Source of the DNA: Leucoraja ocellata
Taxonomy: Eukaryota
DNA length: 64,000 nucleotides
Reading direction: 5' to 3'
Assembly: GCA_036785375.1 (NCBI GenBank)
Contig: JAWMAR010000158.1
Coordinates: 1,488,001-1,552,000 of the forward strand
In this document: piece by piece, positions 1-64,000 of the stretch
How the letters are laid out: each line of letters opens with the position of its first letter
Numbering within the stretch: the stretch's first letter is position 1
Notes under the pieces: model-generated
What the model was told of the DNA's origin: nothing
Database searches by the model: none
The model's input: the letters and a program-made list of their open reading frames with translations, nothing else
Made by a program: the position numbers and the translations under genes

Positions 1-1015
1 TGGAAAAAAGCTGTTTTTATGTCTGACTGTGGCAGCTTTGACAGTCTGGAGTCATCTTCCAGAGGCAAGTGTTTCAATGAGTTTGTGGCCAGGGTGAGAG
101 GGGTCAGAGATCTTACCCACTCGCTTCCTGGCCCTTGCAGTGTACAGTTTGTCAATGGAAGGAACGTCGTCACAGCCAATAATCTTCTCAGCTGATTGGA
201 CGATTTGCTGCAGCCTCCGGATATGGTGCTTTGTGGCTGAGACAAACCAGACCATGATGGAGAAGGTGAGGACAGACTCAACGACGGCCGTATATAATTG
301 GACCATCATTGCTTGTGGCAGATTGTGCTTCCTCAGCTGCCGCAGGAAGAACATCCTCTGTTGTGCCTTTTTGACTGCGGAGTCGATGGTGGTCCTTCAT
401 TTAAGGTCCTTGGAGACGATAGTTCCCAAGAACTTAAAAGACTCCACAGATGTGACTGTGGTGTTGTTGATGGTGAGTGGGGTGAGGGGAAGGGGAGCTC
501 TCCTAAAGTCTACAATCAATTCCACTGTCTTAAGAGCATTGAGCTCCAGGATGTTGTGATGGCACCAGGACGCCAGCTGTGTCACTTCCTGTATGTAGGC
601 AGATTCCTCCCCATCTTGGATCAGTCCAATCAGGATTGTGTCATCCGCAACCGCAAACTTGAGAAGCTAGACAGAGATCTCTGTAGAGGTGCAGTTATTG
701 GTGTAGAGAGAGTAGGGGAGAGGGGAGAGTACGCTGCCTTGTGGTGCTTGTATGCTGAGGGTCTGCTGGTCCAAGATGTGCTTTCCCAGCCTCATATGCT
801 GCTTCCTGTCTGTGAGGAAGCTGGTGATCCACCGACACAGGGGTTCAGGCAGTCAACTCAAAAAGTTTGGAGTGTAGTAGCTCTGGCACAATGGTGTTGA
901 ATGCAGAGCTAAAATCAACAGACAAAATCCTCGCAAAGGTCCCCTGGTGGTCTAGGTGCTGGAGGATGAAGGGCTGGCCCAGGTTGACTGCATCATTCAC
1001 AGATCTATTGGCCCG
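1..1015 (-). mobile_element. Rex1/Babar-type non-LTR retrotransposon, degraded RT and C-terminal region (runs off window start)
   Basis: Minus-strand translation gives RT motifs VDFSSAFNTI (~895-925), APQGSVLSPLLYSLYT (~700-745) and FADD (~640-652). ORFs 397..585 (WCHHNILELNALKTVELIVDFRR...FKFLG) and 52..354 (FLRQLRK...DPSHPGH...SGR) match the Rex1-like C-terminus. Contains stops and frameshifts. Confidence 0.85.
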
Positions 1016-1019
1016 ATAA

Positions 1020-2040
1020 TTAAGACAAGTAATCCTTGCCTTTTTAGGTACAGGGACGGAGGAGGAGGCTACACCTTTAACTTGAAGAAAAAGAGTGGAT
1101 TCAAAAGAGACGCTGTTGGGAGTGAGGACAAGTTACGCCAGGTGTGGGAGAGTGTTAGAAGAGAGGAACTGATTGGTTCGCTGTTCAAGGAAGAAGGATG
1201 GAGGTGTAGAGGGACTGGATGTCCATGGTAATTATGAGGCAATGGGGCCCTAGGAATTGAAAGCTATTGAGGTGTCTCAGATGTTGGTCAGAAGGAATTG
1301 GACAAGGCTGTGGGGCAGGAGCCGCTGGAAACAATGGATCTTCCAGAGCAGTCTTGCTTGTGGATTTTCTGAAGGAGATGGAAGTAGGCAGTACAAGGCA
1401 CTATAAGGTTGGAGGCTGTGGGACAGAGAATATCAAAGGTATTGAGATTGGTAATGGTCTGAGAGATGACGGCCTGCTGTTCATCTGTAGGATCATGGTC
1501 AAGAGGTAGGTATGAAGAGGTTTCTGAGAGCTGGCACCTGGCCTCAGCACAATAGAGGACAGCCTGCCAGAGTACAATGGCACCTTCCTATCAGCAGGTC
1601 TTATAACAATATTTTGACTGTTACTGAGTGAGTGGAGGGCTGTTTCAGAGGGCGTGACATTGATGTGGGTAAGGAGAGTAGAGAAGTCAGGATGATAGAC
1701 GTTGCACCAGCAGTTCTAAATAAAAATGTCCAGAGAGGGTTGAAGGAGTGGGAATCCATGAAGAGAAGGAGTGTTGGAGATGGGAGAAGGGGTTTTCTCT
1801 GGGAGGCGAGGATTCTCTGCCAAAGAAAAAGGCCCAGAGGCTGAGGCGACGGAGGAATACCTCATCATGAAGGGCAGGAAACTCATTGAGGTGTGGGTGT
1901 AGGGGTGCAAAGAAAAGGCCTCTGCTTAGCATTGACTGTTCTGCAAAGGGAAAGGGGGAGATCGAGGGGATGGTGAAAACCCCACAGAAGGACTAGAGGT
2001 GGAAAAGAACAGGGGTTAAAGGGAAAAGAAGGAATGGGTA
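1020..2040 (-). mobile_element. Penelope-like element, degraded N-terminal RT region
   Basis: Reverse complement of ~1560-1650 reads SETALHSLSNSQNIVIRPADR/GAIVLW with a frameshift, matching the PLE motif 'I-K-P-A-D-K-G-G-A-V-V'. ORF 1687..1932 has LSRGLFFAPLHPHLNEF...FLRRL, typical of PLEs. Confidence 0.75.
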
Positions 2041-3249
2041 CGCATTTAAGTGGGGGCACAGGGAAAAGAGGGGAAAAAGGGAGGTTGGAAAATGGAGAGA
2101 GAATAAATATATATTTTTATATAGTCATGTTTCAATTACGTCTACCACACAAAATTACATCATGGTGAACTTAAATCTTTCCAGTTTCCTCGGTTTTGTT
2201 TGGAATTGTTGTACAGGCTGTATCATTTGTCATATTTATAAAAATCTTTTCTTCCCAATCAAACAGGTTACATTTATTCCTTACGTTGTTCAGATGTTTA
2301 CTCTCAATCCCCATTTTAATTTTCAGATGCATTTTCACAGTGTCATGTTGTCCATAACACATATAATCTAAAGATTCAAATTTCTACATCAGGCAAACAT
2401 GAAAAAAAAAAAATCATGTTTAAAACGCATTTAAATTCATATTCTAAAATCCTGCTTTATTTTGCTTTCTGATTTCAGTGGATTTGCAGTAAGAATAAAG
2501 GGTAATTTGCATTGATTGGCAGGACTCCATTTGTTTGCAAATATTTGCGTGTACTATGTAAGTGCTATATGACATGAATGACAATTTAAACATGCTTCAT
2601 TGGAATCTTTTGGTTGGAAATTCATCCCTGGTCACTGGCACTAAATGCACTGTATCAGTGCAGATCTGCGTCCTACTGCTTCTACTAATCTTAATGAAGA
2701 TAAATTTTAGAACGCAAACACAAAGTACAACCACCACTAATCTGCACATTCAACAACGGTGAAATGCGACAATTGCTAACCTTATCTTTCACAAAGTGCA
2801 ACCTGAAAACATTAATGATTTAGCTATTCAATGTCTCTTCTGCTGCTATCTTTCTGATCTTCCTCTGTGAACTTAATCGCACTATTTAAATTAATCTCAA
2901 GTCATCATGTTTTGCTCATGAGAACTTATCTGATATTCTTTGTACAATATAAGCAAAGCCGCCAAAGGCAACCTCGTACGGATTTATTTTCAAATGTTTC
3001 TTTTCTAGAGGCCTCGTCTTTAATCACAACAACCAATGATCTATCCATGTGCTGTCTGAGAGCCCACCTGATTCCTGTTGCAGAAATGTACCCAATGTAT
3101 GAATGAGCAATAAGTAGGTGAAGCAGATTGTCCATCCATCATAGATTATCTATCTCACCATCAATGGAAACCAAGTAAATCTATCTCACGATGCGGGATA
3201 GAATAGTCCAAAGTCATTTGTAAAATTACTTCATAATAACTACTTGTGT

Positions 3250-3410
3250 TCAAGTCAAGTCAAGTATATTTGTCACATACACATACGAGATGTGCAGTGA
3301 AATGAAAGTGGCAATGCTCGCGGACTTTTGTGCAAAAGACAAACAACAAAACGACCAAACAAATTATAAACACAATCATAACACACATATTATTTTACAT
3401 AATAAATAAT
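3250..3410 (-). mobile_element. LINE 3' tail fragment (Rex1-like 3'UTR)
   Basis: (CAAGT)3 microsatellite tail followed by 'atttgtcacatacac', similar in layout to the Rex1-type 3' ends at 19900-19940 and 58620-58650. Confidence 0.5.
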
Positions 3411-3758
3411 GGAATTGTTATTACCATCTCACAGATCTGCCATCACTATTATTTTGAATGGGACTGCTGAGCTATACTAAATGGTAGGTAGTTTTATACT
3501 TTGGTGCCACTGGCAATTGTTACTATAGTAGTTATTTAATGTGAAAAGGTTATTTAATGTTAACAAATCTTGCAACTCTGAGGGAAACTTCGTCAGTCTA
3601 ATTGGATTTGATTTGAAATTCCAGAAGTCAGTGGACAGGGCTCTAAGTCATTACACCATTCAGCTAGTCCCAATTACATTGGTAGGTTAAAACTGGATGT
3701 AGAAGGAGCTAATAGGAAACAGAGCCTATTGGAAGAAAGAGTACTGTGTTGCCTATGA

Positions 3759-4121
3759 CAGGTCTTCCACCGATTTTCCAGCAACTGGTGGTCTGGTCCC
3801 CACCTTTAATCTGGACAGAATCCCCAACCCCCGCACAGGCCCTCTTTGAAAATGTAGTTCCTAGGCCAGGTGAGGTAGCTGATCTCGACCTCATCGGGAT
3901 TTTCGCGCCAATCGGTGGGTCAAATTTGCCCTCTGTGGCCAGAGCTTTGGAACTACAGCCCGGCCAAAGCCAGCAGATTGGTTCCCATAGCCAACTTCCG
4001 CAGCTGACTTTGCAGGCTGGTATCTCAGCCCCCCAAGGCCATGACCTCTGTTGCTCTGGCAAAACGGATAATCCAGAAAGGCTCTAGAACCAAGAATTCT
4101 GGAAAATCGGCAGTGGACCAG
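3759..4121. mobile_element. MITE with imperfect terminal inverted repeats, Tc1/mariner (Tigger)-like
   Basis: Left CAGGTCttccaCCGATTTTCCAG (3759-3781) versus right CTGGAAAATCGGcagtgGACCaG (4099-4121), followed by TA. No coding capacity. Confidence 0.6.
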
Positions 4122-5182
4122 TACATCCAGTGCACGACAACAATCTGCTTTAGTATTACTGTCCTCTTGTCAGAGGTGAACAATAGCAGATTAATGTTGA
4201 GAAGAATCAACAAAATGTATATGCAAGAACAGGGAGATCTAAACGCTTGCCTGGATTATCTGCCCTATTTAATTACCTAAATACAAATATGCCTTAGCTT
4301 GAATCATGCTCTGCTTTTGCCTAAAATGTAGTAGTGTAGCACAGAAATTAAATCATAAATTGGCCGTCAATATATATATAAGGAAAAAAATGTGATTCTA
4401 CAGTCATGAAAATTAAAAGACAAACACAGATGCTGGAATTCTGAAATACAAATTGAAAATGCTGGAAATGTTCACCTTTTGCGGAAATAGAAACAGCTCA
4501 TGTGTCAGGTGTGCGACTCTTTGTCAGATTTATTTCAGATTCCTTTTGAGTTCAGATTTCTCACATCTGCATGTTTTCAGATTTTTGTCACTCAATGGGA
4601 TTTGACTCGTCACAAATGATAAGAATATTCAAATCTGTAAAATGCAGTAATCACGGACTTAATAAATGAAAACAAATAAGATACTCACAATTGAGTATCC
4701 CAATCACAAAAGAGGGACCCAGCGTGGCGGGGTGTCGTCGAGAACAAAGAGGGACCATCTGAACTCTAATGAAACCTGTGTAACTTTGTCAACGCCAGAG
4801 ACGTGGTGATTCTTTGCGTACTTTGTGTATTGTATGCAAAAGCACTATGTACATATGACAATAAAGTATAATTGAATCAGTGAATTGAATGTACCCGTTC
4901 TGGACAAATAGAGATGGCTGAAGTAATGTATCCTTTGAATGAGCTGCACAAGACTGGGTGTTCTGAGGTTTATCCCGCCAGCTCAGATTTGGGCTTGAAG
5001 AGACGCTGCTGACGGTCTCTGGATTACCCTGGCAGCTCAGCCTTTTCATCTGTGAGTGGGCACAGTCTCTCGGAAGAGGCACTGGCACCTCAGGCTTGCC
5101 TCGGCCACTTTGTCAGCTTCAGTAGAGGTGCTGACTGTCTTGGGCTTCTATCCAGCAGCTTATTCGACCACATGGTGACACC

Positions 5183-5270
5183 TCCTTCTGCTCCCCCTTC
5201 TCCTCCTCCTTTTTCTTCCCCCCTTCTCCTCCCCCTTCTCCTCCCTTTTCTCCTCCCCCTTCTCCTCTCT
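5183..5270. repeat. Polypyrimidine low-complexity tandem repeat (CTCCCCCCTTCT-like units)
   Basis: Almost purely C/T tract of about 88 bp with a ~12-bp period. Confidence 0.85.
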
Positions 5271-5420
5271 GGCTAGAATGCCTGGGTTGACAAGGTTCAG
5301 GCGGCCAATCTAATATCAGCTGATTGAACATTACCAAAGATGCTGGGTTTGGCCTCTCATGGTCAGTCAGCCAGTGATAGGGATCAGAGTGGCATCTAAG
5401 GAGGAGGGCGCTATCACACT

Positions 5421-5644
5421 TCTCCCAATTTTGTTATTCCTTGCTGTCTCCTCCCCTTCCTCAGTCCCCCTGCTGTCTCCTCCCATCCCCCAGCCTTCGG
5501 GCTCCTCCTCCTTTTTCCTTTCTTGTCCCCGACCCCCCGCCCCCGATCAGTCTGAAGAAGGGTTTCGGCCCGATACGTTGCCTATTTCCTTCGCTCCATA
5601 GATGCTGCTGCACCCGCTGAGTTTCTCCAGCTTTTTTGTGTACC
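5421..5644 (+). mobile_element. Short Penelope-derived (pseudo-LTR) insert with 14-bp TSD
   Basis: GGCGCTATCACACT occurs at both 5407-5420 and 5645-5658. The body matches the PLE terminal repeat that follows the GIY-YIG C-terminus at 30260-30480 and contains a hammerhead-like motif at 5552-5580. Confidence 0.8.
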
Positions 5645-5679
5645 GGCGCTATCACACTACCTGTCCACAGCCACATTTG

Positions 5680-5772
5680 GATAGCAGTAACAGGATCAGA
5701 CCAAGTCAGCATGGATTTACGATGGGGAAATCAGGCTTGATTAATCTTCCGGAATTTTTTGAGGATGTAATA
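5680..5772 (+). mobile_element. CR1 RT internal fragment
   Basis: Translates LDSSNRIRPSQHGFTMGKSGLINLPEFFEDV, homologous to the CR1 copies at ~17100 and ~33450. Confidence 0.75.
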
Positions 5773-6428
5773 GCTGATTCTCACGTTGCGAGTTGACACA
5801 AGAGGTAACCCGAGTTAAGACTCGTGGTAATAACGTACGATAATGTACGGAAATCGTGGACGCAACTTAGAGATTTGTGGCGCTAACGGCAGGTAATCGT
5901 GTAACTTGTCGACTCTTGCAAAAAAATCAAACATGTTTGAAATTTCCACGAGTCAATTTTACTCTTGGGGTTAAGAATTTAAACATTTTAACTCGCTGTA
6001 ATAAACTTAGTGGCCCGTGCGTTTACCTTACTGTATCGTGAGTCTACCGTGGAACTCTTTAACTCAGCGGGCAGGCAGCAGCAGGTTTTGGATCCCTTCA
6101 GTTTCCCAGCGACAATCACCTGCCGTAACGCGAGAGAGATCATGCACTGTTGTAGGTCTCCTTTGCACGTCGGTGTTTCTGTTTTTCTCCACTCATTGTT
6201 GGCCCTATCTGTCACCACCCCCACCTACACCCCTCTGCTTCCTGGCCATGTATGTGACCCCTTCCCTCCCTTCTCCAGCTCCCCGCCCATTGCACCGGCG
6301 CAGGGGCTTTGCACTGTCTTCATGTCGGCGATGCCAACAGGTCGATGCCAGTCGCCCCGGGGAAGTCGCTCCCTTCAGTTTCCCAGGGGGTCGGGACAGG
6401 GCTGTAGTTGGGAGGGAAAGGTGGTGGT

Positions 6429-6461
<33 letters not shown>
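6429..6461. repeat. Poly-G homopolymer (33 nt)
   Basis: Read directly from the sequence. Confidence 0.95.
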
Positions 6462-6463
<2 letters not shown>

Positions 6464-6677
6464 GGTGGGTTAGGTGAGCAGGAGAGTGGGGTTGATTGCA
6501 GTTGCAGAGGGAGGGGGCAAGGGCGGTACAGTTCCCAGTCTCAGCTCCTATCCAGGGGGGGTGGCCGGAGACATCAGGACCAATGGGACACCGACCCCCA
6601 GGCCCACCAGGCCCACTGCAAGCACAGAGATCCCAGAGCCAACAGCAACTCCAGCCCAGCCCCGCTCCAAATGGTCC

Positions 6678-7250
6678 ACTAATTTGAGGAAGGACATTCT
6701 TGCTATTGAGGGAGTGCAGCGTAGGTTTACAAGGTTAATTCCCGGGAGTGCAGCAAAGGTTTACAAGGTTAATTCCCGGGATGGCAGGACTGTCATATGC
6801 TGAGAGAATGGAGCAGCTGAGCTTGTACACTCTGGAGTTTAAAAGAATAAGAGGGGATCTTATTGAAACATATAAGATTGTTAAGGGTTTGCACACACTA
6901 GAGGCAGGAAACGTGTTCCCGATGTTGGCGGAGTCTAGAACCAAGGGCCACAGTTTAAGAATAATCGGTAAGCCATTTAGAACGGAGACGAGGAAACACT
7001 TTTTCTCACAGAGTGTTGTGAGTCTGTGGAATTCTCTGCCTCAGAAGGCGGTGGAAGCCAGTTCTCTGGATACTTTCAAGAGAGAGCTAGATAGGGCTCT
7101 TAAAGTCAGGGAGTCAGGGGATATGGGGAGAAGGCAGGAACGGGGTACTGATCAGGGATGATCAGCCATGATCACATTGAATGGTGGTGCTGGCTCGAAG
7201 GGCCGAATGGCCTACTCCTGCATCTATTGTCTATTGTCTATTGTCTATTG
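6678..7250 (+). mobile_element. CR1/HER1 LINE 3' end with 34-bp internal tandem duplication
   Basis: [22 protein letters not shown]...LRIIGKPFRTETRKHFFSQSVVSLWNSLP; 3'UTR 'gaagggccgaatggcctactcctgc'; (CTATTGT)n tail; duplication 6710-6743/6744-6777. Confidence 0.9.
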
Positions 7251-7294
7251 TCACAGAAAAATTTGGTTTCACCTTAACTCATGATCTTCTTGGG

Positions 7295-8085
7295 AGCTTA
7301 CAGCCATCGTCATTTAGCATGGAAACAGGCCACTGTCTGTCTGTTTTGCTTGTTATTGGCCCATGTTCCTCTCAATCATTCTAATCCATGAACCTGCCCA
7401 TCCATGTGTCTTTTTAAATACTGTTTTAGTGCCTGCCTTGAATACCTTCTCTGGCAGCTCATTCTATATACCCACAAGCCCCGAGTGAAAATATGGCCCC
7501 TCAGGTTCCTATTAAATTTTTTCCATCTTACCTTAAATTTATAACCTCTGGTTCTTGATTACCCTAGTCATAGAAAAATAGAAAATAGGTGTAGGAGTAG
7601 GCCATTTGGCCTTTTGTGCCAGCACCACCATTCTATATGATCATGGCTGATCGTCCAAAATCATTACCCCGTTCCTGCTTTTTCCCCATATCCCTTGATT
7701 CTATTACCCCAAAGTGTTAAATCTAACTCTCTCTTGAAAACACCCAGTGAATTAGCCACTCTGGGTAAAAATACTGTGCATTCACTTTATCTATCTATTC
7801 TCCTCATGATTTTATAAATCTTTAAAAAAGCCTCCTGTGCTGAAAGGAATATAGTTCTAGCTTGCCCAACCTCTCCCTATTATTAAAGCTCTAGATTCCA
7901 GGCAACATCCTTGTAAATCTTCTCTGCACTTTTTCCAGCTTAATGGCCTATTTCCTTTAGAAGGGTGCACAAAAGTGAACACAAAACCCGAAGTGCAGCC
8001 TCACCAACGCCTTGTTCATTTGTAACATCACGTCCCAACTTCTATACTTTATTCTTGACTGATGAAGCACAGCACACCAAAAGTC
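7295..8085 (-). mobile_element. Older CR1 3' fragment interrupted by a younger CR1 3' end (7568-7757)
   Basis: ORF 7957..8151 has IKYRSWDVMLQMNKALVRLHFGFCVHFCAP. The younger tail 'catagaaaaatagaaaataggtgtaggagtaggccatt' starts at 7569. Confidence 0.7.
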
Positions 8086-8345
8086 TTCTTCACTAAGGAT
8101 TTTAAAGCTGGGGCGTGTTATTAGCTGAATTATATACCAACTCACTAGCACATTTAAGGTTTTGAGATCTGTCTTGGCCTTTGTGATTTATTCAATATAT
8201 TTGCGTAAGATTAATATTTTAGAGGTAATCATTTTGCAAAGTTGGTGGCTTGAATCATTGTTCCTGATTTATGTTACATGCCAATGTTTATAATCATTGT
8301 ACCTATACCCATTTGATTCTGTTTTTTATTTCACAGCACTCTGCC

Positions 8346-9388
8346 TAGCAATGTTACAAAATATTGAGATTTTAAAAATCAAGTCTTTAATTTATCCCAT
8401 CAGATAAAGCATGAAAATAAATTTAATTTGACACCTAATTCATTTTCATATCTTCAGTATTAAACAAGTTATGGCCATTTTCATACTTGGAAATTGGCAT
8501 CTTGTTCATTGACTTAACACAAAGCTGTGATCGAGAACATTTAAAGGCCGATAACTTCCTTAAAATTTAAGAGAACTGAAATAAATTTTCAGTTATTGTA
8601 GATTGAAGCATTCTGAAACAAATATGAAACAATCTTACGTAGATTACTTGAAATTAAAGCATATAATTAGTTAGTTACCTAATTGTAGCTAATTACAACA
8701 TTCAATTACTAGATCTAAACATCTATCCATTTCTTAAGAATAGATTAACATTTTTAAATAGCCTAAGTGTCCAAATAACATTCACACGAGAATTCAGAAT
8801 ATAACATAATTTTTAAATCTCATTGTCATGGGTTTATAGGCCAAATGGAAGGAATTTAATGTTTAATACCTGTAAATTAACAGCCATTTAAATCAACTTG
8901 CGAGTGGGATTTCTGGAACGGGACCATTTAGAACGTTGAGGTTGCGGTGAATTTATACCCCCATATCTGCAACAATACACGGCCGGTTCTTCGGGGGGGG
9001 AAATTCACCGTTTCGCAACTTAAAATGTGAATTAAATACATCTTAAGAAACATTTTTATACATAAAAATAAACTACTTTCTATTACCTGGTCCTCCATAA
9101 AACCGGACCGAGTTGTCGGCATTGACGGCCTTCAGAAGCTGCTTTTAAAATCATTCCAGCGATTAACTTGTCGGGTGAATTTTTTTAAAAAACACACAGA
9201 ACGGCCGTAGGAACGATTCTTTAGCAAAATCTTGCACTCCGAAAAAATATAATTCAGGACCAGGTCGGGAAAACACCCCGTTTTAACCCCCCCCCCCCCC
9301 CCCCCCCCCCCCAAACATGCCAAAATCGCTCACATTGGCCTGTGCCAGAATTACAGCGCCGCTGGAGGTAAGTTTTGTAACATACCTA
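8346..9388. mobile_element. Non-autonomous DNA transposon (~1.04 kb) with 16-bp TIRs and 7-bp TSD, hAT-like termini
   Basis: Left TAGCAATGTTACAAAA (8346-8361) versus right TTTTGTAACATACCTA (9373-9388), 14/16 inverted match. CTCTGCC flanks both ends (8339-8345, 9389-9395). Confidence 0.8.
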
Positions 9389-9395
9389 CTCTGCC

Positions 9396-9850
9396 ATATG
9401 ATTAAATAATGGATCGACTGGGCTTGCATTCACTGGAATTTAGGATGAGAGGGGATCTTATAGAAACATATAAAATTCTTAAAAGATTGGACAGGCGAGA
9501 GGCAGAAAAAATGTTCCTGATGTTGGGGAGTCCAGAACCAGGGATCCCAGTTTAAGAATAAGGGTAGGCCATTTAGGATTGAGATGAGGAAAAACCTCTT
9601 CACTCAGAGAGTTATGAATCTGTAGAATTCTCTGCAACAGAAGGCAGTGGAGGTCAATTCATTGGATGTTTTCAAGAGAGTTAGATTTAGCTCTTTGGGC
9701 TGAAGGAATCAAGGGATTTCAGGAAAAATTAGGAAAGGGGGTACTGATTTTAGATAATCAGTCATGATCATATTGAATGGCGGCGCTAGCTCGAAAGGAC
9801 GAATGGCCTACTCCTGCACCTATTTTCCTATGTTTCTAAGTTTCTATGCT
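9396..9850 (+). mobile_element. CR1/HER1 LINE 3' fragment
   Basis: 'gggcttgcattcactggaatttaggatgagaggggatcttatagaaacatataaa' through 'gaatggcctactcctgcacctattttcctatgtttcta'. Confidence 0.88.
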
Positions 9851-10479
9851 GGACCTGTCATCAGATACTAAATTTGTTTTTTACCTGAGAGCACTGCACT
9901 AAATAGATAACTCAGTCTAATATTCTGGGTTCATTTTCTCACACCAAGTATTCATCAAGTTCATTATATCACATTTACAAAGGGAAAATCCATGTTAGTG
10001 ATACGTAAGGTCATAAAAGCTAATCAGCAAGCATAACTCAAAACACCTGACCTCAATTTTGTCTGCTGAGACTATTGTCAAATCCCTGATCAGTACTGAC
10101 AAGGGAAAACCATTCAGATAAGTCAATAACATAAGTCAGATCAATAGACTGAAAACTCTCTCATGTCATCAGTGACCTTGGCCAATTATGTGGCATCTAA
10201 TGTGACGTGGTGTGTCTGAAGGTGGTGAAAAACATATTTTGAAATGGAGAAATACTTACAGGTGACTGATAGAATTGAACAGTATTCTCTGTGAGAAGTG
10301 AAAAACATTGAAGGCCTTTGACACATCAGTCACTAAATGTTCAGTCAGGGAAATAAAATAGCAATAAGTCCTAGGGGAATGTGGGTGTCACAATATCCTG
10401 CCTTACAGGAGCTTAAATTAAGAGATCAAACTATATTTCAGGGAAGCATAAAAGTAGAGTAAAAAAATCAAAAATTAGC

Positions 10480-10705
10480 TGGAAGTCATGTGTGTGGCTT
10501 TGTGAAACTTTGATGAGGTGGCATTTGGCCTATTGTGTGCAGATCTGGTCATCCCATTACAGGAAAGATGTTGAGGCTTTGGACAGAGTGCAGAAAACAT
10601 TTATGATGCTGCTTGGATTAGAGGCCATTAGTAATAAGGAGCCGTTGGACAAACATGCAATGTTTTCTCTGGTGTGTCAGAAACTGAAGGGAATTCTGAT
10701 AAAAA
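10480..10705 (+). mobile_element. Degraded CR1 fragment
   Basis: ORF 10492..10731 has HLAYCVQIWSSHYRKDVEALDRVQKTF. Confidence 0.7.
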
Positions 10706-12084
10706 GTGGTATTCAAGAAAATGTTGCATAGTCTTTGAATGAGACCTTGTTACATTATTGTTAAGTAGTCTATTTGCCAGTGAAACTATTACTTTTAACA
10801 TACTCTCTCCAACCTTTATATAAACATATGAAACCCCTATCACTGTCGTCCCTTCCATCCTCCAAATATAACAAAGAACAATACAGCACAGGAATAGGCT
10901 CTTTATCCCACGATGCCTGTGCTGAAAATAATACCTTTTGTCTGCAAGCGATCCATATCTTTTTTTCCTGCATTTTAAATATTTGTGCTGTCTTACTTCT
11001 GGTGCCCTGTTCATTCCCAAATGTAATCACTCCACAGAATGGGCAGCAATTCTTTCAACTCCATTATCAAATTCCCTTTCTTCAGCTGGTCTCATACTCT
11101 TCAGACACATTCTAAATTGTTCATATGACCCAGCTTTTGCCCATCTGGATAAATATTTCCTTATGTTGTCTCAGTGACACACTCAGTTTGATAGCTCTCC
11201 CGTAGAGAGCCATTAATTTTTACTTTAAACTTCGGAGTCACTAAATGACCACAAGTTGTTGATGCCATGATCATTATCTTTGACATCACATCATTATATT
11301 TTGCTCCTTCTCTGGACAGGAGCAGAATAAATGTCACTGTGATATTTGCTGAGTCAAGTAATTGGAAGGGCTTCAGATATTTCCAACCTTCTTTTACCGC
11401 GATATAATCACGATATTTGTGCTATGACTAATAATGGCCTCAAATCTGAAACTCCTGTAAATGATCAAGTACACACTTACATTTAAGCAGAATCAAAATA
11501 ACTTCATTTGATAGAGAATTGAGGAATGACTTTTGACACCAGCATTTGGAAATATTTGCTCTAACAGTGGATTTATTAATCACTCCATATTGGTTGAAGA
11601 ATATCAGTGCAGTTTGTCATGTAATACCTCACTAGGAACAGTTTAGGGACGATTTTCCTGTTTGCTCCAAGTGAAGGTTCCCCCCTTCGAGAGGGAACAA
11701 CAATGCAGGTCAAGAGCTAGAAGAGAGAGGAGGAATTGGAGAAGAAGTGCTACATGCAGGAAGACATATCCAAACAATCTCTTCAGAGAGCAATTCCCAA
11801 CTTTGTTTAGAACCTACTTTTGAAAATATGTGACCATTCTACCACACAATTCAAATCTCTGAAAATTATGACTTTTATGGTTGAAGGTAAAGATATTGCA
11901 ATCTCAGTTTATCCTCAATGTTCCATCAGGAAAGTCACAGGCAAATTACTTTCCAAAAGAGCTGAATGAATTTCATTCTCCTCCTGGACAATGGTGCATG
12001 GATTCAACATTTAGCTTTGCAGTGATTCTGGATTCTCAGTGAAGAGTAATTTTGACAGCATTCACATTGTTTTGGAGACACTCA

Positions 12085-12508
12085 TATATCAATGATTTGA
12101 TGAGAACATACATGGCAAGCTTAGCAAGTTTGCAGATGATACTAAAGTGCATGGTTTTACAAATAGTGAAGATGGTTTTAAGAAAATTGCAGCAGGATCT
12201 TGATCAATTGGCCAGGTGGGCTGAGGAATGGTTGATGGAAATTAATACAGAGAAATGTGAGGTGTTGCATTTTGGGAAGTCTAACATGGACAGGATCTAC
12301 ACAAGGAATGGTAGGATTCTGGGGAGTGTTGTAGAGCAGAGGGATCTAGGAGTGGCAGATAGATCAGGTGATCAAGGGGGTATGGAGAGAAGGCAGGTAC
12401 GGGATACTGAGTTGGACGATCAGCCATGATCATATTGAATGGCAGTGCAGGCTCGAAGGGCCGAATGGCCTACTCCTGCACCTAATTTCTATGTTTCTAT
12501 GTTTCTAT
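12085..12508 (+). mobile_element. CR1 RT fragment joined to a CR1 3'UTR
   Basis: YINDL, 'agcaagtttgcagatgat' (SKFADD) and LQQDLDQLARWAEEWLMEINTEKCEVLHFG, then a jump to the 3'UTR and (GTTTCTAT)n tail. Confidence 0.82.
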
Positions 12509-13239
12509 TCTGCAGGAAATTGATCCTTGCTTCCGCAATTCACTTTGACAAAGCACAGTCTATCTAACAAGCTGCCGATGCACCAAGCAATGAGCATACC
12601 CATCTTTGAAGTCCTTATCTGTCCTTCTGCAGCAGCATGTGGGACTTTGACCTCTGGTGAATTGAGATCTATGTGTTATCCTTCCCCCCTGTCGTGGAAA
12701 GAATGGGACAAAGGAGCAGATAAATGTTAGTGCCTGATATACGGAGAGTATTGGTATGTGAGGGATAGTCTTGTGATCTATTCTATCTCTGTACCTGAGG
12801 CTAGTTGGAATATGATGGCTGGAAATGCATTCACTGACCTTGGCTATACCTGTGAGATTGACATATCTGCACCACTGCAATCAGAGCCTTGGGGCTACAA
12901 TCATAGAATCGAAATGACAGGAAACAATTCAGCCCATCGTCTGTGCTGTTTGTGTGGAACCGTTTTCCTGAGATTGTGTTAGAGATCTTCTGAGCTCTTG
13001 AAGAAACAAGGCTTAATTATTCTCCACAACCTTCAGTTACAGCCAGAAAATCAAGGGCCAGCTTGCATTTATTGATTGGATTCCAGATCAACTTTGGTCG
13101 CAAAATGCCTGCCAGAAACCACTGTGTAGCTTCAGTTTCAGAGGTGTTGGGTTTTAAGAAGTATAGGCTTTTTCAACTAGCACAGACACTAACAACATTC
13201 AGCTCTTCATGTTCATTGGTGATAGTAGCAGAATTAGTC

Positions 13240-13432
13240 AATTAGGCTCATCGTCTACTCCGCCATTCAATCATGGCTGAACTCTCTCTCCCCCTAACGC
13301 CATTCTTCTGCCTTTTCCCCATAACCCCTGACACCCGTACTAATCAAGAATCTAACTCTCTTAAAAATGTCCATCGACTTGGCCTCCCCAGCCTTCTATG
13401 GCAATGAATTCTGCAGATTCACCACCCTCTTA
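13240..13432 (-). mobile_element. CR1 3'UTR fragment
   Basis: 'gtctactccgccattcaatcatggctga...aatgaattctgcagattcaccaccctct' is the reverse complement of a CR1 3' end. Confidence 0.7.
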
Positions 13433-14159
13433 GTAAGGTCAATGGTAACACTGTCGCCACTCTGGCTTCATTATAATCAGTGAAAGCAAGATCTTGGGTG
13501 AAAAGCAAAAGCTGAAAACCTGAAATACGAACAGAAAATGTGGAAAACTCAGCAGGTCAGAGAGCAATTATGGGGCGAGAAATATAGTTGACATAGCAGG
13601 TTGATGACTTTTCATCAAAACCCTGATGTGACTGAAATGAAACATTAGCTATTTTTCTCTCCACGATGCTTGCTGACTAACCGAGTGTTTCCTTTATTTT
13701 CTGCTTTACCTTGAAAGAACACACATCATGATTCTAATTTTCAAGAGTTTCAAATTTAATTCCAATAAATGTTGTTGTTATTCTTTAGTACTGTGTTCTG
13801 ATACCGTTTGTGGTTTATGCATTATTACCCCTGAATGAAAAGGAGTGGATTCTTCTTTTAGACATCTAATCATGGTGTAGTATGGATAATATTTGTGATT
13901 TTAATAGTTTGTGCTAGTAACAGGCTCAGGCGTGAATAATGATGAGTGAATTACATGGGGAAAAATGTATTCTCATCAGCAAATATTTTACTTAAAAATT
14001 GTCAACAAAATGTAGAAATACTATAGTAAAAATATAAGGAATAAAAATATTTTTCAAATTTGATAGACTTTCAGAACAGAATGGTTGTAGCAATTATCAA
14101 TTTGCATATATTTTAATCATGCAACATTATATTAAATCTTTGAACTCCTTTGCAGAAGA

Positions 14160-15180
14160 ATAAGATGCATGGGATCCATGGTGGCTTGGTTGTTTGATTC
14201 AGAACTGGCTTAACCATAGAAGACAGGTGGAAGGGTGTTTATCTGGCTGGGGGTCCATGACCAATGGAGTTCTGTGCGGGACCTCTGTTGTTTGTGATGT
14301 ATATAAATGACTTAGATATAAATCTGGATAGATTGATTAGCAAGTTTGCAGACAACATCAAAATTGGTGGGGTTGCAGACAGTGAAGGAAGGCGGTCAAA
14401 GTACAGAACGGGATATAGATATATATATAGATATATATATTGATTGAAATGGGTGAAGAAATGGCAGATGGTGTTGATTCAAAGCAAGTGTGAGGTGGTG
14501 CACTTTGGGGATTGAATATAAGGGGAAAGTATCTAGTTGATGGCAAGACCCTTAACGGCATTGATTTATTCAGGGATCTTGAGATTTATTCAGCCCACAG
14601 CTCCCTGAAAGAGGTAATGCTAATAGATTGCTAATAAAGACATATGGTATGGGTACCTCATCGGTAGGCGCATTGACTATGAGTCAGGAAGTCATGTGGC
14701 AGCTTTATAGAACTTTGGTCAGGCTGAATTTGGAGTCTTGTGTGCAGTTCTGATTGCCCTATTACAGGAAGGATTTGGATGCTTTGGAGAAGGTGCAAAA
14801 GAGGTTTACCAAACCGCTGCCTTGATTAGACAATATTAGCTATAAGGAGTGGTTGAACAGATTTAGATTGTTTACTCTGGAATGTCAGAAGTTGCTTGTC
14901 AGGGGAGATCTGATGGAAGTATAAAATATCATGAGAGGCATAAGAGGGACAACAGAACCCTTTTTTCCATGTCAAAGACAAGGGGGCATAGTTTCAAGAT
15001 GAGAGCATCAAAGTATAGCTGGGGGTGATGTTTGTGGGAGATACAACAGTGACATTTTAAAGGGATTTTTAGATTGGCACATGGATATGTAAGGAATGGA
15101 GAGATTTGGAACACGTACGGGCAGAGGAGATTAGTTTAACTTGCCATCATGTTTGGCAGGGATATCGTGGTCCTATGTTC
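14160..15180 (+). mobile_element. Degraded CR1 RT to 3' end
   Basis: 'catgggatccatggt...cagaactggctt', 'tatataaatgacttagat...agcaagtttgcagacaac' (YINDL, SKFADN) and 'gtgcagttctgattgccctattacaggaagga'. Many disablements. Confidence 0.75.
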
Positions 15181-15439
15181 TTTAAGTCAAATAATGTAGT
15201 TATGTTCATAAAATAAATTTGATGTCTTAATCCATAATTAACTGTTGATAAGTTAAACATTTCATATTTGCATAAAAATAGGCGAATGGATATATGTAAC
15301 TTTAATTAGTTATCTTAAAAGATCATAAAAGATCATAAACTGCAGGAAAAATTGGACAGTTTATTTTCATAAGGATCTTCTCCATTTGTTACGCCATATA
15401 CTGTGACACAATGATAGCTCCAGTGATGTATGTTCAATC

Positions 15440-15730
15440 ATGATCTCCTGTGCTGTTGGCTGTTGTGCGGACTTTGCACGTTTTGCCCATTGCGGTGTGG
15501 GCTTCCTCCATGATCTTTGGTTTCCTCCCATGGCGCAAAGACATGAAGGTTGGTACATTGCCTCTGTATATTGCCCCCAGTGTAGTTTCGCCCAGTGTTG
15601 TGGTATATTGCTCCCAGTATAGTTGAGTTGTTGAATCTAGGGAAGTTGTTGGGAAAGAAGAGAGAACAAAAATGGGATTAATGTAAGGTAGTACTTCATC
15701 CTCAGCCTGTTTCCATGTTGTATTACTCTA
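15440..15730 (+). mobile_element. Degraded V-SINE (HE1-like)
   Basis: V-domain-like 'ctgttgtgcggactttgcacgttttgcccattgcggtgtgggcttcctcc...ggtttcctccca' and tail 'gcctgtttccatgttgtattactctatgact'. Confidence 0.55.
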
Positions 15731-15851
15731 TGACTGTATACATATATAATGATATATTATCCTGAAAAAGAATGTCAAGACACCTAAATCTGACTTTAAG
15801 TATTTAGACGGTAAACACAAAATGCTGGAGTAACTCAGTGGGTGAGGCAGC

Positions 15852-17418
15852 ATAGAAACATAGAAAATAGGTGCAGGAGGAGGACATTTGGCCCTTCGAG
15901 CCAGCACCGCCATTCATTGTGATCATGGCTGATCGTCCCCTATCAATAACCCGTTCCTGCCTTCTCCCCATATCCCTTGATTCCACTAGCCCCTAGAGCT
16001 CTATCTAACTCTCTCTTAAATCAATCCATGGCGGGACTGCCTCCACTGCCCTCTGTGGCGGGGAATTCCACAACATTCACAACTCTGGGTGGAAACGTTT
16101 TTTCTCACCTCAGTCTTAAATGTCCCCCTCTTTATTCTAAGACTGTGGCCCCTGGTTCTGGACTCGCCCAAAATTGGGAACATTTTTCCTCCATCTAGCT
16201 TGTCCAGTCCTTTTATAATTTTAGATGTTTCTATATGATCACCCCTCATCCTTCTACTCCAATGAATACAAGCCTAGTCCTTTCAATCTTACCTCATATA
16301 ACAGTCCCGCCATCCCAGTGATCAATCTCGTGAACCTATGTTGCACTGCCTCAATCACAAGGATGTCCTTCCTCAAATGAGGAGACCAAAACTGTACACA
16401 ATACTCCAGATGTGGTCTTACCAGAGCCCTATACAACTGCAGAATAACCTCTTTATTTCTATACTGAAATCCTCTTGTTATGAAGGCCAACATTCCATTA
16501 GCTTTCTTCACTGCCTGCTGTACCTGCACGCCAACTTTCAGTGACTGGTGTACAAGGACACCCAGATCTCTCTGTACCTCACCCTTACCAAACCCAACCC
16601 CATTGAGATAATAATCTGCCCCCTTGTTTTTGCCGCCAAAGTGGATAACCTCACATTTATCTATATTATCCTGCATCTGCCACGCATCTGCCCACTTACT
16701 CAACCTGTCCAGGTCACCCTGCAACCTCCTAACATCGTCTTCACAGTTCACACTGCCACGCAGCTTTGTGCCATCTGCAAACTTGCTAGTGTTGCTCCTA
16801 ATTCCCTCTTCCAAATCATTAATATATATGGTAAACAGTTGCGGCCCCAACACCGAGCCTTGCGGCACTCCACTCACCACTGCCTGCCATTCTGAAAAGG
16901 ACCCTTTCACTCCTACTCTTTGCTTTCTGTCTGCCAACCAAGTTTCTATCCACTTCAACACCCTACCCTCAATACCATGTGCTCTAATTTTAGTCACCAG
17001 TCTCCCGTGCGGGACCTTATCAAAGGCTTCCTGAAACTCTGGATACATTACATTCACTGGCTCCCCTTCATCCATTTTACTTGTTACATCCTCAAAAAAT
17101 TCGAGAAGATTAGTCAAGCATGATTTTCCTTTCATAAATCCATGTTGACTTGAACTCATCCTTTTACTGCTATCCAAATGCCCCATTATTACCTCTTTAA
17201 TAATCGACTCCAGCATCTTTCCCACCACCGAAGTCCGGCTAACTTGTCTGTAATTCCTCGTTTTCTCTCTCGCTCCTTTCTTGAAAAGTGGGATAACATT
17301 ATCTATCCTCCAATCCACAGGAACTGATCCTGCAACTATTGAACATTGGAAAATGATCACCAATGCGTCCACTATTTCTAGAGCCACCTCCCTGAGGATC
17401 CTGGGATGCAGACCATCT
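15852..17418 (-). mobile_element. CR1/HER1 LINE, 5'-truncated, with an open RT domain (ORF 16254..17432)
   Basis: The 392-aa ORF has [55 protein letters not shown] (catalytic DD changed to DG) and [13 protein letters not shown]. 3'UTR and tail at 15852-15960. Confidence 0.95.
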
Positions 17419-17920
17419 CTGGGTCGAAGCAAAGGGTAATGGTTTGGTTCTTCTTCAGAGACCCTTCTTCAGATTGATGTAAGGGGAGGGGGCAAGAAAA
17501 AGATAGAATGTAGTCGGAGACAGTAAGACTAGTGGGAGAACTGGGAAGGGGAAGGGGATGTAGAGAGAAAGTAAGGGCTATCTGAAGTTAGAGAAGTCAA
17601 TGTTCATACCGTTAGGGTGTAAACTATCCAAGTGAAATATGAGGTCCACCAATTTGTGCTGGGCCTCACTCTGGCAATGGAGGAGGCCCAGGACAGAAAG
17701 GTGAGATTGGGACTGGGAGGTTGGTGCTGAAAACCGGGAGATCAGGTAGGTTAACACGGACTGAGCGGAGGTGTTCAGTGAAACAATCGCCGAACCTGTG
17801 CTTGGTCTTGGCGATGTAGAGAAGTTGACACCTGGAACAGCGGATACAATAGATGAGGTTGGAGGAGGTGTAAGTGAACCTCTGCCTCTCCTGTAAAGAC
17901 TGTTTGGGTCCTTGGATAAG
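17414..17920 (-). mobile_element. Penelope-like element 3' part: GIY-YIG endonuclease relic plus terminal repeat (terminal repeat continues at 15806-15853)
   Basis: Reverse complement of 17760-17870 gives TSSNLIYCIRCSRCQLLYIAKTKHRFGDCFTEHLRSV (GIY...YIG motif with CxxC). C-terminus LSVLGLLHCQSEA...LIFHLDSLHPNGMNIDFSNFR. Confidence 0.88.
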
Positions 17921-18607
17921 TATTTAGTATTCGATATTAAGTATTTAGATATGTGGAGGAAAGTTCCACTCATCATCCACTATGATTAATTGAAACAATC
18001 TGTGGGCAGCAGGATTTTCTCTTCTAATTAAACATAGGTTACTAATGAGTTGAGATCAAGGAAAGAGCATTCATGTCGCTGCCCTGTTTCCACCAATCTT
18101 TCCACCACCACGCACAAGAAGCACAAGAAGCGACGGATAGACACCATTGTATCCAGATGTCGAGAAGTGTGTTCAGCTCTGGCTGAACAACTTCTAATCT
18201 TGTTTGTGGACTTGATAAGAAGAAGAATGAGGAGCTGCCACTTATTAATCTGATATAGCAATCATATTCACGCAAATTATGGCATTACCACAAGAAACAC
18301 TGTAAGAAAACCATACATAAGATACATCATTTTCAATGGAAAAGGATCCATTTTGGTGAAGCAATAATGAAATGAATCTTATAATATTCATGATAAAACG
18401 AAAAACTATGCCCACTAAATTAGGCATCAAAATAAAATTTGCTGGTAGAACTGCCAAGTCAAGCAGCATCCGTGGAGGCAAAGGGATGATCAACATTTTG
18501 GGTTGAGACGCTGCATCCAGTTTGAGACTGTAGAATGAAGATAGCCTGTACATTGAAGTGAGAGGGAGGAGTGAGAAATGGGCTGGTAGCTGATACATGG
18601 AACTGTA

Positions 18608-18725
18608 AATAGACACAAAATGCTGAAGTAACTCAGCGGGGCAGGCAGTACCTCTGGAGAGAAGGAATGGGGGATGTTTCGTGTTGAGACCCTTCTTCTG
18701 AAGAATCTGCAGTTCCTTCCTACAC
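18608..18725 (-). mobile_element. Penelope terminal-repeat fragment
   Basis: 'atagacacaaaatgctgaagtaactcagcggggcaggcag...gagacccttcttc', the same family as 35193-35285. Confidence 0.75.
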
Positions 18726-19249
18726 ATAGATGAAACTCTGACATTTGTTTTCCAGACACACTTTATTACTCGTGCACAAGGAGAGCAGTACGGTTCCTAT
18801 TTGCTGTACTACTCTGAAATTCCATACGCAACTGTCAGCTTTTTATACAGATTTTGACCCTTGCATCCTTTCTAATACAAATGCAATAACACAAATACAA
18901 GTAAAACTACATGCTAATTCGATCCTGTATTTAAATTTAGTAAGGGTGACTATCACAAACTTTGTCAGGTGCGTCAAGGAAAATATCTATCAGGAACATT
19001 GTGGTGTGTGTCAAGGAATGCCTAAAGGGTGTTGTGTTGCACAGCTATCTTAACCTTTGTCATACTGCAGTTTCAACAGAACCATGAATGGGGAGGATGA
19101 TGAGCTGATGGAACCAAGTGGGGGAGGGTAACGAAAAGGTGGACCAATGTGAAGAAACACAGGCATATAGGCATGTAGGTGTAGAGAAGGTGCTGAAGGG
19201 TGGTACGTTCAGTAATAACAGGTGGGGGTGGGGGAGGGATGTAAAAGAA

Positions 19250-19940
19250 CGTTACAAGAGCTTCAAATTCCTGGGCGTGCATATTTCCGAAGATCTCTCC
19301 TGCTCCCAGAACCATGATGCAATCATAAAGAAAGCACATCAGCGCCTCTACTTCCTGAGAAGATTATGGAGAGTTGGTATGTCAAGGAGGACTACATCTT
19401 GAGCTTCTACAGGTGCACAGTAGAGAGCATGCTGGGACCGGTTGCATCGTGGCTTGGTTCGGCAACCTGAGCGTCCAGGAGCCGAAAAGACTACAAAAAG
19501 TAGTAAACACTGCCCAGTCCATCATCGGCTCTGACCTCCCTACCATCGAGAGGATCTATCGCAGGCGTGCCTCAAAAAGGCTGCCAGCATCATCAAGGTC
19601 CCACACCATCCTGGCCACTCACTCATCTCTCCGCTGCCATCAGGTAGAAGGTATAGAAGCCTAAAATCTGCAACATCCAGGTTCAGGAACAGCTTCTTCC
19701 CCACAGCCATCAGGCTATTAAACACAACTTCAAACAAACTATGAACTATAACAGCCTATTGCACTTTATCTGTGTATTTATGAGTGTATATATATATATT
19801 CTATTGTATATGGTCACACTGATCTGCTCTGATCTGCATTTATGCCTAAAATATTCTGTCGTGCTGCAGCAAGCAAGAATTTCATTGTCCTATCTGGGAC
19901 ACATGACAATAAACTCTCTTGACTTGACTTGACTTGACTT
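19250..19940 (+). mobile_element. Rex1/Babar-type LINE 3' part with (GACTT)n tail
   Basis: SFKFLGVHISEDLSCSQNHDAIIKKAHQRLYFLRRL and GCIVAWFGN...RLQKVVNTAQSIIGSDLPTIE. 3' end 'acatgacaataaactctcttgacttgacttgacttgacttga'. Confidence 0.9.
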
Positions 19941-19989
19941 GAAAAGATGAACAAATAGAGAGGCGTCCTGAGTGGACCTGCGAGAATAG

Positions 19990-20140
19990 GAAAGGAACAG
20001 AGGGGGAGTGGATTACTGGAGTGTATGCAACCAAAGTGAAGTGAGAGGTGCTGTTCTTCCCATTTGTGCTTGGTCTCACTGTGGCCAAGGACAGACAGCT
20101 CAGTGTGGGAGTGGAAAGGAAAATTGAAATGACACACAAT
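19990..20140 (-). mobile_element. Penelope GIY-YIG C-terminal fragment
   Basis: ORF 19814..20137 begins CHFNFPFHSHTELSVLG...KWEEQHLSLHFG. Confidence 0.65.
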
Positions 20141-22848
20141 CAGATGTGATTGGGAGTCAACACATTTGTAACTGAACAGTTAATACTAAAACACATTATG
20201 TAAAAATATGTCATAAGCATTTTAAACATGTGTCCATTAGAACAAACAATGATATTACCCTTACAAAAGTCATATGTACTGAAGAAAACCAATGCAACCT
20301 CATAAATGATAATGTGTAGCAGGAAAAATCTGATTTTTGTTTAACACCTATTTTCCCACCACAAAAGCACGTTAGCAGGCTTCTTACTGTAATTTCCTTC
20401 TTATTCCAAGATGACTTTCTTATTCCAATTCCCACAATTACTTGAGCTGACTTTACTGATTCCTGAGGAATTATATTTTGTCATTCTATTATTTTGTTAT
20501 TTATCAGAACAGATCTATGTATCATTTTACACACACTGTGTATCATGAATAACAAGGCTTTATGTAGAATATCATAAAAAGCTCGTTCAAAGGTCTTGGT
20601 CACAGCTTATTCACAAATTTGTAACTGTTTTTTTTTGCTGTTATATCCCCTGAAGCAATTCTTATTTTCTTTATGGTGTAAGGTAAACAGAGGTTTTATT
20701 TCCATTATACCACCATAAATGTTGTATCCACAATCACATTCCTGAAAGATCAATATAACTGGCCATTAACATCATCTCAAAGGATAATCACCGATCAACT
20801 TCCCACAGAGATGGGTGGTGTTAAAGTAAAAGAAGGCACAGAAGGCCAACAGTTGTAGAAGTGCAATCAATTCCCCTGAGTGTGTGATTGAACTATGGAA
20901 GGACTCCTTTTATTTGAAGACATGATCCATTAAACAAATTCTTCTGAAGGGAGCACCTTAACTTAACCTCACAGGAATTATTCCTTCACATTTATCATTA
21001 TAGTTCCTGATCTTGCAGGAAATAGATCTTCATTCTAGATCTAAGGTTTCAACCACATGAAATAAGAACAAGTGTACACTGCACAAAGTTTCACAATATT
21101 ACAGGATATAGTTATTGTCGCAGAGATTCTCTAGTTTATAAATTTTGTATTCCAATTATAATTCATGCCATCCTTTGCACTTCACCTTTCAGACCGCCAG
21201 TAAGGTAGATAAAACACACTTTAATAAAATCCTAGGTTCCTTTTCATGAACCAATGAAGATTTATCGTGAAAATCATATTAGATTTTTGGGGAGTTGGGG
21301 GATATATTGTGACATCTCATCCTTTTTAACATAATAATTACAACAATATGATCTGATCTTTATTGAGAAAAAGAATGCCTGCTATCTTTGCTCTGCAATC
21401 TATAGTTTAGTTTAGTTTAGTTTAGTTTGGTTTAATAAAATAATAGAGAATAATGGTGATTCTCAGCAGCAACTATGCGAGAAAGAGTAAACATTGCAGA
21501 TTGATCTGATGAAGAGGTCTTTAATATAAATCATTAACTCACATTTCCTCTCTCTATATAGATGCTGCATGGACACTTGGGTACATCCAGTAATTTCTAT
21601 TTTTATTTCAGATGTCTAGAATTTGCTGTTTTTTTTGTTTGCTTTTACTTTACTGTTCTACCACCTGCCATTTTTCTTTAACATAATAGATTTCAATTTT
21701 CCTTTTTGACACAACAGCTCAGTCCCATTTAAGGCAGCTGGTTATGAATGATTAGTGATTTCTGTTATCTGCCTTATATAGCTCAGTTTTACACTAGAGT
21801 TCCACCTTCATTAATGCAATGTAGCTTGCAAACTAGATGGTACCATTTTGTAAATAAATGAATCATTTGTCATTACATTAATATTCACATACTCATATTG
21901 AACAGTCCTCTCATAAGTTAGGGTGTAGTCCTGATCTTCCAATCTACTTCATAGACATTTGGACATTGGACATTTTCACAGGATCTGTACCACTAAAGTG
22001 TTGTAAACAATATTCTGGCACTCTGGAATTTTCTCTTTACACTACCTGTTGTACTTGTGCATGGCTTCTTTGACCTCAAGTGCAATATGATGTGATTTAA
22101 TTGGAGGGCAGGCAAACAAAAGCTGTTTACAGTACCTTGGTACATGTGACGATAGTAAACCAATACATATGGTCATTTATTCGATGCAAACATATCATTA
22201 TATTGTAAATTGTTAGCTTCCAATACAATACGAAGGTATATTTATTTTCCAAAACCCATGGAAGTAAGGAATGATGTGATATATTTATGGTGTGACAAGT
22301 CTAGCATTAGGTTTCAATGGTAAAATAGGTTATCTTCTCCATATAACAAAATGCATAATTTTTACCCTGGCTCATTGAGCCTTAATTCCACACCTGGCGG
22401 AAAGCTGCAGTGATGGTGGAAAATTGCAACCAGTCCAAAGTTGATTGGACACTCCCCCTAATAATTGGTTAAATTGGTGGTTTGTCAGCAGGCAATCATC
22501 TTCAGTTAGTAATATCAGCATGAAGCAGAACAGAAACTATTACCTCTCTGTCTCAAAACACACGCTGTAGTGAGCACAAAAGGCATGCAAAGATATACTA
22601 TTTTTAAAAGTGTACATTAGTTTTCCAGCAATCAATATGGAAATACTGTTCTTAGATTCATGTATTTTAGAAACTATGTACTTATAAATCCATGACTTCA
22701 GTCAAAAAGATATGAGTGTTAATGTTCAAATTATAGGGTACTCTGTCGACCTCAACTATATTATTGACAGTATGAATTTTCCAGTAAGTACTCAAAGAAT
22801 ATAAATTGAATGAAATAGAATGCAGGTTATGTTACCTGTCAGCAATAT

Positions 22849-23170
22849 TAGTTTAGTTTAGTTTAGTTTAGTTTAGTTTAGTTTAGTGATACAGCGCGGC
22901 AGCGGGTCCTTCGGCCCACCAAGTCCGCGCCGACCAGCGATCCCCGCATATTAACGATATCCTACACACAATAGGGATAATTTACAATGATACCAAGCCA
23001 AATAACTGACAAACCTTTACATTGTGACAGGAAACCGGAGCTCCCAGAGAAAACCCCACGCTGGTCACGGGGAGATCGTACAAACTCTGTACGGACAGCA
23101 TCCATGATCAGGATCGAAGCTGGGTCTCTGGCACTGTAAGGCAACAACTCTACCACTGTGCCACCATGCC
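22849..23170 (-). mobile_element. tRNA-derived V-SINE (HE1-like), full length
   Basis: Reverse complement has head GGCATGGTGGCACAGTGGTAGAGTTG (A box) and CTTCGATCCTGA (B box-like), a V-domain, the CR1-like tail 'gggccgaaggaccc...gctgtatc' and (CTAAA)n. Confidence 0.9.
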
Positions 23171-23776
23171 AAACAGTTATTGTTCCTTTTGTTTTTAAAT
23201 GGACTTAAGGATTGCCCCTTGTTCTGGCAGTGGCTATGTCCTGCCTCCACAGTTCCAATATGCCAGCAGACCTCATAACTTCCTACCTACCAGTAAAAAA
23301 GCAAATACGGCTGGGCCCTATGGCATAATTTTTCAATAGAAACCACTGGGAATTATGCATCACTAGGCAGAAGGCAGCAAGAATGCTTTATGATAAAGAT
23401 TGTGAATCCCTCATGGAATTCATTTTTTAATTAATAGGAGAAAGAGTAAATATTTCCTTTATCAATTATGCCTTTCTTCCTACATAATTTTATTATCTAC
23501 ACTACACTCAGACCTCTTTAATATGACATTAGAGAAAGATAAACCTTTGTATATCTATAACATTTTGATAAGAATTTATTTAAGCACTACCATAATTTGC
23601 TATGCAACACTTTTATGAGAATGTTGTATTTACATGGATATGTCACAATTTACACTATATATAAACGTCAAAATGTAATTAACATGGTTTCCTCATTAAA
23701 AAGATGTTTATGAAAATTATTCTCCTAAAAAAATATTTTTCCTTTTTTTGCAGCAACTGAAATGTTAAGTGATGCA

Positions 23777-23898
23777 TTTAATAGCACAAAGCAACATAAA
23801 AGAATATAATTGATAATAAATGTATCCATTGAATTGTTTAATAGTACAAAGCAAAATAAAAGAATATAATTGATAATAAATTCATCCATTGTATTGTT
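23777..23898. repeat. 60-bp tandem duplication
   Basis: 'tttaatag(c/t)acaaagcaa(c/a)ataaaagaatataattgataataaat..atccattg.attgtt' occurs twice with a 60-bp period. Confidence 0.9.
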
Positions 23899-24299
23899 GT
23901 GACCTTTTAAGCCAAAGGTAGTTTCTATATCTGGGCCATCTATAACATAATCATTTTTTCTGCTTGTAATCACATCTGTTCTCAGTATGCCCAACACAAT
24001 TTTGCAGTTGATTTTCAAAACTATTTAAAGTAAGAAACTTTTTGCAAGCTTTTTTCCATTTACATTTGCCTGAAATCTCTTTAAAAATGGAATAGAAGTT
24101 TATCTGTGCGTTGAGATATATATGGGAGGAGGTAGGGGACAATTTTCAAGTGATCAGTTTGACCAAGTCAGATTAACCAGTACAAACATATTTGAAACCT
24201 AGCCATTTCATGCTCTGGCCAGAATTGAATATTCCACTTAATCTGCCTTTATGATGGACATCTCCCTAATTCAGGGAAATCCAATTGATTCTCTGTGGA

Positions 24300-24428
24300 G
24301 AAAAGAACTGCAGATTCTGGTTTAAATCGAAGGTAGACACAAAATGCTGGAGTAACTCAGCGGGACAGGCAGCAGCACTGGAGAGAAGGAAAGGGCGACG
24401 TTTCGGGTCGAGACCCATCTTCTTCATC
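24300..24428 (-). mobile_element. Penelope terminal-repeat insert
   Basis: 'gaactgcagattctggtttaaatcgaaggtagacacaaaatgctggagtaactcagcgggacaggcagc...gacgtttcgggtcgagaccc'. Confidence 0.8.
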
Positions 24429-24594
24429 TCTGTGGAGATGAGCTAGCAAGGAATGTCCTGAATGAAAAGGATCAATGTGATTTGAAACAGGGGTGGTGTG
24501 ATGGGGATGAAGATATTGTTACCTACTTTGACCGGCAGCAACTAGAATGTTTTGAATGTTGTTCACTGCCTCATGAAAGTCACGATACTCACAT

Positions 24595-24845
24595 TGATAC
24601 TCAGGTCTCGTACCAGTAGGATGAGGAACAGCTTCTACAATAATACCATCACACTGCTGAACTCGGAGTCCCGCCGATAGACTTCTCCAGTCTCTCCGTC
24701 CACATTGTTTGATTATTGTTTGATTATTCTGTATTTTTATTTTTATTTCTATATTGCACTATACTATGGACTGACGCTAAAATGCATTTCGTTGTACCCA
24801 TACTCGTATTTGTGCAATAACATTTAATGTTGAATTGAATTGAAC
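24595..24845 (+). mobile_element. Rex1-type LINE 3' end
   Basis: 'cgtaccagtaggatgaggaacagcttctac...accatcacactgctgaac' (RTSRMRNSFY...TITLLN) and a (TTGAA)n tail. Confidence 0.65.
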
Positions 24846-25049
24846 ATTATTGAAACAGTTCCCCACAGTTCATTGCAATGGCATACGTTGTAAAAATTGG
24901 ACACCTTTGATGCAAATGGTTAACATGATCCTTTCTAATGTTCAAATCCAACTGTTTTTCTGCATAAAAACTAGCTCCTGAATGCCTCTTAATTTATTTA
25001 TTGATTTTTTAAATGTATATATTTGTAATTCTAAAAAGAATGACAGTGT

Positions 25050-25475
25050 TCATAAGTTTTAGGAGCAGAATTAGGCCATTCGACCATCAAGTCTATTCTG
25101 ACATTCAATCATGGCTGATCTACCTTTCCCCCTTAACCCCATTCTCCTGTATTCGCCCCATAACCTCTGACACCCTTACTAATCAAGAATCAAACAATCT
25201 CCACCCTAAAAATATTAATTGACGGCCTCCACAGCTGTCGGTGGCAATGAATTCCACAGATTCACCACCCTCTGACAAAAGAAAATCCTTCTCACCTCTT
25301 TTCCAAAGGTATGTTATTTTATCCTAAGGTTATGGCCTCTGTTCCTGGATTCTACTTTTAGTGGAAACATCCACTCCACATTCACTCTATCCAGGCCTTT
25401 CGCTGTTCCCCCTCATCAATGAGGTTCCCCCTCATCCTTCTAAACTTCAGGCCCAGTGTCTTCAAACAATTGATA
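25050..25475 (-). mobile_element. CR1 3' fragment
   Basis: 'aggagcagaattaggccattcgaccatcaagtctattctgacattcaatcatggctgatc...gaattccacagattcaccaccctctg'. Confidence 0.8.
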
Positions 25476-25729
25476 CGTCATTCCCAGGAATGAGGCAGGG
25501 TTTTTTTCTCATTGGTGGAGCAGGACAGCACAAAATAAGAAAGTTGTTTTGGTTTCAGAATATCAGTGCAGGAGATTTCTAGTGCTGTATCAAGCCTAAT
25601 CAACGACTTATAATTGACTACACCTCAATCAAATTGTCAGACATGCGGATATTCATTTATTTATTGTACACCATCCAGTTACATTGGCATTGTCAGATAG
25701 TCGGCTGGAGGGCTATGTATTCAGAGGAG

Positions 25730-25960
25730 CAAGATTAAAGTTGGTAAGGGGAGTAGAGAAGTCAAGATGGTTGACGATGCACTGGAAGTTGGAAATAAAA
25801 AGTTCCAGTGAGGGTTAAAGGCTGTCAGGGGCAGTCCATGAGGAGAAGGAATGTTGGAGACAGGACATCGCCTATCCTTGCTCTCCAGAGATGCTGAGTT
25901 ACGGCATCACTTTGTCTCTTTTTTTGTAAACCAGCATCTAACAATTTAAATCCTACAAGT
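25730..25960. mobile_element. Penelope RT fragment (-) abutting a terminal-repeat fragment
   Basis: 25740-25860 is homologous to 1665-1780, followed by 'tctccagagatgctgagttac...ccagcatct'. Confidence 0.6.
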
Positions 25961-26479
25961 TGAAGAATTTGAAAGGAAGAGGAAAGGAATTGTAGTAATG
26001 GAGTTGAGATTCCCAAAGGTTGTTTCACATTGGTATCTCTCTTGCTGAGCAGCTGGGTGCTCTGTAAAGTAGAATAATTTAAGCCTTCAATAGCATCATT
26101 AAGAAGAAGCTTACAGTTACAAGAAATTGGAATTCAATTGCTGAATAGTTGTAGAATCATAGGCATGCAGCACGGAAAGAAGTCCTTCAGCTAAACTCAT
26201 CCATGCCAACCAAGATGCCCATCTACATGAATACCATTTGCCTGCATTTGACCCTTATCCCTCTAACCTTTCCTGTTCAGGTACTTATCCAACCTTTTAA
26301 ATGGTGCTTTAGTACTGCCTCAACTACTTCCTTCGGCAGCTCTCAGGTTCCTGCTAAGTCTTTACACTCTATGTTATGAGGATGCAAGGAGTGAGCCAGA
26401 TATCTAAATCTACATATGCACTTAATGTAGAACAGAAAATAGATACAAGTAGAATGTTATTCGATATGTGAATGAGAAT

Positions 26480-27380
26480 AACTGCTGTGGATGAAGTTAA
26501 TGTGTGAAAGTGCACAGTCATCTACTTTGCTACCCAAAATCAAAATATTTTCTAAGCAACAAGAGGTTAATGCCTATCTGAACTATTGTCAAAGTGCGGA
26601 GACCACTAGTAGATACTGGATTTTCAAACTAAAGTCGAAAAGGATACTGGATTGTGGATGTGTAGTTCTGGAACTAAGTAAGGAAAGAGGTTTATTTGCA
26701 ACACTTCAAACCACTAGTTGGAGCCCACCTGAAGAACTACACTTATTTTTAGGCTCAACAATAGGTAGGAAACATTGGGCTTGGAGAGACTGCAGTATGG
26801 ATGTAGCAGAATGTTTACTTGACTAAAAAAGATTAAATATGATATGAGGTTGCATAGACTAGATTTGTGTTTCCTTTAGCATAGATTAAGTAGTGGGCAA
26901 AATGAGGTGGTGATAGTAATTAAAGGATTTGTCAAAATCGATAGAGGATAGTTAGTCTGAAGAAGGATTTCAACCCAAAACGTCACCCTTTCCTTTTCTC
27001 TAGAGATGCTGCGTGACCTGCTGTGTTACGCCAGCATTTTGTGTCTATCTTCAATAGAGGAATTGTTTGCTTTGGTGGAGGCATTGGTGTTTTAGATCAA
27101 AAGAGCCCATATCAAAATTAGATCTAGACCTTACAGGTGTGGGATCAGAGAACATTTCATCGTACAACGTATAGTGGAGATCTGGAACTATCACAAGGTA
27201 TTCTGCTTCTATCTACAGTTACAATATCATTTGAAAATTTCAACATTAAGATTAATAGTGTTAGCCATGTGTTATAGAACCAAGCCACACAGATTGAATT
27301 TAATTTGAAGGCCACCATCATCTAATTCAATGGTAAAACAAGGGATGCATCATCTCCTCTTGTAGCTGTGTTTCAATGGG
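26480..27380 (+). mobile_element. Old degraded CR1 with a Penelope repeat inserted at 26952-27052
   Basis: CR1-like 'aaacactactagttggagcccacctgaag'-type (RPHLE) region and 'cgtatagtggagatctggaac'. The insert begins 'agtctgaagaaggatttcaacccaaaacgtcaccc'. Confidence 0.5.
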
Positions 27381-27969
27381 GCATTTTAAACTTTAAGATT
27401 AATGCAAACAAATAATATCTCCAGCCATTACATTTCAAAAAATGCACCCATTACAACTGTTTAATTTAATAGCAATAATATTTTTACCCATGGATCCATA
27501 AATTATATTTTTGTCAAAACATGAACCAAAATTTAAAAAAAATAATTATTCATTTTAAGCATAATGGAATACCCTACACTCCATTCATTAGCAATCCCAA
27601 GAAATACATTTTATTTATCAAGTAAACCTGAATCTGAGAGACTCAAAACAAAAAAGATTACAGATGCTGGAAATTCAAAATAAAAGTAGAAAATACTGGA
27701 AATACACGTGTCAAGCAGCATTTGTGGAGAGTGAAGCAGATTACAGTTTCAGGTTGATAATTCTTCATCAGAGAGTCCTGATAAAAAATCATTAACATGG
27801 ATATCTTACACAACAGTTACTGCCACACGTGTTGCGCATTCCCAATGAGTTCTTTTTGATATATGTTTCTGTTAATTACATTTATAAATTGCCACACTAA
27901 CTCCTACAGAAATAGGCAAAGAATCATGCAACACTCCTGTGAATAGAAGATAATTATGGTGGCCACATG

Positions 27970-28960
27970 TCATAGATTCATAGATTCACAGAGTCATGTA
28001 GGGAACAGAAGCGTGGAAACAGACCCTTCAGCCCAACTTGCCACACCAAATGACATGTCCCATTTACACTAGTCCCACCTGCCTGCATCTGGCCTGTATT
28101 CCTCTAGACTATCCAGGTAACTGTCTAAATGTTTTTTAAACATTGCGATAGTACCAGCCTCAACTACCTCCTCCGGCAGCTCATTCCATACGCTCACCAC
28201 CCTTTGTGTGAAAAAATTACCCCTCAGGTTCCTATTAAATCTTCCCCCACCCCCCCCCCCTCAACCCCCCTCCCTCACCCCCCCACCCCACCCCCCCCTC
28301 AACCCCCCTCCCTCACCCCCCCACCCCCCCCCCCCCAACTTAAACCCATGTCCTTTGGTTATCAATTCTACTTTGAGCAAGAGACTCTGCGACTACCTGA
28401 TCTATTCCTCTCATTTTGTACACTTCCATATGCTCTTCCCTCATCCTCCTGTGCTCCAAGGAATAAAGACCTAGCCTGCTCAACCTCTCCCTCTCAGGCT
28501 CTCGAGTCCTAGCATCATCCTCATAAATCTTCTCTGCACCCTTTCCAACTTGACAACATTTTTCCTATAACATGGTGCCCAGAACTGAGCACAATACTCT
28601 AAATGCCTCACCAATGTTTTATATACCTGCAACATGGCTTCCAAACTTCTATATTCGATACCCAGACTGATGAAAACCATTGTGCCAAATGATTTTTCGA
28701 CCACCCTATAAACCTGTGCCATCATTTTTGAGGAACTAAGTACCTGAGCTCCTAGATCCCTCTGCTCCACAACACTCCCCACAGTCCCACCATTCGCTGT
28801 GTAAGTTCTGCCCTCGTTAGACTTCCCTAACTGTAACACCTCACATTTCTATGAATTAAATTCCATCGACCATTCCTCAGCCCTGCTGCCCAACCATTCA
28901 AGATCCTGCTGCAATTTTTGAAATCCATCTTCACTACCTACAATATTACCCACTTTAATG
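27970..28960 (-). mobile_element. CR1 LINE 3' ~1 kb containing a C-rich low-complexity expansion (28244-28336)
   Basis: ORF 28480..28839 has GSVVEQRDLGAQV...RHLEYCAQFWAPCYRKNVVKLERVQRRF. KVGNIVGSEDGFQKLQQDLEW lies at ~28880-28955. Confidence 0.88.
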
Positions 28961-28964
28961 TCAT

Positions 28965-30110
28965 GGCCAAGTGGTGGCATGCTGTACATCAGGCAGTGAA
29001 GAAAGCTAATGGCATGTTGGCCTTCATTGTGAGAGGATTTGAGTTTAGGAGCAAGAAGGTCCGACTGTAGTTGTACAGGGCCCTGGTGAGACCGCACCTG
29101 GAGTATTGTGTGCAATTTTGGTCTCCCAATTTAAGGAAGGATATAATTGCTATTGAGGGAGTGAGGCGTAGGTTCACCAGGTTAATTCCCGGGATGGTAG
29201 GATGACATATGATGAAAGAATGGGTCAACTTGGCTTGTATTCACTGGAATTTAGAAGGATGAGAGGGCCTCTTATAATCAAGTCAAGTCAAATTTATTTA
29301 TAAAGCACGTTTAAAAACAACCCACGTTGACCAAAGTGCTGTACAGACCAGAGCAGTTAGCTAAAATCACAAAAAGAAACAGACATAGACAGGAATGCAT
29401 ACAGCACACAGGTACAAATAATCAGCTCAAACCTCAAAACAAAGATCAGCCACATCAGGGGGATTCAAACGTTAGTGAAAAAATATAAGTTTTGAGCCTG
29501 GACTTAAAAGAGTCGATGGACGGGGGTGATCTGATAGGGAGGGGAATGCTGTTCCACAGTCTAGGAGCCGCAACAGCAAAGGCACGGTCACCCCTGAGCT
29601 TGAGTTTAGATTGCGAGACAACCAGAAGCCCCAAGTCAGCCAACCTGGAGGTAGAGTAAGGGGTAAGGAGGTCTGTGATATAGGAGGGAGCAAGCCCATT
29701 TTGGGCTTTATAGACAAACCTTAAAGAATCATATAACATTCTTAAAGGCTTAGATAGGCCAGATGCAGGAAAAATGTTCCTGATGTTGGGGGTGTCCAGA
29801 ACCAAGATTCACAGTTTAAGAATAGGGAGTAGGCCATTTAGGACTGAGGTGAGGAAAACTTTTCTTTCCAGAGAGTTGCGAATCTGCAGAATTCTCTGCC
29901 ACAGAAGGCAGTGGAGGCCAATTCATGGATGTTTTCAAGAGAGTTAAATTTTGCTCTTAGGGCTAAGGGAATCAAGGGATATGGGGAAAAAGCAGGAACG
30001 GGGTATTGATTTTATATTATCAGCCATGATCACATTGAATGGCGGTGCCAGTTCGAAGGGCCGAAGGGCCTACTCCTGCACCTATTTTTCTATGTTTCGA
30101 TGTTTTCTAT
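28965..30110 (+). mobile_element. CR1/HER1 LINE 3' part, split by an L2 insertion
   Basis: [21 protein letters not shown]...[14 protein letters not shown] up to 'gagagggcctcttat' (~29275). Resumes at ~29719 'cttaaagaatcatataacattcttaaagg' and runs to the 3'UTR tail. Confidence 0.88.
29277..29718 (-). mobile_element. L2-clade LINE 3' end
   Basis: VYKAQNGLAPSYITDLLTPY...GDRAFAVAAPRLWNSIPLPIRSPPSIDSFKSRLKTYIF is an L2-type ORF2 C-terminus. The 3'UTR has 'cagcactttggtcaac...gtgctttataaataaa' and an (ACTTG)n tail. Confidence 0.85.
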
Positions 30111-30139
30111 CTGCAAACTTACTAATCAAGTATGTTCAA

Positions 30140-30485
30140 CATCCAACCTTTCTGTCCTGGGCCTCCTCCATGGCCAAACTGAGCACCACTGGAAATTGGA
30201 GGAGCAGCACCTTATATTTCGTTTGGACAGTTTATACCCCAGCGGTATGAACATTGACCTCCAATTTCCCGTAGCCCTTATCATCTCCTCCCCTCCTCAG
30301 CTCTCCCTCAGCCCTCTGGCTCCTCCTCTTCCTTCCTTCTTCCCACCCTACATCAGTCTGAAGAAGAGTTTTGGCTTGCAACGTTGCCTATTTCCTTCGC
30401 TCCATAGATGCTGCCGCACCCATTGAGTTTCTCCAGCACTTTTGTCTATCTTCGATTTTCCAGCATCTGTAGTTCCTTCTTAAAC
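30140..30485 (+). mobile_element. Penelope-like element 3' end: GIY-YIG C-terminus plus terminal repeat
   Basis: SNLSVLGLLHGQTEHHWKLEEQHLIFRLDSLYPSGMNID, then a pyrimidine tract, 'catcagtctgaagaagag...caacgttgcc' and 'ccagcatctgtagttccttct'. Confidence 0.85.
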
Positions 30486-31880
30486 AATCAAGTCCAGTAT
30501 TGCTATTATCATCTGACTGACAGGGTTTTTCTTGATCTTATAATTCCTTTAGATCGGATGGATTTATAGATTCGAAAAAGGGGCCATAAATTCAGTACTC
30601 CTTTAGAGGATGCACTAACGTCACACTGAATTATGATCCAGTGTAGTTTTATGAGTAGAAGCTGTTCATGGGTTATTTTGTATGACCACCTCATATTAGC
30701 ATTGGGGGATTCTCTGTAGCTGCAGGCTGGAAACTTCTCACATCCCACCTCCCATTTATTCCACGGTCTTTTGTGACATAACATCCAAACAGCTCAGAAA
30801 TGCCCCTCTTACCTTCTCCACCAAGACTACGTGCTTGTTCATTCCCACTTCAGAAACACTGGTCACACTGGGGAACCAGAATTTCGACATTGAGAGGAGA
30901 AGGGAGAAGGCGCCGTATCACGACATTTGTCACTGGCAATATATTAGTTTACACCCTGGCTGATTGCATACAGTATAGGATAGTATAGAGATGAAACTTG
31001 CACAATGTGAATCACTTGTTATGAGTGGACTGTAGCCAAGTCAAGGGGAAAAGAGAGTTCATAACTTATCTTCCTGGAGATTAGGTTAGTGCTCAATTGC
31101 TTTGCAAGAGTTCACACAAAGTGAATTGTGCCATGTTAGTCGATGATGGCTGATCAGCATTCATAAGGAGATGGTGATTACATCATCTGGGCTGTCGGAT
31201 ATCCTGCAGTGTGTCTCCAGGGGCATGGAAGATCAAGTGCAACATTGCACCTATATTTGCACAGACTCTGGAGCCAGTCCTTTTTCCATAATGTAATAAT
31301 GGCCAACATACTGTCAACACTTATGAATCTGCAATAGTCCAGCAAATGAAGGTGTGAGGCACGGCCTGTGCTGCAGCCCAGGCAGAAGACATCCAAGTGT
31401 TGTCCGAGACATCCTACAGCTATTTGGCTTGAGTTTTTTGCCAGGAGCTTTTAGGATGTCATGGCAATCCAGTGATCTGCCCTCTATCAAATTGGTAGGA
31501 TTGTTGATAGTTTGCCCCAGGGAGTGCCTGTGATAGTATCCATTAGCCTGTCATTATTACTTTGACAGCGACTTAACATTTTACAATAGGTTTGATAGCT
31601 TATCTCTCCTTGAGAGATGCAATACTGGCCAGTCCACTTTCCCATGACACCTGTTTCTCTTTACTCAACAGGAAGGAGATGAAAGGCCCTCTCTCTGAGT
31701 AAACAACATCGGTGACATCCCATAGGTAATGATGAAGAATGGCAGCTCTGCCAAGAATGATGCAGCAGCTAAAATATTCAGTGTAACTTCCAAGCATGAT
31801 TCCATAGTTGAGTTTCTGTCTACAGAAGTTGGAATATATTTCAGTCATCACTGTTACTGAAGATCACAGCCTCAAAAAGC

Positions 31881-34643
31881 CTGAAGGCTTTGTGTCTCAA
31901 TGCAAGGAGTATTTGTAATAAGATGGATGAGTTGAACGTGCAGATAGCCATTAATGACTATGATATAGTTGGGATCACGGAGACATGGCTCCAGGGTGAC
32001 CAAGGCTGGGAGCTGAACATCCAGGGATATTCAATATTCAGGAGGGATAGAGCAAATGGAAAAGGAGGTGGGGTAGCGTTGCTGGTTAGAGAGGAGGTTA
32101 ACGCAGGTTTGGAGGATGTGGAATCGGTATCGCTGCGAAACACTAAGGGGCAGAAAACGCTGGTGAGTGTTGGGTACAGGCCACCTAACAGTAGTAGTGA
32201 AGTTGGAGATGGTATCAAAACAAGAAATTAGAAATGCGTGCGACAAAGGCAGTTATAATGGGTGACTTCAATCTACATATAGATTGGGTGAATCAAATTG
32301 GCAGGGGTGCTGAGGAAGAGGATGTCTTGGAATGTATGCGGGATAGTTATCTAAATCAACATGTAGAGGAACCAACGAGAGAGCAGGCTATTTTAGACTG
32401 GGTATTGAGTAATGAGGAAGGGTTAGTTAGCAGTCTTGTTGTGCGTGGCCCCTTGGGCAAGAGTGACCATAATATGGTTGAGTTCTTCATTAGGATGGAG
32501 AGTGACATTGTTAATTCATAAACAATGGTTCTGAACTTAAAGAAAGGTAACTTTGAGGGTATGAGACGTGAATTGGCCAAGATTGACTGGCAATTAATTC
32601 TAAAAGGGTTGACGGTGGATATGCAATGGAAGACATTTAAAGACTGCATGGATGAACTACAAAAATTGTTCATCCCAGTTTGGCAAAAGAATAAATCAGG
32701 GAAGGTAGTGCATCCGTGGATAACAAAGGAAATCAGGGATAGTATCAAAGCGAAGGATGATGTGTACAAATTAGCCAGAAAAAGCAGCATACCAGAGGAC
32801 TGGGAGAAATTCAGAGACCAGAAGAGGAGGATAAAGGGCTTAATTAGGAAAGGAAAAATAGATTATGAAAGAAAACTGGCAGGGAACATAAAAACATACT
32901 GCAAATGTTTTTATAGATATGTGAAAAGAAAGAGATTAGTTAAAACAAATGTAGGTCCCTTGCAGTCAGAAACAGGTGAGTTGATCATGGGGAACAAGGA
33001 TATGGCGGACCAATTGAATAACTACTTTGGTTCCATCTTCACTAAGGAAGACATAAATAATCTTCCGGAAATAGCAGGGGACCGCGGGTCAAAGGATTTT
33101 GAGGAATTGAATGAAATCCAGGATAGTCGGGAAGTGGTGTTGGGTAAATTGAATGGATTAAAGGCCGATAAACCCCCAGGGCCAGATAGGCTGCATCCCA
33201 GAGTACTTAAGGAAGTAGCTCCAGAAATAGTGGATGCATTAGTAATAATCTTTCAAAACTCTTTAGATTCTTGAGTAGTTCCTGACGATTGGCGGGTAGC
33301 AAACGTAACCCCACTTTTTAAGAAGGGAGGGAAAGAGAAAACGGGGAATTACTAACCAGTTAGTCTAACATCGGTAGTGGGGAAACTGCTAGAGTCAGTT
33401 ATTAAAGATGGGATAGCAGCACATTTGGAAAGTGGTGAAATCATTGGACAAAGTCAGCATGGATTTACGAAAGGTAAATCATGTCTGACGAATCTTATAG
33501 AATTTTTCGAGGATGTAACTAGTAGCGTGGATAGGGGAGAACCAGTGGATGTGGTGTATCTGGACTTCCAGAAGGCTTTCGACAAGGTCCCACATAAGAG
33601 ATTAGTATACAAACTTAAAGCACACGGCATTGGGGGTTCAATATTGATGTGGATAGAGAACTGGCTGGCAAACAGGAAGCAAAGAGTAGGAGTAAACGGG
33701 TCCTTTTCACAATGACGGGCAGTGACTAGTGGGGTACCGCAAGGCTCAGTGCTGGGACCCCAGCTATTTACAATATATATTAATGATCTGGATGAGGGAA
33801 TTGAAGGCAATATCTCCAAGTTTGCGGATGACACTAAGCTGGTGGGCAGTGTTAGCTGTGAGGAGGACGCTAGGAGACTGCAAGGTGACTTGGATAGGCT
33901 GGGTGATTGGGCAAATGTTTGGCAGATGCAGTATAATGTGGATAAATGTGAGGTTATCCATTTTGGTGGCAAAATCAGTGAAGAAAGCGAATGGTATGTT
34001 AGCTTTCATAGCAAAAGGATTTGAGTATAGGAGCAGGGAGGTTCTATTGCAGTTGTACAGGGTCTTGGTGAGACCACACCTGGAGTATTGCGTTCAGTTT
34101 TGGTCTCCAAATCTGAGGAAGGACATTATTGCCATAGAGGGAGTGCAGAGAAGGTTCACCACACTGATTCCTGGGATGTCAGGACTGTCTTATGAAGAAA
34201 GACTGGATAGACTTCGTTTATACTGTCTAGAATTTAGGGGATTGAGAGGGGATCTTATAGAAACTTACAAAATTCTTAAGGGGTTGGACATGCTAGATGC
34301 AGGAAGATTGTTCCCGATGTTGGGGAAGTCCAGGACAAGTGGTCACAGCTTAAGGATAAGGGGGAAATCCTTTAAAACCGAGATGAGAAAAACGTTTTTC
34401 TCACAGAGAGTGGTGAATCTCTGGAACTCTCTGCCACAGAGGGTAGTTGAGGCCAGTTAATTGGCTATATTTAAGGGGGAGTTAGATGTGGCCCTTGTGG
34501 CTAAGAGGATCAGAGGGTATGGAGAGAATGCAGGTACGGGATACTGAGTTGGATGATCAGCCATGATCATATTTAATGGCGGTGCAGGCTCGAAGGGCCG
34601 AATGGCCTACTCCTGCATCTAATTTCTATGTTTCTATGTTTCT
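31881..34643 (+). mobile_element. CR1/HER1 LINE with near-complete but disabled ORF2 (APE endonuclease + reverse transcriptase)
   Basis: APE motifs CLNARSI, VGITETWL, GGGVAL, IMGDFN, ILDWV, SDHN. RT motifs [53 protein letters not shown]-terminal [11 protein letters not shown], 3'UTR and (GTTTCTAT)n tail. In-frame stops (for example ~32519, 33272, 33353, 33713) and a deletion at ~33975. Confidence 0.97.
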
Positions 34644-34921
34644 AAAATGCATAGCTCCTTGGACTGGAGACCTTGCTCTCCTGGCACTATAAACAAGAAG
34701 TGGTAATTTGCATTTTGCAACTTATTTCCATAGGGTAGGCACATAGTCCTAGTGATATCTCCTATTGCTCAGGAATATTACATGTGCAGAAATATGCAGT
34801 CCTAAATCACATTAAGCATTGAATGCATTAGGAAGCATTATTTGTGCTTTGTAATTGATTTTCCAATTCAGTTTAACCACAGCAGATGGAAAATCAATCA
34901 CACGATTGAACAAATTGGTTA

Positions 34922-35050
34922 TGAAGGAACTGCAGATGCAGGAAAATCGAAGGTAGACAAAAATGCTGGAGAAACTCAGCAGGTGAGGCAGCATCTATGG
35001 AACAAAGGAAATAGGCAACGTTTCGGGCCAAAACCCTTCTTTAGACTGAA
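34922..35050 (-). mobile_element. Penelope terminal-repeat insert
   Basis: 'gaaggaactgcagatgcaggaaaatcgaaggtagacaaaaatgctggagaaactcagc...caacgtttcgggccaaaacccttctttagactga'. Confidence 0.8.
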
Positions 35051-35192
35051 CTTATTGGCACAGGTTTCCTTTTGGGTTGTGTGATCTCAATGATACAAAC
35101 AGTTCAAGTCAATTCTACATTCTAGCACATAATCCTACTGGCATGGCAAAATAAATCAGAAATTAACTGAACAATCATGGAAAATATTCAAT

Positions 35193-35375
35193 GATAGACA
35201 CAAAAAGTTGGAGTACCTCAGCAGGACAGGCAGCATCTCTGGAGAGAAGGAATGGGTAACGTTTCTGGTCGGGACCCTTCTTCAGCCAAAGGGTATCGAC
35301 CCGAAATGTCTCCCATTCCTTCTCTCCAGAGATGGTGTCTGTCCCATTGAGTTACTCCAGCTTCTTGTGTCTATC
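35193..35375. mobile_element. Fold-back (inverted) Penelope terminal-repeat element
   Basis: Arms of about 85 bp: GATAGACACAAAAAGTTGGAGTACCTCA...GGAGAGAAGGAATGGG versus CCCATTCCTTCTCTCC...TGAGTTACTCCAGCTTCTTGTGTCTATC. Confidence 0.88.
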
Positions 35376-36429
35376 TTATAAAAGAGAATACTGGCTTGAA
35401 GGAAGCAAATTAACTGATTTCCAAATTGGACAGCTCTAAGTCTAATTTAGGTTGAGAAAGCTCATCAATATTATTCCAACACCCTCTACCCGCCACCCCC
35501 ACCCCCAACCTGTCAGCATCTACCTGTCACTCCATCTCGTGGCTCAGAAGGCAATTGTCAAAGAGCCCAGTATAGAAACAATCAACTGGCCAGTGTACAT
35601 ATGTCACTGGGATGTCCAGTATTTACTGTATGTTGTCAGAAGACCAAACAGCTTTTGTGCTCTGTAGTATGTTCTGCGAATTTGATTAACACTACAATGA
35701 TCGCAAGCTCACATCATATTAGCAACTGTATACTTTTAAGATATAACTAGGTTTAAGATTTAGAAGTATTTAATTGTAACTGGAGCATCTTGCAAGTGCA
35801 TACGTTCTACAATTAAGCACAACCAAAAAGTAACCACAATGACGTTGTTCCTCTTGGAAAATGATTTGATTCTGACTATTATCCTCGTGTAAAATTATTT
35901 TCTATTTTATGAACAAATTAGAAGACAGCTGTAATTATGGTTGCTCCAGGGCACTAACAAATGTAAAGTTCATGAGGAAGAGGGTTGTTATTAAAGGCGC
36001 CAAGACTTTATCCCGTTGTTTAAATGTACCTGTTTTTACATGTTTGGCTTTGTTGAAAATCACCTGTACAGTCTTGCGAGGCATCCTTGTCAGCCACTGC
36101 TTTTCCCAAAGTACTTCATTCAGATCATGCCAGCAAGACCGCAACTGGCAATCCTGTGAAGTGATTAAGCTCATTCTCTCATCAGTTGTGGCGCCAGCTT
36201 TGTAGGTGCACAATTCTTTATAGGAGAACATAACATTCATGTGACAGGTCAGACCGGAGATTCCAGATGCTAATCATTATAGTTACTATAAATTATCTTT
36301 GAATTTTAGCCAAAGGCTAGTTGCATTGATTTTGCAACAAAAGTAATTTTCATAAAACTTCCACAGTTAACCTTTGCAATAACAACTACTCAACAACGTA
36401 CCTCGGTGACTGCCAATCACCACCCCCCC

Positions 36430-36555
36430 CGATTTATTCAAATCGTTTGCTATGTCGCTCTTCAATGGAGATGCTAAATGCATTTCGTTGTCTCTGTACT
36501 GTACACTGACAATGACAATTAAAATTGAATCTGAATCTGAATCTGAATCTGAATC
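36430..36555 (+). mobile_element. LINE 3' tail with (GAATCT)n microsatellite
   Basis: 'gatgctaaatgcatttcgttgtctctgtactgtacactgacaatgacaattaaaattgaatctgaatct...', similar to 24775-24845. Confidence 0.65.
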
Positions 36556-36964
36556 AATAGACTGTGTAAGGCAAGAAGCCTTTCTTGGCTTAACTTTTCT
36601 TCAAGCAACATTTTTTTCAGCCTTACCGTGTATCACAAACTACACTTTCTGTTTGCCAGTACAGCATTATATAGTATACATTCCAATTTCACGTCCAATT
36701 TCACGTCCAATTTGTTCTGGCAGTGGTGATTGTAGAACTTATGTGTCCCCTGCCAGCAGCAACACTGTTGTGGTAGTATTTACATTATGCAAATAGGAAC
36801 TACTGGTCTCTAAGTGTCTCTCAGGCATGAGACAAATGGCCCATTGCAACAGCACCAATAGATAAATAGCACAATCTTTCTGCAAGAGTTCTGGGTCTTT
36901 CAGGGTATTGGGAAAACTTTATTGCAAGAGCAAATTCCACCAATTTATGTGGAAGAGAAATGCG

Positions 36965-37290
36965 TGCATTTAAATTGTGCCTTTTGCTACATCAGGACAC
37001 CACAAACAACATTGCAGTGAATTAAGTACATTTTTTCACAGAACTTTCACTGTCAAAGTGTAGAACACATGACATCCAATATTTATACAATGGTTCTACA
37101 ATTACCAATGGCCAAATCTGTATTTCAGTGATTTATGTTGATGGATAGAAATTTGGTTGGGAACCCAGGAAGATTCCCCAGCTCATCGTTGATTAGTCCC
37201 AGAGATCTTTTACATCATCATGAGAGGACTTAATGGCAGCACCTCCCAATATTACCCACATTACGCCATCAACATAGCTGCCTTGATTTT
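36965..37290 (-). mobile_element. Ancient Deu-domain SINE relic (SacSINE1/AmnSINE-like)
   Basis: Resembles, from memory, the Deu-SINE core read in reverse: 'gcatttaaattgtgcc...catcaggacacc...cactgtcaaagtgtagaacacatgacatccaat...gatggatagaaatttggttgggaacccaggaagattccccagctc...gagatcttttacatc...gcacctcc'. Confidence 0.55.
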
Positions 37291-37674
37291 GTACTCAGTT
37301 CCCCAGGGTGAATTCACAGAGCTGATCATTTGTTACTGTTGGGAACAGGTTTCCTTCTGCTTGTCTTCAGAAAATCAAGAGTGTTTATTTGTCGTATGCA
37401 CCAGATGTGAACTGGAACCATGAAAGTCTTACTTATTGCAGCAAACTGCTGCTGCCAATATACAATCCCTCAAAGACTTATATTACAAATGTTTCATCTC
37501 AAACTAACAATAACTCATTATCAAGCATGAACCAATGTTGAAGCTATTTGAGGTGAGTGTCATGGATGCACTTGGCTAAAGTGAGGTGAACTTTATGAAA
37601 TTAGATAAATGGAGAGAAAATGTACAGAATATTTTTTGTTCAGATATCACAAAGCAAGTTATGGAGGTAATCAA

Positions 37675-37915
37675 GAAAGAGAGGACATAGGTTTAAGGTA
37701 AGAGAGGAAAGATTTAAAGAGGAGCAACTTTTTCACACAGTGGGTGGTGGGTACATGGACCAAGCTGCCAGAAGAGGTAGTTGAGTCAGGTACTAGAACA
37801 ACATTTAGAAGGCATTTGGGCAGGTACATGGATAGAACAGGTTTAGAAGGATATGGGCCAAATGTGGGCAGGTGGGACTAGTGTAGATGGTCAGCATGGG
37901 GAAGTTGAGCCAAAT
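37675..37915 (+). mobile_element. CR1 3' fragment
   Basis: 'agaggacataggtttaaggtaagagaggaaagatttaaa...tttttcacacagtgggtggtgggtacatggaccaagctgccagaagaggtagttgag'. Confidence 0.8.
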
Positions 37916-38159
37916 CCATCTAAGATTTATTGACATACATTTTCCTCTCTCTTTCTCTCACATCACTTAGAGCGGACATACTGCATTACTATCCATTCTG
38001 TTTCCCTGTTGCATGCTGGACTAGGATGTAAATGGAGTAATCAGAATAACATGGTTTTAGGAAAACTAATGTTGGGGGTTGATCTTTACATTGGGAAACT
38101 GCTTTGCAGTAATGTCCTGGTTCACCTGGTCACTGTCCTTAAATATCTGGCAGCTGTCA

Positions 38160-38665
38160 AGAGAGTCAAGAGTCAATTTAATTGTCATTTGGACCCCTGG
38201 AGGTACAAACGAAATGCCGTTTCTGCAGCCATACATTACACACAAATAGACCCCAGACACAACATAATTACATTTTACATAAACATCCATCACATAGCTG
38301 TGATGGAAGGCCAAAAAAACGTATCTCTCCACTGCACTCCCCCCCCCCCGATGTCAGAGTCAAAGTCAAAGCCCCCGGCTGGCGATGGCGATTGTCCCGC
38401 GGCCATTAAAGCCACGCCGGGTGGTGCGAGGTCGCACACCGGGTCTTGGTGTTGGAGCCCCCGGTGTGCGCTCGCAGAGTCCGCGGCCATTCCAGCCGCG
38501 CGGGGCAGTGATGTTAGGCCCCGCTCCAGGAGCTCTTCGACCCCGCAACTCGGGCGGGAGAATTCGCCGTTGCAGGAGCCCCGAAAAGCGGTCTCCCTCG
38601 AGGGAGCCGCGGGCTCCCGGTGCCGTCGTCCACAGACCTGTCGTTGGAGCCTCCGACTCTCCGGT

Positions 38666-38705
<40 letters not shown>

Positions 38706-38905
38706 CTCCTCCACCGCTCCACCCGCTCCGGACTCGGCCAGCTCCGCGACGGCAACGGTGAGTCGGCACCAGAGTCCCCGGCTTCTTCCCGTTGGAGGCC
38801 GCTCCTCGTTGCGGCCTCAACGACACCTGAGACCCGACGAGAAAAGGTCGGGTCTCCAGTGCAGGGAGAGATTCAAAAAGTTTCCCCCCCCCCCTCCCGC
38901 GGGGC
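38160..38905 (-). mobile_element. Young CpG-rich non-coding retroelement with a Rex1-type 3' tail (putative non-autonomous element)
   Basis: The minus-strand 3' end '...atgacaattaaattgactcttgactct' resembles the Rex1 tail at 19900-19940. The body 38340-38905 is very GC/CpG-rich against an AT-rich background and has no recognisable protein motif. Confidence 0.55.
38666..38704. repeat. (AGC)13 trinucleotide repeat
   Basis: Perfect repeat, read directly. Confidence 0.95.
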
Positions 38906-39384
38906 TAGAAGCTAATGCATTTTTAAACAAGAAGTTGGGCTTCACACTCATCGCTTGGAAATTGCCATCAACAAGAGTTCAACAAGCTGACAACAAGAAC
39001 GTGCAACGGTTGTATGAGTTTCGGAGGTCCAGAAGCGGCTTATTCAAGTCGCACACATCTAAGGATGACGAAACATCACTAAGGTAATTGTCCATGAGAA
39101 ATTATGAACAGCTGATTAAAGCTGCTCAAACTGTCAGTACACTTAATTCATTTTAATTAACGCCCATGATGATGATAAGTGCTGAATGCTATTTGTGCGA
39201 TGCACACAGCTGTATGTTATTATTATGGAATTATTAGGCAATCTCCCATTGTAACGCACGTGGCAAGTAAAGATCAAATGTCATCTTCAGGTGATAAGGC
39301 AAGGAACGAAAGATATGTAATTATAAAGCACACGTTGCATAGTCTCTTTCAGGATATCTCAAAGCATGCGACAATCAATAAAGT

Positions 39385-39625
39385 TACAGTCAGTCAACAT
39401 GGAAACAGGCCTGTCGGCCCAACTTATCCATGTTGACCAAGATGTTCCATCCTTGTTAACCCATTTACCCGCGCCTTGCCCGTGTCCCTCTAAACCTTTC
39501 CTATCCAGGTATTTGTCTTTTAAAAGTTGTTTAAAAGATAACGTGCTAGAGTAAATCAGCGGGTGAGGCAGCATCTGTGGAAGGAATGGATAGGTGATGT
39601 TTCAGGTCTTTTAAATGTTGTTATA
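39385..39625 (-). mobile_element. CR1 3' fragment with a small Penelope repeat inside (~39535-39607)
   Basis: 'catggaaacaggcctgtcggcccaacttatccatgttgaccaagatg...ccctctaaacctttcctatcc'. 'tctttta' recurs on both sides of 'gtaaatcagcgggtgaggcagcatctgtgg'. Confidence 0.65.
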
Positions 39626-39861
39626 AGACTGTTTGTTTTTGCCAGAAATTCCAGCATCTGTAGTCTCATCGCGTACCTTCAAACTGAAAGGGCTGCATAC
39701 GTTGAAAGATTAAAATGTATTAAATGATGAAAAAAACACAAAATTCATACAGTATCCATGTTTTGGAGAAAATAGGGTTAAGATTTTGAGGAGACACAAA
39801 GACTGCAGATATTGGAATCTGGAACAAAAAATACATACTGCTGGAGGAACTCAGTGGGTCA

Positions 39862-40192
39862 CCATGGAAGTCCAGAACAAGGGGTCACAGTTTAAGGATA
39901 AGGGGGAAATCTTTTAGGACCGAGATGAGAAAAACATTTTTCGTACAGAGTGGTGAATCTGTAGAATTCTCTCCACAGAAGGTAGTTGAGGCCAGTTCAT
40001 TGGCTATATTTAAGAGTGAGTTAGATGTGGCCCTTGTGGCTAAAGGGATCAGGGGGTATGGAGAGAAGGCAGGAACAGGATACTGAGTTGGATGATCAGC
40101 CATGATCATATTGAATGGCGGTGCAGGCTCGAAGGGCCGAATGGCCTACTCCTGCACCTATTTTCTATGTTTCTATGTTTCTATGTTTCTAT
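39862..40192 (+). mobile_element. CR1/HER1 3' end nested in a Penelope repeat (39795-39860 and 40195-40312)
   Basis: Near-identical to 34325-34643, ending in (GTTTCTAT)n. Flanked by 'gactgcagatattggaatc...ctggaggaactcagtgggtc' and 'ctgatgaaaattctcaatctgaaacgtc...cctgacctgctga'. Confidence 0.85.
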
Positions 40193-40566
40193 GAAATGTG
40201 CAGTCAATGTTTGGGAGCAAGACTGGACTGATGAAAATTCTCAATCTGAAACGTCAGCTTTCCATTTCTTTCCACAGCCGATGCCTGACCTGCTGAATTT
40301 CTGCAGCAGGCTCAAATTTTCAAGGATATTTTGTCAAATTGAGGGAATTTAAGAATGGAACACCAATAAGGAGGGAAAGAGGAGGATGAAAATATAAAAT
40401 CAACATTTCTGATTGAATGAAGGATAGGTAATTTAATGATACAATTAATTATCGTGTAGGATGAAAGGAGGCCATAAAGTAAAGATGTATGAGAACACAT
40501 AAGTGCACAGAGCTGGGGAGAAATACCAGTAGCATGAAAATCTAGCAAAGCAGTCGATCATCTGCT

Positions 40567-40886
40567 GGGCAGCAGGGTGGCGCAGCAGTAGAGTCGCTGC
40601 CTCATAGCGTTTGCAGTGCCGGAGACCTGGGTTCGATCCCGACTATGGGTGCTGTCTGTATATAGTTTGTATATTCTCCCCTTGACCGCATTGGGTTTCT
40701 CTGCGATCTTTGTTTTCCTCCCACACTCCAAAGACATACAGGTATGTACGTTAATTGGCTATGTGTGTGTGAGTGTGTAAATTGTCCCTAGTGTGTGTAG
40801 GATAGTGTTAATGTGCGGGAATCGCAGGTTGGTGCGGACTCGGTGGGCTGAATGGCCTGTTTCCATGCTGTATCTCTAAACTAAAC
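40567..40886 (+). mobile_element. tRNA-derived V-SINE (HE1-like), full length
   Basis: A box 'TGGCGCAGCAG', B box 'GGTTCGATCCC' (~40630-40640), V-domain, and tail 'ggctgaatggcctgtttccatgctgtatctctaaactaaac'. Confidence 0.92.
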
Positions 40887-41109
40887 GAAAGATATCAGAG
40901 ATGTTGACTATTCCATGACCTACTTATCAATAAGGATCGACAACCCATGAGGCTGCCAGCAATATTTCCTGTCGTATCCGATACCTTTTGAGCCTAATTG
41001 GATGCAATTTATAACGGTAATCAATGGTGTCACCTCTGTTTTCAGTGGATGTGGATCCCCACCACACTGTCACCAGAATGGCACAAGATTGGCAAATTGA
41101 CTGAATGAT

Positions 41110-41386
41110 ACGAGAATGATCCAGCGGATGATTGGGTTATCAGTGGATGATAACATATGAGGATCATTTGAAGGCTCTGGGCTAGTACTCGCTGGAGTTT
41201 AGAAGGATTGGGGTCGGATCTATTTGAAACCTATCAAATAATGATTGGCCGAAATAGAATTGATGTGGAGAGGATGTTTCCAGTAGTGGGAGAGTCTACA
41301 ACCAGCGGGCACAGTCTTAGATTGAAAGTAAGTACCTTTAGAATGGATATGAGGAGGAATTTGCTTTGCCAGAGGGTGGTGAATCC
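41110..41386 (+). mobile_element. CR1 C-terminal fragment
   Basis: GSDLFETYQIMIGRNRIDVERMFPVVGESTTSGHSLRLK...DMRRNLLCQRVVN. Confidence 0.8.
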
Positions 41387-42769
41387 AAATGGGAATATCT
41401 TTCACCTTGATATCCCACCTGGAAATTATGTATTAAGGTGCCTTGGGGATATGGCAGACCATTTATTATTTTTCTGTACAAGTAATCCCCAGTTTAGCAA
41501 TACCAGTCCACCGAGACAATTTGCGTAATAAAATTCAATTTCAAAATATCTTGAATTTTTTAAAAATCTGAATTAAATCATGAAGGAGTCAGATTGTAGT
41601 AAAAATATTTCGGACTCATTGAGAAGGTAATCTGCCCTATGCACAAGCCCATACCAACAGCATCATTAAATAATATATATTTATATTAAAAAAATAGTAA
41701 AATCCTTGGTGTTTTGCAGGATAGTCATCAAACACAATTTGATATCAATTTTCCTGTTAGGTTGAATACCGAAGCTTGGTCAAAGAGATAGATTGTCTTA
41801 AAAAAAAGATAGAGAAGTAAAGTTCATGGGAAGAGGGGAAAGAGATAAGATTTGAGGGAAGGAATTTTAAAGCTTAGTCACGAATGATGGAGCAATTGAA
41901 TTTGGGCTGAACAAGTAGGCCAGGGATGGAGAATAGTAAATATATAAGAAAATTGTAGGATTGGAAGATATTATAAAAATAAAAAGGAAAGGAAAAGGAC
42001 AAACTTTTTAAAACTGGGATGTTGATTAATCATCATCCCATGTAGCTCATCTAGGATAGAAGTGATTGGTGAACATAGCAATATGCCTTCAATATCTTAA
42101 GGGGATCCAGTAAAAGTAACATAAATTCTCTCTTGCAGCTTGTTGGGAAATTAGGGCAAGCAAACATCATCTATAGATTTTCTTTCACTAGGAAAATTAA
42201 GTGTTTTTGTACTCGCATTAGGTGTTTGGAAATGTTCTGCAAACATATAATCCCAAGTTTCACCCCGAGGTACCGCCAGAATAATTTTCGTTTTCTCTTT
42301 GTGCTACAACATATTACATCGGCCATAACAATCCTTGTCAAGAAGAATTCCATTTCAGTGAAATGTAACAACTCTAACTCCAATTTGTTGCTGTGCAGGA
42401 ACATTTTGAGTCAGACAGTCTTATATTAGATGCTACATACAATGTAATTTATCTCTTTAAAAATACTACATGTGGAGTACATAAGTATTTATTTAACATG
42501 TCTGCTAAATGGTGTAATTCAAATTACCTTAATAGCAATCTAAATACATTAAATTTCATTGATAAGGGCAAGGAACAAATTTGGCTATCAGCGTATGTTA
42601 ATAAATCACATTATGTAGACCAGCACTGAAAATGAGAAGCAATTTATTGTGAACATAAAAAGATAGAGTAGACTACCTTATTAATGATGAAGTTGGAGGC
42701 CAAGGAGACAAAGGTCATTAAAGTATTATGGAGAGATACAGAAAATTATCTGTATCTCTCCACGACTAA

Positions 42770-43375
42770 GGACTAGTGGACTGTGCATCAAAAGAACTAG
42801 AATACAAAGAGTTAGAAGTCATACTGTATAACGCTATTCAAACTTTGTATCAGTGCCTGGATTACGCTGAACAGATGTACAGTAAGTACCAGATCACAGA
42901 ACGGTCTATTGGTCGCAAATGGAGTGCAATTTAATATCATCAGAAGATAGCTAGACTGAATGAGTTACATTCTAAGGGAATATTACACAAATTAGGACCG
43001 CATTTCCTGAATTATAGAACATCAGGGATGTTTTGATGAAAGCTTTCAACATCTTAATGGAAGATAGTGTAAGTGGGGTAGAAAAAAATTAGTTGTTTGG
43101 GAAACCAGGACTAGAAGGCAGAGTCCACAAGTTAGAGCTGGGGTTTTCATGAGTAAAATTAAGAAACATTTTGACATGTAGAGTGTGAAAGGCACTTGCT
43201 TGCTTCTGCAAACAGCAGTTCATGCAAAATCAATTATTACATTTGAATCTGGATTCTATTATTTACTAAGGGAAATGGAGTAAAGGCAAGATTATGTTGT
43301 TAAGTCACAAATCAAATTTGATCTCTTTGAATGGCAGAAAGGATAACTGTTTTGGTCCTTTTCCTGTGTTCCTGT
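42770..43375 (+). mobile_element. Highly degraded CR1 3' region
   Basis: Residual 'ctagaatacaaagagttagaagtcatactg', 'gggaaaccaggactagaaggcagagtc' and 'ttgaatggcagaaagg...ttcctgtgttcctgtgttc'. Confidence 0.5.
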
Positions 43376-46287
43376 GTTCATGCCACAGCTATTCAACATG
43401 TTTAAAGTGGGAAAAAAAATCTAAAACGTTGGACAGTTTTCCAATTGCTTTAATCAAAAATGCTAGTCGTTGTGCTTTAAAAAATTGAAAAAATTTAATA
43501 AATTGGTTTATTGTCAAAACTGGCATGCATTATTAATAAAGTAGTGATAGTGAAATAGCGTTCAACTCAGATAGATAGATTAGGATTTATTGGCCAAGAA
43601 CCCTTGAACAGTTTTATCAAAAGCCCATTCCTGTGTGACATTTGTTCTGCAATAAATCAAAAAGCAGAAATCTATTAGTGGACAGTAGTAGTAGATAAAT
43701 GGAGATAGGGGAAAAGGGTCATCAGAGATGTTTCAGTAATGTGGCTAGGCAGCAGTGTAAATGCACTTTTTAAAGTTTACAAATGATTATTTTACTAACT
43801 AACTGTCCCCATTTAGCATTTTGGTAAATAACATATCTTCAATTGCAAGTATTGGGAATGATTTCCAATTTGAAACAAAGCTTTGCATTTTCAAACAAAG
43901 TGCAGAGAAGAGAAGAGATTTCAGTATCACTAAAAAGTGGGAAACTGCTTGGATTGAAAACAACAAATAAAAATATGACACACGGGTGAAAATATCAGCT
44001 AAATATATTGATATTTTTCTAAGGAAGTGCTTTATCGGCTGTTCACTTAATATGTGCAATGCACAAGGGTGCAAGACCCAAACTGATCATGAAGTGTGAC
44101 ATGCCAGGATTGTGGGTGGACTACTGATGACTTGGAATTCTGGAGCATTTGTGTTGTTCCGCTTAAAATGGCAAGTATCTTGATAAGAAAATGTGTCCAA
44201 GTCAAAATAAAACAAAGGAGGGTTTGAATTTGTTCTTGCACTGGGCATTACTAAATTTGTGCTATTGTGAGTTAGAATTCATGATCAGCTACCAAAAGAT
44301 GCATTTTAATTTGGGATTGGAATCTGGTGTATAAAAACCAAGCAAGAAGGGAATTGTCTAGTTCCCCGGATCACTGATGAAAGCAAACTATAACCTGTGG
44401 TTGTTCAACTCTGACTCCTGCCTATAACTGATGGAGGTCAAAGAGATGGGCAGGGATAGTTCCTATTGGAGGCATTCCAAATGGAAGTATGCAAGGACTG
44501 AGGAGTTGGTAACTCCAGAATTGCATGACTGCAATTGATGTTATGTGAAATGCTGAGATAGGCAAGATACTGAAAGACAAATAAAACTGCTGGTGCTGAA
44601 ATCTGCAACAAAGACAAAAAACCTCGAAGAGTTGATCCAGCAGATGTGGGGAAAGAAGTTGTCAGCAAGCATTCAAAGGAGTCTGAGGTACAGTTGTTGA
44701 CCTGAAGCAATAACAATGTGGCCTCTTTCCACAAAGGCTGCTTGACTGGCTGAATTCATCCAGCATTTCTAGATTTTTTTCCTTCTCGACAAGATACTGG
44801 ATGGAAATTCTTCCTTGGCTCTGTGTGCTGAACATGGAACGTTGTGGTGGATACCCATCATGCTCTACTACCAGAATCTGAATCCATTGAAATTTATGGA
44901 ACTGAATGTCAGAAGCAAACCCTGTGGAACATTTTGAGATATCCTGGGATGATGGATGGCACAACACAAACCTCAGAAGGGGATGAAACCTCCTCTGCAG
45001 CCATCTGTGGAGGTGTTATTCCACTCTGACGTAATTTATCACCATGTAGTTTAGCAACACCACAATACAAATTAAAACAATCAAAGAACAAGCCCAGCTG
45101 CCCAAAATATGACATCCACAAATTACTGTAGGCTGAAGAGGGGGCTGACACAAATCATCATGCAATGTTTTCCTCCAGAGATGTTGCCTGACAGGCTGAG
45201 TTACTCTAGAGCTTTGTGTCTATCTTCGGTATAAACTCAGCACCTGCAGTTCCTTGTTTCTACTGACGGGTCAAACTCTACACTGGTCCAAGAGGTAAGA
45301 ATGAGATGTTTGCGGTTGTGTTTGGTTAAAATGTTCCACAGTAGTCAGCGTCACTGTCTACTCTTTTCACAATGGAAATTGTGAACTGGATACAGTGATT
45401 TGTTTTCAACCTCATGGTGGTACTTCCAAAAGCACATGGATTAGAATATCCTCTTCCTCAAGTCAAACTGCTCCATTAGAACTATTAAACTGTCTTTTAT
45501 CCAATAAAATTTCTGCCCACTAATTAACACCCTATAAGCCCATTCCTAATCAACAATGTCATCGTGGAAAAATGCATCCACGTACAGCTCATTAATGCTT
45601 GGTTCAGATTATACTCATGGACTATTGAGATCAATGGTGGAGGAGAAATGAAAACGGCGTTTTTTAAATATTTAGCTGCAAATGGTGTTGAAGAATTGAA
45701 GCAAAACCAGTCAATGACACAATGTCAAAGTACAAACCCTGCAATAAATTAAAATAGAGGCCTTCCATGATTTCAAGATATGATTGCGCCTACCATGATT
45801 TCAGGACATGCCAAAGTTTTCTACAGGAAATAATGCACTGTACATTATGCTAAATTATTTCTGTTTATTTCTCCACAAATGCTGATTGTTCTGATGAGGG
45901 TTTCCAGTAATTCTGTTTTATGGCATCATAGAATTATACAACACAGTAACAGTCCCTCAGGCCCACCTCATCCATGCTGACCAAGTTTTCTATTTAAACT
46001 AGTCCCAAGTGCTTGCATCTGACCCCTTGCTCTAAACCTTTCCTATCAGTGGCATGGTGGTGTGGCGGTAGAGTTTCTGCCTTGCAGTGCTTGCCGTGCC
46101 AGAGACCCGGGTTCGATCCTGACTACGTGTGCTGTCTGTACGGAGGTTGTACGTTCTCCCCGTGATCTGCGTGGGTTTTCTCAGAGATCTTCCGATTCCT
46201 CCCACACACCAAATACGTACATGTTTGTAGGTTAATTGGCTTGGTATATGTATTAATTGTCCCTGAATGAATGAGCGAATAAGTTTA

Positions 46288-46410
46288 AGAGGGAACTGCA
46301 GATGCTGGAGAATCGAAGGTTACACAAAAAAGCTGGAGAAACTCAGCGGGTGCAGCAGCATCTATGAAGCGAAGGAAATAGGCAACGTTTCGGGCCGAAA
46401 CCCTTCTTCA
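46288..46410 (-). mobile_element. Short Penelope terminal-repeat insert with 15-bp TSD
   Basis: GAGCGAATAAGTTTA (46273-46287) and GAGCGATTAAGTTTA (46411-46425), 14/15 identical. Confidence 0.82.
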
Positions 46411-46411
46411 G
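46384..46411 (-). ncRNA. Minimal hammerhead ribozyme motif (PLE-associated)
   Basis: Reverse complement reads CUGAAGA-A-GGGU-UUCG-GCCC-GAAAC-GUU. It has the conserved core, a 4-bp stem II with a UUCG loop, a loopless palindromic ACGU stem III and an NUH triplet. Stem I is not clearly formed in this copy. Confidence 0.6.
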
Positions 46412-46869
46412 AGCGATTAAGTTTATTGGCCAAGTATTCACATGCAAGGAATTTGCCTTGGTGCTCCGCCCACAAGTGACAACATGACATACAGTGACGG
46501 TTAAGAATGATACATAAAACATTAAACATTAATAATAAAACATTATTGATTAAACATAATGTTTAATCAATGTTTAAAGCAATTCATCAATACCAATCCT
46601 TTCTGGTGGGTGTAGGGTTAATGTGCGGGGATCACTGGACAGCACAGACTCGGCGGGCCGAAGGGCCAGTTTCCACATTGTATCTCAAAAAAAACCGAAA
46701 CTATCCATGTACCTGTTTAAATGTATTTTTAATGTTACAACTGTACCCACCTCTACAGCTTCCTCTAGCAGTTCGTTCCGTATACCCATTGCATTTTGTT
46801 TGAAAAAAATGCCTGTGAGTCCCTTTTAAATCTTTGTTCTCACTCTAAATCAATGCCCCCTAGCATTTG

Positions 46870-47045
46870 TTGTAGGAAGGAACTGCAGATGCTGGTTTAA
46901 ATTGAAGATAGACACAAAATGCTGGAGTAACTCAGCGGGTCAGGCAGCATCTCTGGTTAGAAGGAATGGGTGATGTTTTGGGTCGAGCCCCTTCTTCAGA
47001 GATGCTGCCTGTCCTGCTGAGTTACTCAAGCATTTTGTGTCTATC
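46870..47045. mobile_element. Fold-back Penelope terminal-repeat element
   Basis: GATAGACACAAAATGCTGGAGTAACTCAGCGGGTCAGGCAGCATCTCTG (from 46907) is inverted with CAGAGATGCTGCCTGTCCTGCTGAGTTACTCAAGCATTTTGTGTCTATC (to 47045). An imperfect 'ccc.ctagc.ttt' duplication lies at the flanks. Confidence 0.85.
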
Positions 47046-47155
47046 CCACTAGCTTTTAACGCCCCTACCCTGGGAAAAATACCAGGAAAAAGGACCTCAT
47101 CCACACCCCTCTCATGGTTTTATAGACCATTTTAAGGTCAGCCCTCAAATTCTTA

Positions 47156-47546
47156 TGCCCCTGTCCCACTTAGGAAACCTGAACAGAAACCTCTGGAGGC
47201 TTTGCGCCCCACCCAAGGTTTCTGTGCGGTTCCCAGAGGTTTTAGTCAGTCTCCCTAATGGTGAAAGTGGTTTCTGTTTCTTTTATGTTCCGGTGATTAT
47301 TTCAAAAAATTCAAAACCGGCCGCGACTAAAAATAGGTTGCCGTTTTAAAAATCGGTAATTTTTTAGTCAAAGCCGGTTGCAATGCTAGTTGAAGATGGT
47401 TGCAGGAGGTTGCAGGTAGTGGAAGGTCTTACCTTACCTTCCACTACCTGCAACCACCGGCAACCTCCGGGAACCGCTCGGGAACCTTGGGTGAGGCGCA
47501 AAGTCTCCAGAGGTTTCCGTTCAGGTTTCCTAAGTGGGAAGGGGCA
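47156..47546. mobile_element. MITE with ~85-bp TIRs, PIF/Harbinger-like
   Basis: TGCCCCTGTCCCACTTAGGAAACCTGAACAGAAACCTCTGGAG... versus ...CTCCAGAGGTTTCCGTTCAGGTTTCCTAAGTGGGAAGGGGCA. Flanks TTA/TTG are consistent with a mutated 3-bp TWA TSD. It interrupts a CR1. Confidence 0.85.
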
Positions 47547-47744
47547 TTGGGCTCCAGGGGAAATAATCTCAACCCATCCAGCCGTCCCTTATTGTTCAAA
47601 TACTTCTGTCCTATAAACATTCTTGTGAATCTTTTCTGCCCCCATGATCACATTCTTCCTACAGTTGCAGGGCAGGACTGCACACAATACTCTAAGTGCG
47701 GTCTCACACAATTTATTGCAACACAATTAATTACTTTTTGCATT

Positions 47745-47975
47745 TACAGTTCTGTTGCTATAATTGTATATAAAACGTGGCAGCAAATTTGCACATAACA
47801 GGCTCCTACAACAAAATGCGATAATTACAAATTGGTCTGTAGATTGAAGGATAAATTTCGGCCTGAATGCAGGGAAAAGCTCTTCTAATCTTCATCAAAA
47901 TAGGGCTACGAGATATTTTTAAAATCAACTTGAAAGAACAAACAGAATCCTAATTTGACATCTATCTGAAAAAAA
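47745..47975 (-). mobile_element. Ancient Deu-domain SINE relic
   Basis: 'aaacgtggcagcaaatttgcacataacaggctcctacaac...gattgaaggataaatttcggcc...gggaaaagctcttctaatcttcatcaaaatagggctacgagat', collinear with 37040-37220. Confidence 0.6.
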
Positions 47976-49132
47976 CAATGCAAAGGATGTTGTTACAGTT
48001 AGAGTGTGAATCATTGCTGTCCAGGCTAACATTGCAATGGTTTTTCAGCGAAATATCTTCGGTATTTAAATCTTCAATGTCTTCATTAAAGACTTTTTGA
48101 CTGAATGAATAACTTTGAACCATCAAATATTAGTTTGAACACAATTGTAGGTTGTGGCCTGATACAGGCACCAAATGTTAGGAAAGTGGCTCGAAAAAGT
48201 TAACATTAGATTGACTAAATTGATTCCAGACTAAATAGTAAATGAGATATTTATGTTGCACTGATAGCCTGGTAAAATTTGTTATTCTCTTGTGATCGGA
48301 GGCAACAGAAGCATCTGATAGAAGTATTTAAAGTGTGCAGACAGAGTAAACCAAGTGAAACTATTGCCAGACAGAGAAGTTGTTATATGGTTAAGTAAAA
48401 AACTAAGATGCAAGGAATGAAGGTGAATGGCAAAAGAGCTGAAGATGACCTGAGAAAAAATGTTTTTACATCGTGAGGGGTTAGGGTCTGGAATGCAATG
48501 CCAGGGGTGGTAGTTAAGGCAGAGCCAATCATACCGTAAGTAACTAAAAATAATTTGTAGGACCAGGAGGAGTGAGTGTGTATTATAAAACAATTTGTTT
48601 TTGATTTTTACTTGTAAACTGTCATAAAATCGTAATCAAAAAGCACAATTACTGTTACTGTAAGTTAGCATTCAAGAATTGTGTAACGGATGCGTACACC
48701 ATACATGTTTTGATGTTTCTGTTATTTGCGATAAAGATCTATGGTTTTGTCCTTACCTGAGGGGATGGCCAGAAATGTGGCAATGTGTAAATACCTCATT
48801 GTCAGACAAGCCATTCCATGTAGTGAATAGAACCGGTTGCCAGTTTGTTAGTTAGAAAGATTACAAACAAAGACCAGCTAGTGTACACTACAGGGTCATG
48901 AAATTAGTGGGAACATTGCATTTTCATCATTTCTCCACAGGAGAAGAGGTTTGCAGGGGAAATGGGGTTGGAATGGGGTGTAAATACAGAATTGGGAAAG
49001 TGGAAGCAATTGAAAAGAGACTGGAAATTATAGAGCAAATTAAATTGTGATTTGTCAAGTGAATTCCACACAATGACTGCATATTGGAAACTGAGGGTGG
49101 AATCTGATGTCTTCTGACAGACTGGAGAAAGC

Positions 49133-49449
49133 ACGGTCCCGGTGGTGCAGCGGAAAAGTTGTTGCCTTACAGCGAATGCAGCGCCGGAGACCCGGGTTCG
49201 ATCCTGACTACAGGTGCTGTCTGTACGGAGTTTGTACTTCTCCCCGTGACCTGCGTGGGTTTTCTCCGAGATCTTTGTTTTCCTCCCACACACCAAAGAC
49301 GTACAGGTATGTAGCTTAATTGGCTTGGCAAATGTAAAAATTGTCCCTAGTTGGTGTAGGAAAGTGTTAATGTGCGGGGATCGCGGGTCGGCGTGGACCC
49401 GGTGGGCCGAAAGGCTGTTTCCGCACTGTATCTCTAAACTAAACTAAAC
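49133..49449 (+). mobile_element. tRNA-derived V-SINE (HE1-like), full length and young
   Basis: A box 'TGGTGCAGCGG', B box 'GGTTCGATCC', V-domain 'ctgtctgtacggagtttgtacttctccccgtgacctgcgtgggttttctccg' and (CTAAA)3 tail. CpGs are retained. Confidence 0.93.
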
Positions 49450-50074
49450 ATGGTTAAGACAGCGCTGAAAAACAAAAAGGAAGCAGTATGCCAATGGCAT
49501 TCAGGAGCATAGGTAGTGTTGCCAAGCTTCATTGACGACCTAATGTCATTGTGAGGTTTTTTTGTATGCTTCAGAGAAACTAACAAACATCAGCTTAACG
49601 TGAAACTTAACTCTGTACCTATCAACAAGTACATACATGTTTACAGGGAGGGGAGTGGAACTAGTCAGTTTGCTTTAACAAATTGGCAGGCTAAATGCCC
49701 TTCTGAGATGCTGGAAGTATTCTGAGATTCCATAAGTAAATCTGCATTTCTCTTCATTTATAACATCCAGGCCATGACTGGCAAGTGGTAAATTGGCATT
49801 GTTATTGCACAAATGCCACAAAGTAATCATTTCAAACAAGAGGAAACCCAAATTGCAGTTTTAGATCAATGGCACTACCATTGCCAAGGCAATAACCTGA
49901 GCATTATCCCTTACCAAGCAGAGCAACCATTTCAGCATCGTAACTATTAGAAGAACATAAAACATAGAACAGCACAGCACAGGAAGGAGCCTAATCTACC
50001 TACACATGAGCCACATCCCTCCATTCCCTGCACTTCCATGTTTCTATCTAAAAGCCTGTTCTTGATGAAACTGC

Positions 50075-50520
50075 ATTCACAGTATTGTGCGCAGTTCTGG
50101 TTGGCAAACTATGGGAAGGCTGTCATCAAGTTGGAAAGCATGTAGTAAAAATTCACAAGATTCTTATGGGGACTGGAATGAAGTGTTATAAGACGAGAAT
50201 GGCTCAGCTGGGGCTTTTTTTTCTCTGGAGCTTGGGAGACTGAGGGATGCCCTCATGGAGGTATGTAAAATCATATGGGGCTCAGCTAAGTGAATGGTCA
50301 TAGTTTATTTTTCCAGGCGAGAGTGGTCAGAAAATAGAAGGCATAGTTTAGAGAAAAAGTCGGAAGAAATTTAAAAGGGACTCAAGGAACAACTTTTTCA
50401 CCCAGAAGACTGTGGATATGTGGTGCGAGCTGCCAGAGGAAGTGGTAGAGGATGGTATAATTCTACATTTAAAAGACACTTAGATAGGTACATGGATAGG
50501 GAAGGTTTACAAGGATGCAG
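50075..50520 (+). mobile_element. CR1 C-terminal/3' fragment
   Basis: 'cagtattgtgcgcagttctggttggcaaactatgggaagg' (YCAQFW) through 'ttaaaagacacttagataggtacatggatagggaaggttta'. Confidence 0.78.
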
Positions 50521-50671
50521 ATGCTTCCCGGTTTGCTGAACACCATGCTGATGAATGTCGATTCTGGCAGGGTAAGTAAGTGCACCAAGTACTCTCTGGA
50601 CCTCCAATTGGAAATCGCCAATTTTTCGGGCAAGAATTGGATATCTATTGTCAGAACGGAAAGCTGTAGTT

Positions 50672-50701
50672 CTGATGACGGGTTCTGAACCCTGAAACGT
50701 T
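50672..50701 (+). ncRNA. Hammerhead ribozyme-like motif within a Penelope terminal repeat (50665-50790)
   Basis: CUGAUGA-c-GGGUU-cug-AACCC-u-GAAAC-GUU, followed by 'acagatgttgcctgaccta...ccaacattctgttttta...tgcagcatc'. Confidence 0.55.
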
Positions 50702-53276
50702 GATGTTTCTCTTTACACAGATGTTGCCTGACCTACTTTTCCAACATTCTGTTTTTATCTCAGGTTTGCAGCATCAGCAATGTTTTTATTTTATTTTCAT
50801 CAGGTATCTATTGCTATACAATGCCTGGCCCAGTAGGGCTCTCCCCTCAGTTAAAAATAATAATGAAAGTTACTCTGTTTTTGTTATTTCTCCACTTACA
50901 AAATAGCATACAGAATAAGTTTTAAATTATCAAATGGATACAAAATAATTGAAATTAGCTTCACAAACTTCACAATAATCACAATATCTTGAAATGGAGT
51001 ATCTGGATATCTGGCCAGTGTGGGCAAATTGGGTCAAAGGGCCTATCTCCACACTTTATCGCTAATTTTCCAAACTCCAGAGCTGAGAACCCGCTGAAGG
51101 GATAAGAAGGAGTTTAAACAGTTTCTCTGAGCACTGAAGCAGTCATAATGAATCTGTCAATTTCACCTTCACCATGAAAAATTAAGCAGCTCAGGTAATC
51201 TGCTAACATTTGGATTTTTAAGATAGCCACTGAAAAAAAAGCAAAGAAAGGAGCATAAAACATGAATTGGTTGCCTACTGTCATTGTCCTCAGCTGATTT
51301 ACAACCACTTTGTGTTTGATGTTGACTGGGATAATTTCATCATTCTCCAACCCTTGTGATCATGTCCAAAATGACTAGTCAGGTGAAGACATTGCAGTAG
51401 ATTACTTGTCACCTGTAGGAAGTCGTTGTCTTGATCTGAGAAGTGGGTTTACTCATGAATGCAATCATCTATTAGTTACTCACATAACCGCGGTTAGAAG
51501 CCTGGGAGTTGCACTAAGGATGTAATCACCATATTGAGAGCTTGTTTCAAAACAACAGATGTCCTCAGAACACGTGATTTTTGCATTTTGGGCAAGGTCT
51601 AGGTTTTTCTGCTTCTGTGCATTTTAACTTTGGTGATGTGAAAGCTTATTCACGCACACAGATGTATTTTGTATTGTATGCCTATCATGTAACAAAAGAT
51701 TAAACATTTCTATAAATGAATTATATACAATGTAGAGATAGCCTTTGGCTACAAGGTATTTGCAGCTTGGTGACTCTTGCACTAATAAACAGAGACAAAA
51801 AGAAGTAGTGACTGGCGTCAGGCACTCATCCCTTGAAGGCACGGCTCAGTACAAGCCAAATCTTGTAGTTGCTTTGGCAAAGTCCCGCAGTGATGTTTAT
51901 AATGTACAGATCCTTTTTTTATGCCTCTGTATATTCTCATTTATCTCTACTCAATTAATGTAGATTTCAGGGCACTTCAACCTTTTTTAACGAAACATTT
52001 ACTTTAAATTATACATTAAAATGTATCTTCTATCTTTGAAAAGGTATTCACAAACTGATGTCTTAGGTTATCATAATTCTAATGAGATATTATCATTATT
52101 TGAAGTCAGAAAAAAAAAATTACTTCTTTGTGACATCAAGGGACATTAACAAATCATATCAAAATAATATAACAAATTAAACCAGTTGGCTTAATGACAA
52201 AGTATACAAAAAGTCCACAAAGTACCTCTAAATTTCTGTGCAAAATAATTTCAATAAATTTAGAGAACACTTAAATCACCGAACGTCAATTAGTCATCTG
52301 AGAATTCAAATGAGGAAAAATATCATTAGGTGAGAATTCTTTTGGAAAGAAAATAGTTTCTCTTCCAGAAGTGGCCAACAATTTATCATTGGTTCGATAA
52401 TAACTTTAAAAATCCCGATGTATGGTTCTTCCTTTTCAAATATCAATTTCTAATAAGCCGTCCTATTTCACAATTGGTTATTTGTTATTGAAACATACAC
52501 CAGACAAAATAAACTATGCTGAGTGATAGCAAGAGTGCATTTCCTCAGTGCTATGTACAAAAACTAAGAGTAAGCAAAAAATGCATACAAGTTTGTTCTT
52601 GCTTTTCTTTAAGGAATCAGTGACCAAACAGAAATGTCTTCAATCACATAAGCATGTGACAAAACCTAGCCCCCATTCTCATTAGATTTTTTGATAATAA
52701 ACACCTTTCATTTCAAAGAAGGTGGCAGGATGCTAAAAAAAAATATCGTCAAGATTTTTAATGTTCCTCAAACCTAGTTTTAAGTTTATTCTGACACATT
52801 GCTCGGCTACAAAAGTGACAGACTGAAAACAAATTCATGTTCCATGTTCCAATGAGCATGTTATAAACTTACAGAATAAACTCCCAAGGAGCCATGCAAT
52901 TAAGAAGGTTGATTTCAATAAAATCCATTTCATGCATTATTTTAAAGAAATCTATAGTTTGCAGTAAGAGTAACACATTTAAGAAAATAGAGATAGCTGT
53001 GTGTCAGTGGTTCCTGAGCCTCTCCACCACTGAAGGCTTTCTTACATCATCTCTCAAACTTGAACTGATAAATATTGATTGTCAGATCATGTAACTACCA
53101 GTTTTATGGATGACAAACTAACTGGACCATGGACTTTGCTTTCAAGCATTTCTTATACTCGTCTGCTTGATTGGTATCAGCAAACAATCTAAGATGCCCC
53201 CAGAAGCATGTTCATTGGCAACCAGTCATAGTCATATAGAATGGAAAAGGCTCTTTGGCCCAACTCATCCATGTTC

Positions 53277-53530
53277 AATCCAATCCAATCCAACTTTGTT
53301 TGTTAAGCACTTTAAAAAACAACCAAAGTTGACCAAAGTGCTGTACAGAAATAAAATAAGCAAGACATCATAAAACAGGCAGAATAACAACATACAGCTA
53401 ACATGAGGCGCATAAATTACATACGAAATTCAACAATAAATTAAAAGACATAAAACATGAGTATGAACCACGCATTAAAATTAAGCAAATAAAGTAAATA
53501 AATAAGTCGACACCTTACTGGTCTACAAAG
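53277..53530 (-). mobile_element. L2 3'UTR fragment (same family as 29277-29450) inside a CR1 3' fragment
   Basis: 'aagcactttaaaaaacaaccaaagttgaccaaagtgctgtacaga' versus 29303-29347 'aagcacgtttaaaaacaacccacgttgaccaaagtgctgtacaga'; (CAATC)n tail. Confidence 0.7.
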
Positions 53531-53534
53531 GTAT

Positions 53535-54190
53535 CAAGATACCCATCCAAATCAGTCACATTTGCCTACATTTGTCCCATTATCCCTCCAAAGATGTCCA
53601 AATGTTTTTAAAATATTGTTTTTGTTACTACCTTATTCAATTTCTCTAACAGCTCACTCCATATACACACTGCCCTCTGTGTGAAGAATTTTCCCCTCGA
53701 GTCTCTTTTAAATCTTTCAAGCTTTCAACTGAAAGTTTTGCCCTCTGCTCTTTGATTCTCCTTCCCTGGGAAAAAGACTATGAGTGATCATGATTTTATA
53801 CACCGCTTTAACATTCAAAACAATATTTGGACAGGTACATGGATAGGAAAGATTTAGAGGATATGAGCAAAATGCAGCCAAGTGTGACTAGTGTAGATGG
53901 GGCATCTTGGTCGATATGGGCAAGTTGTCTGTTTCCATGCTGTATGTCTCAATGTCTCTATAAGGTCATCCCTTAGTCTCCTACTCAAAGGAATAAAGTT
54001 CTAAACTGCCCAACCTCACCCTATAACTTATTCCCTCGAATCCTGGAAACATTATTGTAAATCATTTTAGCGCTCCTCCTAGCTTAATGACATCTTTCCT
54101 ACTGCCGAAGTGAATGACCACACATTTTGTTATTTCTTTGCTTTCTCTCTCAACCTGTCCAAGTCATTCCGCAGACTCTCTGCTTCCTCT
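53535..54190 (-). mobile_element. CR1 3' fragment with an opposite-strand CR1 tail inside (~53808-53960)
   Basis: 'ccctctgtgtgaagaattttcccctcgagtctcttttaaatctt' and 'taaggtcatcccttagtctcctactc'. The inner + strand piece is 'tttggacaggtacatggataggaaagatttagaggatatg...gtttccatgctgtatgtctc'. Confidence 0.7.
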
Positions 54191-54692
54191 ACACTACCTG
54201 TCCTTCATCCATCTTCATAAAAGCACCTGTCAGCCCAAGATTAAAGGTAAGAGCAATAAATAGAGAAAATTACCAGAGTGAGCTTTAAAAAGCATGAAAA
54301 CCTTTACCAAGGATGAAAAGGCATGGGATTAAGAAATGCCAGATCTGGATGAAGGGAAAGTGACTAAAAGGTTCAGGCATGTACCTGAAGACAAGCTCTG
54401 GAACAGACCAGAAACATTTTAAATAGCTTTTGATGTGCAGCTGATAGAACATGAGATGTATACAAGGAAAGTTCTTTGCTCTGCAATTCTATTAGAGTGT
54501 TCCATGGGTTGGCATTGTACCATGATGCTGGAGGTGTAGCTAAGCTGCAGACCACAGCTTATTTTTGCTATCACTGCATATGTGCATATGTGCAGGTTCC
54601 ATACCATGCTGGAGTCACAGAAGCAGATATAACAAGCAACTAATTGAGTGTCCATGCCCCTGCTGAGCTAGACACTCATAGATCTGATTAGT

Positions 54693-54910
54693 CATAAGGT
54701 TGTAAAGTCATGTGATTGGAGCAGAATTAGGCCATTAGGCCCATCAAGTCTACTCCACCATTCAATCATGGCTGATCTGATCTATCTCTCCCTCCTAACC
54801 CCATTCTCCTGCCTTTTCCCCATAGCCACAGACACCCATTCCAATCAAGAATCTATCAACCTCTGCCTTCAAAACCTCTATCCATTGACTCGGCCTCCAC
54901 AGCCTTCTGT
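54693..54910 (-). mobile_element. CR1 3'UTR fragment
   Basis: 'ggagcagaattaggccattaggcccatcaagtctactccaccattcaatcatggctgatct...ggcctccacagccttctgt'. Confidence 0.8.
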
Positions 54911-55469
54911 TAGTCTTTTGATGTCGGTTTTGTTTGGTCCACATGATTGTCCAGCTTCAACTGGCCAGACATTGACTCCTGATTATCCTGCTCTTCCTTC
55001 CCATATCCAGCACAATGGAAAGCTTAGTGTGTAGGAAGGAACTGCAAATTCTGGTTTAAACCAGATAGACACAAAAAGCTGGAGTAACTATGCAGGACAG
55101 GCAACATCTCTGGAGAGAAGGAATGGGCCTCTGGGTTTTGGAGCCAACTTCTTCTTCTAGTGTGTCGCTCTGCTATCCTATTAGAAAATGCCACCTGCTA
55201 CAGATGTCGTATCAATGTTGTTCACATGAGCCACCTTATTCCCCAGCACTAGATCAATCAATGCTTCTTTTCCAGTGCTCAGGCCATACTTAAGAAACTT
55301 CTGAACACACTTCAGAAAAATGTCTCCCTCCTTGCGATATTTCCCTTCAACATCATTCCAATCAATATTCAGGCATTATAGCCCTTTGATTGTTCTTGCG
55401 TATCCCTGTAATTTTCCATGGAAACTTTGTGTTGTTAAAAGTGAAGAGTGATAGAACCATTGGCAATTG

Positions 55470-57082
55470 AATGATAATGATCACTTGGTAGGGTGGGATA
55501 TGAAAGGGTGCTTGGAATTTAATCCTGAAAGCTGCTTGTATTTGAAGATGACCTTTAGTTCCAGAATATAGATATTGAATGGTAGAACCCTTGGATGTTC
55601 TGAGCATCTGAAGGAACTTGCTGTACTTGTCAAAGGATCTCTGAAGGCAACAGAGGTGTTTAAGAAATATATGTGGGAGTAGTTGCCTTTAACTAGACCA
55701 GGGAATATAAGACCAGGTCATTGTGATGCAACTATATGAATCAATAGTGAGGCCACCACACTATAAGAAGCTTGCACTTGCATTGCAAACTATTCACCAG
55801 GATGTTGCCTGCAATAGCGCATGTCAGCTGTGAGGAGACACTCGATAAGCTGGATGGTTTAATCTTACAGTTGATAAATCGAAGTATAAAACAATATGAA
55901 GGGCACAGCTAGGGTAGCTAGTGAGAAATTATTCCTCTATTATCAGAGATCATAGGTTTAAGGCAATGGAGTAGACGGAGAGTGGATTTAAGGCAAAAAA
56001 AGTGTTTACCCAAATGGTGATTGAGACCTGGAATGCACTATCTGAGGAAATGTCAGGTACTTGCACAACATTTAAGAAGTATTTTTATGACCACTTGAAA
56101 CACTGTGACATAGAAGGCTGAGTGCTGGAAAAATGGATGAGTATAGATCAATACTTGGTGACCAGTCTGTATATCTCTGTTACACTATAACTCTATTTGC
56201 TCCTTTATCTTGTTTTCATCTTCATGAATGTATTCTGCCTGGTGAGGTCTCACGTGATGTTTTCTAAAGATTAGTTTGGGTCTTCAATATTTTACCCTAA
56301 GTACTAATAACTTGGACCGTTTTTTAATCCAAGTTTGCAAAATGACATTAACCTGGGAGAAACAAAGAAAGAGCAAGTGAATGGGCAGACTGTGGCAGCT
56401 GGAGTTCAATTTGTGGATCTCTGAGATCATCTACTTTAATTCTGAGAAAGATAAATCAAAGAAAGATAATTTTCATAATGATAAGAGACAGCTCTGGAGT
56501 ATAAAATGATGGAGATGTTCACGTACATATATTGCTTAAATCTACTGTTTCGTACATAAAGTAATCAAAACGATTCATAAAATATTGAACTTTACCTCAG
56601 TAAAGGTTGTATTACTGAAGTGAGGCTTCATTTGTACAGATCATCACTCAGATTTATCTGATGTACTGTGTTCACATATGGACACCAACATTCAGAAAAG
56701 CTAGAGATTGCATGCAGCATAGATAGATGCAAATGACATCAGGGTTAAAGGATTTATTTGGGAGGGCAAATAGTAATAGATTGATTTATTTTTGCCATGA
56801 AATTAGAAAGTTGAAGGATAGCCTAAATGAAAGGGAATTTTGGACAAGGGGACATTTAGAGGTAGATTAATTATGTGTAATATCAGGAAGTACATTCTCA
56901 CACAAAGGCCAGGGGAATTCTGCAACCTTTTTCCTTTTATGCAGGGTCAGGTTTAAATTTCAATGTTAAGCATGTTTTATTTTGTAAGCACATCATGAGA
57001 ACCAAAGGCAGTGTTCAGTCATGATCTAATTGCATGACAGAACAGGCTTGAAGGGTCAAATGGCCTGTTCTTTTTCTTATGT
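55470..57082 (+). mobile_element. Two consecutive highly degraded CR1 3' regions (~55470-56195 and ~56370-57082)
   Basis: Residual motifs 'gcaactatatgaatcaatagtgaggccacc', 'ttcaccaggatgttgcctg', 'gaatgggcagactgtggcagctggagttcaat' and 3'UTR 'gaacaggcttgaagggtcaaatggcct'. Confidence 0.55.
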
Positions 57083-57714
57083 TTGCCATTTTATCTTCAA
57101 TCAAAACATAAGCCATTCAGCCCTTTAAGCCTGTTCCAACATTTAATTAGATCACATGTTCATCTATTTTTTATCCACCTATTTTGCACAGCTCACAATA
57201 ATCATTACAGATGTCTATCAATTATGTTCACTTGTTCACGAACATTTAAGCTTGATCCAGCTTCTACAGGGACTTGAAAAGCATTAGAGAGTGTAATGAG
57301 GCATGGTGTCAATGGGGAAAGTGATGAGAAATGATTTGATTATCAAAGCCTCTCTAGTAATTAAAATAATTATCTCATAAAGGAAGTCACAAAGGTATGT
57401 AGGACAGGTAATGTGTAGAGAAATTAAACCTGAAACCTGGATGGAAAGCTAGCTAAGAATGGATAGAGTTATGGAGTTATGGAGAGCAGAAAAACAATGG
57501 TATTCTTCACTTTACAAAATGAACATTTGTGGGAATCCTTCACAACACTGCATTAAAATGAGATTAATAAACTTGCCCTTTCTCAGATTATATGACAGAT
57601 ACTTCTTTGTGTCTCTTAATATAGCAGGTTTTCCTGCATATCCAAGAAAATGGGAGAATTGGTTGTTGACTGAGGAAAGCAGGGAGATTGCTGATGAGAG
57701 GGGGGGAGAGGGGG

Positions 57715-58420
57715 GCAGTGGTGAACACAGCCCTGTCTTCATCAATGGAAATGCTGTAATGATGGTCGACAGCTTCAGATTTCTGGGCATCCATATCACC
57801 AACAATTTAATCTGGTCCCATCACATTGATGCAGTGATTATGAAAGTGCATCAGCATGTTTGCGTTATTAGGCGTCAGTGGGTTCAGCATATTCACGGTG
57901 ATTCTATTGAACCTCTACAGATGTGTTATAGATGGAAAGATGGTATCGCAACTGCTTTACTGCCTGAACCTGTAGAAATTGGTGAACAGAGCCTAGTTCA
58001 TCACAGGCTCATTGCTTCCTTCCATCCAGTCTATCTTCATGGTGCAGTGCATCAGCATGGATGGAAGTATCATTAAGGACGCCTGTTGGGAGAAGACACA
58101 GGGGCTTGAAAGCCAGACATCCAGACTTAAGAGCAGCTTCTTCCCTACAGTCATCAGACTCCTGAACCTATCACTTATTTCACATTCCCTTCCTGGAGGT
58201 GATGCCATGTATTCTTATTCTTAACTCTATCTCATCCAGTTATTCTGTATTTGAACTTTCGCATTTTTTGTAACAATTTCAGATTGTTCTACAATCTTGC
58301 ACCATTCTGCTGCTTTACATTTATTGTTGTATTCATTGCAGCACTTTTAATATTTATTGTTTACAATACAAGCTGAATGCAAACAAGAAATGTTATTGCA
58401 CCCTGGTGGATATGACTGAA
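57715..58420 (+). mobile_element. Degraded Rex1/Babar-type LINE 3' part
   Basis: HSPVFINGNAVMMVDSFRFLGIHITNNLIWSHHIDAVIMKVHQH and TSRLKSSFFPTVIRLLN. Confidence 0.78.
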
Positions 58421-58431
58421 ACTAATGTGCA

Positions 58432-59608
58432 GGGCAGCACTGTGGTGCTGCAGTAGAGTAGCTGCCTTACAGTGCCATAGACCCAGGTTCGATCCTGACT
58501 AAGGATTTTGTCTGTATAAAGTTTGTAAATTCTCCTCGTGACCTGCGTGAGTTGTCTTTGGTATTTCCTGTTTCCTCCCACACTCCAAACACGTACAGGT
58601 TTGTAGGTTAATTGGCTTAGTTAGTTAGTTCAGTTTTATTTGTCATATGTAGGTTAACACAGGGTCAACGGTACAATGAAATGTGTTTGACAAGACAACA
58701 GGTCACCTTAGTAATGATATTGCAAGGATAAAAATAAGATAAAATAAGATAAGATAAAAGTGACATTGGTAGGTAAAAGACAATAATAAATAAAATATAT
58801 CAACATATATCAACATATATGTGTTTATGAGTTCAGAAGCCTGATGGCCTGAGGGTAAAAACTGTCTTAAGTCTGGTGGTGCGTGCAGCCATGCTCCTAT
58901 ATCGTCTGCCTGATGGCAACAAGGAGAACAGTCTACGTGCTGGGTGGCTGTGGTCCTTGATGACGCTGTGTGCCTTCCGCAGGCACCGCCTGTGAAAAAT
59001 GTCCTGAATGGCCGGGAGACAGTTGCCAATGATGTGCTGTGCTGCCTTCACCACTCTGTGTGGTGATTTGCGGCTGTGGGCAGAACAGTTCCCGCACCAG
59101 ACTGTGATGCAGCCCGTCAGCAGACTCTCGATGGTGCAACTGTAGTAGTTTGTGAGGATGCTGGCGTTCATGCCAAACTTCCTCAGTCTTCTCAGGATAA
59201 AGAGCCGCTGGCGGGCTTTCTTAGTTATTGTGTCCATGTGCAGTGTCCAAGAGAGGTCCTCAGTGATGTGCACACCGAGGAACTTGAAGCTGCTGACCCT
59301 TTCAACCTCAGCATCACCGATGAGGTGTCCACTCCCTTGCTGTCTCCTGTAGTCCACAATCATCTCTTTAGTTTTGCTGACATTGAGAGAGAGGTTATTC
59401 TCCTGGCACCAGCTGTTTAGTTCCTTTACCTCCTCTCTATAGGTCATCTCATTGTTGTCTGTGATGAGGCCCAGGATCGTTATGTCGTCAGCAAACTTGA
59501 TATTATTGTAAATTGTAAGCTGGCGGGCAACATCGGCACAGACTCGGTAGGCCGAAGGACCTGTTTCCATGCTGTATCTCTAAACTAAACTAAACTAAAC
59601 TAAACTAA
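58432..59608 (+). mobile_element. V-SINE (58432-58618 and 59506-59608) split by a Rex1 insertion
   Basis: Head with B box 'ggttcgatcctgact' and V-domain to 'gttaattggctt'. Tail 'cagactcggtaggccgaaggacctgtttccatgctgtatctc(taaac)5'. Confidence 0.85.
58620..59505 (-). mobile_element. Rex1/Babar-type LINE, 5'-truncated at the FADD motif, reading frame open for ~220 codons
   Basis: IKFADDITILGLI...WCQENNLSLNVSKTKEMIVDYRR...FKFLGVHITEDLSW...KKARQRLFILRRLRK...IESLLTGCITVWCG...LLPSGRRYRS. The 3'UTR has 'atgacaaataaaactg(aact)n'. Confidence 0.93.
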
Positions 59609-61600
59609 TCAAATCAAATTCTAAAACTGATTTTAAAAGAACCGTAAAAGCAGCAGAAAATGCTAAGCAAAGGTTCTGGTCTATTTACTTGTTTAAAGCA
59701 GTTTGCTTCAAATTGATAAGAGTAAAATTATTTTAAGTAATTGTGAAATCCAATTGTGAAATTGTGAAAAGTTAGAATTCTTTGTGTTTCACAATAATAA
59801 GTGAAGGTGCTGCAGTTTTAACGATTGTATTTACTCCTGGAGTCAAGTAGTGTAAATAGCCCTTTTCTTAAGACTTCTAATCTGCTTAGTACACATTTTC
59901 ATGCACTACACAAACATATGAAACCAAATCTGTTTTGAAGTGATCTCACACAAGGTGTGTTTTAGGATTACTGTTAGAATCCTAGCTCAGACAAATCAGC
60001 TACTCCAATCACCTTGAAATCTGAGTTACCCAGCGAACTTAATAGGCCCTTGGCATATCCATGCCTGTTATCTGATTGAGAAAAGAAAATCAAAAGGTAA
60101 ACTTCAGGGTTCATGGAATGCAAGACAAATGAGATGTCATAATTATCAAAGTGGCTAATTTAGAAAATTAAGCTGTTCACACAGGTGACATAATTACTTG
60201 TCACAATCACTCTTCTTCTTATTAGTGTTCTTCCTTCCTGGCACATAATAATATGAGGGTATAATTCATTTTTTAGTCATTTCTATTTTTGCCATAAACA
60301 TTCTCAGTTTGCACCCATATTTACGGGGCAGTTCTTTTTCTTTATTCCTTCTTTCTGGTGTGCATTTAAATTATTTCTCTCCTGTAAATGTACCTGGTTT
60401 TAAACTAAAATCAGTATTATTTTGATCATTATCATATTCCCATATCTTTTGTTCTCATTCTGATTGTAATTGATTATATGATGGATATTTTCCAGTGATG
60501 TTTATTGTTTTCAATATTTGAATATTGGTTTCAGAAATCCTGCATCACTGCTGACATTGGCGTATTTTATGAGTCCTTACATATAGAGAATTATTAGGGA
60601 CAATTTCTGAGCAGGAAAATGAGTCTGGTTTGTAATGCATGTTTGCAAGACATGACATTGTAAATGGGCAAGGTTAAACATTTTGGATTAAAAACATGAC
60701 TGTGAGATTGATTAGGAACCTGCAGTCTTGTAAAGATGTAGGGAAAGGGCTGACATGACTTATAGTTTGCTGAATTCACAGAGATTACACCAATGTCATT
60801 CATTTGAAGAGATAGTTCATCCTAAATGCATACATAGTAACTGTAATTTGTAAATTTCAAGAAAATAAACATGTCGAAGCCTCTGTATGTGCGTTGAACA
60901 CTGAGAGAAGCAGGAAATGGCTCGACTTCTCTAGAATGCTCCAACGTGACAAAACAATCACGTCACCAGCTACTTTCTGAGGTTTTGTTCAACGTGCAGG
61001 TCATCCATAAATCAAAAAACATTGTAAGCAAGACAGTTTTATTTAATATTATTTATTACCTGTTTATAAACTAGCAATGGTGAAAAATGTGTCAGATATT
61101 TAAATCTTGCAGCAAATAGGATTGCAGTATATTTCATTTTGACTACGCAAAGTATTGTCTCGAATAACGTGAGGAAAAACTCAAATTCTCTTCATCACTT
61201 ACAGAAGAAAAACATGGAGCAAGGCTTAGAAATAGATAGCACCAGAAATCTGTCTACATTCCCTTTTGGTGATTGCCCAATGCCGCAATTTCATAATTAG
61301 ACCAAAATAATGTTAAAATAAGCACGTTATTATTATTTGTATAATGATTTTGGGTTGATATGAATGTTTCTTCCTACTCATTTAAAAACACAAACCCCAC
61401 ATGATGCCATTTAATCAGATTGCCACCTTTCTTGTGTTTCCTACTAAGCTTTAGCAGAATAGTTGGTGTTGGTCTGTGATCAAATTACAGGCTGACAATC
61501 AAATGGCTTCCAGTTGGTTTTGGTGAATTAGATAGATCACAAAGAGTTAAATTGCAGATCAATTTGAGTCACAATTCAACAGTCATAGTTTGTAATGCAC

Positions 61601-61613
61601 GTCTCCTAGCAAC
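61601..61613. promoter_or_regulatory. RFX X-box-like motif in unique sequence
   Basis: GTCTCCTAGCAAC resembles the GTNRCC-n-RGYAAC consensus. An AP-1 site TGAGTCA lies 30 bp upstream (61565-61571). Motif match only. Confidence 0.3.
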
Positions 61614-62599
61614 TAGAAATCTGAGCTCCTTTTTATTGCATTTCATTGTGCTTCGGAAATTCTTTCCGTTGACTGCATCTTTAGTCATCTCACTTTTGAT
61701 GGGCCAAAACAAACTAGTTTTACCTCATTTCAAATGCTTTAATGTGAGATGTTGTTACGAAAAACAAAACCTATTTTTTCCATAATGGAGGATGGCACAG
61801 CAATGTGCTTACAAATGTAGACATTTAATATTTGCTTCAATGTATTTAAGATTACTTTTCATATTTTAGATTGTCAGGAAATAAATAGAACTTTTACGCT
61901 TTTGTTTTTAATCCTTTAGGCATATTTCTGAAGCAAAACTTTACTATATACAGCCGTTTCCTATCCAAGTGTGGATTTCCAGAGACTTAGGAATTAAAGT
62001 GTGAACATTGTATTTTAGGTTGTGCAGTGAAAAACGTTTATTTTTATCCAGAGGTTTTGTAGTTCAGATGCTGAATTCTCACTGTTGTATATCAATGTCT
62101 GAATGTTTGATAAGTGTTAGACAAAGTAAAAATGTGTGAATTTGAAATTTCTCTTCTCTGCTTTTCCAATGAGGCCACTCATCCTAATTGCCACAAAATC
62201 ATTTGTAAATCATTTGGAATTAATAAGGTAAAATGAGCAATATGCAATCTCTCTGCCTTCTAATATAATTTAATTAAATATCTAGATGGATACATTTATT
62301 CTCTATGCTTTAAACACATGTTGGAAGATATTGTGTGCCCTACTTTCTGCTTCTGAAAATAAGTTCAATTGACTTCAAAGAAAATCAACTTTGAAAGCTG
62401 AGTCAAACAAAAGCTGAGTTGCCACTTTGGATGTTCAGCACATGCAGGAGGCCAAGTCTTACCATCTAACTGGAGCATCCTACCCAAAGTACCAAAGGCT
62501 ACAACACAGTCTAGTTTCAGTGTCACTATTGTTCCATGTATCCAGCTGGTTGATAACTGGAAGTAAAGGAGTAAGCACAAACATAAAAAGCAATGAACA

Positions 62600-62790
62600 T
62601 AGGCACAGCATGCAACATACAGCACCAGCAATCTGGGTTTGATTCTGGCATCATGTGCTATTCTTGTGGGGTTTGCACTCCTTCATGTAACTACATAGGA
62701 TTGTCCTGCGTTTTCCAGTTTCCCATCACATCCCACAGATGTGCTGATCAGTAATTAATGGATACTGTATATTCTCTAATATAGGTGGGC
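62600..62790 (+). mobile_element. Degraded V-SINE
   Basis: 'cagcaccagcaatctgggtttgattctggc...gtggggtttgcactccttcatgtaactacataggattgtcctgcgttttccagtttcccatcacatcccacagatgtgctg'. Confidence 0.6.
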
Positions 62791-63641
62791 AATAGGAGGA
62801 GCATGAGGAGGTGGGAGAGTGAGGGGGGGTTGGTGGGGGGGAGACTTCCTTGTGTGGGTTCCTGAGCATGTATGAGAACATAGGTTGCAGGGACGTAGTT
62901 GGAGGAATAGGATTGCAGTAACTCCTTTTCTAAAGGATTTCTCATTCTCTCATCTGATGCAGTAATGGCTTAAACTCAGCCGGCAAACACATGCAAATTA
63001 CAAAGTTCTACGCATATTGCTGCTTAATGACGGAGGTTCAGGTCATCTCAGTTTAGGAATGTCAACAGAACAATCTTATCATCCACATTAACCATCAAAA
63101 TAATCAGACGTGTATTACCTCTTGACCCCATTTCTCCCAACTATTCATTTATTTCATATTATTGATGTCTCTTAGCATAGTCTCAATGAAAACTCTTGGT
63201 GTTTTGTTACAGAAATGTGTGGGTAGATAATTAATTTCTCTTTTCGCAGTACTTGGTTCAAACAAAATGAAATATTTGGCAACTTTTCTTTGTTTTTCCA
63301 AGAAGCCTACTGTATTTTGCAATGACAGTAATTTTAGTGGATCAATTCCTTATTTTTAACTAATCACCGCATAGAACCCTTTACATTGCTCAAGCTGCAG
63401 GAGGTTAAAATCAGAGTCGGACACTCACCTTCCTTTCTCATGATACTCCTTTCCGATGTCAGGTTAATGGCTGAGTCACAGTCAGACGAGTGAATTTAAC
63501 ACAGCAAGAGCTTCAATTAAAATAAGTAGGGTTTTCCTGCAGCTCCGAGGAAGCAGGAATACTCCCCAGCGCCCATGGATAATCCCTGCATGACATTGTT
63601 CTCCTTAGATCACTGTCAAACCCCTGCCTCATTTAAACACA

Positions 63642-64000
63642 AGGAAATGCAGATGCTGGTTTGCAAAAAAAGACACAAAATGCTGGAGTAACTAAACAAG
63701 TCAGGCAGCATCCATTGTGAACATGGATAGGTGATATTTTGGGTCGGGACTTCATTGGAATGATTGCAGTGGGAGGCGAAAGCTGGAAGAGGGGTGGGGG
63801 CTAATTACAATGTGACCCTTCCCCATTCCCTTCCACCTATATCCCTTCCTCTGGTTTCACATTTTGCGCCTCTTCTCTCCTTATCTCACAGTCTTTGGTC
63901 TTCTTCCCATCTCTGGCCTTTGTCCATCCATCTGACAATCAAAACCCCTTTACCTGCATCCACCAAACACTTGCCTGGCTTCCTTCCTCTCTTCCAGCTT
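63642..64000. mobile_element. Penelope terminal-repeat fragments in inverted arrangement (runs off window end)
   Basis: 'aaggaaatgcagatgctggtttgcaaaaaaagacacaaaatgctggagtaact...gggtcgggacttc', a purine tract, then the complementary-type pyrimidine tract. Confidence 0.7.

Follow-up and report, generated by a model that had tools for sequence, protein, structure and literature searches.

Solo minimal hammerhead ribozymes (min-HHRs) residing in the pLTRs of metazoan Penelope-like elements (PLEs) were described by Cervera and De la Pena in 2014; most occurred singly and dispersed, 'probably related to truncated PLEs', and in fish they were found in Neptune, Poseidon and Xena (PMC4209133). Transcription of PLEs begins inside the upstream pLTR (PMC2377424); the D. 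virilis element starts ~120 nt ahead of its hammerhead and has an intron ending at helix I (PMC2377424, PMC4209133). According to PMC11167929, the PLE reverse transcriptase (RT) initiates internally on the RNA, at two sites corresponding to the tail ends; it needs ORF sequence downstream of these sites but not hammerhead cleavage; the hammerhead of Anolis PAc was inactive without protein.

The window analysed here, meaning the whole stretch of Leucoraja ocellata DNA, covers 64,000 nt. A profile of the repeated module gave 27 nhmmer matches at E<0.1 and 30 at E<=1 in the window, while the reversed window gave none. Joining one split copy and two inverted pairs reduced the 27 matches to 24 insertion events, which agrees with the first-pass annotation, where the module had been said to recur more than a dozen times. 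The hammerhead motif was recovered by pattern but not by covariance model: CTGAWGA..GAAAC had 10 matches in the window against 0.59 +/- 0.77 expected (two overlap each other, and 5 of the 10 lie outside module copies), whereas an Rfam search of the window yielded nothing that reached the gathering score, and over 45000-51000 no hammerhead family scored E<=10. As the Rfam models seemingly lack this minimal form, the blank is no evidence against the motif. The module had the order GIY-YIG stop, pyrimidine tract, minimal hammerhead and optional 30-nt tail. The usual insert measured 70-130 nt rather than the proposed ~100-220 nt, the upper value applying to 5421-5644 alone. The 3' ends fell into two discrete classes separated by about 30 nt, at about +92 to +100 and +123 to +125, and the tail was the main 3' loose end in reads. 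Target duplications of 12-17 bp accompanied four copies, and inversions were seen at 35285/35288, 46999/46993, 18700 and 25844. The GIY-YIG sequence, tail, target duplications and inverted 5' pieces supported the proposed PLE origin and mobilisation by PLE machinery. The scattered inserts are decaying copies of the pLTR end module of a PLE, probably of the Neptune type, a known kind of repeat and an expected inhabitant of such a genome.

The young subfamily-A copy at 5421-5644 (plus strand) comprised a pyrimidine-rich 3' UTR (5421-5548), TCAGT, the hammerhead and a short 3' end, and was enclosed by a perfect 14-bp duplication (5407-5420 and 5645-5658). It had C3 at 5552 and a private A14 mutation; at the GATA mutation (5552), 3177/3278 and 3230/3324 bulk-RNA reads carried A. 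A longer subfamily-A copy at 30136-30485 (plus) contained the GIY-YIG C-terminus, pyrimidine tract, a mutated hammerhead (C3 at 30358) and tail. Two short subfamily-A copies with tail lay on the minus strand: 46288-46412, beginning at -1 to +1 with a 15-bp duplication carrying one mismatch, and 34920-35049, beginning at about -5 with G5 mutated. The long copy at 17414-17920 (minus) held the GIY-YIG domain, the pyrimidine tract and a scrambled hammerhead. This copy is interrupted, not truncated: a CR1-type LINE lies within it, and its 3' remainder resumes beyond the insertion at 15853-15803 (minus).

Subfamily B included short copies with tail at 24302-24426 (minus; begins at about +1, perfect 12-bp duplication) and 55035-55157 (minus; begins at about +2, marginal 10-bp duplication; outside the span first described), and a short copy without tail at 26949-27050 (plus), whose homology ran from about -3, with G12 mutated and an 11-bp duplication with one mismatch. 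A head-to-head inverted pair occupied 35185-35377, the two modules meeting at the core's 5' edge (35285 minus, 35288 plus). At 46871-47045, a minus-strand module with tail, beginning at -1, was preceded by an incomplete copy in inverted orientation (46993-47045, plus), and the joint fell on a short microhomology. At 18610-18722 (minus), the module (18610-18701) was preceded by an inverted piece of its own tail. A diverged B-like short copy with tail lay at 45130-45256 (plus; begins at about -3 to 0). Older-family copies were found at 50668-50790 (plus; CUGAUGA core and 5-bp stem II, beginning at about -1 to -4), 40228-40308 (plus; intact core, decayed stem II), 27658-27771 (minus; begins at about -1) and 44680-44768 (plus; begins at about -3), and old decayed copies at 13531-13617 (minus; nhmmer E 2e-4) and 21507-21629 (plus; E 3e-3). 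An older copy at 18439-18600 (minus) still carried some of the pyrimidine tract upstream (0.73 pyrimidine), and a diverged copy at 63640-63810 (minus), also outside the original span, had the tail and a partial tract. The remaining pieces were a copy cut inside the hammerhead (39532-39605, minus; begins at about +18, 17-bp duplication with one mismatch), a module cut at about +20 (25844-25939, plus) and fused with an inverted N-terminal fragment of the PLE ORF (25706-25860, minus; together 25706-25939), a 3' part adjoining a LINE fragment (39802-39861, minus) and a weak partial match beginning at about +40 (45869-45914, plus; E 0.06).

The association with a PLE protein was evident from the GIY-YIG C-termini, which directly preceded the module at 17414-17920 and 30136-30485, as the earlier annotation had noted. 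The segment 17711-17914 matched 707 proteins at E<=0.001 (HMMER), and the domain showed 68% identity to the relative P0001; two word-indexed protein searches returned no match. Five top relatives scanned matched Pfam GIY-YIG below the curated cut-off, and the broken window piece itself had no Pfam match. RT and GIY-YIG occurred together in the relatives P0014 and P0024, and a Zn-finger-like linker was present in the closest relatives P0001 and P0005 (65/150 matches by regular expression). The window copies break off before the RT-endonuclease linker, and a PLE-type RT fragment at 1037-2000 was separate from any module. No full-length pLTR-ORF-pLTR copy was found in the window or the metagenome loci, and downstream PLE protein similarity was seen in 1/94 metagenome matches, an endonuclease piece.

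The hammerhead was of the minimal type I with a loopless, palindromic ACGU stem III, as proposed, and its core (CUGANGA, GAAA and UH) was intact in 4/23 copies. The sites named in the first-pass annotation read as described, including the core mutations at 5552 (GATA), 26957, 30358, 35044 and 24424. Among its four best copies, only 46384-46411, within 46288-46412, kept an intact core and full stem II (1/23 copies); stem II was flawed in the other three, with a G.A mismatch at its base at 35258-35285 and a C.U mismatch at the closing pair at 50672, both read from the sequence, and decay at 40228. In the young families, stem I had only 2 bp and stem II 4 bp. Compared with the subfamily majority, the core differed at 3/40 positions against 11/248 elsewhere in subfamily A and at 12/64 against 55/501 in subfamily B. 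Core differences were not fewer than those of the neighbouring sequence, so the core was not additionally conserved, and selection on the structure of individual copies, as had been suggested, was rejected. Among 40 variant rows listed from the reads, the sole core position was the reference's own mutation. The quoted stem II differences between window subfamilies (U.G versus U-A) were one-sided and hence not compensatory, and stem II was partly fixed by the search pattern. Stem I showed two-sided changes in 3/3 pairs (0/500 shuffles; 8 window and 10 hand-picked metagenome rows), and 81/101 metagenome hammerhead matches had at least 3 stem I pairs. We attribute this conservation of stem I between families to selection acting on active source elements and not on the window copies.

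The presence of a minimal hammerhead would suit a retrozyme cycle, whereby cleavage and ligation generate small RNAs, linear or circular, for reverse transcription and insertion. Non-LTR retrozymes have been reported in one chondrichthyan genome (bioRxiv 10.64898/2026.07.22.740005), and 34-nt head-to-tail joints across the core did occur, rarely, in bulk-RNA reads (13-15 reads each). We nevertheless consider this cycle very improbable. The module was absent from all 25 TRF rows of the window, where paired copies stood head-to-head, and a tandem retrozyme was rejected accordingly; core and stem II survive together in a single copy; and the monomer is predicted to misfold, its core being buried in another hairpin. 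Cleavage-defined ends were also rejected: in the window and the reads alike, 5' ends lay near -3, away from the cut site (+28). No pile of RNA ends at +28 was present in reads laid on 5340-5668, nor was a loose end at the cut site among the best 6 listed per run.

Most copies began 2-3 bases before the hammerhead core, a boundary that recurred in old and young subfamilies. In particular, 5' ends fell within -7 to +3 of the core in 15/24 events (9/12 in the two young subfamilies; in 6 old copies, the end was placed by absence of the pyrimidine tract), so that lengths did not form a continuum, in line with the earlier annotation. Memoryless truncation would place at most 0.057 of ends in this zone, giving P about 1e-10 (computed for 13/24 events). 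Random 5' truncation with no preferred stop, in which the pile-up is an alignment artefact of a variable pyrimidine tract, agrees with the heavy 5' truncation of PLE copies (PMC8557442, PMC8969392) and with the poor upstream alignment of long copies. However, duplications abutted the boundary in 46411, 24424, 26957 and 55159 with scores of 13, 12, 9 and 8 (among 400 random pairs, 0 reached 12, 14 reached 9 and 49 reached 8), and the DNA loose ends at 5549/5550 were not pyrimidine tracts. This explanation was largely refuted, and we give it hardly any credence.

The boundary was compared with four public runs, including bulk RNA, single-cell and two DNA runs, aligned to 5340-5668; the RNA runs carry the label of a related organism. 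In four consecutive 11-nt bins starting at 5527, bulk-RNA depth rose through 61, 486, 4602 and 6197, part of this step being reference mismatch because the pyrimidine tract varies among long copies; in the single-cell run, upstream depth was about a fifth to a quarter of module depth. The 5' junctions in reads and contigs piled on the A and G of TCAGT (best 6 loose-end rows per run of a longer list): the strongest 5' loose ends listed upstream of the core were 5549 (864) and 5550 (737) among 12,525 bulk-RNA reads, and 5549 and 5550 again in both DNA runs (142 and 223, and 182 and 190 contigs). Flank agreement there was 0.33-0.34 in 5/6 rows and 0.53 in one, which indicated many different insertion sites. 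A spliced template was rejected on the same values, since a shared exon would give high agreement. None of the RNA matches listed contained the unique flank.

A sharp end before the core, with none at the cut site, implies that the inserted template was uncut. We propose, at about even odds, that the short inserts are run-off cDNAs made by the element's own RT on uncleaved RNA that likely starts 2-3 bases before the core. The autonomous transcript would start at the A of TCAGT, leaving a hammerhead and tail at the RNA 5' end; priming inside these would reach the RNA end after 95-128 nt and insert a short copy, whereas long copies, the less frequent kind, would come from priming at a downstream pLTR. 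The short copies would be dead on arrival, with the hammerhead as a passenger. TCAGTCT fits the initiator consensus YYANWYY. The 2-bp stem I fits run-off because RNA starting at -3 could form no more, and the fold-back joints at 5550-5560 in reads, together with the two inverted window pairs, fit a free cDNA end at the boundary. Somewhat short of even odds, we would go further and regard the inserts as integrated strong-stop-like cDNAs, thousands of fossils recording an internal priming site and a capped RNA start 3 bases before an uncut hammerhead. Counting against run-off, no full-length element was found in the window or metagenome loci, and the order of hammerhead and tail followed by ORF is presumed for this family; the D. 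virilis start ~120 nt before the hammerhead also speaks against it (PMC2377424, PMC4209133).

The main rival to run-off is an RT road-block, which we consider possible but rather unlikely. The inserts would then be dead-on-arrival PLE copies made on a longer, unspliced RNA, with RT stalling or folding back at the border between the hammerhead and the pyrimidine tract with its CAG acceptor, where splicing factors or structure perhaps sit. Directly upstream of the hammerhead, the pyrimidine fraction was 0.81-0.87 in three long copies (99th percentile, 0.75), with the tract ending in CAG in 2/3; this arrangement resembles the D. virilis intron acceptor at helix I (PMC4209133) and counts against run-off, and the fold-back joints suit stalling as well. 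Scanning of metagenomes yielded 100 loci that belong to other PLE families and no match with the window profile, and thus served for comparison only. One family piled up more loosely in a T-run (14/24 ends at -7 to -20, some duplicates included), and its sister with a similar T-run had 1/16 ends within 25 nt. TCAGT was absent in the metagenome families compared. The looser or missing pile-up tells against run-off, and the first family favours a road-block. The sister family does not, the listed peaks at 5549 and 5550 are single-base sharp and look more like run-off than stalling, and long copies pass the site.

The discrete 5' and 3' ends, target duplications and large excess of short over long copies would also be expected of a SINE-like non-autonomous family, in which an internal or flanking promoter drives transcription of some short copies and PLE protein mobilises them in trans. 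Non-autonomous PLE derivatives have been reported (PMC8557442 on Chlamys; bioRxiv 10.64898/2026.07.22.740005). We regard such a family as unlikely, and the SINE/retrozyme family proposed earlier was not borne out. Subfamilies A and B were common to short and long copies, which in A were each other's closest relatives (98% identity between short copy 46411 and long copy 5552); old and young subfamilies had the same boundary; the core lacked extra conservation; and anole RNA must extend past the priming sites, an extension missing from inserted short copies (PMC11167929). No separate lineage was seen among 12 young events, a small sample with fixed ends present, and a non-autonomous master with the same 5' end may exist.

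What may matter is the fixed 5' boundary, a single testable position, which was not found in the literature searched; supplements of PMC11167929, PMC4209133 and bioRxiv 10.64898/2026.07.22.740005 may show 5'-end coverage or chondrichthyan families. If the strong-stop reading is true, the PLE transcript start could be mapped from genome sequence alone, the flood of solo minimal hammerheads in animal genomes would be explained without SINE or retrozyme, and the ribozyme would be placed at the very 5' end of the mRNA. The boundary also bears on how tandem and inverted PLE inserts form and on the role of the hammerhead (PMC8557442, PMC11167929).

Compared with min-HHRs, the motif was similar in CUGANGA, the bulged base before stem II, the G-C pair, GAAAC-GU(H) and the lack of loop 3, and differed in the 4-bp stem II and 2-bp stem I of the young families (2 bp is reported for D. 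virilis) and in its fixed 5' boundary, not described for min-HHRs in the available text (PMC4209133). Neptune-type EN+ PLEs likewise have a C-terminal GIY-YIG, a pLTR, an optional 30-40 nt tail, an inverted 5' copy, target duplications and strong 5' truncation, which is variable there, whereas most ends here fall in an 11-nt zone (PMC8557442, PMC3846280). Non-LTR retrozymes are also non-coding, pLTR-related, dispersed as monomers and equipped with a type I hammerhead; they are defined by hammerheads in consecutive tandem units and by circular RNA, and such units are absent here (PMC7229834; bioRxiv 10.64898/2026.07.22.740005). D. virilis Penelope shares a transcript start inside the pLTR and a pyrimidine tract with an acceptor-like site at helix I, but transcription there begins 46 nt ahead of a 75-nt intron, a good distance 5' of the hammerhead (PMC2377424). 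Anolis Poseidon PAc belongs to another clade, and the 5' ends of its genomic copies are not discussed in the accessible part of the report; it resembles the present family in two RT start sites matching the tail ends and in an uncleaved RNA template (PMC11167929).

The window was non-coding animal DNA of ~40% GC with many CR1/L2-type LINE fragments, and its repeats were presumably similar to those of cartilaginous fishes. The pattern CTGAWGA-N8-30-GAAAC occurred 10 times in the window versus 0.59 expected. A profile built from ten copies of the hammerhead-bearing end module (pLTR) of a Penelope-like element (PLE) gave 27 matches in the window at E<0.1, and the reversed-window control gave 0 matches with the same profile. 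Merging of two inverted pairs and one LINE-split copy (17414-17920 plus 15803-15853) yielded 24 insertion events. The CR1-type LINE inside the split copy (15851-17418, with a 404-aa RT frame) is younger than that copy, because it inserted into it. The sequences at the sites named by the first-pass annotation were as described, with corrections: the whole core was kept in 4 of 23 module copies examined, and an intact core with a full stem II was present only at 46384-46411.

Other PLE remnants were a decayed ORF fragment at 1037-2000 (-), which extended from N-terminal sequence into the RT motifs and had no attached module, and an old GIY-YIG C-terminal fragment at 20015-20140 (-), with no hammerhead module detectable behind it. 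Additionally, a long inverted repeat (87 nt, 91%) at 47155-47547, probably a MITE-like element, surrounded a hairpin (47396-47467) that gave sub-threshold miRNA matches. An (AGC)13 run and overlapping open frames lay in a GC-rich island at 38290-38915, which may represent a promoter or a first exon.

In sense orientation, the order was a GIY-YIG C-terminus, a stop, a pyrimidine tract of 75-130 nt, TCAGT and the hammerhead; the hammerhead comprised CUGA(A/U)GA, a bulged A, a 4-bp stem II and GAAAC-GU(U/C), and was followed by ~65 nt. Relative to C3 of the core, the module had two 3' ends, the first at +92..100 and the second at +123..125, beyond an optional tail. The GIY-YIG endonuclease piece had 707 protein matches, and because its nearest relatives carry a Zn-finger-like linker, which is a mark of Neptune and Nematis elements (PMC8557442), the source element is, on sequence grounds, likely Neptune-type. 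Target duplications of 12-17 bp bracketed 5421-5644, 46288-46412, 24302-24426 and 39532-39605 (score of at least 12 in 0 of 400 random pairs), and weaker duplications were present at the copies with cores at 26957 and 55159. An inverted 5' piece was found in four insertion events. Such duplications and inversions, like the tail, are published hallmarks of PLE inserts (PMC8557442, PMC3846280).

The 5' starts were concentrated immediately before the core. In 15 of the 24 events the start lay at -7..+3, with that of six old copies deduced from the absent pyrimidine tract; five reached into the pyrimidine tract or ORF, three began at +18 or later, and one had no assignable start. Within the two young subfamilies, A and B, 9 of 12 events started at -7..+3. 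Memoryless truncation of any mean length would place at most 0.057 of ends in this interval, which argues against the possibility raised earlier that the copies are a continuum of random 5' truncations. The template held an uncut hammerhead, priming took place at two constant positions, and in most cases synthesis stopped at -3/-2.

Four public runs were aligned to 5340-5668 at 85% likeness, namely bulk RNA (X24) and single-cell RNA (X22), both from a related organism label, and DNA contigs (X1 and X3), whose depth does not equal copy number. X24 depth over bins 5527-5570 was 61, 486, 4602 and 6197. The strongest upstream-of-core loose ends among those listed, at 5549 and 5550 in X24, X1 and X3, were the A and G of TCAGT, and the flanks beyond were unrelated. 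Molecule ends formed no reported pile, and none of the six loose ends listed per run lay at the cut site (+28, after 5579). As X22 shows, long copies with a diverged pyrimidine tract were clipped near 5546-5547; reads extending into the ORF end accounted for between roughly one fifth and one quarter of its module depth. Both subfamilies are abundant, since reads clipped at 5586 carried the B hammerhead. Over the ORF end and 3' UTR (5417-5537), X22 coverage was ~1,500 in one orientation versus 35-420 in the other, far above bulk RNA, and long elements may be transcribed in these cells.

PLE transcripts begin within the upstream pLTR (PMC2377424), and the PLE RT primes internally and requires ORF sequence past the priming site (PMC11167929). 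If the element RNA began at the A of TCAGT, the priming site would lie 95-128 nt from its own 5' end, and run-off to that end would yield exactly such short inserts; folding back of the free cDNA end would give head-to-head module pairs. We prefer this run-off mechanism, to which we assign roughly even chances. An RT road-block where the tract meets CAG, on a longer RNA that had not been spliced, could also set the boundary, although we consider this rather unlikely. In its favor, the D. virilis Penelope intron ends at helix I (PMC4209133), and 14 of 24 ends of one metagenome family (some duplicates retained) gathered 7-20 nt before the core without TCAGT, but only 1 of 16 ends of a sister family lay near the core. 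Junctions in the former family were often fold-back.

The first-pass annotation had suggested a non-autonomous, SINE- or retrozyme-like family, and neither form was borne out. A SINE-like master would account for the fixed ends but leaves unexplained that short and long copies share subfamilies (the 46411 and 5552 copies are 98% identical), and we regard it as improbable. A retrozyme cycle is highly improbable, as the window had no tandem arrays with the module and the insert ends were misplaced relative to the cut site.

The proposed selection on the structure of the copies was likewise not upheld. Non-CpG differences from the subfamily majority were 3/40 in the core and 11/248 elsewhere in A (4 copies; Fisher P 0.42), and 12/64 and 55/501 in B (8 copies, a few junction positions skipped in four; P 0.10); the window copies thus gave no sign of selection, with the core if anything worse than its neighbors. 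Stem II of A and B differed solely by U.G versus U-A. Stem I showed two-sided changes when the window and unrelated metagenome families were aligned (18 rows, including 10 metagenome rows hand-picked out of 47 distinct), and at least three stem I pairs, not demanded by the search pattern, were found in 81 of 101 metagenome matches. These results support hammerhead conservation in active PLEs, in line with published work, but not in the window copies. The predicted fold of a young window motif buried the core in another hairpin, and that of one metagenome motif was hammerhead-like. Near-identical hammerhead cores were found in unrelated Neptune-type families at metagenome loci L003-L100 (e.g. 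L005:3477-3563, L009 and L012). Rare head-to-tail joints in reads, 34 nt back across the hammerhead (5556-5592), occurred in both RNA and both DNA runs, and their ends coincided with both arms of the alternative hairpin in the predicted fold.

Truncated PLEs are already a published source of solo minimal hammerheads (PMC4209133), and retrozymes derived from pLTRs have been described in vertebrates, one chondrichthyan among them (bioRxiv 10.64898/2026.07.22.740005). In the openly available article text that we searched, no fixed 5' boundary at the core was mentioned. The module family is known in kind, and the fixed 5' boundary is its one testable oddity. Both 3' ends of the module agree with the pair of internal sites at which RT was shown to start in an anole PLE (PMC11167929).
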